This document shows positions 1-48,446 of a stretch of 48,446 bases of DNA, piece after piece. Source of the stretch: Calcarisporiella thermophila CBS 279.70 (taxonomy: Eukaryota > Fungi > Calcarisporiellomycota); the NCBI RefSeq assembly GCF_041956535.1, contig NW_027192213.1, positions 1 to 48,446 on the forward strand, given 5' to 3'. Below the pieces are notes generated by a model that was not told where the DNA came from, searched no databases, and was given only the letters and a program-made list of their open reading frames with translations. The position numbers and the translations under genes are program-made. Positions within the stretch are counted from its first letter, which is position 1, and each line of letters begins with the position of its first letter.

Positions 1-102
1 GTGAAATTGTTGAAAAATTATAAGGAATCGCGAACCTCCTCCATCTTTTCTACATGCTCCTATACGTTTTCTAGCAGTTTTCACCAGACGGGTTTTTTGT
101 AG

Positions 103-2207
103 GGTAGGCAATGCTGATGAAGCTGTCAGTAGTCGTCAATTGCTTACTGCTATATTAAAGTGCATGGCAAAGAATGGGTGGAATCTAATTGCATCCGCAG
201 ATACAGTATGCCGCACGAAGGTATATGAAATTAAAGTGTTTTTCTTATTGCTCTTATTGTCCTTTTATCCCATGAAGTATACCAATGATGATCAATAATA
301 TAATAATATAACATAAAGGCAATAACATTTCATAATTCTCATAAAAGTTTAAACGAGAGATAAGAGGCTGAGTTTTAACAAAGTGTATATATGACTTTTG
401 CAATTTTGTTGAAAATCCATTCGCCATCTGGAAAAATTTGGTTATTCAATAACTTTATTATTATAATCTTATGTTTTAATTTTAAATAATACTTGAGATA
501 GACATCCATCAACAGATATAAGCTCATGCTCATGGAGCCACTATCTAACAAGATATGAACGCATATTCTTTCACTCTCAATATATGCTTATTTGTACCAA
601 CAAATTGCTACTCTTATTGACCTTCATTACAATGTTTTCTCAAAATGTGTCAGTATGCAATGCTTACTTGACTATCAATCAGAAAAACTCGTTCAGACTG
701 CCCACTAATATCGAGCAAGGAGAACGAGCGCTAGAACAACCTACTTGTTTTCTAAAGATAATGTTTTAGAGAAATTAAGGCAAAAAACAGCTCTCAAAAA
801 CGTGTAAGCTATCAATACATCTTCTGATATCGTAAGGAGAAGATAGAATAGATTCTATTTACCAGCAAAGGCAAACAAAGGAAAGCCTCTCCTTGGATTG
901 GAACTTGATTGAAAGAGGGTGGGTTCTCCAAAATGTACTTCAATTAGAGTTTGCAGCAACAAATGACTACGGTGTGGTCAAATATCTGTAAATACAGTAT
1001 CTTCAGGAACACAATGATGAAATATTATTATAAAACGCGGAAGATGAACAGCTCTGGAATAATCTTACACGGTCCCTGGTGAGTAACCGTGGAGAGTCAA
1101 TGGTGTGCAAAAGATGTATCAGTGAACATAATGTTGTCCAATTATGAAAAAAGGATAGGAAAATGGGTGCATTGCTTAGCTACACTGTTCTTCACGATAA
1201 CTTCTTATTCACTTTTTAATGCTATGGCATGGGCAAGTAGAGGAATATATTCTAACCAGACGATGAAAATGAGCAAACGGCCAAAAATTCAAAATTTTGC
1301 TGAAGGATATTTAAGCTACAAGCATGATAGTGGCCTTTCCTGCCTTAGGAACAATTTTCCATTGAAAACTTGTGGAGTACGGTATAACTCTATCTCGATA
1401 ATGAGTCTTGAAGGCTTGAGAACAAGGACAAACTTTGGGTCTAAACTAAATCGTCTTAACAAGAGGTTAGGCAAGTATTCGTTGAAAAACCTCTCGGAAG
1501 TATGCAGTCGCAAGTCTTTTCTATATACATCATCAGAGAAGCCTCTACTAAATAATAGGTATTAGCTTAAAAGGATCGATTTTTTGGAAAAATTGCAAAA
1601 GTCAAATATACATATTTGGCAATTTCAATCCCCCTGTATTTCGGATATTTTTTATGTAAACCTTCTCAATATATACATGGATGGAAAGGCTAGACCTTCT
1701 ATCTTATATCAATGAAGTATCAAGTATTAGTTTAGATAAATAAAATAGATATTAATGTGTTAAGAAAAACACCTCAATTTCATATTCGTGCAGCATATTG
1801 TATACTGTAAGAAATTGCATGACAAGGATACACTATTTTTCGAATATGTGGCAACTATAGTAGAACCCAAGATTTTTGCAATTTCGTTCAATATGAATGA
1901 CAGATTAAGGATCATCGAAGCTGACCAAAAAGTACAGGCGGTTGTGCAGAATACCATTCATACTGCGTGGAAAAAAGGGGTACAAAATAAGCGCGAGTAC
2001 TATAGCGCTTTAGAGTTTATACTTGCAGAGTGGCCATGGTTTGCGGATGGCAAAGAAACTGTGGTGATTATAATGCTAGTTCAAATTCTGAACGCATTGC
2101 GGATAATCGGTTATAAACTCTACTCATCAATTGATATCAGTGCGGGAACCGATGGAAAGGATCTTGAGAGCTGGGCTTTTCGTAATATCTATACTGCATA
2201 CCAGTGA
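103..2207 (+). CDS. 3' part of an uncharacterised repeat-domain protein (gene starts left of the window), interrupted by a TIR element
   Basis: Exon after TTTTTTGTAG at 103 reads VGNADEAVSSRQLLTAILKCMAKNGWNLIASAD. This parallels the second half of ORF 1788-2207 (WFADGKETV..LVQILNALRIIGYKLYSSID..DLESWAF), so the domain is internally repeated. Coding resumes at ~1812 (KLHDKDTLFFE) and ends at TGA 2207. Confidence 0.65.
204..1800. mobile_element. Non-autonomous or degenerate Tc1/mariner-like DNA transposon (~1.6 kb, TA TSD)
   Basis: Left end CAGTATGCCGCACGAAggtaTATGAAATTAAAGTGTTTTTCTTA (204-247). Reverse complement of the right end 1761-1800 is CAATATGCTGCACGAATATGAAATTGAGGTGTTTTTCTTA. TA lies at 202-203 and 1801-1802. 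No transposase was recognised inside. Confidence 0.75.
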
Positions 2208-2696
2208 AGTGCTAGACACGTCCTATGCTTCTCTCTGATGTTGTTAAACGTGTCTTTATTTACTTTAGTTTATTTAAGTATAGTGGCTTCCCTTTTACTT
2301 ATGCTTTTTTAATGCTATATTATCGGATACTGTATTGCACATATGCTAGATATTATCTAGAGTATTTGTATATAAACCTGTGTTATGTTAACAAATATAT
2401 GAAAGTTGAGGAGCCATTGGCAGGAAATTATCGGCTCTTTGGAGCCGTGGGTATTCTATATCTTGGAAAAAGTTAACCATCCTTTATTACAGAGTAGTAT
2501 TTGAATTGTGATTAGAAGCGAGTGTACTCATTGCATTTCCGGGAATATTGTATAGTAAAATTGGGATCCAGACAACGATATTTTTTGAAAGCACGAAGCT
2601 ACTTTTTGCTTTCCTATTATACGTTATTGAGACTAATAAAATATTATAGATATAATAGGCTATAAACCGTCATATATCCGAAGATTAATAGGTACT

Positions 2697-5600
2697 TTAG
2701 TTGTTGAGTTCCTGTTGATGCGCAAGTTTGTAGTAAATTCCGGTCTTGGCTATCAACTCAGAATGATGTCTATCATGAACATAAACTATAAACCAATTCT
2801 AATCATTCATATGATATTGAGTGTAGACTCACCCCATTTCAACAATTGCACCATCTTTCATTACAACTAATGACCATGGATTAATAGTGTTTTTTAGTAT
2901 TAGCAATATATGCTAAAAATACTTACTGATATTATCTGAATCTTGAACAGTAGACAGTCGATGTGTAATGACAATGGTAGTTCGCCCAATCATAGCTTTA
3001 TCTAATGCGTCTTGCACTAACTTTTCTGATTCAGTATCCAAAGCACTTGTCGCTTCATCAAGCAATAGTATATCGGGATTTCTTAGCAATGCCCTTGCTA
3101 TAGCAATTCTTTGTTTTTGACCACCTGAGAGCTGGGACCCCTTTTCGCCAACTCGAGTATGATAGCCGTTTGGAAGGCTAGATATGAATTGGTGTATATT
3201 GGCCACCTTTGCTGCCTTTTCAATCTCCTCTTGAGTCACTTCACGATCTTTCCTGCTACCAAAGAGTATATTCTCCCGCACAGTTAAATTGAACAGGACT
3301 GGCTCCTGTCCAACTAAACCGATTTTTTGGCGCATTGCCTCCAGCTGCCACTCTCTCACGTCCACCCCCTCAACTAGCACTTTTCCTACATCGCAATCAT
3401 ACCATCGAAGTAAGAGAGAAATTATTGTTGATTTTCCGCATCCACTCGGCCCGACCAGTGCAATCTTTTTATTCCGGTGAATATCCATACAAATATTATG
3501 GAACACCTTCGCATCTGGCCTCATCGGATAAGTAAAGTTTACATGACGTAGCTCGGCGGTGCCTGGTGATATTCCTCTATATTTTCCATCTCGTTCTGGG
3601 TCCATAGCGGTTGCCTTGTCTGATAGCTCGAATAAAATAAGGGCAGCCTGCATTGCTTTAATGAATCTGGGCATATGTGCAGAGAATCGAGACATTCCTA
3701 ACGAGCACATCACCACTGTGAACATAACAACCGAGACTTGATCTGAGGCCATTTCACCAGAACGTATGAATCGAGCCCCGATAAAAAATCCAATTGCATA
3801 AATGAAGTAGTGAAAACCTTGAGAGAGCCCAAATCCGATGGAAGCAATATAAGCCTTATTTAGTGCTGCTCGATGAGTTTGAAGGCAGCTCTCTAGATTA
3901 TATGAGTTCAGTCATAGACCCGACACTATATACTCTATCATTTTATTCACCCTTATACTTATTTTCGAACACATCTTCAATTCCTAATGAAGCAACGGTT
4001 CTTATTTCGTGGATCGCTTCTCCAACTATTTTCCCTGCCTGCCGATATCCCTTATTCACTCTTCCCGAAAATCTACATTTAAAATTCTATTAAGCAAAAT
4101 TATTGTGTTTTTTCAGTCTAGTGCTTATACCCCTCTAGTGCTTTGACCTGAAATATTAGTGCAAAAACGTAAAGAGGCATTGCTGGCAGCAGTATTAATG
4201 ACATCTTCCATCCATAACTAAACATAATGATAAATCCTATGATGGCTGCTGACATCATTCTTCCGCCATCAATCAAGAGGATGTTAGGTAGGTCTTGTAG
4301 GACGGCTGCATTTTTAGCCAAGCAGGAGGTAAGGGCTCCAGTAGCGTGACTTGGATGATCGAAGAAAGCTATTTCTTGACGAAGAATGTTGCTGAACACC
4401 TCTGAACGAACTCTTCGCACTAATCGTTCACCACAGAAATGGGCAACCCCCTCTTCAAAAAATGTCGCAAGAAATCCAATAAAAGCCATAGCAACTAATA
4501 TATGCAGCAGTTAATCTATCTTTAGTGGCGAAGGATAAATTATCACGCGGTCTTACAATACATGAGAACCCAGAACTTGGTTGACTCCTCGACAATATAG
4601 GGTGACTGACTGAGAGCATTAAATGCATGTCCGAATAACAATCCATCAATAGGAAAAGCCTGAATATCAAGATGTGAATTAAGCAAGGCCAATTCTTCAA
4701 TTGTGCGTAGTTTCATATGACACTTAAAAGTCTTACCGCCCCTTTAATAATTGCTCCAAATAAAGACATAATAACATAGGTCCATTCTGGTGACATCATC
4801 CAGAGCACTCTAGTTATTGGTTTCTCTTTTGCACTAACTTTTACAACATTCAAATTCATGTCTTGATCCACCATGGTTGACTGATTTTCATTAATTTGAT
4901 TACTATCTGAATGCCTTTCACCATGATATTCAGGCGCAAAATCACGAACTAACTCGGCCTTCCTATCCTTATTGGCTATGAGTTGTTGTTTCCGTACAAA
5001 TGAGTTGTAGACACCATCTCTCGCTATCAGCTCAATATGTGTACCCTGTTCAATGATTTTTCCATTGTCCATAACGACAATCAAATCTGCGTCGCGAATA
5101 GTGGAAAGCCGATGTGCAATGATTATAGTGCTCCGATGTTTGGATTCAGTTTTCAAAGCTTCTTGCACGATCTTTTCTGATTGCGTATCAAGCGCGGATG
5201 TCGCCTCATCTAACAATAGAATGGTTGGATTGCGAATAAGAGCTCTTGCGATAGCAATTCGCTGTTTTTGACCCCCAGAAAGTTGGGATCCTATCTCCCC
5301 GACTCTCGTATCGTATCCATGTGGCAAACTGGCTATCCATTCGTGGCAATCGGCCTTAATACACACCTCCTCGATCTCACTTTGTGTTGGGTCCCGATGA
5401 AGTGCTCCGAGGGCAATATTATTGCGGATAGTATCGTCAAAAAGCACAGGCTCCTGCCCAACCACACCAATTTGATTTCGCAACCATTTCACATCGAGAT
5501 CACGCAAATCTACTCCGTCGAAAAGGATTCTGCCCATAGATGGATCATAAAAACGCTGCACGAGCTGTATTAGGGTTGATTTTCCACTCCCCGAAGCACC

Positions 5601-7047
5601 TACAAGAGCGACTGTTTTGCCACTTGGTATTTGGAGATTGACTCCATTTAATACATATACATTGGGACGAGAAGGGTAGCTAAATCGAACATCACAAAAC
5701 GTAATCACGCCTCGGAAAGAGCTATGATTCATGTCTTTATCCTGTGATTTGGAAGAGGAACCCATCACCGGGACACGATCAATAGTGGCAAAAATCTTCT
5801 CTGCAGCTACTTGGGCCTCCACCAGCGCCTTGTATTCCGGACCAATTTCTCTGTCAATGTAACGGTTCCTATTTAGTCCACAAAGTTTTTGATATGGCAT
5901 AAACTATAAAATCTACGCTCTTACCCGATAGACGCTGCACCAATAATGAATGAAAAAAATGCCTGAACTACGGCAGCACCGCTCATGGATTCTTGTGATA
6001 TCAAGCGCGCACCATACCAAAGACCAAGGCTATCGGTGCTATATCCTATGAATAGTGTTGCGCCTATACAAATTCCTAGTGGTGAAAGGGATTAGTGGGA
6101 TGTGTTATCTACCTGGCTCTTCCATTGTCTACTACCTATTTTGATGGCCTTCTGTACCCCTGCCTGATATGCAATCTTGAGATGCTGGTTGTAGAGATTG
6201 ACAAATCGTGATTGCAGAGAGAATGAGGCGACTGTGTGTATTCCGGAGATAGCTTGCTCAACAAAAGAATCTGCCTTCGAATATGCATCTTGTGCTTTTA
6301 CAGTTTGCGATTTAATTACGCTTGAAAAAATATAGCCAGACAGTCCAAGCAGTGGCAATACTGCAATCAGTATAAGTGAGAGGCGCCACCCGAAAATAAA
6401 TGCCATGACAAAGCCGGAGGTCATTTGCGTGATATTCTTGATGATAAGGCCCACTTTATCCGAGATTCCTTCTTGGATGAAATACGTGTCAGAGGATAGG
6501 CGTGAGTTAAGCGATTCTAATTCGGCAAGATCAAACCAACTCTGGTCTTGTCTAAGGACGGCATGAAAATAGAGCTCACGGATCCGCTGCTCTGATTATT
6601 AGCATTGCGAAATAGCCATTAGCAAAATCACGTAGATCTGGTTACCTTGGTCTGATTCTCGCCTGCCAACATCCAACAACACATTGAGCCGTAGGAAGAA
6701 ATCGAGAGCACCACACCGAATCCAACTAGCATTGTCACGGCCTCGACGATATTTTGATGGTTTTTCTCGGGATCTTTGGCCGAGTCGAAGCCGGCGACCA
6801 CCTTTCCGTACGGGATAGAAATCAGTGGCCGTAATATGCCCGCTGTGATACTGAATATTGTTCCGAGACTTAAGAGTAACATTAGTTAGTAAAAGGCAAA
6901 TGATAATTCTGTACAAGAGGACGATGCTCACAATATTAGAAGAAAATCGACTTTGGATGCATATCGATAAAGTTGAAAATAGGAAATCTTAGGGTTCTTA
7001 TCTTTGACTTGTTTTCGCCAGTTTACGAGGCCATTTAATCTCTCCAT
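2697..7047 (-). CDS. Full-length ABCB (MDR1/P-glycoprotein-like) ABC transporter, multi-exon; start codon uncertain (may lie upstream near 7390)
   Basis: TMD-NBD-TMD-NBD layout. NBD1: GASGSGKS, LSGGQKQR, LLLDEATSALD. NBD2: GPSGCGKS, LSGGQKQR, LLLDEATSALD. N-terminal ISYFQLYRYAS. Last exon ...GIYYKLAHQQELNN* ends at 2697. Confidence 0.93.
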
Positions 7048-9636
7048 TGATTTCGATCGCGAGTCCACCTCTGCTATAACGTTGCTACCTAATGAAATGT
7101 TTTAGCTTTTTGTTTATATCTCCACTTCCTTCACCTGACAATGTCCAAGTAATGAAAAATCAAAAACCCGACAATATACAAAATAAACTACTGGAACCGT
7201 TAAGAGGTTGCGCTCATTTTCTCCAATTCCTTGCTCTTTATATCCCCAAACCCCGAGGAAATATCTCTCTACAAGCTTTTGGCAAGGTTCACGCATCGTC
7301 TGAACCTTATTCAACATTCGAACTTGGTAAACTAAACAAGGAGCGAGGAAAAAAGTTAAGAATCTCACCTTTGTCTTTGCGAGGCTTCATGATCCAAGTG
7401 GACGCTCAATAGAAATGTTTGGAGTTTTCAGAACAAAACCAAAGATAGAGCCGATTTACAGAATGAAACATGCACTTTTCGTGTAGTTAATTAGCGAGGC
7501 AGCTCGTCGGCTTGAAAACTTCAATGTAAAACGCGTGCACACTGTAGGATTTCGTCCGGAATATTCCAATCAGATGAGCCTGCTCACGTGCATTTTTCGG
7601 CTCAAACGTTCGACTCTCACTTCAAGAAGCATGCGTTAGTCCAACATTGGGTTCAATCTCCACAGAAGCGCTTATTGGAAGGCTCAATCAGCAGTTGCCA
7701 GAGAGGAATTGGGTGGCTTGGGTCATGTTGCCACTCGCGGTTATTCCCAAGCCAAACCAGTCGTGGTCTCTAGCTCCTGAATTCACACTCTCCGGACATT
7801 CATGTCTAACGAGACTCTGCTTTTTGCTTGGGCTAGCAAACCTTAATATGCAACGCATCCAGGGGTGCGGTGCGCCTTCTCCAAGTGCTATAGAAAAGCC
7901 ATCGCCTCCAGGCCCTTATGCAAATGAGGCAACATGCCAGCAGCTCATCCTTTACATCAATGGCAAACGTCTTGCCAACTCCCTCGATATCATCAAGCAT
8001 AGATCTAGGATGAACATTGAAGCATGCTTCTCTCAATGCACTCATTGGACATTCCAGATTTAGCAATACCATCTCGCTGCATCGGTGTTTCTTGTGGTCT
8101 TCTCTACGCTATTGAGTAAATACGCCCACGGCATTCTCACTTCTGTGGTCTAAAAACAGTGCGAATTTCAGGAGCATATCTTTTATTATAAAATTTCTTG
8201 CTTAATCCCTGGATTGACGAAGGGTATGGAGAGTTATTATGTAAAGAGATTTATAGTTACACTTTATGTCTGCTAATATGCATGCAATTGCTCGCAAGCC
8301 GAGAGAATTCCTCTCTTTTTCTCGACATTTATCAGGCAATTTGTACATTGCTCCATCATTCAAACTCATGAAAGCAAAAATGAACTGGATGAAATCATTG
8401 AGGCCAATTCATTGTAGAATGGTCTGTAGTTCTTCTCAATTCTGTACTGAATCTAGGACAATTTTCTGTTAATTGTATCATTCACGCCCGAGAACTGATA
8501 AACAAGTTTCCTGATTATAAGTAAATGAAAAAAATGCCGAAGAGCTCAATCATCATCACTACCACTTTACATTACAAATTCCAATGCAAGAAGAGTTGAG
8601 AGAGATATTTGCAAATATGTATGCAAGGATTTGTTAAGGCACTTGTTACTCACATGAGTCGTTTCACCTATTGTGATAAAGAAGAGTCCTCTACCATATG
8701 TTTGTATTGAATTCCGAAATTCGAACGCATTCAATTCTCGCTCAACACCATCTCTTACCGCGGATGAGAGCTCTCTTTTCTAACGTGTCATAAAAATCTT
8801 GGTTAATATTTAATACAGTCAAAATTAATCCGAGGAAACTTTTTTGTATTATCCATGGTTGAAACCCCGAAGCCTACTCGCAGTGAGCAAAATATTTCAA
8901 GCAAAGCCACCAATGGACTGACTCGGCTATCAGGTCAGCCAAGCCCAATAAATAATTTCTTAAAATATCTCTATAATATCCAGATGGAAAATAAACCTGT
9001 AAAGCTAAATATTTCAATTGCATACTGTATACAATTTCACCTATTTTATATAGGCTCTGCGCTTGTTCATAAGTTTTTATTGGCTTATCCAACTTGAGCT
9101 GATATATCTCATGCAATTGTATTGCTGAAGCACGCGATACAGGATAATACTTGAAAGTACTTAGCAGTCAAACCATGGATCAAATATAAATTTGCACAAT
9201 GTCCGTATAGTTTCCATGGGCCAGACATATGGAACCTGGTGATATCCACAGAATACCCAAGAACTCAGTTTCACTGCATCGACATATGTGATGTACACAC
9301 ACTGCGCATCTGTCCAGAAAACTGCCGATTCCAAATGACAAACATTCTCAAAAGTAGCAATTTGAAAACACGCACTTTTAATTAGGTTCATATTCATCCG
9401 ATGAATAAGTTTATGGGCGTTCCAGAGAGACTGGGGTGGTGTAACTACGGAGATATTACGAGGCTTGAGCCTTTATAAAATCATTAATTATTATGGAACT
9501 ATTGTGCTGTAACTCCAGTAAATAGCATTTTATTAAAATAATGTTAATCGTTATAATAAATTATAAGTAGAGAGAGTAGATTAGTAATTATTAATGTTCA
9601 TTGAAATGTAAAATAAGAGAATGAAAGTGAATGCGT

Positions 9637-10462
9637 TTAATTAGACTCTGTGGAGTTAAAATCTTGACTAAATCGCTTTTTAAGAGGAGACCATCTCAGA
9701 GCTTGAATCTCAGCTGCCTTCGTAAGGAAATCGACAGTCGTCAATGTCCTTAGCGGCCTCTTATAACCATCCGGTAATCTCTCTTCGCCCAGCCAAGTTC
9801 TGACGCTTTGTATAGGAACGCTAAACCCATTCCCAAATACCATCGGAATTGAAGCTGCTTCGAAAAGGGCAACCAAGGTTTGGAATGGAGAGATAGAATA
9901 GTTGGGGTTCCTCTGCATACTGTCACGTTCTCTATACCTTCTGATTCTAGCAATATCCAACAAAGTAAGGGTTCTTCCATCTCTGCTGAACGATAGCATA
10001 TGGTTTAACATAGTTTGATTTGCATGAACATGATCCCCCAAGAAAGCATCCTGCCTGACAAGCGACGCATCATGTTCAAGCAAATTGTGTGCGTTAAAGT
10101 CTTCAAGGTTGAAATAGACCCGCCCATTTGCAAGACTATAGAGGCCAGGGAAAATGGTTGCGATGGCATCGAAGTCGGTGCTGAAGCCATACACAGTTCT
10201 GAGGGCCTGCAAAATCTGTAGCATTGTAACTCTCCTTCCATCACGGGGTCTATTAAAAAAGATAACATTAATAGTGGGATCCAGCATGGACCAATTGCGT
10301 TTATACTGACAGAATGCCGTGATTGGCGAGAGTATTGAAAGCCGGACATGGGCAACGACTGTCTCCCGGACGAGGGGGCATCCATTGAGCATTCACATGT
10401 TGTAACTGTAGCAGCGAAGCTACACCAAGTAAGAAGAGTGCCAAATATCCTTTTATGAACAT
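9637..10462 (-). CDS. Secreted heme-thiolate peroxidase (short-type unspecific peroxygenase / chloroperoxidase family)
   Basis: Signal peptide MFIKGYLALFLLGVASLL; RCPCPAFNTLANHG (PCP heme ligand); LEHDASL motif. A GT-AG intron at 10250-10310 joins GIL|PRDG. Confidence 0.92.
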
Positions 10463-11995
10463 GAGAAAAGTTGACCAAGTTGAAGAGGTTGGTGTAAGTG
10501 AAATGGAAAAGATAGCAGATCGGAGAGATTTTATACTCATATTTACAGTTCACCAAGGTCCTGAAAACTAACACAAGAGGGCTCGCGTTTTCGGCTGAAT
10601 TTAACTAATATGATGCTCTTTTTCCAATTGTTTTAGATCTAATGTTTAGGCCTCAAATTAAAAGGTTAAATCCAAGCGAGACCATCTAACACAGTGAACT
10701 GAATAGCGGTAACCAATGTGGGAGTCGGTTTGCTATTTTGTTAAGGAAGTCGTGACTATGCAACCGACTCGGAATTGTGGCAAATCTGTTTGGCTATTTC
10801 AGTCGATCGAATGTTGTTTCGGACCATATCAAGGGATTTTCTTTTTGAAAGGGTTGTTTTTCTATATAAAGAAATACATCCAATTGGTATTTTTATATCA
10901 GGTGTATGTCCCTATTAGATTTCAATGTTTAATTGTATTCTGTCTCGCTGAAGCTTATAATCATGGCATGATATTGCATTTCAGCTAAATGCCTTTCAAT
11001 TAATTGGAAATGTTATTTGGTATTATTGCAATAAAATCGATTAGTATATATTAGAAGAAACTAAAGATAATAGTATCTTCAAAATAGATTAGTCAACCTG
11101 AAAATACGGCGATTTAATTTCGAATCAAATACTTAATTAAATCTTCGCCGATACCCGGGATAGTTTAACCTCAACAGAGTATATAATTGGGTGCGTTGAA
11201 ATACAAAAAGAAATATTCAGGCTTATAATCATTCATGAAACATCATTGTCATAGTATTAAACGAATACAGGACAAGGCTAAGTTAAAACTCTTCTATTAT
11301 CGGTACCAAGTGTTGAATACAATAGGCAAATTTGATACTCTACTCTACTTTCCTCTCCTCTGCTTTCTTTCGGGATGGTTAATATTATCGTCAATTCGGT
11401 ATTATGAAAACTACCCTACACAACATTTATTATGAGTTCCTAAATTATGCTGCACATAAAATTATGAAAACGAATACATAACTTGATCTCTTTTGACCCT
11501 CCTTTAACTTGATATTAATAAAAATTTTTGTGAAAATGGACAAAATATTAGAATTCATTATATATCATGCTAGAGCACTAAAATTTTACAATTAGTGGAT
11601 AAAAATATAATAAATGCACAGTTTTAATTGAATTCAATCACACTAATATTTCAAAAACTCTATTAGTTCTTTCCAAAATATAAAATGGACTAAAGAATCA
11701 TCACGACATTGAGCAGTAGTTTTAAGTTGTAAAATAAGATTCCTAAAGTCTCATTTATGCATAGGTCTTACTACAAACTTATGCTGAATATACAATTGGA
11801 ATTCCAAGCAATTCTTTATTAAAATTAAATAAACCATCAACAGTATTGGTCTAATAGGGACAATTAGAGTCAATAATAAATTGTATGAAAAACATAATAA
11901 TAGCATTTTTTCAATACATTTGAAGATTAATAAATTAAATTAATATTTCATGCCTTTATTTATAAACATCTCTCTCATTAGAACTAGCTAACTTC

Positions 11996-12280
11996 TTAAG
12001 CATTACGAGCAGGAGTAGGGATAGGTGAAGAAGCAACAGAAGCGGGCGTATATCTATATCGATATTGCGGGAACAACGGGTTAAATTGAAATCCCTGCGT
12101 TCCTCCAAGGATCCAAGGGAAGACGAGATCGATTAAATTTAATGGAATTGAAGGGAGGAAGCCAATCGGGTCAAGATTTTCTCGCTTTCTATGTTCTGGA
12201 ATAGTTGGGGCGGCCAGTGCTGCCGTTAACATAAGAATGATTGCTGAGAGCAAAGTAATGATTGTCAAGGAGTTCTTCAT
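11996..12280 (-). CDS. Small secreted protein (94 aa)
   Basis: MKNSLTIITLLSAIILMLTAALA|APT is a typical signal peptide, followed by a dibasic RKR site and a Pro-rich mature part. Confidence 0.7.
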   Translation of the reverse strand: MKNSLTIITLLSAIILMLTAALAAPTIPEHRKRENLDPIGFLPSIPLNLIDLVFPWILGGTQGFQFNPLFPQYRYRYTPASVASSPIPTPARNA

Positions 12281-12901
12281 TGTCACTTTCGAAATATGGA
12301 GGAATGCAAAGGTTTACAGAAATAATAGGAAAATCTAAGTCTGATTGACAAGTTATGAAGGACATTAAGTTTGAAGAGTTTGCTTCTTTTATACATTGGA
12401 AACTCAAAAAACATTTACCTGGATTTCTCAATTTGTTTAAAAAACCCGTGTCGATCTCTAATGTTTCAGACTTTTGTATTAATCTACTATGGGTCTAGTT
12501 CCATGTCTGGAGAGTTGTTTCCCTTGCCGAATTTCGTCCAAATCACCTATAAACCTATAATTTCAATGTCTCGGTAACTCTTTGCCATACTTTAATTTAA
12601 AAATCCAAACGAAGAATATTGATCCGTGCATAGGAGAGTTCTATGAATACTGTTTTTCCAATTTAACTGCATGAACCTAATGTTTGAGAAGTCGAAGAAT
12701 TTTGCGCCCCCCGATTTTTCCTTCATCTACTAACTCTACTATGGTCTATATCGTTAATCTAAATTGAAATCATAGCCTTTGTACATTACTCAAGATAATT
12801 GCCTAGACTTTTTAATGATAATTACCATTCCGATAGAAACCCGCGGTTTGTTATCAAATCAATTTTCTCGACTTGTTGCAAATATGTAGCAATGCGTCGC
12901 C

Positions 12902-12954
12902 TATTGTACTTTCATCATGACTAGCATTATGCTAGTCATGATGAAAGTACAATA
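12902..12954. repeat. Perfect 53-bp palindrome (26-bp arms, 1-nt spacer)
   Basis: TATTGTACTTTCATCATGACTAGCAT-T-ATGCTAGTCATGATGAAAGTACAATA. Confidence 0.97.
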
Positions 12955-12979
12955 TATTATTAATATAGACTATACAATC

Positions 12980-13121
12980 TATGTCTAATAAGGTCTATCC
13001 CGACAATCCTCTAGCTATCCCTAAGCTCTTGATTGCCCTTTCTTAAACACTTCAGAAGACTAATAAACGACACAAAGTGGATTGTAAACTAATCCGGTTC
13101 TATCTCAATACAAAATAGCAC
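12980..13121 (+). repeat. ~140-bp dispersed repeat, copy 1 (uninterrupted; possible solo-LTR-like element)
   Basis: Direct repeat of 14073-14538 once the SINE there is removed. Runs TGTCTAATAAGG...CAAAATAGCA with an internal AATAAA. No clear TSD. Confidence 0.8.
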
Positions 13122-13139
13122 GCAACTAGTTCCTAATTA

Positions 13140-13443
13140 TTTTTTTTTTTTGATCAATCAATGGAAACTTTTATTAGGTTAATAGTTCCCAATATTACAA
13201 GAAGCAGACGTGAAAGAGCTTGACGCGAAGTAAGTTATCCACGTCATGTTGACGAGCATCGCTCATTGCGTCAGTAATAGTCGTTATTGTTGTGTTTATC
13301 GTGAAAGTCGTGTTTGTCGTGTTAGAGCCAAAGGGCAAGTGGACAGCAATCTCAAGAAGCGAGTGCTGGTGGGGATTGCGGGGTTCGAACCCGCGCCATT
13401 TCGATTATGGCACCTGAAGTGGACCACTACACCACCTCTCCCC
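13140..13443 (-). mobile_element. tRNA-derived SINE, subfamily A, copy 1 (full length)
   Basis: tRNA-like head with A box TGGTGTAGTGG, B box GGTTCGAACC and a ...CCCCACCA end. 292-nt head+body, A12 tail (T run 13140-13151). TSD TAGTTCCTAATTA at 13127-13139 and 13444-13456. Confidence 0.93.
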
Positions 13444-13521
13444 TAGTTCCTAATTAATGTCGGAGCTTGAATATCGTTGGGATAGCTTGATATGTGACTC
13501 GAGTTATGACAATTACCAAAT

Positions 13522-13606
13522 CCGGCTATAGCTCAGCTGGTAGAGCGGAAGACTGTAGTTGATAATAGCAATCTTTAGGTCCCTGGTTCGAATCCGGGTG
13601 GCCGGA
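13522..13606 (+). tRNA. tRNA-Tyr(GTA) with 12-nt intron (13559-13570)
   Basis: Acceptor CCGGCTA/TGGCCGG+A; D arm GCTC..GAGC; anticodon arm GAAGA-CTGTAG[intron]A-TCTTT; T arm CCTGG-TTCGAAT-CCGGG; TTTT terminator just downstream. Confidence 0.97.
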
Positions 13607-13964
13607 CATTTTAATATTTTTTTAATATAGTTGCTATTTTGAATCACGTATCCTTGAAAAATCTATGAATGAATTATTGATACCTTAAATACTAATATTT
13701 TTTAGTTCCATCTTCAACTATAAAAGAACGCATCAAATTATTTAATGCAATAATATACTCAATATAGAATATACACAGATTATAGTATAAATCAATTATA
13801 TCAAAACGAAAATCAATCCATTATAAAAATTTTGAATGAAATGGAAACTAAAGGTGAACAAACGTAATTTTTAGCAATATAGTGTATAAGTAGAAAGCTA
13901 TTCATTGGGCAGTTCGTATCTTTTCTAAAAATGTAATTATATCTGTATAAATAGCCGCAAAAAA

Positions 13965-14049
13965 TCCGGCCACCCGGATTCGAACCAGGGACCTAAAGAT
14001 CGCTATTATCAACTACAGTCTTCCGCTCTACCAGCTGAGCTATAGCCGG
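13965..14049 (-). tRNA. tRNA-Tyr(GTA) with 12-nt intron, convergent with copy 1
   Basis: Reverse complement of 13522-13606 except for the last intron base. T6 terminator follows immediately (A run 13959-13964). Confidence 0.97.
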
Positions 14050-14072
14050 ATTTAGTAATGTTGCGTCGAATA

Positions 14073-14538
14073 TATGTCTAATAAGGTCTATCCCGACAAT
14101 CCTCTAGCTATCCTTAAGCTCTTGATTGTCGGGGAGAGGTGGTGCAGTGGTCCACTTCAGGTGCCATAATCGAAATGGCGCGGGTTCGAACCCCGCAATC
14201 CCCACCAGCACTCGCTTCTTGAGATTGCTGTCCACTTGCCCTTTGGCTCTAACACGACAAACACGACTTTCACGATAAACACAACAATAACGACTATTAC
14301 TGACGCAATGAGCGATGCTCGTCAACATGACGTGGATAACTTACTTCGCGTCAAGCTCTTTCACGTCTGCTTCTTGTAATATTGGGAACTATTAACCTAA
14401 TAAAAGTTTCCATTGATTGATCAAAAAAAAAAAAATTAAGCTCTTGATTGTCCTTCCTTAAACACTTCAGAAGACTAATAAACGACACAAGATGGTGGTT
14501 TGAAACGTATCCGGTTCTATCTCAATACAAAATAGCAC
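14073..14538 (+). repeat. ~140-bp dispersed repeat, copy 2, interrupted by a SINE
   Basis: 14073-14130 plus 14453-14538 realign with 12980-13121 (a few substitutions/indels). Begins ~24 bp upstream of tRNA-Tyr copy 2. Confidence 0.8.
14131..14435 (+). mobile_element. tRNA-derived SINE, subfamily A, copy 2 (full length)
   Basis: Same 292 nt as copy 1; by eye there is one substitution (A box TGGTGCAGTGG). A13 tail 14423-14435. 17-bp TSD TTAAGCTCTTGATTGTC at 14114-14130 and 14436-14452. Confidence 0.95.
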
Positions 14539-14760
14539 ACTTTATTCTAACTAAAGATATTCTCCTTTTTATACTAAAGATAATGTATCACAAGAAGGTA
14601 AAATATAAAAAAATATAAGGTGATTCTGGATAAATATGTTAATCGTATGATAATAAGTATACTGGTCACCCCACAAAAATATCTATCACACCACATAATG
14701 AATAAAAAGAAAAGTAAGTCACGAAATCTAAGCCTCCTTTCCTCCTACTGCGCCATAAAT

Positions 14761-15323
14761 NNNNNNNNNNNNNNNNNNNNNNNNNNNNNNNNNNNNNNNN
14801 NNNNNNNNNNNNNNNNNNNNNNNNNNNNNNNNNNNNNNNNNNNNNNNNNNNNNNNNNNNNNNNNNNNNNNNNNNNNNNNNNNNNNNNNNNNNNNNNNNNN
14901 NNNNNNNNNNNNNNNNNNNNNNNNNNNNNNNNNNNNNNNNNNNNNNNNNNNNNNNNNNNNNNNNNNNNNNNNNNNNNNNNNNNNNNNNNNNNNNNNNNNN
15001 NNNNNNNNNNNNNNNNNNNNNNNNNNNNNNNNNNNNNNNNNNNNNNNNNNNNNNNNNNNNNNNNNNNNNNNNNNNNNNNNNNNNNNNNNNNNNNNNNNNN
15101 NNNNNNNNNNNNNNNNNNNNNNNNNNNNNNNNNNNNNNNNNNNNNNNNNNNNNNNNNNNNNNNNNNNNNNNNNNNNNNNNNNNNNNNNNNNNNNNNNNNN
15201 NNNNNNNNNNNNNNNNNNNNNNNNNNNNNNNNNNNNNNNNNNNNNNNNNNNNNNNNNNNNNNNNNNNNNNNNNNNNNNNNNNNNNNNNNNNNNNNNNNNN
15301 NNNNNNNNNNNNNNNNNNNNNNN
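14761..15323. other. Assembly gap (563 N)
   Basis: Run of N. Confidence 1.
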
Positions 15324-16437
15324 CTATATTGTGCCAAATTTCCTCACAACAGTAATTGTTGGAATCGTATCGAGATATCTGCAGTAGGACAACCAAGCCA
15401 AGCCACGTAATCCCTCAAGCCCTGCTATTACCCTGTTACAGGGTATACCACAGATTGAAGGACCATGTACGTTCCCGCTGGGTAAATGTGTGCTAGCTGG
15501 CACAAAGGTCAAGAACTTCCGTACAAAAATCGGGAGGCTCTACAAGACAAGCAAAGGAGAGAATATCACTCCGGAATGGAAAGAGACCTCAAGCGATTCC
15601 ATCAATTGGGAGGTAGCTTGGATGTACTGGAAAAAGCGGCCGAGCGAACCCAAGCATAGGACACTAAGATGGAGACTCTTGAAACACAGATTGGTGATAA
15701 ACATCATCACTAGTAACTGGACAGGAGAACCTAATATTTGCAAGCGATGCAGAACCAACGCAGTGGAAACCATTAGTCATGCTTACCTGGAATGCCCGGC
15801 CATAAATCAGTTATGGCAAACGGTAGACAACTTCGTATGCCGCATCCTTGGAGTGAGAGCCCACGAGTCAACCAAGGAAGACAGACTATTTGGAACAGAC
15901 TACAAAACCATGGGCTACCAACGGGAAGTAGTGTCAACGGTCCATGATGCAGCAATTTGGATCGTCTATCGATCAAGATTATCGATAATAATGGATAACG
16001 CCCAACCAAGTGAAATAGCGCTCGCTGAACAACTAGGTCACGAAATGCAAAAAATCGTGAGATCCAAATGGTGGTCAGCGTCCATAAAGGATAAGAAAGA
16101 AGATTTCCAAGAGCTTTGGTGTAAGGGAAGTTGGATACAAGTCCAAGGAGACGAAATATCCTTCAACCAAAACACTTAGCTCCAATACGACCTTGCCGAA
16201 TACCCTACCACCCGCATTCTAGTTTTCCTTCTTTTTTTCTTTCTATATTAGTCCATATTCTTTTCCTCACTTGTATAATACCGTCCTTGAAAAATAGGAT
16301 GGTATTCATACGATCAATCACTACTTACATGTATTTCCCCTGACAATTTTTTTTTTGAGAGTATTTCTCCTGACAAGGCACTATACTAACTTAAAAAGAT
16401 ACTTTTCAATAAAGATCCATAAATCCCAAAAAAAAAA
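15324..16437 (+). mobile_element. 3' end of an L1/Tx1-type non-LTR retrotransposon (ORF2 zf-RVT/CCHC region, 3' UTR, poly(A))
   Basis: WEVAWMYWKKRPSEPKHRTLRWRLLKHRL and CKRC-x8-H-x4-C (CKRCRTNAVETISHAYLEC). Stop at 16179, AATAAA, then A10 at 16428-16437. Confidence 0.9.
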
Positions 16438-16445
16438 TCTCAAGT

Positions 16446-16551
16446 TGTGCCAGGAGCATTACCTGGGTGATTTTGACGTAGAAGCTGCCCTACCTTTTTA
16501 ACAGGATAGGACACTTTTCAATAAAGGTCCTTTGTTAAAAAGAAAAAAAAA
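16446..16551 (+). mobile_element. Very short 5'-truncated LINE 3'-end stub
   Basis: GACACTTTTCAATAAAGGTCC (16510-16530) matches GATACTTTTCAATAAAGATCC (16398-16418) at 19/21 positions. A-rich tail 16537-16551. ATCTCAAGT occurs on both sides (16437-16445, 16555-16563). Confidence 0.65.
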
Positions 16552-16563
16552 GCTATCTCAAGT

Positions 16564-18110
16564 CGTTGTATTTTCCTATGGTTAAAATCACTCGATGTCC
16601 ATATTATCTGTCTCCAAGAAATGCACACAGCCTCCAACGATTACCAATGGTGGTCCCAACATTGGGGCTACTCCGCCCTATGATCAAAACACAATGCTAT
16701 TCTTTCAACATCGGAACATATCAGCCTAGAAGAGACTTTTAGATCAGAAGACGGGAGAATTATCCAAGCAAAAATCATCAACAAAACCACCCAGAACCAA
16801 GACCCTCTACACATCACAACAGTATATGCGCCTGCGAACCCTCAAGATCGAAACAACTTCTATCAAACCACTTTCAAACAACTCCAAAAGGCACGCCAAG
16901 TAGTGGTAGGAGATTTCAATGCCTACCAAAGCCCCAGCTTAGACCACTGGCCACCCCTCCCAGGGTCGAACGGACAAAGAACATCATGGAAGTCACTGGA
17001 AGAGTCACTAAGAGATTTAGACCTGCACGACATCCATAGACACTTCTCCTCCCGAGCAGATCAATTCACTTGTGAGACGGTCACAAGCTCAGGAATAGTG
17101 AAAACACGTATAGATCACGCGTATACCACACCAACCCTCCTAGAAAAATCCCAGGACTTGGAAACCATAACCCCATCCCTATTCGAAGGGAGATCCACAT
17201 CGGACCACTTAGGCCTACTCCTTACGATCAACCAAAGCACCCGGAATCAACGTGGACCAGGATGGTGGAAATTAAACACCGACGTACTAGATGATGAAGC
17301 TTTCGTCAATGAGATTCAATCCCTCTGGAGAAGGAGACCCGCTATCACCGCTATTATACAACCTGGCGCTGGAGCCGTTGCTACATCATATTCGAATGAC
17401 AATCAAAGGAATATCGGTAAACTCAGAACACCAGATAAAAACCGCGGCTTTTGCAGATGATGTGGTAGCGGTAGTGTCCGACCAGGAAGATATCAACAAA
17501 ATGACAGAATGCTTGGAACTGTTCAATCTAGCCTCCAACTCAAACAAATTTCGATAAATCCGAAGCAGTACCACTTACTACAGAGAGCAGGATGCCCTTG
17601 TTGTCACCATGCCTTTTTATCCCGGAAGAAGGTACCTTTACTCTGCTGGGAATCCCTTTCAATACCAAGCACATCTTCCCGCCCACGTCATTCTACGAAC
17701 AATTGTTGGAGAAGTTGGAGAAAACAGTTAAAACCTGGAAATCACGCTCAATATCCCTCCTAGGAAAAGTTTTGCTTGTTAACTCTAGACTTTTGTCCAA
17801 GATCTGGTACTTAGCCTATCTCATTCCCTTTAAACAAGACTTCTTTGATAGAGTTTCCCGGATAGTCCAGCAATTCCTCTGGGGAGGGCGCCGCTCGCAA
17901 ATTGAGAGAAGTCTCCTGGAACAACCAAAGGGCTTTGGTCTGGGATTAATTGACCCAAAACACCAATGTACAGCCATCCTTGCTTCCTGGATCCAAAGAA
18001 TCCACAATGCGCAAAGAGAACGCATACCGCCGCCATGGTATCACTTAGCCATCCATATTCTTACGAAACACTATCCTAATGAAGGCTCCAATAAATGACC
18101 ACGACCATAC
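16564..18110 (+). mobile_element. Degenerate L1/Tx1-type LINE ORF2 (APE endonuclease plus partial RT), internally deleted and 3'-truncated
   Basis: EN motifs IICLQE, DGR, VYAP, GDFN, RIDH, SDH and GPGWWKLN are joined at ~17330 directly to RT motifs GDPLSPLLYNL and FADD, then LGIPF, GKVLLVNS..SKIWY, FLWGG and GLGL. Stops and frameshifts are present. Confidence 0.92.
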
Positions 18111-18635
18111 ATTAATATTCGCAGGTTTAGAAGCTGGCCCTGCTCTTAATCCTGCAAAACGTGAGAACTAAGTGTGAAAACAGTCATAAAAAATAAAAAT
18201 ACAGTAATAAGGTGTCAAGAAACTTTTGGGAGGCACTTTATTTAGTATTTTGCCAATTATATGTAATAACATTTTTTTACCCACAACAAATATGTGAATT
18301 CTCGAATAAATGTTAATTTTCAAATTCAAGTGGAATCTAGGTATAAACTTATTTCACGATTTTACTGTTTTTGGACTACTTGCTAAGAATAAAGAGCTAA
18401 ATCTTTGTTATTACTAGCGCTATTATCAAATATTTGAGATTTTTTCTTTTATATTGCGTTATTTCAATATTTTTGTTGAATTTTACTTTTACCAATAGTT
18501 TTATTATATTATATTCCTTTTTTCAGTTATGGATTGAAGAAAAATTTGATAATATCAACATGTTGATAAATCCATATTGCACTATGTTATAAAAACTTAC
18601 AGTATAATTTTTTGTTGGGAAACAGAGCAAATCAG

Positions 18636-20394
18636 TTATTCCTCAGGCTTAAGCATGACCTTTACGCAACCATCCTCATGCTTGTCAAAGAGAGAATAAG
18701 CTTTGGGAGCTTCTTTGAAAGGAACGCGGTGCGTAAATAAAATTTTGCCTGGATCTGGCTTCACTTTTTGGTTCTTGAGAATATCAAGAATATCTTTCCA
18801 ATATTTTTGCACCAAAACTTGGCCGCCATGAATGCATACGCTCTTTTCCATGAGGGCACCAATAGGGAACTGGTTACAAGTACCGACATAATCTCCTATC
18901 AAACTAACACTTCCACCTATATCACATTGTTATTCGAGGGTAAGTATGTCATATTGATTTGAAAATTGAATTAATATTTGGGTCAATCTAACCTTTCTTG
19001 ACACACTTGATGCACTCAGATACAACCTCCGGAGCGTCAGTTTCAAGCATTAGGGCCCGAGAAACCTTATGCATCATTGTCTTGGGAAAACGAAAACCCA
19101 CACAATCAATAGCACAATCAACTCCTCCAGGACAAATTTCTTGCATCCTCTTTACAACATCAGTGTGCTCAGTCGCATCAATAGTCTCCACACCGATGTA
19201 TTCGCATGCTAACTGCAGGCGCTCTTTGTCATTATCAATTGCAATTATCCGAGATGCTCCACGATACTTCGCCCAAATTTGAGCCATTAGTCCAACAGGG
19301 CCGCAACCTAATAATAGTGGATCGTCAGTGTTAAAAAATGGCGAAAGAACATCTCTGATGTAATATAGTGCTCTAATTACCCCAAACTGCTACAGTTCGC
19401 CCTTCAGTCACATGTCCACGCTCATTAGCATGCCAGCCAGTGCACGCAACCTAGAAAACGTAGGTATTATATCATTATTCTAATATGCGAGCGAGAAAAA
19501 GAATGTGATAACTACATCACAAAGAAGCAAAGCATCCTCGTCGCTTAATTCCGATTCAGATGGCAACTGGAGCAAGTTCACATCCGCAAAAGGTACGCGA
19601 ATATATTCAGCTTGGGTTCCTTCATAACCCCCTATATCTCAGTGATTCTATATGAAACTAGTGCATCTTCACAAAATTCTACGGATGAATTAAACGTTTA
19701 CCTGTAAGATGAGAATACCCAAACAGACCGGCAGTGCGGTGGCCTAAACCAGCAGAAATAATATTAGATCAATCTTAATTGAAGCTAGTAATATTATTAT
19801 TAGTACATACCGTACATCTGCTCCATATCGCGACTGGGGTTCGTAGTATCGCAGCAAGAGAACAATCCTCGCTGGCAGTATTCGCATTTTCCGCAAGCAA
19901 TGACCGCAGAAATTGCTACACGCTCGCCTTCCTTAAAATTCTTTACTTGACTCCCTACCTGATATCCCCAAAATGCACCATATAATAAACAGCAATCAGA
20001 AACCTATATTTACTGTCCGATTTTGTAACCGATTTTTATTATAACTATTGTTACCTGATGAACGATACCAATTGCTTCGTGACCTAATACATCGCCGCTT
20101 TTCATACCCTGAACCGTATTGTGGTAGAGATGAAGATCGCTTCCACAAATAGTAGTGGCAGTCATCCTCACGATAACATCGGTAGGCTCCTGCTCGTGAG
20201 GAAAAAAAACCAAATCATCACCAAATTCTATTCTTTCAATTTTCACTGAAAGAAATACTCACAGTGAGTGTAGGCTTGCCACATTCATCCACTCCCACCG
20301 ATGTATTACCATGCCAAACTACCGCTCTCATTGTCCCACCAGATTTCTGAGGGTGTTGAGTGGTACTAGGAACATATTGAGCGCCAGAAGACAT
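18636..20394 (-). CDS. Zinc-dependent medium-chain dehydrogenase (formaldehyde-dehydrogenase-like), multi-exon
   Basis: MRAVVWHG; TTICGSDLHLY; GHEAIG; structural-Zn Cys cluster (IACGKCEYC...C); GCGPVG; DCVGF; C-terminal FDKHEDGCVKVMLKP. Confidence 0.92.
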
Positions 20395-21302
20395 GTTTTA
20401 GTAAACTTTTGAAAGTGAAGGTTGTGCTCTTTTCTTGTTAATTCCCAGAGAATTCAATCGCCAATCTATTTATACTAAAATCAACGAAAGAAATTTTTTT
20501 GCCACCATTGTGTGACTGGTTGGCGTCTATGCATTGAAATTACCGAATTCAGGATAGGATGTGAAAGTGGCATGAAAGTGGCATGAAGGTGGTTCTCAAA
20601 GCCCATGATTAAAACCTCAGACTCATTGCAACTTCCAAAAGCATCTCCAAATTAAAATAAATTCAGCCGAGATATATAGTTATGGTCGGAATAATTGAAA
20701 TAATGCAGAATAAAATCAATAATCGAATTGATTGTAATTAAGTAAAGAGGATTGATCCTGTTTCCTAGGTTGCTTTTATTAATCTATTTTATAGAAATCC
20801 ATATTTAATAATTTATAACAAAAAACGCCCGATTTAAAATGGATATCAATGACAACTTTCTTAGAACATTTCCAAAATTTGAGATCAAAAGTGCTAGATA
20901 TTATAAAATACCTATTTGATCGGTTTTATTATATCCCGTGACCTTCTCGATTGGCTTATAACTTGTCTCCTTGCATGAAATTATTCAATATATGTTTTCA
21001 TTGTAAAGCTAATGATCTCAATGATTAATCAATGTAAAAAATACTTTCTACATTGATCTTATCGTATGCGAGGTGGATAGTAAACATCTATTATTGATTT
21101 GATCAAACTATCGAAAAAAGAATAATAATGGATAGTACTCCTACCACCGAATTTATTAATAGGTATTTTCATAATATTAGACGAAATTGAATTGGCAAAA
21201 AATTTCCTCTCAATAGGATACAGTATTAAATACAATAGATTACAGTAATAAAACCATCAATTAATTATGATTAGAAATTTGAAAGACCAATTATTTCTAA
21301 TA

Positions 21303-22091
21303 CTAAACGTCGTATTGAAGTAAAATATAGAGTAAATTTTGAAGCAATTTCCTAAGCATCTTGGTAAGTTGAGGATCAGGCTTTGTATTTACATTCATAT
21401 CAGGATTCGATGTCATATCATCTGGCACAATTGGATTTAGTGTGGAGTTTGTGGGATCTACTGGCTGTATTTCGTCATCTTTTTGTAATTCGATAGTTGC
21501 ACATGCGAGCCTAATCTTTTCCACCGGCGCATGAATGACAATGCTTCTCCCAACAATAGAATTTTCTCCAGATAATGATAACTCGGGATCATCATATTCT
21601 TGGTCAATGTTATTGTAGCCATCGACTGAACCCTTTAAAGGACCATGTTTACCGCTTAAATCCCCAGCTTCTAGAACACCTCCACCTTGGGTTTGGTTCT
21701 TGCTTATGATTTCGGGCGTATTGAAATGGCCCAGTGTCGAGTAACAATTACCATCAGCTGGAACACTTTTTACATGAACGTGATAGTTGTGGGTTGCGTT
21801 AAGACCAGAATAAACCATGACCCTTACATGCAGAGGAGAATCTTTTGATGCCTCAGTGAAAATGAATTTTGCAGTAATCCCATCTATTAGAAAATATCAT
21901 TTGAGTGTATGAACAAAGAAATCTGCTTGATTAATTAACTTACTCTGACCATCAATAATAGCTTTAGCCGTGGCTGGGAAAGCTATGCTATCTGAGCCAT
22001 TCTCTGCACGTAACATGAGATGAGAAGTTGGAAGGGCCCATGTGACCAAACTCAAAATGCTAAACGTAGTAATGAAGGATATATATCTCAT
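21303..22091 (-). CDS. Secreted Cu-only (SOD5-type) superoxide dismutase
   Basis: Signal peptide; YHVH; C..TLGHFN; EAGDLSGKHG; SIVGRSIVIH; RLACA. The two Zn-only His are absent and there is no electrostatic loop between SIVIH and RLAC. One intron near 21885-21942. Confidence 0.88.
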
Positions 22092-23774
22092 TTCTATCGT
22101 CTAATTATTTAAAATATGAAAAGAATGTGTATAAGGAGAGTAAAAGTGGTTACGAAAGAATGTATTTTCAACGCTTTTCCAGAACTTTGCTCCTAAGAGA
22201 AAATCGCGCTTTTATATTATATATCTCATGCTCGTTTCATATTAGTGTTTAAATATGCTTAATTAAGAATATTTAGCCAACACTCCTGTCAGAGGTATTT
22301 TCCCAGATGTGATCGTGAAATTTGCTAAGCCACATTTTGAATACAAGTCTATTGGCCATGCCTCTAAGGGCTTTACACAGATTTTCTCAAACAATATCCT
22401 TTTTGACATGAAACTTTTACTTGTTTAATGGTTTTACCCTAAACTATCTACCGCACTGAATATATTGCACTTGGTTTCATCTTTTCATTTTTGCCAAAGA
22501 TTTTGAATTTTAATATCCCAGTTTCCAAGGGTTTGTTTTGGTTAATTTTCGCGACATACAAATAATATTAAGTAGGAAATGCTTGAAACCAAAATCAAAA
22601 CCAGTCACTCTCAATGTTCTGCGATAATACTGATAAATCATTAAAGAAGAGATTCAACTTGCAGCCTACTGAATAATCTAAGTTTAAAATGATATAATAA
22701 AATTGGTCATTTCTTCTTATCAGCTTGGCGTAATTATTTTTTTTTCGCCTCGTTTCAACATCCCATAGTTGAATCGCTTAGCGCCGCATGATTGGGCTAC
22801 ATGACTGGTCAAAGTGAATGATAGAGCCACCTTATAAGATCATTGCTTGGTAACCACGTGCAAGTTGTGAGCACCGAACACAACAAATACGCGTCATTAT
22901 CTTAGTAGTTATATATACTTTAGTAAAGTATTATACCGATATTAATCTTTAGAATAACTTAGCGAAGATGATACTATTACGAACTTTCATGTAATATACC
23001 AAATTAAAGTTCTTTTTTATTCCTAGGGTGCTTTTGAATATTTATTAAGATAAGCTTCATCAACATTATTATGGGCAGTGTTGATTACTGTTGATTAATC
23101 TATAAGGATAGTATAATATAATAATATACATAATAGAAGTGTATATACTACATATACAACTAGTTATCGTTCTATTACGAACTAATAATAAGAAGTTGAC
23201 AGTTGAATAAGATATTTAAAAAGAATATTAATGAAAGAAAATTAGAATGGTTTGGAATTTTAGAGGGACAAGTATTTACGAACCTAAAATGAATTAAAGT
23301 CCGTTATAGCATTAACACTTAACTTCACTGATACCATTATTCAATAAAAAAGGAGAGGAACAATTTATTAGCCAGCATATGATTTAATTCAACAACAATA
23401 TACAAATTTCTTTTTTTTTTGAAATAGCAGCTAAATAATTTGGATTCTTGCCAAAGTGGACAAGAGTCAAATTTATTTTATAGAATTTTAATCATATACG
23501 AAATAAATTTAATATATTTTGTATAAATGCTACAAAATGAGTAATTTAAAGAATAAAAGTGAAATATAATTGGCATAAACAAAATACACATCGAGATGGC
23601 GTATAGTAAAATAGCAACAACATGATGGGTAAATAGTGGATGAAGGGAACCAGTCTGTTAGGTATTATAAATGGGTGAGCATAAATACAGTGCATACTAA
23701 TATAGTGTACACGCAAGGTGCGATTTCATTGCTGTGAGTACGGATTGGACTTAGACAACTTAGACAACCTAAGG

Positions 23775-26700
23775 TTAATTACTCTCGTCAGCAACCTCTG
23801 ACGAAGTAAGTCGTACATCAACCGGCGTAGTTTGCTTAGTCCACATCTTTGCATATTTTCCGTCCGGGATCTTGATAAGCTCAAGATGTGTGCCTTGTTC
23901 CGCGATAGCTCCATCATGAATAACAATAATATTGTCTGCGTGCATGATGGTCGACAAACGATGTGCAACAATTATACAAGTACGATCTTTGCACACACTA
24001 TAGAGCGCTTCCTGGAGATTCCGTTCAGTGACTGAATCCAATCCAGATGTTGCTTCATCTAGCAACATTATATCTGGATTTTTCATGACAACACGTGCAA
24101 CAGTAATTCTTTGCATTTCTCCGTGGGATAGCGTAGACCGAAATTTATCAAATTTAGTCTGGAAGCCTATAAAAGAAAATAATATTTCTAGCTCTAGTTT
24201 CTGAAGCAATTAATGATAATTTGACAATAATATAATTTACCTCTTGGCAGCTTAGAGATAATTTTTGTGGCCTGAGCAATTTGAGCTGCCTGCTCTATAT
24301 CGGTCATATTTATGTTTAATTCGTCGGAGGTGCCATCATGCATATGAGCCCGTCCATACCCAATATTAGCAGCTAAGGTTCCAGTAATAATATCAAAGTC
24401 CTAAAAATGCATTGTCAAATATATGAATATTTGACAAAAACTGATGCAATATTATGCTTAAAAAGCAGCAATATTCACCTGGGTAACCATGCCAATACGA
24501 CTCCTGAGGTCATGTAGGCGCATTTGACGAATATCTTTGCCATCGATTAAAATCCGGCCTTCAGTGGGATCGAAATATCGCATCAGCAAGCGGAGTATTG
24601 TACTCTTACCCCCGCCAGTTTCACCCACAATAGCAAGAGTCTTTCCAAGAGGCACAGAAAATGATAAATTCTTTAGTACTTGGGATCGCGTAGGATAACC
24701 AAATGACACATTTTCTAGGTTAGCAATGAGAAATGGTTAAAAAGCAGGTAAAAATCAGAGATAGAGCGGTCATATTAATGTAGATTTACCGAATGTTATT
24801 CCTTCGCTAATTTTCTCGAGAGGTGAAGCATCTGGCGCGTCGCAAATGTCGAATTTCCAAGTTTGTAAAGTGTAAAAGTCCTCGAGCCGGCCTAGATACG
24901 AGCGGAATTGCTCAAATTGTTTGCTCAATTTAGCAAACGAATCCGAAACTTTAGATACCATTTGGCGGCCCATGACTAGATCACCAGGAGTGAGCTGTCC
25001 TTGTATCACTTTCATTCCGAAAGCATAGGTGGTCAAAATTTCTACCGCCATGGAAATTAAATCAAACCCATTCAGGACAATAAAAGTGAAAATGTCGCCT
25101 GGCTCTGAGCCTATTCCGTAATATTTTTGTGCATTTATCTCCAAACTACGACGATGATTCCCTAGCTCATACTTTTCTGATGCAAAATTTTTCACGCAAT
25201 TAAAATCATGAGCGATTGCCATGTTTTCTTTCTGCCACCTTCGGCGTAGAAAACTAGCATTCCAAAGACGCTTCTTGCACTGATCCTTTATGTTTACTTC
25301 GACAATTTTGAACAATGCAGCGAAGAGCACGAGAGAAGCATGGTAGCCATCGTATGACACAGCCAAGTAGGAAGTGGCCAAACCGACTTGAAACAATATT
25401 GAGCCGATAATTTCAACAAAAAAATTTAAGAGATTGCTGAAAGTTTCTTTCCTAATAAAATGCTGCGCATTCATAATAGCCCAATCCTTGGACTGGTAGA
25501 ACCGATGATCCGCCTCTTGGAGTCGCATAAAGATATTTAGCTCGGCAAGATTTTCCAAATACGATGTCACTTGACTTTCACAGTAGGTTTTGAAGTTTCT
25601 CAAAATATGTCGAGAAAAGAATTCGAGTCCTTTTGATTGTAGAATAGCTATGAAAAGCGACTGACCCTGATCCTCGACGATATTAAAAAATGCATCGGTA
25701 ATAACCTTATTTTGCCACTGTAGCCAGACCTCGAGCCAGGCATCAATTAACACGAATAAAATGTGGATATAAAAGTAGATCCGAATACGCCATTCTTTGC
25801 GAGGCCATGCAAAATCAACAGCATAGCATAGTCGAGAAATAATAACGCTGAATTGGGTGGGTGCACGGACACTTGAATCTAAATCATAGAAAAAATAATT
25901 GCACTCTCTCTCATCATCGTCAAAAGGATCCTTCAGGTAAAATTCGAATTCAGCCGATGAGAAGGGCTCTCGTGAAATGTTATCATCAGACTTTCCGCCA
26001 AATAGAGTCAACCATATCTTCCTCCCTTCCACGGCTATCCTCTGGATATATGTAAAAAAGGCGATGATAGCCATGGGAACTATAACTGCAATCACTCGAG
26101 CACTTGCATTGATGAATAGAAAGCCTCTTTGCTGTATCATCCCCGCTACTGAGCTGCTAGGGTAGTATGGTAACCATTGGAGGAACTCCATAAAGTTGGA
26201 AGCAACTAGCGATAACCACCACATCTCACGCTTAACATTAAACTGGTATGTTTCTATCTTATCGGTTTGGAAGCTGGCGAAATAGCTGATATAATGCGAC
26301 GTAAGTGATATTGCGTTGGTAATATATCCAAATGATATAATAACGAAAAATACTGCATCATGATGGCTAAGAATCTCTCTTTTCATTAAATCCCACCCAG
26401 TCGCTCCAATACAGAATACTGCGTGCCAAGAAAGGAGGAACATTATAGTGCGTGTAGCATTGACCAATTGTTGAAGCGTATACACCCAAGGCTTTAGGAG
26501 CAATATCTTTTTCTTAGTAGTTTTCTTTTTCTCGCTCTTAATATCTTTACCATTTGCGTCCTCAGCTAGATAGATTAGATAAGATTAGCGAAGTAATTAG
26601 ATGAATTAGTTCCCAGTTGACTTACCAATCTTTTCTGTTGATACAGTCTCTATTGTGTCCGTATTATTGAGAACTGGTGAATGTATGAACAAAAGTACAG

Positions 26701-26890
26701 GAAGAATAACCAAAGATATTATTGCGCGCAAAAACACTATTTTTGAGGAGCTAGGTTGTGCTATAGTGGTACAAAAAGTCATGCACAAGATGAGCGTGAT
26801 CCGGGATAGTACTTGGCGCTCAAGTTTTTGAGGCGGTGACGTTGCGGATGTAAAAACCGAGAGTAAAAAATTTGGGCAGAATCTTTTCAT
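23775..26890 (-). CDS. ABC half transporter (HMT1/ABCB6-like, extended N-terminal membrane region), divergent
   Basis: Walker A GETGGGKSTILRLL; Walker B MLLDEATSGLD; IVAHRLST; signature reads LSHGEMQR; long upstream hydrophobic exon 24770-26503. Confidence 0.85.
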
Positions 26891-29285
26891 TTTTTCAACA
26901 AGGAATCCTTGTGACAAGTGGAATCAAATATGGAATTACGGTGATCAAGAATTCTTCTCAATTGCAACAGATAAGTTCAGCAGATATTCACGCGTTTGAT
27001 TAAATAGTTTTTCAATGTTAAATGTAAATGCCGACTGTTGAAACCCAGGCCAAGATGATATATAGAAAAGGTATCAAAAGGATTTCCTAGTAATAGCCTA
27101 TACTAACATCGAATCAGTCGTGTATTAAAATGAGAAAAAAAAAGTCAGCTAATATTAGTTAAAAGCATATAAAATATTTACCAATATTGGGGTGTATACT
27201 GTCGTAAAAACGATCTCGGTTTTAATAATCTAAGTACATAGCAAACTAATTCTCCAGTTGCAATGAAAAATGGAGAGAGTAGAAAAATTTGACTCAGACA
27301 GGTGAACAAAATATAGAAAGATAGAAAGGGAAGTGAATAAGAATTTTTCTCTCAAACAGAAAGAAATAGTAAAAACCCAGACTTTTATATTAGAAAAACA
27401 GATTGTTAATAGAGAACCCTTAATGGTGTGGCTTGTAAAACTTTAAGTAGTAACTGTTCTCAGGTATTGCGGACTATGAATCATCGTTGGTTGGTCCGAA
27501 CAAATAAGACTGAATTTGGAAATATTTTAAATAAAACATCGCTGGCAAAACTCTTCTTTGACACCTGTGGCTATCGGCTTTTCAATTATTCTAAGCCTTC
27601 TGTATGATGAACACAAATGGAGTCATGCGCGACATATTATATTATTGTGAAGATATAATGTCAGATATGCAATGTGAACAACCAGCAAATCAAAGCTCTT
27701 TGAAGTATTCTACAACCGGATATAAAAGCATCAAATACTATGCGCTCCCAGAACACACACATTTATTCTGTTCTACACTTGTAAGCTATCCCATCCCAAT
27801 TATCTAAACACTATCATGCTATCATTCCATCAGGTTACACATAGTTCAGATGATGGGGCCACATGCTGTTCTAAGTATAATTGAATTTCACCAACCAGTT
27901 GCCACCACCTGATATATCAAACACGTAGCAGTAATGAATTATTCGGCGCCAAATACGCCGCTCTAAATACTGCTTAAGACTACGAATAACATCAAGAGCT
28001 GAAGTTGAAGCACCAGCTAAGCTCATGACACATAATATACTTCGAACAACTTAAATCTACTTAAATTTATTCGGCAAATACTTACAGTATATACCTCTTT
28101 TTAGCTCTTGGAGTAAAATTTCTACAGAGAAAATATGGTGCCGATGACCTCATAGACTTACAGTATATTTAATATCAAAAAGCATATATATTTAAATTCA
28201 TTGTATCCAAATGAACTTGTATATAAACGCATGAAATTTAACGGTAGAATTTGTCAATTTTACAAAGAAAAACATCCATTGCCAATCGTAATACTGTTAA
28301 TTGTTATTTTGTAGATGTTTTCTAGAATTTAAAAGTTACAGGATTATCTCACATTTCTGGACTCCCGTTTATATTTCTGACATAATGATTCCAATAGTTT
28401 GAATATTCACATTGGAAACTATATCATTCACACGAGCCCGTAGCTCAAATTAGAGCTTAAATCAGGTTAATTCATCATGAAATGACGGCTAAACAAATCT
28501 CGAAATACAACTGCGGGTTGATATGGCAAATCCAACGTAGCCATTAAAGGTAAAAATATATATTGCAATATTGAATATCCAAATTAAGGATATATATTAA
28601 TAGCGAAAAAGCTTTATATGCTTTTCTTCTGAAAACTTCTTTAAGTGCTCTCTGTGCTCTCAAGCCAAATTAAAACTCAATTGATTCTTTTACGGTGGAG
28701 AATTGTCAGTACGAATAGAGTTTTAAATTGGCAGTTTTATTTTTGCCAGTTGCATTATTCATTTATTGAGAAAGTGCGAAGCATACTATCAGATGCGCAA
28801 CCCCATTATATCAAGATATCAGAATTCGTTCAACAGATGCAGAATTAACACTCCATAAGATAGTTGGCGTATCAGACTGTTTACAGATTTGAAATTTTGA
28901 AAATAGTATATTCACTAAACAAAGTTATTGTATATACAGTATTATTGCTCCTTAAGAACACCCTTTTGTTCTATGTGCTGTAATTCCCCCCCCCCAAAAA
29001 AAAATTATGAATCACATAGATATAGGCTAAAGCGCGCTGTTTTCGTTATGAAATTCGCTAAGCAGATGAAATTAAGGACATTACATGTGAGCACAAAATA
29101 GTTAAATAATATTTCTTAGGACGAGATTTTATTATTCCACAGAGCTAGGTGAAGCTTTGTTGCATAATATGATTTCTATGTTAAACTTCAATCATACAAT
29201 ATTCCAATATGAATTTAAAGAGAACTAAGGATTGTTTATTTGAAATTTGATTTTCCTATTTTCTATTACTACTAGTGAGACGGGT

Positions 29286-30722
29286 TTAAATTAGCGCCGT
29301 AATAAGACCAGTAACGGCCACACCGAATGAAGAAATGGCGGAAAATCTTCCAGCACTTGACACTGAATGTTGACTCTGAGCGGCAGCTGCAGCAGATTTG
29401 CTTTGGCTACTTGATCCAGCAGGTAATGAAGTCGATGGGGAGGTGGCAGAGGACTGGTTAGTGTATTGTAAGAAATTTGGGAAGGTGTAGTTCTTCTCTA
29501 CATAAGGCTGAGTGATGTTCATACACGCCGTCAGAGGAGTAACATATTTATATGCTTGCTTGAGTTGAGGATAATATTTGATGGCCAAGGCAATGGTTGC
29601 AGCATTGATTTCATGTTCCAAAACCATAGCACCACTCTGGGAGAAAGTGCCATTCTTTCCTTTCTGAATAATGTTGTTAAAGTTCTGTTCGATTGTAGGT
29701 ACCGGTTCTGCACCGAAAGGCTTAACATTCCAGTCATCAGTGTCGAGATTCCAGAGAACAGCAGTTAAATTCAGATGATTTGCAATGGCACGAACACGAT
29801 CATCAATATCTCCGTAAGGCTATAATATTTTACACTATGAGAACAACTATCTGCCATTTCCGATATATGATTTATACACTTACAGGACGCCAGTAAAGAG
29901 GAGTAACGCCAGTCACCATTTTAATAACTTTAACTGTATAGTAGAGCTCTGCAAGCACCTCTTGGTTGCTCAAAGTGGTCATCGCCTGATGAGACCAAGT
30001 GTGTACAGCGATTTGGTGGCCATCAGCATGACCCCGTTGGGCCTGCAAAGGCCAGTTTGCAACATTGCTACCAATATAGAAAAGTGTTGCCTTTTGATTA
30101 TTCTGCTTAAGGAAATCATAAAGACCGACATCAGTACAATTGGGGCCATCCTGCAGTGATAGAGGAAAAGTTAATTAATCGCATATTGGAAAAACTATTA
30201 AGGATATCGAACTCACATCGTAAGTCAATGCCAAAGTTTCTATCATAAAAAATAATCATAGATGTTAATACTCTATTTCAATGAACCGCTTCGAGGAATG
30301 ATCTAAATACCTGGTTCAGGGCAAGCAATGATGTCTTGTGCCAAACCAGCGTGTTTGGGTTTTGTACATGTAGAATACGTCCACCAACAATCTGGATCTT
30401 CTGCAGAGTAACCGGTTGTTGCAATATTACCTTGAGCGTCTTTCTGTCTCACTGGCGAATTGGGTATTTTAGACCAATCAATGGAGTTATATAGTTGTTG
30501 GAATTCGGCCGAAGTGTTCGTGCCCGTGGTAGCTACTTTCCAATTCTCAGGGAAATTGGGAGGTTGGAAGTTGAAGGAAGAGCTATATGGAGTGCACTGT
30601 TGTTTTTGCAATTCTGGAGTTTCATAGGGCGGTAGACCGTCCGCATCTTGGGCTTGGGGCGAATTTTGCCCAAAGGTCAAGGTGAAAACAGACAGGAGAA
30701 CAATACCAACTTTCCAAGACAT
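29286..30722 (-). CDS. GPI-anchored chitin deacetylase (CE4)
   Basis: Signal peptide; DPDCWWT; CE4 motifs LTYDDGP, HTWSH, RPPYGD, DTDDW, VLEHE; Ser/Thr-rich linker and hydrophobic C-terminus. Confidence 0.93.
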
Positions 30723-31901
30723 CGTTATCGAGCGCACCGAAAAAATATTTATCCACGTACCAACGTTGATTTTTACTTCAAAAAAAAACAGCTCTCAACC
30801 CCTGAAAACTTTTTAACCTGGATTAGAGATGAATATTTGTAAATGGAGTGAAGAGAAAAAACTATAAGGTAAAAGGTTGAATAGAGAAAGTGTGAAAAAG
30901 AAAAACTCAAGCAAGCTCAAGTTTTAAAATAACCCTCGCTGATTTTATTTTTAGCAAAGCCATTTTTTTATTCGCTAATTGCCAAGTAAAAGAATATACT
31001 TTAAGTGGATGCCAAGCCTTCCAAATAGGTCGATATATAGCAACCAGAAATTGGGTCCCAATCACTATCCTCAAAAAAATTAACTCAGAGAGGGGCCTTC
31101 ATTCCAATATAAGCACACACCACTTAAAATGACACTATTAGTTTAACCGTAATTTTGCGAACTCAGCACTGACGAAGCCTTCATTACTATATTATCTACT
31201 TGTAATCCCTTTTTTCCACCTTTTTGCTCTGTCCTACTCTCTTCAATGTGACTTTTATTAGTTTTGGTGAAAGGGAAATCTTGAAGGAGTCTTAAGTTGT
31301 CTAAGTTTATCAGACTTACACTTGTCAACCTCAGGTCCCCACTCTATAACTTTTGGAGTTTCATTTAGATACTTTAGCCATAAATAATTCGCCTCCTTGT
31401 TGGTTTCGGCTCATTATTTACCCAAAAAGATAATCTGTGAACAGCTAAAAACTTCACGCTATCTAGTATTCTTATGGTTAGGCACCGTTAATATTCAGCT
31501 GAAATTTCACGCCTTCTAATAAAATACAAAACTTTCCTCTCTATGTGTTATACGATAATTTGATGTTCAAACTTTTTTCAAGGTAATGTTTAGGTTCCAA
31601 TATGAGAAAAGTAGTAAATATACTACCATCGCTACGAGAAAGAAGTTTGGATAGTCCAAAGTAAAATTTAAAAATTGAATTTCGGATATAAGATAATCTT
31701 TGTATTACCGAGCTATATTTAAACGACGATATCTGGAAAGCATCGATCTCAATGCAAGTATACCATATACCAGAAAAAACCAAGTGATATTATCAAGTCC
31801 GAGAAAAATGTAATTTGAATGATCATAATTTACCATAAACTTAAATAACCCTTGATAGGCAATTAGAGTTAGAGATATAGATCAACGAAAAAAATGAAAA
31901 T

Positions 31902-31974
31902 CGAGCGTACCAGGGGTCGAACCTGGAATCTCCTGATTCGTAGTCAGGCGCCTTATCCATTTGGCCATACACCC
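31902..31974 (-). tRNA. tRNA-Arg(ACG)
   Basis: Exact reverse complement of 32833-32905; T-run terminator on the minus strand. Confidence 0.97.
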
Positions 31975-32053
31975 GCTCGCGAAAAGTTGGTCGAATTAAT
32001 ATAGATAGTCAGAAATTTTCTGACCATATTTATTGGTCTACCTCGGGCCGCAT

Positions 32054-32447
32054 TTACACGCTCTACGAGGATTCGCCAGCGTAGTGTGCGGTGTCTTGGG
32101 AGTGTTGGCCGTTTTTGAATGGAGGTCCAGACCTTTTCCCATTCCTTTGCCGTGGATGCAACCTCTGGCCAGGATTGGGGCGTCAGCGTTTCTGGTTCCG
32201 GAGAGTCATTTCGCTGTAAGTGCTTTCCCCGTCGAGTGGAGTATTCCAGGACGGGCGCGCCAGCCAAGTGACAGAGGTGGAGTGGGAAACGAGGAGGTGG
32301 ATGTTGTCGGGGTATGGCAGAACATTTCGTGATTTTCTCTAATAGGTTGGGTGGCAGGATAAGGTATCCGTGTTCCCATGATAAGGAAAAATGGTTATAG
32401 CGGCGTTCGCATGCTTTTTTTCGCCTTTCCGCGGGTTGCGCAGAAGG
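32054..32447 (-). mobile_element. L1/Tx1-type LINE ORF2 fragment (zf-RVT region), truncated at both ends
   Basis: One open frame across the fragment. FPLHLCHLAGAPVLEYSTRRGK...WEKVWTSIQKRPTLPRHRTLRWRIL aligns with FPLGKCVLAGTKVKNFRTKIGR...WEVAWMYWKKRPSEPKHRTLRWRLL of the 15.5-kb LINE. Confidence 0.85.
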
Positions 32448-32462
32448 ATGCGGCCCGAGGTA

Positions 32463-32751
32463 TTTTTTTTTTTTTGATCAATCAATGGAAACTTTTATTT
32501 AATTTCCATATATTACATGAAGTTAATGTCAATGGACTTAACGAGATATAGGTCCTTGATCGATAGACTTTCAATCGATATGCGTGTATCGTAGTTGTCG
32601 TGAATAGCATGTACGTGAAACCGATGTAATCTTTTGTACTTATCGTAAGGGCGGTCTTTTCAATAATCAAGACTCAGCTTCTGATCAAGTGGATAGCAGT
32701 CACAAACTAAGAGTAAGTGCTGGTGGGGGAAATGGGATTCGAACCCACGCC
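32463..32751 (-). mobile_element. tRNA-derived SINE, subfamily B, 5'-truncated within the head
   Basis: Starts GGCGTGGGTTCGAATCCCATTTCCCCCACCAGCACT (B box and CCA kept, A box lost). Ends AATAAAAGTTTCCATTGATTGATC-A13, identical to subfamily A. 17-bp TSD GGATGCGGCCCGAGGTA at 32446-32462 and 32752-32768. Confidence 0.93.
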
Positions 32752-32832
32752 GGATGCGGCCCGAGGTAGACCAAAAAATATGGTCAGAAAATTTCTGACT
32801 ATCTATGTTAATTCGACCAACTTTTCGCGAGC

Positions 32833-32905
32833 GGGTGTATGGCCAAATGGATAAGGCGCCTGACTACGAATCAGGAGATTCCAGGTTCGACCCCTGGTAC
32901 GCTCG
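32833..32905 (+). tRNA. tRNA-Arg(ACG)
   Basis: GGGTGTA/TACGCTC acceptor; CCTGA-CTACGAA-TCAGG anticodon arm; CCAGG-TTCGACC-CCTGG T arm; TTTTT terminator. Confidence 0.97.
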
Positions 32906-33069
32906 TTTTTGTATTTTATATCGGAATTCAAAGAGAATTAACAAATTACGGCATATTTTTTCCCCGTGGCCGACGAGATTATTCACATGCACTCTAATGT
33001 ATAAATTGAAAGTTGATTCGAAAATGTTCCTGAATTTTTTGACACCTTGACTCCAATCTAAACTTGGTC

Positions 33070-35268
33070 ATGACCGTTGCTAATAGTGCAAAATTTCCTA
33101 ATATCCCTTGTGCTGAACCACAGAGCCAGGATTCACTTCGTGCTGAGCGTGCTCGCGCTACCTTTGATCCCTCCAGCCTAACTCGAATCTTTTACGATGA
33201 AGATGTCATCAACAGTATAAATCGCATTCTGCCTGTACTCGAACGCGAGCCTGTTTTTAATAAAGATGACTACCATCATAAGGGGCGCGAAGAATTCATT
33301 GCTAGCTGCTACCGCCAAGAGCATCGGCTTATTCAGTTGGCAAAGTAATGGTCATCTTTCTGTTTTGATTTCTAATTACACTTTTTTCTAACCAAATGTT
33401 AACATTCAAGGCAACATAAATGGACCCACGAAGAGATGCGAATTTGCGAAATGATTCTAGACTTGAGTGGCCCATTCATGGTTCATCGGAGCATGTTCAT
33501 TCCCACGTTGCAGAACATGACAACGCCCGAACAAATGGAGGCCTTCTTAGGTCCTGCCCTGCGCTATGAAATCATCGGATGCTATAGTCAAACCGAACTC
33601 GGCCATGGAAGTAACGTACAAGGGCTTGAGACTACGGCAACCTATATTCCCGAGACGCGTGAGTTTGAGCTGCACTCCCCAACCCTCACCTCATCTAAAT
33701 GGTGGTCTGGCGGTCTCGGCAAGTCGGCCACTCATTCAGTGGTAATGGCTCGCCTTATCACTAATGGCAAAGACTATGGACCGCACCCGTTTGTTGTACC
33801 GATACGCTCTCTCGAAAACCACCGGCCCTTCCCAGGGGTCACTGTTGGGGACATTGGTCCGAAACTGGGTTTGAATGGGGTTAGTACAAGCGTATGAATC
33901 TCCCTGATGTTGCATTCGCTCAAACTCTTTCGTTTGTTGGAAAATTAGGTCGATAATGGCTATGTCATGTTCCACCACTACCGAATCCCCCATTTTAATA
34001 TGCTTGCTCGCTTTGCTCAGGTTAATCCGGAGACCGGCGAATACAAACCCTCCAAAAACGCTAAAATTTCGTACGGCACTATGGTCCATGTCCGTACAAC
34101 CATTATCGTGTTCTCTCGCTATGCCCTTGCCCGCGCAGCCACCATTGCCGTACGCTACTCCGCGTCCCGGCGTCAATTCGTGGATTCATCTGCCCCTGCA
34201 CAAAAACTGCCTAACGGGAATTTGGTTGAAACCGCGGTGCTAGACTACACCATGCAACAATACCGGTTGTTCCCGGTCATCGCGCAAGCGTATGCATTCA
34301 GTTTCACGGCTAAAGTCATCGCAAAACTCTACAAACAAAATCTCGAGAATTCCAAAAACCTCGACTTCTCGCTGCTTCCAGAACTCCATGCCACCACGAG
34401 CGGCCTCAAGTCTTACTGCACCATTCTTTCGGCCAATGCGATCGAGGAATGCCGCCGATCTCTGGGTGGACACGGGTTCTCCGCCTATTCGGGCTTGGCT
34501 CACGCCTACGTCAATTACATCCCCAATGTAACCTGGGAGGGTGATAACTACATGATCAGCCAACAGGACTCCCGATATATCCTTAAGATGCTCACCACTC
34601 TAGTCAAGGGACAGGAGCCCAAGGTACAGAATCCCACCGTAGACTATCTTAAACAGTACCTCGCGGATCCAAAGGCCAAATGCCCTGCGCAGAACGCGGC
34701 CGACTTCTCTAACTACGAGCTAGTACTCCGTGCCTTTGCCTATCGCGCGGGCCATCTTGCTGCCGAAACGGGTCAGAAGTTGGCCTCTGGTGAATCCTGG
34801 AATTCGCTGACCCCCGACATCCATCGCATTTCACGCGCCCACTGTCAGTACATCATTGTGCGATACTTCTACGAGGGAGTCAGTGAACTTCCCGCAGGCC
34901 CGTCACGTGATGTGTTGTTCACCCTCTTGGATCTGTACGCGATTAAGGAGATGACCGATGACATGGCCGATTTCATGTCCTGTGGCCATCTAACTCCGGA
35001 ACAGTCTCGCCTTGCTCGCCAGCATTTGATGGACGTACTGAAGAAAATACGCCCGAACGCCGTTGCTCTCGTGGACTCTTTCGGCCTACCCGATTACTTC
35101 CTGAACTCGGCTCTCGGCCGCCGCGACGGACGAGTGTATGAGACTCTCACGAAGATGGTGGAGGGCGAGCCGCTCAACTCGGTTGACGTCGTGCCCTCTT
35201 ACGAGGAGTCGATTCGCCCGTTGGTCCACGCGGGACTGCACACTAAGTCAGTGGAATCCAAACTGTAG
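33070..35268 (+). CDS. POX1: Peroxisomal acyl-CoA oxidase
   Basis: [23 protein letters not shown]; KWWSGGLG; GDIGPK; CRRSLGGHG; TWEGDN; C-terminal SKL (PTS1). Introns 33345-33410 and 33880-33948. Confidence 0.96.
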
Positions 35269-35653
35269 CCGCATCGACACTGTAAATTTGGAAACTATAC
35301 AGTATCTTTTTGATAATTAGAATGATGTCTTTCACCGATCTTCAACTGACTGCTCTATGAAGTCTGTTGGATTAATTTATACACGGATTTTTCTTGGAAT
35401 TTTGTCCTAGACTTATACTACCAACTGCTAAGAGGCATTTATTGTTGTTATATATTTAAATATCGTGAGGATAAACACGTTTATATATGTATTAAAACAA
35501 AGAATTTGAGCTTGAATATCGTCCGGTAAAAACAGTTCAAAATGCAAATCGGGAATAGAACCAGAAATATAGTATTCAGAACAGACAAGAATGGTATATA
35601 GAAAGTTTAACGGAAAAACGGGGGGATATCGTTCGGTCTACGCTAACTCGTGC

Positions 35654-37296
35654 TCATGCTAATAGCTCTTTCCCCCAAGTGCGTAGAGCATTTTTGCACT
35701 GCTTTTCTAGGTGACGGGTACGCGGTGTGCCCCACAATCCAAGTGCATAGAGGCGAAGAGCATGGTGCATGCATAGCTCAGGGAAATACTGCTGGTAGAG
35801 CCGCTCATCCAAGGTAACCTGATTTAAACCAATATAACCCGTTAATTCAACCCAATAAGGCGGCCCACTATTGTTCCATTCTGCTTTCTTACTTTAATGG
35901 GTAAATCGCCTATTTGCGCAATATCAAACAAGAGCCGACTGCTTTGGGAACCTTGCAGTACAAAATCAAAGGGTAGGACCCAGAATTCCGAACCGCTCAG
36001 ATATGCACCATATAAACAAGATGCCCGCTGGTCATGGAACCGTTCCGGACACCTATTAAACAAGGCATTCAGAGAAACAATATATCACTCGCAGAAAACT
36101 TGGATGGATTACCAATGAGGCAGACTCTTTACCATCACCACGTTTGCTTCAAAGTGCATGTCCAGCTGTTCAATTGGGTACAAGTCGGTGGAAGATTTCC
36201 AGCGCCCAAAATCGGTGGGCCCTTTACCCGGCTTCCACCTTAGATCATTCATTGCGAGCTGGCCCTTCCGAACTAGACGTAATACCGCGGTTTTGGTCGT
36301 TGGCACTTCGCGGGTTGTAGCATTCTTGCTATAGGAAAAAGTCGGTAGAACAAACACATCTCCCGCGCGAAGCAAGGGGTGATAATACTTTGCACCCTGC
36401 CGGAAGGTCGCCCTGAAGTCCGTCAGTGGCCATGTGTTGTGCTCAAACTGTGCGACAAACTCGGTGCGTGCAAAAAACCGCGCAATGTTGCGCCGCAAGT
36501 TAAGAGCAGTAGGAAACTTTTTCCCTCTCGCCTCGTCTATCAGCAAGTGGATATCCACATGCTTTCGCATGGCGATATTGGTGCGATGCAGGTTTTTCAA
36601 GTGGTACAATTGCATTTTTGTGGCTTCACTCTTGTCACCTAGGTGTACTAGGGCGGAAATTGGCCCTGGCCAGTTGTTGGCAAAGCGCACGAGGCTATCC
36701 ACCTGGCGTATATCGACCACGAGTGCAATAGAGACATCGTCACTTTCCGGGGTTATCTCACCGCGGATATAAAATGGTTCCATGCTGCGCAAGGGGGGTA
36801 ATGCTTTGGAAAACAGCTTGGAGAAACGATATGAATTGGACATGTTACTAAGAAGCGAGTAGGGCTCCCATGGATCATATACACGTTGCAGTTGATATGC
36901 ACTTTTATGCGAGCGTAAAAGATAATCCGGCCATGGCTTTGTGAAGAGATGAAATGTGGTAAGGAAAAAAGACAGAATAGCGTATGTAATGAAGAGAACC
37001 CGGAAGCACCAAGAGCGCAGGATACGCAATAATAGATCGTTTTCACCGGGTACCATGGCGGCACTACTGTTAGGAGATGGAAGAGAATAATGGTCACGAC
37101 TGGCTATTTGGCTAATATCCGGGCGCAACCACCGAAGCAAAGCAAAACTTGAGGTACGACGAAGTTTAACTTCTGTAGGAGAGCGACTAAGCGTACCCAG
37201 CGCAGTTGGAGCCATTAGTTCTTTGCTAGAGGGATGGACAGGAAAACGGTTGCTGCAACTGGACCTAGATTTATCATTGGGCGCAATTTTTTCCAT
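35654..37296 (-). CDS. Type II membrane glycosyltransferase, GT49 (LARGE/B4GAT1-like) family, divergent
   Basis: N-terminal TM segment; NWPGPISALVH; VDIHL; LNLRRNIARFFARTEFV; VFVLPTF; PHWCPERF; LYGAYLSGSEFWVLP. Confidence 0.75.
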
Positions 37297-37655
37297 GGGT
37301 GGCGCCAGTTAAAAAAAAAAAATAATAGAAGCAAGGAATTTAAATAAGAGGATGAAGGGTATATACAAAACTTTGATATATATTAAGGTTGTAATAGTTA
37401 TAAAAATCCCTGGGAGATTAAGTCAAGCATTACTATTTCAGTTCAATGTTTCTTAAAATAGAGAAACGCGAAAGGCAATTGGAATTACGAGGCCGAGCCT
37501 TTTTCCGAGAGAGAATTAATTTACCTTTACACAACAAATATCCCACCGGGATACTTGGACATAACTATTTTGCGAAAGGATAGGTGAATTGGATCTATAT
37601 TACTATAGAGGAAGAGCACTCCAGAATCAAAACAAATTTTTTCAGAAATAAAAAA

Positions 37656-39101
37656 ATGGTCGTCGAGCTCAAGATCAAGCGTCCAGCCAAACCTGAGCGA
37701 AGCGCATCTGAAACGACAAAGATCAAAATCAAGCTTAATAAGGGGACCGGATCCGCCGTGGCGGAAGCTAGTAGCGATGTATCCGATGGCGAAGAGGCGG
37801 ATGTTGCGATTGAGGAGCAATTTATCTTAAGATTACCACCGGGAGATATGTGTACTCAGTTGCGAGAGATGGTGCGAAAAAGAGAAGTTCCTGAGGACGT
37901 TTCTTTTACTTTTCATGGTGAGCGCTCAGTTGGATTGGAAAAGAAGAGAGAGCATCCAGTATGAGCTGATCATGGATTCACGATTAAATAGATAGCAGAA
38001 GAGCCACCTGGAATTTTCGTGGGCAGAAATATAATGCAAAATTGGTGGATTTACCATGCATTATAGAAGCGCAAAAAACAATTGATAACAAGCAGTTTTA
38101 CAAGACAGCAGATATATGCCAAGTAATACTCTTGTTCATTTTCAGAACTTTCTCATTCTGACCTTTTTCATATATACTCCCTATTAGATGCTGATCGTTG
38201 ATGAACCACAGACATCAGAGTCCATTCACCAGATTCAATCAACCAAGATCAACCACGATGATTATATCTGGCCGCACGGTATTACCCCACCTCTAAAGCA
38301 TGTGCGAAAACGACGGTTTCGAAAACGCCTATCAAAGAGGGTAAGTAGCCGCATACTGGATTGATTGTACAAGAAGGATAGTGGCCAACTTCACTCCGCC
38401 TCATACAGGTCATTGAGGATGTTGAGCAGGAAGTGGAGCGGTTGCTCCGTTTGGATGGCGAAGCCGAAGAGGTTGTCTATGAGATCCAGGACCAGCGCGA
38501 CCTGCCTTCTGACTCGGAGGTCGGTACTGATCTCGGCACCCCTGCTCCTTCAGAAATGATGCCCACGCTTGGAGATGTGGATATGGACACTGGTCATGAG
38601 GATGAGGATGGCGAAGAGGAAAGTGATGCCGAGCTGGATGCCGCCATTGACAAAGGATTTGAGGAACTTGATGAGGAGGATGACGATGATTCGAGCGATT
38701 CGAGCGAGGAGGAAGACGAAGAAGAAGGGTTGGAAGAAGATGGTAGGCTCGAACCCCCTGAGTATCTCACATGAGGATGTACTTACCTTTATCCGCCTAA
38801 TAGACGGCGATTCACACGAGCTTGCCCAGCAGAGGAAGATGGTGGAATCTGAGCTGACTGAGCTCGAGGCAACTATCCGTAAAAAGCGAGCCGATCTTGA
38901 ATCAGCCTCGAACCCAATCCTGCGGGTAAGAAACTTTGCTCGATCTATCCTTTTTACACTATGATTCATTTCTCCATGGTTGTATCATCTTAGAAACGAT
39001 TCCAAGATATTGTCGACAACCTCAACAACATGCTGCAGCTGAAGAAGTCGCAACTCGAAGACCTGAGGCAAAAAATTGCAGCGAAACGTCAGCAAGAATA
39101 A
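37656..39101 (+). CDS. TAF7: TFIID subunit 7 (TAFII55 N-terminal domain), multi-exon
   Basis: [60 protein letters not shown]; acidic region; NPILRKRF. Confidence 0.95.
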
Positions 39102-39442
39102 GTGTATTCACATTCTCGTACGTTACCCTAAAGCCCTCCCCCTCTCTCCTGTACATTAACCCCCCCCCCCCTCCAATCGCATTGCCCGTTAAGAAATATA
39201 TATTTTCAGGTTTATTACAAGACTTCAGGCAACTCTACACAACATTTAAACAGTGTGTTTTTGTAAAATAATAATAAAAAAATTAAATAATAATAATTAC
39301 ACTCGTGGAATGGATTGAATCGAATAGTATCATCATGGTAGGGATACATAAGTGAGATATACAAGTTGAATGAAACTAGGGTAAAAGGGGGAAGGGGAAC
39401 AAGATTGAGTGATTAAGAAAAAAAGAGAGGATCCACCCAGAA

Positions 39443-41309
39443 TTAGAGATCGTGAATTAGTGTGCCGGTATTTTCATATTCTGCCGCTAGGGTGAGTCGT
39501 CTTGTTCGCCTTCTCCCCAACGCGAGAGCGGCTCTAGCTTCCGCTTCGCTTCCATTCGTCTCTCCCGTGGTGCTTCTACTCGGCTCCCTGCGAATTGCTT
39601 CCACTGCTTCTCCAGTTGCTATTGGGAGATGGGAAACATTGTTTTCGATGTCCTCTTTTTCGCCTACCTCTCCATCCACTCCAGGGGCCACGTGTTTTCT
39701 CTCCGTTCCCAGTTCATCCACCTCCTCTACTTGCGCTGGCTTCCCATTCCCTTCCACTCCGATCTCATTAGCAGGCTCCACCCTCACCGAATCTGCAATA
39801 ATATCTTCCATCCCATCGTCATAATGGCTAGCGTCAAGATGACCCTCTGTTTTCCGTTTGGGTGGTATGATCTCGTGGTGAGATGGCAAAGAGGCGAGCT
39901 GATTCTGCTCTCTTGAATGACCAGAAAGAGATGGGTTTATATTCTCCTTGCCCTTGGGCGGCATTAAAAACGTGCGGACAAACCAGACCCGTGCCTTGTA
40001 AAACTTGATCTCTTTTTCAACTGCACCCTTGTTGCCAGAGTAACGTTCAACAAGGTCACGCCGAATTTTGGAAAAGGCATTTGCCACAGCAGGATCAACG
40101 AGGAAGGCGATACAATTGAAGACGCCGGGGAGATCCGTGCCGGCATTGCCGAAGACAGAAAGCACTTGGTTGAATTGGCCGGTTGCATGGATATAGATTT
40201 CGCCTGAAAGATGCAAGGAAAAAAAAAATAAACGGATTAGGCGTTTTTTCTCATCCTCGACAAAAGACATTCAATCCCACATACTTGCAACGAGCAGAGA
40301 CTGGGTAACAAGAGGAATCAGGGGGTATAATACAATTCTAGCAAGTACGCGGTTGACAGCAAGTCGAGTGCGATGTTGGAATGGCAGGATGTCGTCCGAG
40401 GCTTGGATGTGTTTGTTCAACTCACGGTTATCGCGCCAAATCTTCAGCACAACAAAGGCGACCACCACCGTACAGTAGAGGATGGAAAAGAGACTGGGAA
40501 CGAGGAAGGTAAACTGAAATAAACAATAGGGCAAGGTCAGGTCGACAGAATTGCTTGCGGGGGTGTCTAGTAGGCATACGTTACCCATTGCCAAAGCTTC
40601 GATGTAGGTGTCCAGCTGTCCACGTACCAACATGTTCCCTGCGCTCGGTCAAATCCAAAATTGCCGGTCAAATAGGGTGGAAGGGTGATGGCAAGCGACA
40701 GTAAAAGGCTCCCAAGGAAGTAGAGTCCCCTTTCCATCCAGCGATGGAGAGGACGCTGCAAGAGAATAATCCACTGCAGATTGAATGCGATGGCGACATT
40801 AAGTAAGAGGTATAATATGGTGAGCCATGTGATAAACCAGACCGAAAATCCGCACCACCATCCAGCTATAAACATTAGAACATTAGCGAAACTGCGAAAA
40901 TGAGATGGGTTGCAAGCATGGTCCAACGCAACATACAGGAATTGTCGGCAAATGTATATGAATAAATGAGGGCCGCCTTGATTATGTCGATGGCGGAGAT
41001 GGCGAAGTTCAGACGTAAACTCACACGATTTACAAGCCGGAAATCATAGATCCATAAGAAAAAGGTGATGAGCACCACTATGAGTCCGCCGATGATCGAG
41101 AAGATGTTGAGATAGACTAAAGGAATGCAACACGTCAGTTAGCTTCTGTGGTTGTTTTGACTCGCAAGTGACATTGCCCACGGGACACAAAAGCCACACA
41201 TACCATTGAATTGGACGGTGAGATAGTTGATGAGTGGATCCGAAATGCCGTAGTCGGGAATGCCCTCTTCGGTTGGAGATTCACCAAAACGCGGGATCAG
41301 AACAGGCAT
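39443..41309 (-). CDS. 7-TM G-protein-coupled-receptor-like protein (Git3/cAMP-receptor-like), paralog 1
   Basis: Multiple TM exons; LVNRVSLRL; IAFNLQ; extracellular-loop CW; RIVLYPLIPL; GVFNCIAFLVDPAV; long polar C-tail. Confidence 0.8.
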
Positions 41310-42047
41310 GATGAGCAAATCTCTCGAACCATCAAAACAATGCCCAGATTGCACACAGAAGAGGAGCAGAGTGTTAAGGTTAGGGGATGCTTTCGAATCG
41401 GTAGAATGATCTGGCTTTTCGACCCCGACCGTGACGGACACAGACTCAAAATCTGAAACAGGCTTACAAAGGGAAATGATGTATGCGAGGTTAGGGGACT
41501 TGAGCTGCGCGCTCGGAAACCTAACCTAGGGGCCATTTTCCAAACCTCCTCTGTTTCGTTCCCGATGTCTTAGAGTGCTGGCCGCTAAATTGGCATCGGC
41601 ACCAACGAGGCAGGGCCGGCCACGGAGATTGAAGAGGAGCGCTAAAAGTCGACAAACTATCTTCGATCTTGGCCCTCTGCTAACGTCCCGTAGTACAGTA
41701 GCAGCTCTGCTCGGCATTTCCTTTTGGGTTTGCGGCCCAAACTGTGGTTCAAGTAGCACCATGTGTATGGCGTAGTGAGGAGTGAGTTGGTACGTCGGCA
41801 AACCCAGCCGCCGCGTTTTTGATTAGGGCGGCCCGATTTGTCTCCGCACTGAAAGTACCTCGTTTGCCCCCAATATATATAGAAAGCGCAGTAGGAAAAA
41901 AGGTTTCGTTGGATTTTCTCACCGTCGCTAACCCCCTCGTTCTCGGCCCAACCGTCTCCTTCCCCTGGTTTCTCTTTCTCCCGCATTCCCCCTTCCTTCT
42001 CCTCGCACCGTCTACCATCCCTACACTTTCGTTTCCTCCTCCAAGCC

Positions 42048-43652
42048 ATGCGCGTCGCCAAGTTTATCCTGCTGACGCTCGCCGCCGTTTCGGCCGCGGC
42101 CGCCCAAGCTCAGCCTGAGCAAGAATCAACAAAAGCGGCCGGCTCGTTTGACTTCTTTGAGGCCAGCATCTCGGATCTGCAGAAGGCCCTCGACAGCAAG
42201 GTGATTACCTCGATGCAGCTGGTGGATTACTACTATCGTCGCATCCGAAAGTACGACAGGAAGTACCACTCTATCTCGGATGTCAACCCGAATCTGTACA
42301 GAATCGCCAGGCAGCTTGATGAAGAGCGCAGGGTAAAGGGCCCTCGTGGACCTCTGCATGGAATTCCCATTCTGTTGAAGGACAACATCGCCACCGGCGA
42401 TGGCATGCACAACACGGCGGGCTCCCTTGCGCTTTTCGACAACCGTTGCTTGCCGAAGCGCGACTCTGCTATTGCCGAGCGCCTCCGTAAAGCCGGAGCC
42501 ATCATCCTCGGTAAGGCCTGCTTGAGCGAGTGGGCCAATTTCCGTACGTTGGACGGAAGCAAAGCCCGCTACGGCGACCCGGACGGCTGGAGTGGACGCT
42601 GTGGGCAGGTGGCCAATGCCTACAATCTGGACGAATCGCCCAGTGGCTCGAGCTCCGGCTCCGCAGTAGCCGTGGCCGCCGACTTCGTCACCGTCTCGCT
42701 CGGAAGCGACACCGACGCCTCCATCGTCGCTCCGGCGTCGCGCAACGCCCTCGTCGGCCTTCGCCCTACCGTCGGCCTCACCCCCCGCGACTTGGTCATC
42801 CCCATCGCCCACTCCTTCGACACCGTTGGCCCCATGGCCAAATCCGTCGAGGATGCTGCGATCGTGATGGAAGTGATTGCCGGGTTCGACCGCCGCGACG
42901 TCCCCGCCAACCTCGACAAGCCCGATGGATTCAAGGTCCCCAAGTACACCAAGTTCCTCGACAAGAACGGGCTGAAGGGCGCCCGTATCGGCGTACCCCG
43001 CCATGTCTACTATGACCGGTACAATCGCCCCGAGGAGAAGGAGGTCGTTGAAAAGATGCTGAAGAAGCTGGAAGAGCTCGGCGCCACCATCGTGGACCCC
43101 GCCGACATTCCCACGGCAGACGAGCTGGCCGACATGGAGCCCTACGGCTTCGGGTACGAGCTCACCGCCTTCCTCCATGAATTCAAGCACGACGTCGCCG
43201 CCTATCTCTCCCAGCTCCCCGCCAAGTGCCCCATGAAGACCCTGAAGGACCTGATCAAATTCAACGAGGAGCACGCCAAACAGGAGATGCCGCTCTTCAA
43301 GCAGGAGATGTTCGAGGCTGCCCAGAACACCACGGGACTCGACGCGCCCGCGTACAAGGACTCCCTGAAGAAGGTGCGCGAGCTCGCCGGCAAGAAGGGC
43401 ATCGACGCCGTCATGGACAAGCTCAACCTCGACGCCCTGGTCCAACCCGTCGACTTGAAGCTGTTGCCCCCTCAGCCCTCGGCCGCCGCCGGCTACCCAA
43501 TGATCACCGTGCCGATCGGATTCGACGACAAGGGAGTTCCGTTCGCGCTAGGCTTTGTGGGACGCGCCTACTCAGAGCCCACCCTATTCAAGTTTGCCTA
43601 CGCATTCGAGCAGGCCACCAAGGCCCGCAAGCCTCCCAAGTTAAAGGCATAA
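42048..43652 (+). CDS. Secreted amidase-signature family enzyme, intronless
   Basis: Signal peptide; GPLHGIPILLKDN (catalytic Lys); GSSSGSAVAVAA; GSDTDASIVAPA; GLRPTVG; DTVGPM; GYPMITVP; EPTL..AYAFEQAT. Confidence 0.96.
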   Translation: MRVAKFILLTLAAVSAAAAQAQPEQESTKAAGSFDFFEASISDLQKALDSKVITSMQLVDYYYRRIRKYDRKYHSISDVNPNLYRIARQLDEERRVKGPRGPLHGIPILLKDNIATGDGMHNTAGSLALFDNRCLPKRDSAIAERLRKAGAIILGKACLSEWANFRTLDGSKARYGDPDGWSGRCGQVANAYNLDESPSGSSSGSAVAVAADFVTVSLGSDTDASIVAPASRNALVGLRPTVGLTPRDLVIPIAHSFDTVGPMAKSVEDAAIVMEVIAGFDRRDVPANLDKPDGFKVPKYTKFLDKNGLKGARIGVPRHVYYDRYNRPEEKEVVEKMLKKLEELGATIVDPADIPTADELADMEPYGFGYELTAFLHEFKHDVAAYLSQLPAKCPMKTLKDLIKFNEEHAKQEMPLFKQEMFEAAQNTTGLDAPAYKDSLKKVRELAGKKGIDAVMDKLNLDALVQPVDLKLLPPQPSAAAGYPMITVPIGFDDKGVPFALGFVGRAYSEPTLFKFAYAFEQATKARKPPKLKA

Positions 43653-43905
43653 TGCACATGCACCCCCTTCTTCGTTTAATTTAATTGTTTATATCCCTCT
43701 AGATATCTGTTGTTGTGGCTTAGGCTTGTTTGAGTCTTAATGTTTTATTAACATGTTCCTTCCTAATCTGATAATAGAGCAAGAAAGAACTATAAATAAT
43801 AATATACAAAAATAATATATCTTCTAAGGAGGGGAAATAAATAGAGTTAGTGAAGGGGGCGAGGGGGTGTGTACTATATCTACGATGAGAGGGAGGGGGA
43901 TTATT

Positions 43906-45769
43906 TTAGAGGTTGGAGATGAAGCTCTTCGCCTGCAAAGGGCGTTCATACTCGTCCTCATTGTCATACGAATAGTCGTGGGTGGCTAGGCGGGGGGCCT
44001 CCAAATCCACGCGGGGATGCATGGGGGAGGGGGTATAATCTTCGGGGTTGTCCGTTCGAAACGGGTGGAATACCGTGGACGGGGGTAACGGCTGAAGGGG
44101 GATGGGCTTGTCCTCCAACTTTTGCCACCGCTCATGCTTGGAAGAAAAGGAGTTCAATTGCGAGGAGTGGTAGGTGCCCGTGCCGGTAGCCGTGAAAGGT
44201 TGGGGCTGCTTTCTTCGGCCGCGAAGAATTACGCGCACAAACCACTTCATGAACTGCTCCCTAGTCGAGGTGGCGGGCCGGTTCGCATATCGCTCGATTA
44301 GGTCCCGGCGGATGCGGCCGAACGCATTGGCTACCGCGGGGTCGATGAGAAAAGCGATACAATTGAGAATGCCTGGAAGATCGGTTGCTAAAGCCACAAA
44401 GTTTTTTTTTGGAACATTAAATGATATGTCGGAAAGTTAAAAGTTGACAATAATGAAACACAAAGCAAGCCATTGTTAAAGTGAAACTCCATTTCAATGG
44501 CATGCCCTTGTTTGTGATTCTTACCTGCATTTCCGGCTAAGGAGAGTGGCTGGTTGATATCCACTCGAATCATGATATAGATTTCGCCTATTGTAACGAG
44601 GCCATCACGAGTCAGTATTCTTACTCCAGGCACTTAGGAAAGAGATGGCAAACGTCATAAGCACTTACTCGTGACAATAAGGGTCTGGGTAATAAAGGGG
44701 ATAAGTGGGTAGAGAACGATGCGCGCTAAGACCCTGTTGACTGCGAGTTGTGTGCGCCGTTGAAGCGAAGAGATGTGTTGAGGGATACTGTTAGCGCTGG
44801 ACGAGACGTTGCCGGTTGATCTTAAACTCTTGTTGAGCGCTCGATTGCCTTTGTATATCTTGGCAACGACAAAGCCGACCACCACATTGCAATAGATAAT
44901 GGTCAGAAGCGTGGGCATGACGAACGTGAACTACATTCAAACGGACCCATTCCATTGTCAATCCGCTGCAACGATATAGGCCAAATCCGGACAAGCATAT
45001 TTACCCATTCCCATATCTTTGACGTAGTGGTCCAACTATCGACAAACCAGCACGACCCCTGGGCCCTGTCGAACCCAAACCGCCCAGCAATGTAGGCTGG
45101 AAGAGTCACCGCAAGGGACGCCAGAAACGTTCCCAAAAAATAAATGTACCTTTCCATCCAGGGATACAGTGGTTTTTCCGAAAGAATGATCCACTGTAGA
45201 TTGAAAGCGATAGCGGCGCTGAGAAAAAGATACCAGATGGTCAACTGAGTGATGAACCATACGGAGAAACCACACCACCACCCGGCTAAGAAAACAAAAG
45301 CAAAAGCATTACGTCAGTGCTTCGATAGAAGAGGTGAGAGAAAGGGCAAAAGCTAAAAAGAACCAAAGACAACAACAAATAAAGAAGCTATGTTAGACTC
45401 GAGATAACTTACATGAACTATCTGCAAATGTGTATGAGAAAATGAGGGCGGCCTTGACTATATCGATGATCGATATGGCCAGGTTTAGCCGTAGACTCAC
45501 ACGGTTCACGAAGCGCCGGTCATAACACCAGAGGATAAAGGTAATAAGAACAACAATGCCTCCGCCGACAATTGAAAGTATGTTGAGATAGACTGTAGAA
45601 CAGAAAGCAAGTTAGTTTAAGGCATGAGGAAGGCCAATCAACACACGCTGAAAGAGGTTTAGACTTTACCGTTTGCCTTTACAGTTAGATCGTTTATTAA
45701 GGGGTCGGTGATTCCAAAGTTCGGCACGCCCTTGATATCCACTGTATCTCCAAAGCGCCTCTCCAACAT
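43906..45769 (-). CDS. 7-TM GPCR-like protein, paralog 2
   Basis: Colinear with paralog 1: RFG...FGITDPLIN, VNRVSLRL, IAFNLQWIIL, FGFDRAQG.CW, RTQLAVNRVLARIVLYPLIP, NCIAFLIDPAVANAF. Confidence 0.8.
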
Positions 45770-48446
45770 GGTATTAGAAAGTCCAAAGAGAAGAAGACAG
45801 GCGACGGAGAGAGCTGGGGAAGAAGATGGCAGAGGTAAAGAGCAGGAACAAAAGGGGCTACTCTATGTTAAGTAAAGGGTATCCGGGAAAGGGGATAAAA
45901 ATATCAAAGCGGCTATTTATTTGCTTTCGAGAGCGCTGACTCTTATTATTTTACTCGCTGGTCACAGACAGCAGTCAATCTGGTACAAAGAAAAATGAAA
46001 AATGAAAAATTGCGGGTTCGAGAAAAACCCGCTCGATTTAGCTTGTACCACCAGGAGCTCATGAGAGTCTCCCTGCGATCCCCAACCGTTTGTCACCTTG
46101 ATTGTTTCAGTGAAAATACAAATGGCCAGTTCGCCACGGCTGCTTTCAAACACCGGACAACCATTTTAAGTAGGGTTGATGCCCAAGGAAAGCTCGATAT
46201 ACCGGTGAAGGTGAGATAAGGCTTTGCGATATTCTCTGGTTATCATCAAGTAGTTGGATGCGGTCCCCTCCCTCTATGTCTATTCACTCACTATACCATA
46301 GACGCTTCTTCCTGAACAGAGCTGGGTGCTTAGACTAACTTAAGTTGGTTTATATCTGCCAAATCTGCTTCGCGCTTTCTGCTCTCGATACTCCGCCATT
46401 TCACGGCTCTCTTCCACCCTCGCGTTCTTTCTCGTCATTTTTTCAAACCATTCTTAAACACACTGACATGCTAGCCCCCACTGCTTTGCCCTAGCTTGTC
46501 CCGTCTCTTCAGGCGTTAGACTATGCGGCTTCACGTGAAGCTAACTCCTACACTACAAGGACTCTGTTTCTCCGCTAAGAGTCAGTGCGGACAATTCCTC
46601 AGTATGCCAAGCTAATTGAACTTTGCTATAAGGAGAAACAGTATTTTCCATGCTGCAACAGCCGTCTTTTCATTGTCATGTAGACCATAACAAGATAGTT
46701 ATATATATGTATCTTTGTAAATGTATTTTTTTTTTCTCTTTTTGAATTGATTCCTTTTCAAATGATATGAGGCGATAGGCCTGAAGATATCGCTCCTCTT
46801 CGGAGATTACCTTACTTTATCCTTCAACCCTCTAACTCTAAAGAACATCCAATGAAGTTCCTTTATCTATATTTTCAAATCTAACAATAGATATGCTAAA
46901 GAGGAAACTTTCTTACTCAAGAATGCACACTTCGAATTAGCGGAGAAATCGGGATGGGTGTACAAGAAAATAAGCATCCATGCAATCAGCTTCACCTCTT
47001 TTCGACCCGAGAATATAGATATAATAGTGGATCAGCGCCAGCCTAATGTGTTTGTGTAGCCCTCGGTTGTTGGGCCCAAGTTTTCGGCTATCTTGGGCGT
47101 TGGCTGGGTATGGAAAATTAACACTGCGCATTGGAAATTTGGGCTCCTACTTTTGTCCCAAGATTGGTTCCTTATGACTAGGGATCTACTTATCGTATAT
47201 TTCGCCTGACATTCTAAACTGATGCATACCACTTTTTTTAAAAAAAAAATATAAAATAAAAATACGCATTCGAGTGTCTTGAGCTAGCTGTTCTATGTAG
47301 AATAGCGGTGCATGTTTCAAGCGATAGATGTTTGAGTATCTAATTTTAGAATAAAAGAAAAGAATGTTCCCTGCCGAAAATAAGCATATTATGAAAGCTT
47401 GAGTACCTGACCCTTTTTGAATTCATTGCCTATTGATTGCCCCAGTTTTCAAATATATTCTCCCCTCAAACTGCCTATTTTCCATGTAGTAATACTCGGT
47501 CCAAACTCGCGGGTTTATAAACAAACATCGCTTGTTAAACAGACCCTTGAATGACAGTTCAAAAATTATGGATTGCGATAACAGTGAGTTACTAATTTTT
47601 TTTAGTTCTTCTCTTAAGTGACAGTTGGACCTGTGTGGGAGACATGTATACAGTCATGTATAAGGACTCGGGCAACAGGCCACTTTGAAATCCAGAACAG
47701 TGGGCGTAAAATAAAGAAACGTGGTACATAAAAAAGAAAGAAGAGAAGGGTAAAGAGACAGTAAAGTTGGTCTATAGATAGAGCTGCTGATAATACATCA
47801 TAAATATAACAGTATGTCTACTCGCGTGCGTCAAGTAGCACTATGCAGGGGAGAGGTTATCGGGTCGGCTTTTTGATTTACCCATGGCCGATTTAAATTA
47901 AAAGTGTACTATGGTTGAATTTTTAGAAAATAATTCCTGTTTTTCCGCATTTAATACAGCATGAAAATAGGCTATGTTTCATTACTCTACCCGCAAAACG
48001 TTTATTTCCCAGTATTACGTTTGGAAGGTACCAGGATCTGTATACTCTTGATACTTGGTGTGTCCTTGGTAGAACATACATTGCTTAATATGTATAAAGA
48101 GTAATGCCCATAGTGTAATAGGTGAATCCTTCTGCGTAACAACCACCCTTACTAACTACAAATTGCTAAATCTTCTTTAGGTATATATAGAGCATTACAT
48201 GAATATTTGCATAGATCTGATTTCACTTTCAATGTCACAGAAAAGGGCTTGAGAAGAAAATTCCATTTGCTAAATAAATGTTAGTTATTGGTATCTCTTC
48301 TTTTTGCTCTAATGTAATGCAACCGTCGGCTTTCAATAAAAATTTTAAAAGCATTTGCCCATATCAAAACAGCCTATTCTTGCTCAACAATGTTATCGCT
48401 CAAATGCCTAGATTTTTTAAATCATTTACGATGACGCCAACAAAGT

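What the first reader, a model, noticed from the sequence alone, without database searches (positions are those of the whole stretch)
13127..32905. Candidate tRNA-gene-targeted SINE/LINE system: three independent SINE insertions at a fixed ~64-65 bp / ~80 bp upstream of tRNA genes, all head-to-head
Seen in the sequence: (1) SINE 13140-13443(-) with tRNA-Tyr 13522(+): 78 bp from SINE 5' end to tRNA +1, tRNA-proximal TSD edge at 65 bp. (2) SINE 14131-14435(+) with tRNA-Tyr 14049(-): 81 bp and 64 bp. (3) SINE 32463-32751(-) with tRNA-Arg 32833(+): 81 bp and 64 bp. The TSDs read on the element strand (TAATTAGGAACTA, TTAAGCTCTTGATTGTC, TACCTCGGGCCGCATCC) share no sequence beyond an initial T, so these are separate events chosen by distance rather than by target sequence. 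All SINEs I found in the window are at such sites. Established: in target-primed reverse transcription the TSD edge joined to poly(A) marks the first nick, and Dictyostelium TRE5-A inserts ~50 bp upstream of tRNA genes in this orientation via ORF1p-TFIIIB contact. The fungal Pol III-targeting elements I know (Ty1, Ty3, Tj1) are LTR elements. Inference: an L1/Tx1-type LINE tethered to the Pol III initiation complex mobilises these SINEs. I am not aware of a described fungal SINE/LINE pair that does this, but I cannot search the literature here.
Basis: partly seen in the sequence, partly recalled or inferred. Interest (0 to 1): 0.93.

Follow-up and report, generated by a model that had tools for sequence, protein, structure and literature searches.

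The report
tRNA-gene-targeted LINE/SINE retrotransposon system
Two families of short parasitic DNA (SINEs) and the L1-like LINE that copies them insert repeatedly about 65 bases in front of tRNA genes, always pointing away from the gene; for LINE-type elements, the two reviews I read record this strategy only in social amoebae.

Summary
All three SINE copies in the window have poly(A) tails and 13-17 bp target-site duplications (TSDs). Each TSD edge lies 64-66 bp upstream of a tRNA gene, head-to-head.

- **SINE families:** there are two tRNA-derived families, A (about 292 nt) and B (about 322 nt). The window's third copy is a 5'-truncated B.
- **Tail:** the shared 24-nt tail occurs 167 times in the 28-Mb genome and 0 times in the control.
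- **Position:** of 50 copies examined, 29 have a tRNA gene 74-90 bp from the SINE head, always divergent. Nine are stacked or split, 7 run into gaps or contig ends, and 5 have no tRNA nearby.
- **Spacing:** at 27 sites with clear TSDs the edge lies 60-73 bp from tRNA +1 (median 66), across 19 anticodon classes and with no target motif.
- **Site re-use:** the same site is used repeatedly, regenerating the TSD each time.
- **Partner LINE:** it is L1-type, with endonuclease, reverse transcriptase and zf-RVT domains. It shares the last ~50 nt and a 3' hairpin with the SINEs and inserts at the same position.

Tethering to TFIIIB or Pol III is inferred, not shown. The fungal origin was not verified. 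First-stage notes on other windows of this genome report the same pattern. I rate it a new variant of a known kind (Dictyostelium TRE5-like).

The parts
13127..13139 (-). TSD, poly(A)-side copy of SINE-A copy 1
   Evidence: Identical to 13444-13456; read directly, script.
13140..13443 (-). SINE-A copy 1: tRNA-like head, body, shared 24-nt tail and A12
   Evidence: 99.7-100% identical to 5 other genomic copies. The head scores 19.8 bits on the Rfam tRNA model, below threshold.
13444..13456 (-). TSD, head-side copy; its tRNA-proximal edge marks the inferred first nick, 66 nt from tRNA +1
13522..13606 (+). tRNA-Tyr(GUA) gene with a 12-nt intron; target gene of copy 1
   Evidence: Rfam RF00005, 56.8 bits. 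ARAGORN with introns parses it as Asp/GTC. Its identity does not affect the conclusion.
13965..14049 (-). Second tRNA-Tyr gene; target gene of copy 2
   Evidence: Rfam RF00005, 56.8 bits.
14114..14130 (+). TSD, head-side copy of SINE-A copy 2 (17 nt); edge 65 nt from tRNA +1
   Evidence: An uninterrupted paralogue of this site lies at about 13020-13040.
14131..14435 (+). SINE-A copy 2, inserted inside another tRNA-associated repeat
   Evidence: The 3' hairpin is at 14383-14412.
14436..14452 (+). TSD, poly(A)-side copy of copy 2
14761..15323 (.). Assembly gap inside a repeat; not part of any SINE
   Evidence: The flanks are contiguous in paralogues on contigs C33 and C22.
15424..16179 (+). C-terminal ORF2 piece of a second, distant LINE family, co-oriented with copy 2 (head towards tRNA-Tyr(-))
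   Evidence: zf-RVT E = 6.8e-9. 31% identical to the partner LINE's C-terminus.
31902..31974 (-). tRNA-Arg(ACG), inverted duplicate
   Evidence: Lies in arm 31890-32053 of a 164-nt inverted repeat.
32054..32445 (-). Fragment of the partner LINE's ORF2 (C-terminal region; no tail), lying behind the SINE at the same target site
   Evidence: 91% amino-acid identity to residues 9-132 of the ORF2 C-terminus query.
32446..32462 (-). TSD, poly(A)-side copy of SINE-B
   Evidence: Direct repeat D1, 100%.
32463..32751 (-). SINE-B copy, 5'-truncated by 46-47 nt (lacks box A)
   Evidence: About 40 full-length B copies extend 46-47 nt further 5'. The copy is 95-99% identical to other B copies.
32752..32768 (-). 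TSD, head-side copy; edge 64-65 nt from tRNA +1
32833..32905 (+). tRNA-Arg(ACG); target gene of the SINE-B and LINE stack
   Evidence: Rfam 61.5 bits; ARAGORN.

Best explanation
An L1-type non-LTR retrotransposon integrates by target-primed reverse transcription at a position set by distance from tRNA genes. Its ORF1 carries a CX2CX4HX4C knuckle. Its ORF2 has an APE endonuclease, a reverse transcriptase and a zf-RVT domain.

The first nick falls about 60-73 nt (mode 64-66) upstream of the mature 5' end, on the strand that carries the tRNA sense sequence. The second nick falls 13-18 nt further out. The element therefore always ends up head-to-head with the gene.

Two tRNA-derived SINE families, A and B, have Pol III box A and box B heads. 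They end in the LINE's last ~50 nt: a hairpin with AAUAAA in its loop, then a short spacer ending in TTGATC (UGAUUGAUC in the SINEs and the main LINE family), then poly(A). The LINE machinery therefore copies them in trans to the same sites.

Shown here: the anatomy of the elements, the shared tail, the position and orientation rule, re-use of sites, and recent activity (SINE-A copies are at least 99.6% identical).

Inferred: the ruler is a LINE protein bound to the Pol III pre-initiation complex at the gene's 5' end (TFIIIB or Pol III itself), as reported for Dictyostelium TRE5-A ORF1p.
For: Abundance: the tail has 167 genomic hits and 0 in the control.

SINE side: of 50 SINE copies, 29 have a tRNA gene 74-90 bp from the head, all on the head side and all divergent. 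Of the rest, 9 are stacked behind or split by other elements, 7 lose the flank to N runs or contig ends, and 5 have no tRNA within 240 bp.

Spacing: at 27 TSD-defined sites the edge lies 60-73 nt from +1 (median 66, sd 3.4), across 19 anticodon classes. Information content around the nick is at most 0.6 bit.

Site re-use: the same site is hit two or three times with the same TSD on C17, C44, C24, C7, C84, C20 and C3.

tRNA side: within 1.5 kb of 63 sampled tRNA genes there are 26 elements upstream and divergent, 3 upstream in the same orientation, and 5 downstream.

LINE: domains; match to human L1 ORF2p at E = 7e-53; a 5.07-kb copy with a 17-bp TSD at -61 of tRNA-Gln; a fragment at -64 of tRNA-Lys.

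Shared 3' end: alignment. The hairpin is kept with different stem sequences in SINE-A, SINE-B and two LINE subfamilies.

TPRT signature: 5'-truncated SINE copies carry TSDs.

Ruler: the distance to +1 does not depend on box B position (r = 0.06; sd 3.2 against 6.0 for distance to box B). tRNAs with an intron or long variable arm average 67.8 nt against 67.0 for the others.
Against: - No protein contact was tested.
- About 15% of informative SINE copies, and at least two LINE copies (C4 and C34), lie away from any detectable tRNA.
- One LINE fragment has its TSD at -84.
- No element was seen near the four 5S genes or the one U6 gene. The element lists were incomplete, so this is weak evidence.
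- The partner LINE's tail differs from the SINE tail at 2 of 24 positions, and no LINE with the exact SINE tail was found.
- The LINE's central RT region is unread (N runs) in every copy I could fetch.
- Only about 70 of the 167 tails were examined.
Confidence: 0.82

Rival explanations
1. Targeting is real but needs no protein tether. The endonuclease prefers a DNA or chromatin feature created by the Pol III complex, such as the edge of the TFIIIB-bent, nucleosome-free region or a positioned upstream nucleosome, somewhat as Ty1 uses nucleosomes.
For: The position (-60 to -73) lies just outside the region TFIIIB is known to cover (my knowledge). The spread of about 14 nt is wider than a rigid contact might give. 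The nick shows only a weak pyrimidine/A preference.
Against: Strict orientation (29 of 29 copies) and an sd of 3.4 nt are more easily explained by a directional protein contact. Ty1-type nucleosome targeting gives periodic insertions over hundreds of bp, which is not seen here.
Confidence: 0.12
2. Insertion is random, and only copies in the harmless zone upstream of tRNA genes survive selection in a compact genome.
For: The genome is gene-dense, at 28 Mb. A few copies do lie elsewhere.
Against: Selection cannot produce a 14-nt window, a single orientation, or repeated use of the same TSD by different families. SINE-A copies are at least 99.6% identical, which is too young for purifying loss to have sculpted the pattern.
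Confidence: 0.02
3. The pattern comes from segmental duplication of tRNA-plus-SINE units, not from independent insertions.
For: Some flanks are shared between loci. The same TSD recurs at three loci, on C8, C11 and C44. tRNA-Arg is duplicated in inverted form in the window.
Against: There are 19 different anticodon classes with mostly unrelated TSDs and flanks. Where flanks are shared they are other repeats. In those cases the SINEs differ in family, truncation point or exact offset within the repeat.
Confidence: 0.02
4. A sequence-specific endonuclease recognises a DNA motif, as in Tx1-type elements that insert into small-RNA genes.
For: The element is of the L1/Tx1 superfamily. There is a weak Y|A preference at the nick.
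Against: The insertion lies outside the gene. There is no conserved motif from 10 nt before the TSD through at least its first 15 nt (IC at most 0.6 bit). The 65-nt spacer differs between loci.
Confidence: 0.02

Closest known systems
Dictyostelium discoideum TRE5-A/B/C (tRNA-gene-targeted L1-type non-LTR retrotransposons), and NLTR-B of Polysphondylium pallidum
   Same: Both are APE-type, two-ORF, oligo(A)-tailed non-LTR elements. Both integrate at a fixed distance upstream of tRNA genes whatever the tRNA type, with the element's 5' end facing the gene. Both produce stacks at the same gene. Source: review PMC5911963 (TRE5 at 40-54 bp upstream; ORF1p binds TFIIIB) and PMC5006619.
   Different: The distance is about 65 nt rather than about 48 nt. 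Dedicated tRNA-derived SINE partners exist, which I do not know to have been described for TREs. No A/B/C-module UTRs were seen, and the 5' UTR is very short. The host is not a dictyostelid on present evidence. The closest ORF2 relatives in 1.8 billion representative proteins are only 31-34% identical. Common descent with TREs was not tested.
Yeast Ty3, Ty1/2/4, S. japonicus Tj1, Yarrowia Tyl6/Ylt1, Dictyostelium DGLT-A (LTR elements targeting Pol III genes)
   Same: All choose the upstream side of tRNA genes as a safe haven, and TFIIIB or Pol III serves as the landmark (PMC5911963).
   Different: Those are LTR elements that use an integrase. They have different distances (Ty3 at the transcription start site; Ty1 over a window of up to about 1 kb upstream) and no orientation rule of this kind. 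The elements here use TPRT with poly(A) and variable 5' truncation.
Tail-sharing (stringent-type) SINE/LINE pairs, such as eel UnaSINE1/UnaL2 (my knowledge)
   Same: Both have a tRNA-derived head with box A and box B, a unique body, and a 3' tail copied from the partner LINE that contains a conserved hairpin just before the repeat or poly(A).
   Different: Those pairs insert dispersed through the genome. Here the SINEs inherit a position-specific target next to the kind of gene they derive from.
Tx1-group sequence-specific LINEs (Dewa, Mutsu, Keystone; my knowledge) and Utopia (PMC4640811)
   Same: They are LINEs associated with small-RNA genes.
   Different: Those insert at a defined sequence inside the repeated gene. 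Here the gene stays intact and the site is defined by distance only.

Membership tests
TRE5-like tRNA-gene-targeted non-LTR retrotransposons | APE endonuclease plus RT in ORF2, a separate ORF1, and an oligo(A) tail | tested here: met
   Pfam Exo_endo_phos, RVT_1 and zf-RVT. Match to L1 ORF2p at E = 7e-53. ORF1 of 184 aa lies upstream. Poly(A) is present.
TRE5-like tRNA-gene-targeted non-LTR retrotransposons | Integration at a fixed distance upstream of tRNA genes of any type | tested here: met
   At 27 sites the distance is 60-73 nt (median 66), across 19 anticodon classes. The distance differs from TRE5's 40-54 nt.
TRE5-like tRNA-gene-targeted non-LTR retrotransposons | Orientation rule: the element's 5' end faces the tRNA gene | tested here: met
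   29 of 29 adjacent SINE copies are divergent. LINE copies L072 and L065 are divergent. From the tRNA side the tally is 26 against 8.
TRE5-like tRNA-gene-targeted non-LTR retrotransposons | ORF1 protein binds TFIIIB subunits; targeting depends on box B and TFIIIC | not testable with these tools
   Indirect only: the spacing follows the gene's 5' end and not box B.
TRE5-like tRNA-gene-targeted non-LTR retrotransposons | Phylogenetic placement of the RT within the dictyostelid TRE clade | not tested
   No TRE reference sequence was available. The RT core is unread (N runs). The nearest public ORF2s are 31-34% identical metagenomic contigs.
tRNA-derived SINE with LINE-derived tail | tRNA-like head with box A and box B | tested here: met
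   ARAGORN calls the B head a tRNA with an aberrant anticodon loop. Rfam gives sub-threshold matches of the heads to tRNA-like models: tRNA and tmRNA for SINE-A, tmRNA and mascRNA for SINE-B. Box B GGTTCGAA(T/C)CC can be read directly.
tRNA-derived SINE with LINE-derived tail | 3' end shared with an autonomous LINE in the same genome | tested here: met
   The last ~50 nt are alignable, and 22 of 24 tail positions are identical to the main LINE family. The hairpin is conserved.
tRNA-derived SINE with LINE-derived tail | TSDs, poly(A) and 5'-truncated copies (the TPRT signature) | tested here: met
   TSDs of 13-18 nt. Truncated copies start at A35, A63, B45-50, B96 and B143.
L1 superfamily (L1/Tx1) | N-terminal APE, RT, and a C-terminal Cys-rich zf-RVT domain, collinear with L1 ORF2p | tested here: met
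   Residues 3-580 align with residues 8-572 of human ORF2p. zf-RVT is present. L1 versus Tx1 clade was not resolved.
Sequence-specific Tx1-type LINEs that insert into small-RNA genes | A conserved target sequence, with insertion inside the repeated gene | tested here: not met
   No motif at the site. The tRNA genes remain intact 60-73 nt away.

The most novel reading that the evidence does not exclude
This is an independently evolved Pol III-tethered LINE lineage outside the dictyostelids, possibly in an early-diverging fungus, and not previously described. It has spawned tRNA-derived SINEs that home to the upstream side of tRNA genes. It would be the first SINE families with position-specific integration. 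It would also be a second natural system for asking how a TPRT element reads the Pol III pre-initiation complex.
Probability: 0.5. Interest if true: 0.72.

Novelty: new variant of a known kind. Interest (0 to 1): 0.63.

Why it matters
In the two reviews I read (2016 and 2018), position-specific integration of non-LTR elements next to tRNA genes is recorded only for dictyostelid amoebae. One of them calls its origin 'a mystery' (PMC5006619).

A second lineage that differs in three ways would provide a comparative test of convergent 'safe-haven' evolution in compact genomes:
- a different spacing (-65 rather than -48);
- a very short 5' UTR and a small knuckle-bearing ORF1;
- two young SINE partners.

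The SINEs are small, nearly identical and apparently active. That makes them convenient reporters for retrotransposition assays. It also makes them natural markers of tRNA-gene neighbourhoods, and a frequent cause of assembly gaps there.

Tried and rejected
**Organism identity:** not obtained.
- The sequencing-run index gave only a soil metagenome with a 0.10 share of words.
- The exact-protein look-up was blank.
- The two protein-atlas calls were uninformative on taxonomy.

**Cross-species test:**
- The nearest ORF2 relatives (P0003, P0004, P0007; 31-34% identical) sit on 5-6 kb metagenomic contigs that hold only the element and no tRNA gene, so they say nothing about targeting.
- Two exact-pattern scans of metagenome contigs, for the SINE tail and the B head, found nothing.

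**RNA structure:** RNAalifold on the 3' ends gave no consensus because MAFFT misaligned the subfamilies. Single-sequence folds were used instead.

**LINE body:** I could not read the whole ORF2.

**Other Pol III genes:**
- 5S and U6 genes show no nearby listed element, but the lists cover only 100 of 167 tails, so this is undecided.
- Rfam found no Pol III gene at 13 loci that lack an ARAGORN tRNA call.

**Complex prediction** (ORF1p with TBP or Brf1) was not run. The host factors could not be fetched and would have needed spliced models.

**Rejected readings:** segmental duplication, survivor bias and a sequence-specific target. Reasons are given under the rival explanations.


Full report
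**1. The observation**

Reading the window confirms three poly(A)-tailed short elements, each flanked by a perfect direct repeat.
- 13140-13443 (-): 13-nt TSD.
- 14131-14435 (+): 17-nt TSD.
- 32463-32751 (-): 17-nt TSD, reported independently by the repeat finder.

Rfam at gathering threshold finds exactly four tRNA genes in the 48 kb. Two are intron-containing tRNA-Tyr genes, at 13522-13606 (+) and 13965-14049 (-). Two are tRNA-Arg(ACG) genes, at 31902-31974 (-) and 32833-32905 (+). Each SINE lies upstream of one of them, head-to-head, with the tRNA-proximal TSD edge 64-66 nt from tRNA +1.

The assembly gap at 14761-15323 lies outside all of these features. Its two flanks are directly contiguous in two paralogous copies of the same repeat, on contigs C33 and C22. 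The gap could therefore be about zero length or could hide an insertion. Continuity is plausible but not proven.

**2. Two SINE families, and a correction**

Searching the window's own 28.2-Mb genome showed that copies 1 and 2 belong to family A. This family is about 292 nt plus A(n), and six copies were found. They are 99.6-100% identical to one another.

Copy 3 belongs to family B. At least 40 copies were scored out of 184 candidates, and median pairwise identity is 96.2%.

Aligning the upstream flanks of B copies shows that the full-length element starts 46-47 nt further 5' than the window's copy. Copy 3 is therefore a 5'-truncated insertion that lacks box A. Its head-to-tRNA distance resembles that of the A copies only by coincidence. 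The TSD edge is the informative coordinate.

Both heads are tRNA-like.
- ARAGORN calls the B head a tRNA with an aberrant anticodon loop.
- Rfam gives sub-threshold matches of the heads to tRNA-like models: tRNA and tmRNA for SINE-A, tmRNA and mascRNA for SINE-B.
- Box A-like and box B sequences can be read directly.

Apart from the 3' half of the tRNA-like head (about 78% over ~70 nt), A and B share only the last ~35 nt: the 24-nt tail plus poly(A).

**3. Genome-wide test, from the SINE side**

The tail pattern, allowing up to 3 mismatches, has 167 genomic matches. The reversed control has none.

In 42 non-redundant loci I located 50 SINE copies.
- 29 have a tRNA gene 74-90 bp from the SINE 5' end. 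In all 29 the gene is on the head side and on the opposite strand.
- 9 lie behind, or are split by, other elements at a tRNA gene.
- 7 lose the relevant flank to an N run or a contig end within 30-190 bp.
- 5 have no tRNA within 240 bp. Rfam finds no other Pol III gene at those loci.

For 26 elements with unambiguous TSDs, plus one LINE, the tRNA-proximal TSD edge lies 60-73 nt from +1 (median 66, sd 3.4). These sites are upstream of 19 different anticodon classes. TSDs are mostly 15-18 nt.

Base composition around the nick shows only a weak pyrimidine/A preference, at most 0.6 bit. There is no other conserved position from 10 nt before the TSD through its first 15 nt.

Even with a generous 1,000 tRNA genes, a random site falls in such a window and orientation with probability of about 2.5e-4. 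The observed fraction cannot be chance.

**4. Re-use of sites**

Many loci carry stacks of co-oriented elements whose TSDs are the same sequence, or are offset by a few nt.
- Three elements on C17.
- SINE-A in front of SINE-B on C44.
- A SINE-B in front of a LINE fragment on C7.
- Further examples on C24, C84, C20 and C3.

Each new insertion duplicates the site again and pushes older elements outward. The window shows this twice. The LINE ORF2 fragment at 32054-32445 lies directly behind SINE-B at the same TSD. Upstream of tRNA-Tyr(-) there is a co-oriented series: SINE-A, other repeats, the gap, and a second LINE family at 15424-16179.

Where flanks are shared between loci they are other tRNA-associated repeats. 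In those loci the SINEs sit at different offsets, or belong to different families or truncation classes. This argues against segmental duplication.

**5. From the tRNA side**

Sixty-three tRNA genes were chosen only by Rfam score. I crossed them with the incomplete lists of tails (100 of 167) and of LINE ORF2 C-terminal hits. Within 1.5 kb there are 26 elements upstream and divergent, 3 upstream in the same orientation, and 5 downstream. Most of the exceptions lie in tRNA clusters. Several further genes have a divergent tail 4-7 kb upstream, as expected for long LINEs or stacks.

**6. The autonomous partner**

A variant tail that differs from the SINE tail at 2 of 24 positions ends a family of variably 5'-truncated elements. 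Their last ORF carries zf-RVT. A protein search with that ORF gives 138 genomic matches.

The best-readable copy (L072, contig C3) is 5.07 kb.
- Its 17-bp TSD has its proximal edge 61 nt from tRNA-Gln(UUG) +1, head-to-head.
- Its 5' UTR is about 35 nt.
- ORF1 is 184 aa (169 aa from the first ATG), has a CX2CX4HX4C knuckle, and has no Pfam match.
- ORF2 is 1,349 codons, of which 541 are unread (N run). It has Exo_endo_phos, RVT_1 and zf-RVT domains.
- Its N-terminal 586 residues align collinearly with human LINE-1 ORF2p at E = 7e-53.

A second copy (L071, C34) starts at the equivalent position in ORF1. This suggests that this is the true 5' end.

Other LINE placements:
- A 330-bp fragment has its TSD at -64 of tRNA-Lys.
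- One fragment is at -84 of tRNA-Thr.
- Copies on C4 and C34 are not near any tRNA.

In several loci the assembly breaks into N runs 83-103 bp from a tRNA gene, where the repeat begins. These runs are repeat-induced scaffold gaps. Two of them swallow SINE-B heads.

**7. The shared 3' end**

SINE-A, SINE-B and the main LINE family align over the last ~50 nt. All of them, and a second LINE subfamily with a different tail sequence, fold into a 7-9 bp hairpin. AAUAAA sits in or beside the loop, and the hairpin ends 5-10 nt before the poly(A).

The stem sequences differ between families while pairing is kept. One example is a C-G pair in the LINE against a U-A pair in the SINEs (individual z-scores -1.3 to -3.3). 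This is the anatomy expected of a tail-recognising (stringent) LINE and its SINEs. It is suggestive only; recognition was not tested.

**8. What sets the distance**

The distance to tRNA +1 is uncorrelated with the position of box B (r = 0.06). Its spread is about half that of the distance to box B (sd 3.2 against 6.0). Genes with an intron or a long variable arm, where box B lies 10-13 nt further in, have the same mean distance as the others (67.8 against 67.0).

The ruler is therefore anchored at the 5' end of the gene: box A, the start site, or TFIIIB. It is not anchored at the box B end. From established TPRT logic, the TSD edge joined to poly(A) marks the first nick. That nick falls on the tRNA sense strand about 65 nt upstream, just outside the region TFIIIB is known to cover.

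Tethering of a LINE protein to TFIIIB or Pol III is the most economical explanation. It parallels the reported TRE5-A ORF1p-TFIIIB contact (PMC5911963). It remains an inference.

**9. Comparison with the literature**

The 2018 review of Pol III-directed retrotransposons lists TRE5, TRE3, NLTR-A and NLTR-B as its only non-LTR examples. All four are L1-type and all are from dictyostelids. Its fungal entries are all LTR elements (PMC5911963).

The 2016 survey states that TRE-like elements were not found in other amoebozoans and that their origin is unresolved (PMC5006619).

Four full-text searches found no description of a tRNA-targeted LINE or SINE in fungi. This is absence within one library, not proof.

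The nearest ORF2 relatives among 1.8 billion representative proteins, apart from fragments that are probably from this genome, are 31-34% identical. The lineage is therefore isolated. Its relation to TREs is untested.

I could not establish the organism.

**10. Verdict**

The finding is a real, active, genome-wide system of an L1-type LINE and two tail-sharing tRNA-derived SINEs. It integrates at a fixed position and in a fixed orientation upstream of tRNA genes. It works like Dictyostelium TRE5 but differs in spacing, architecture and host, and it has SINE partners.

I rate it a new variant of a known kind. First-stage notes on other windows of the same genome describe the same pattern. They are unchecked and were not used as evidence.

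Noticed in passing
window 31890-32053 and 32754-32917: A 164-nt inverted repeat (96% identical) duplicates tRNA-Arg(ACG) plus 78 bp of its upstream region. Both inner ends coincide with the SINE/LINE target site, and a tail-less LINE ORF2 piece bridges them. This may be a by-product of an aberrant TPRT event.
   Followed up: partly
window 15324-16600: A second LINE family. Its ORF2 C-terminus is only 31% identical to the SINE partner, though zf-RVT is present. It has its own tail (...CAATAAAGATCC... then A9) and short pieces that repeat an ATCTCAAGT-like TSD. It points head-first towards tRNA-Tyr(-).
   Followed up: partly
window 12980-13122 and 14094-14540: Another repeat sits upstream of both tRNA-Tyr genes. 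SINE-A copy 2 is inserted in one copy. The other copy, 1.1 kb away, is an uninterrupted 'empty site' with a single copy of the TSD sequence.
   Followed up: partly
L066:1-138; flanks in L030, L032, L049, L054, L055, L056: An LTR-like repeat begins with TGTTACGAG about 11 bp from tRNA +1 at seven or more different tRNA genes. SINEs have inserted into it at varying offsets. This suggests a further, closer-in tRNA-targeting element.
   Followed up: no
L024, L048, L033 (flanks between the SINE-B head and the tRNA): The motif TGGCGCAGT (box A-like) lies 42-59 bp upstream of the Gly-UCC, Ser-AGA and Leu-CAA genes on the opposite strand. The surrounding sequence is otherwise diverged. Its function is unknown.
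   Followed up: no
L071 (G000:C34:32000-39500): Two elements of different LINE subfamilies share one T-rich TSD at a site with no tRNA gene. The only RNA hit nearby is a sub-threshold SNORA16-like match (25 bits against a 35-bit cut-off) 146 bp away. This may be a non-tRNA hotspot.
   Followed up: partly
G000:C32:154242-154279 (L034) and G000:C10:844572-844616 (L007): Head-only fragments of SINE-A (38-45 nt, 100% identical) sit at the canonical head-to-head spacing: 83 bp from a SINE-B head and 87 bp from tRNA-His. Ordinary 5' truncation cannot produce them. They may be split copies, or SINE heads acting as targets.
   Followed up: no
L062-L072; window 14761-15323: Scaffold N runs cluster next to tRNA genes. 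They cover LINE bodies, always including the RT core, or SINE heads. Retroelement stacks are a main cause of gaps in this assembly.
   Followed up: partly
G000:C31:280129-280655, C53:18771-18889, C5:1186735-1186848, C30:253305-253417: Four 5S rRNA genes and one U6 gene were located. No listed tail or ORF2 hit lies near them, but the element lists are incomplete.
   Followed up: partly

Follow-up and report, generated by a model that had tools for sequence, protein, structure and literature searches.

According to surveys of 2016 and 2018, non-LTR retrotransposons that integrate at tRNA genes are known only from dictyostelids, and they comprise TRE5, TRE3, NLTR-A and NLTR-B (PMC5006619, PMC5911963). 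TRE5, from Dictyostelium discoideum and other dictyostelids, has an ORF1 and an ORF2 with APE endonuclease, RT and zinc finger, and it integrates 40-54 nt upstream of tRNA genes with its 5' end facing the gene; the choice is position-specific and not sequence-specific, the tails are oligo(A), 5' truncation is frequent, and insertions form stacks at individual tRNA genes (PMC5006619, PMC5911963). NLTR-A and NLTR-B, two non-LTR lineages of Dictyostelium purpureum and Polysphondylium pallidum, came to integrate upstream of tRNA genes independently (PMC5006619). In fungi, it is the LTR retrotransposons Ty3 and Ty1 that use tRNA genes as safe havens (PMC5911963). In the literature that we covered, which is incomplete, there was no published fungal tRNA-targeted non-LTR element and no TE study of Calcarisporiella thermophila.

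The data presented here support that, in the genome of C. thermophila, the 5' junctions of a LINE family, and the SINEs that go with it, are targeted to sites upstream of tRNA genes, the 5' end being turned towards the gene. The likeness to TRE5 meant here is one of function, i.e. of targeting. The host is a fungus and not an amoebozoan, and the distance is about 80-90 nt instead of 40-54 nt: the values are 78-91 nt for SINEs, 80-93 nt for truncated LINEs and ~55-74 nt for a near-full-length LINE, all outside the TRE5 range. The fungal LINE is also accompanied by tRNA-derived SINEs that share its tail and its target, of which none is reported for the TREs (PMC5006619, PMC5911963). NLTR-A and NLTR-B differ from it in carrying RNase H and in inserting 2-6 nt or ~50 nt upstream (PMC5006619). 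Ty3 and Ty1 are likewise fungal retroelements at tRNA genes, but they belong to another class of element, are inserted by an integrase and keep other distances. Within the L1 superfamily, the Tx1 group of LINEs (Dewa, Keno, Mutsu) has a C-terminal zinc-binding region and is associated with small-RNA genes. These elements insert into a specific sequence inside a repeat or gene, whereas the TSD flanks found here are unrelated to each other.

Our reading, to which we give a probability of about 0.8, is that an L1-like LINE and the SINEs that it mobilises in trans integrate at a position set by the tRNA gene, and that the tRNA-Arg locus described below is a damaged example, in which the palindrome was there beforehand and the SINE came last. 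With less assurance, we lean towards a wider view as well: that this deep-branching fungus (Calcarisporiellomycota) evolved a TRE5-like integration independently, that the proteins of the LINE hold the targeting and pass it to the SINEs in trans, and that the cleavage may generate or remodel the palindromes at tRNA-Arg and tRNA-Cys. If a fungal L1-like element has a tRNA habit at another distance, it adds one more example to the convergent targeting of safe havens.

The tRNA-Arg locus

The window is the whole stretch of 48,446 nt that was analysed, and the locus occupies positions 31,890-32,917 of it, with the following features.

31901-31975, minus strand: left tRNA-Arg(ACG), called by ARAGORN; head-to-head partner of the right gene
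31976-32053, minus strand: the 78 nt directly upstream of the left tRNA-Arg, which make up the inner part of the left palindrome arm (inverted repeat)
32054-32445, minus strand: internal fragment of LINE ORF2, 392 nt, 91-95% identical to genomic copies
32446-32447, no strand: GG dinucleotide at the LINE 5' junction; TA or GT in other copies; outside the inverted-repeat arm
32446-32462, no strand: distal copy of the SINE TSD, 17 nt, 100% identical to the proximal copy (repeat search)
32463-32751, minus strand: SINE of subfamily A, 289 nt, with an A13 tail at the 32463 end (similarity to genomic copies)
32752-32768, no strand: proximal copy of the SINE TSD, 17 nt (repeat search)
32754-32831, plus strand: the 78 nt directly upstream of the right tRNA-Arg, in the right palindrome arm, the inner 15 nt of which also stand at 32448-32462
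32832-32906, plus strand: right tRNA-Arg(ACG), called by ARAGORN; targeted by the LINE at its 5' junction and by the SINE

A preliminary description of this DNA, made from the letters alone, had placed a LINE fragment and a SINE one after the other upstream of tRNA-Arg. Both are real: the fragment has at least 15 genomic copies that match 32054-32445 at 91-95% identity, the SINE has at least 184 candidate copies, the best of them 99% identical, and a perfect 17-nt direct repeat, GGATGCGGCCCGAGGTA, brackets the SINE at 32463-32751 as its TSD. When the SINE and one TSD are removed, the right tRNA-Arg is 78 nt from 32447 and 80 nt from the last LINE-templated base, 32445, in good agreement with the ~79 bp, head to head, that had been given for 32447. 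The LINE piece thus has the canonical orientation and distance with respect to the right tRNA-Arg, and the SINE insertion has moved it 306 nt outward from this gene.

The two tRNA-Arg genes belong to a palindrome. A repeat search returns an inverted repeat of 164 nt (31890-32053 against 32754-32917), and after the SINE and one TSD have been taken out the arms are 152 nt with two mismatches (98.7% identity). The match consists of the tRNA gene and exactly 78 nt of upstream flank, and the similarity ends at the 3' end of the tRNA. The genes differ by a single base, the 3'-terminal base at 31901, and the 78-nt flanks by two. This flank is unique to the locus genome-wide, and 13 other tRNA-Arg(ACG) genes share the gene only. 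On its 3' side, the LINE piece ends at 32054 and abuts position -78 of the left, inverted tRNA-Arg, i.e. the mirror flank, and it is co-oriented with that gene, a geometry present in no other copy surveyed.

Mapped onto the natural copies L007 and L010 (L numbers denote the loci surveyed), the fragment corresponds to element positions ~3914-4305 of ~5100. It takes in the first third of zf-RVT together with the stretch that leads up to this domain, and it is frameshifted. Homology in every other copy extends past both ends, so the fragment is internal and truncated on both sides: leftward the other copies run ~810 nt more to an A-tail preceded by ...GGAAACTAATAAAAGTCTCCGTTGATTGATC, which rules out 32054 as the LINE 3' end, and rightward they run ~3.9 kb beyond the fragment. 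What the fragment lacks is thus ~800-810 nt of the LINE 3' end, with the 3' UTR, the A-tail and the TSD. An HMM search over 32054-32447 had been proposed as a check on its origin. Pfam gives no match for the fragment alone (32054-32445), but the open reading frames of the copies that match it carry RVT_1 and zf-RVT, and since the ORF2 of the family also aligns with human L1 ORF2p, the fragment is LINE-derived and L1-like.

Where the LINE piece has GG at its 5' junction (32446-32447), TA or GT stands in other copies, and the GG is hence not LINE-templated; it is either untemplated filler or the original flank at -79/-80. The SINE TSD had been described as 15 bp of flank and the first two bp of the LINE piece, of which the 15 nt of flank stand and the two LINE bases do not. 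The order of the two elements was given correctly, and the SINE arrived last. Its TSD includes the 15 nt of flank together with the GG and so spans the junction between flank and LINE; it is much younger, being 99% identical to its best relative and having a perfect TSD while the LINE piece is frameshifted and decayed, at 93-95% identity; and in all stacks of this kind the element nearest to the tRNA is the newest.

By itself, the tRNA-Arg locus is not a clean insertion, because the fragment is without the LINE 3' end, A-tail and TSD, and because the inverted second tRNA-Arg is equally 78 nt away. Lack of TSD and A-tail, truncated ends and extra bases at the junctions are the classic marks of endonuclease-independent LINE insertions. 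All of these are seen here, with both ends truncated and the GG as two extra bases at one junction, and the piece sits exactly between the two 78-nt mirror arms; a canonical insertion that later lost sequence from the palindrome centre outward would look no different. It may then be that the LINE piece was never targeted, and that a double-strand break at the palindrome centre was repaired with captured LINE cDNA or DNA as filler. We regard this as a serious but rather unlikely alternative, as the orientation and the 78-80 nt to the right tRNA-Arg match at least 12 other copies and would have to be a coincidence, although a mild one given the spacing of 156 nt. The position of the fragment could follow from the fragility of the palindrome centre alone, and its sole hallmark of target-primed reverse transcription (TPRT) is a 5' junction at the right distance. 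The conclusion about targeting in the genome at large is unaffected by this alternative. Other origins of the left junction were also considered and rejected, namely twin priming, transduction of 5' or 3' sequence, a template-switch chimera of the U6 type and a recombination of two LINE copies in inverted orientation; none of them reproduces the observed strand order, and neither TSD nor microhomology speaks for them.

LINE and SINE junctions at tRNA genes

The survey covered ~90 stretches of ~3.3 kb and the window, in which the elements were annotated by comparison with natural copies of LINE and SINE and the tRNAs were called by ARAGORN, and is a sample and not a census, its loci having been found through LINE, SINE or tRNA-Arg queries. 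In it, SINE 5' ends lie 78-91 nt upstream of ~25 tRNA genes with many anticodons, all divergent, so that the SINE geometry of 78-81 bp in the preliminary description holds, with a wider range. The LINE 5' junctions that face a tRNA gene directly are these.

L004, tRNA-Cys: 93 nt upstream, divergent
L018, tRNA-Met: 84 nt upstream, divergent
L021, tRNA-Asp: 92 nt upstream, divergent
L087, tRNA-Ile: 80 nt upstream, divergent
L081, near full length, tRNA-Gln: ~55-74 nt upstream (5' end bounded only), divergent

Seven further loci have a stack of tRNA, SINE and LINE, in which the LINE 5' junction is found 4-27 nt, or one TSD length, behind the SINE tail, and the SINE is at the canonical distance from the tRNA in all seven. 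These are the window (Arg), L020 (Val), L036 (Lys), L044 (Thr), L052 (Asn), L060 (Ala) and L035 (Gln). At tRNA-Gly (L008) there is a gap of 507 nt, which is accounted for by a 424-nt LTR-like insert of the form TG...CA, 11 nt from the tRNA, and ~78 nt in addition. At least 13 LINE junctions and ~25 SINE junctions were found in this way, all of them divergent, and the targeted tRNAs are those for Arg, Cys, Met, Asp, Ile, Gln, Val, Lys, Thr, Asn, Ala, Gly, His, Leu, Ser and Glu. The TSD sequences of the canonical LINE copies are unrelated (at L044 a single TSD is common to LINE and SINE), which argues that the target is chosen by position and not by sequence. There are exceptions: L024 lacks a TSD and is more than 1.5 kb from any tRNA, and L005 and L025 are parts of stacks whose tRNA lies beyond the surveyed sequence.

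For the expectation by chance we used a background of 1459 tRNA genes in 28 Mb, which is deliberately high (63 of the ~1459 candidates were scored with RF00005). The chance of finding a tRNA at the required place is then ~0.0012 per junction, and with six out of nine junctions P is ~1e-16. That the LINE is itself tRNA-targeted had been proposed from the tRNA-Arg locus; it is the other loci (Cys, Met, Asp, Ile, Gln and the stacks), and not this locus alone, that support it. The measurement suggested for this purpose, of the distance between 5' junctions and tRNAs, gives 80-93 nt for the LINEs (~55-74 nt for L081), and the enrichment near tRNAs is present.

Another view would be that LINEs and SINEs are only enriched in gene-poor clusters of tRNA genes, due to selection against insertions at other places or to a preference for AT-rich DNA, and that there is no dedicated targeting. 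The tRNA genes are indeed clustered, and the regions are repeat-rich. We find this view hardly credible, since the distance falls within 78-93 nt for all but L081 (~55-74 nt), and the orientation bias is 100% over ~35 independent insertions and ~20 tRNA species; the TSDs are unrelated, and a fixed distance and strand are not what selection after insertion produces.

The most rational explanation is that the LINE would integrate by TPRT upstream of the tRNA gene, some 80-90 nt from the 5' end of the mature tRNA and with its own 5' end facing the gene, and that the position would be set by the nearby tRNA gene rather than by the target sequence. By analogy with TRE5-A, the LINE might be tethered to the Pol III machinery (TFIIIB/TFIIIC).

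Another kind of repeat occurs at tRNA genes in this genome. It is ~424 nt long, has the form TG...CA, and is found 11-12 nt upstream of tRNA-His and tRNA-Gly (L085:2314-2733 and L008:1004-1426; also at L007:1-370 and L022:678-1128). It looks like the solo LTR of a Ty3-like element targeting the tRNA transcription start, and in this respect resembles the Ty3/Ty1 elements of other fungi.

The LINE family and its SINEs

The LINE family is ~5.1 kb long and has an ORF1 with a CCHC knuckle and an ORF2 with APE endonuclease, RT and zf-RVT. The copy L081 (C3:775548-779219) is near full length, with an intact ORF1 of 184 aa that includes the CCHC knuckle, and an open ORF2 frame of 1372 aa. On L081:430-2187 (minus strand), Pfam finds Exo_endo_phos (residues 6-229) and the beginning of RVT_1 (residues 529-583); RVT_1 was also found on L010:218-595, and zf-RVT (PF13966) on L007:688-1890 (minus strand, E=2e-7) and on window 15490-16179 (E=7e-9). 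No RNH domain was found by Pfam in the available LINE pieces. The N-terminal 586 aa of ORF2 align end to end with human L1 ORF2p (E=7e-53, residues 3-580, with L1 ORF2p residues 8-572); the value for R2 is E=4e-7. Judged by its predicted ORF2 domains, the LINE is an L1-like non-LTR retrotransposon of the L1 superfamily, and the suggestion that the autonomous partner of the SINEs is of this class is borne out by this alignment and by a LINE tail that matches the SINE tails. Similarities to human and mammalian LINE-1 and Alu include the architecture and sequence of ORF2 (endonuclease, linker, RT start), TPRT, TSDs, A-tails and 5' truncation; unlike L1, which uses short AT-rich sites genome-wide, the fungal family keeps a fixed distance and strand at Pol III genes.

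A-tails and TSDs of 10-17 nt in L008, L018, L021, L044 and L060 are marks of TPRT for the family, and the LINE 5' ends fall at many element positions, as expected of variable 5' truncation. A series of 5' truncations in the first list of genome matches (q1-358, 1-309, 1-283, 1-182 and so on) is partly an artefact and was not used as evidence. Copies L015, L017 and L019 end at N runs or at most 20 nt from them, and L016 ends with its contig, all of which mimic 5' truncation. It was also observed that N runs start 1-30 nt from the LINE copies L013, L014, L015, L017 and L019, imitating truncation points.

Protein matches at 78-93% identity bear the name of C. thermophila itself, and the best external protein relatives are only 24-36% identical. 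At least 65 Zn_clus domains in the genome are in keeping with a fungal host. On the contigs of three distant relatives (~27% identity) there are no tRNA genes; this lends no support to targeting outside the C. thermophila genome, and as evidence it is weak in both directions. Judging from the apparently intact L081 near tRNA-Gln(UUG), members of the family may still be active.

Two relatives of the family were seen in passing. Positions 15490-18100 of the window, beside an assembly gap at 14761-15323, hold pieces of a related LINE family (~70% nucleotide identity) with zf-RVT, endonuclease and RT. A second LINE subfamily (L010, L014, L017:604-817 and L061:950-1040) has another 3' UTR and a tail that reads ...GTCTTATTAAACAATAAAGACT..GATC(A)n. 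Short SINE-like elements bear this second tail, which suggests two parallel pairs of LINE and SINE.

The full-length SINE is 339 nt and begins with a pseudo-tRNA head of 76 nt, which ARAGORN calls in the full-length copies. The copy at the tRNA-Arg locus begins at element position 45, i.e. it is 5'-truncated by 44 nt, and has lost box A of the tRNA-like head. SINE TSDs are 12-17 nt. The 3' end consists of a short hairpin and TTGATTGATC(A)n, which are common to the LINE and to a second SINE subfamily (window 13140-13443), and the LINE and SINE tails are similar over 59 nt at 81%. A shared hairpin and tail is the expected signature of a LINE/SINE partnership, and the stringent pairs of the UnaL2/UnaSINE1 type likewise have a SINE 3' stem-loop in common with the partner LINE. 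From their pseudo-tRNA head, LINE-related tail, A-tail and TSD, the SINEs are classified as tRNA-derived and putatively mobilised by a partner LINE.

We hypothesize that the SINEs with the same 3' hairpin and UUGAUUGAUC(A)n tail are mobilised in trans by the LINE proteins, and that they land at the same place for this reason. The SINEs share only the 3' tail with the LINE and yet land at the same spot, which argues that the choice of target is made by proteins encoded by the LINE. The pair of LINE and SINE is in this sense a natural experiment on target choice, and it makes the tether testable (ORF1p/ORF2p against TFIIIB/TFIIIC). There are also copies that appear intact, with the ORF2 frame of 1372 aa and two SINE copies that are 100% identical.

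Those two copies, at window 13140-13443 and 14131-14434, are of the second SINE subfamily and have different TSDs. Two convergent tRNA-Asp genes have one such copy each on their upstream side, ~65 nt away if counted from the TSD edge and 78-80 nt if counted from the SINE 5' end, and the identity of the two copies points to very recent activity. In subfamily A, 5' truncations cluster at positions 43-48 (window 32751, two copies in L038, and L042), which is where the variable loop of the tRNA-like head meets its T-stem. This cluster could be an RT stop or a headless subfamily.

Palindromic tRNA pairs

The tRNA-Arg pair has a counterpart at tRNA-Cys. The genes at C25:432532 (minus) and C25:434988 (plus) are divergent (region C25:432532-435059, with L004 as its left half), and the arms, which are 92% identical, take in the gene with 61 nt of its upstream flank and 10 nt of its downstream flank. 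Between the genes are two different LINEs, tail to tail and 12 nt apart, each of them facing its own tRNA. The spacing would originally have been ~154 nt, and the design is that of the tRNA-Arg pair, which favours a head-to-head tRNA-Arg pair that existed before the insertions.

The palindrome could also be younger than the LINE. A single tRNA-Arg would then have received a canonical LINE, and the segment from -78 to the tRNA 3' end would later have been copied, inverted, into the LINE by fold-back or template-switch repair. Such an event would have created the second tRNA-Arg and removed the 3' part of the LINE at once. It would suit arms that are 98.7% identical, a flank that is found at the tRNA-Arg locus only, and homology whose limits coincide with the tRNA 3' end and the LINE junction; that the arms have the same limits in the tRNA-Cys pair hints at a recurrent process tied to the LINE cleavage site. 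It demands, on the other hand, that the copied segment starts within 2 nt of the junction between LINE and flank, and there is no microhomology at either junction of the LINE piece. Divergent pairs with the same anticodon and with TE stacks look common, and pairs that pre-date the insertions are a simpler explanation. We consider the inverted copy improbable, both as a history of the locus and as the origin of its second tRNA-Arg and the cause of the loss of the LINE 3' part.

With a palindrome that existed beforehand, the history of the locus would run as follows. The tRNA-Arg genes probably stood head to head with mirror flanks of 78 nt and a spacing of ~156-158 nt, which would make the midpoint of the pair the preferred distance from both genes. 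A LINE copy would have inserted, canonically oriented, at position -80 of the right tRNA-Arg, and its 3' 800 nt, A-tail and TSD would then have been deleted by a break exactly at the palindrome centre, or else the piece would have been captured without them. Later, a 5'-truncated SINE took the same site relative to the right tRNA-Arg, duplicating 17 nt.

Palindromic tRNA pairs filled with TE stacks may show how such elements reshape clusters of tRNA genes. Several more divergent tRNA pairs with the same score, 2.4-5 kb apart, are present in a partial list of the tRNA genes.
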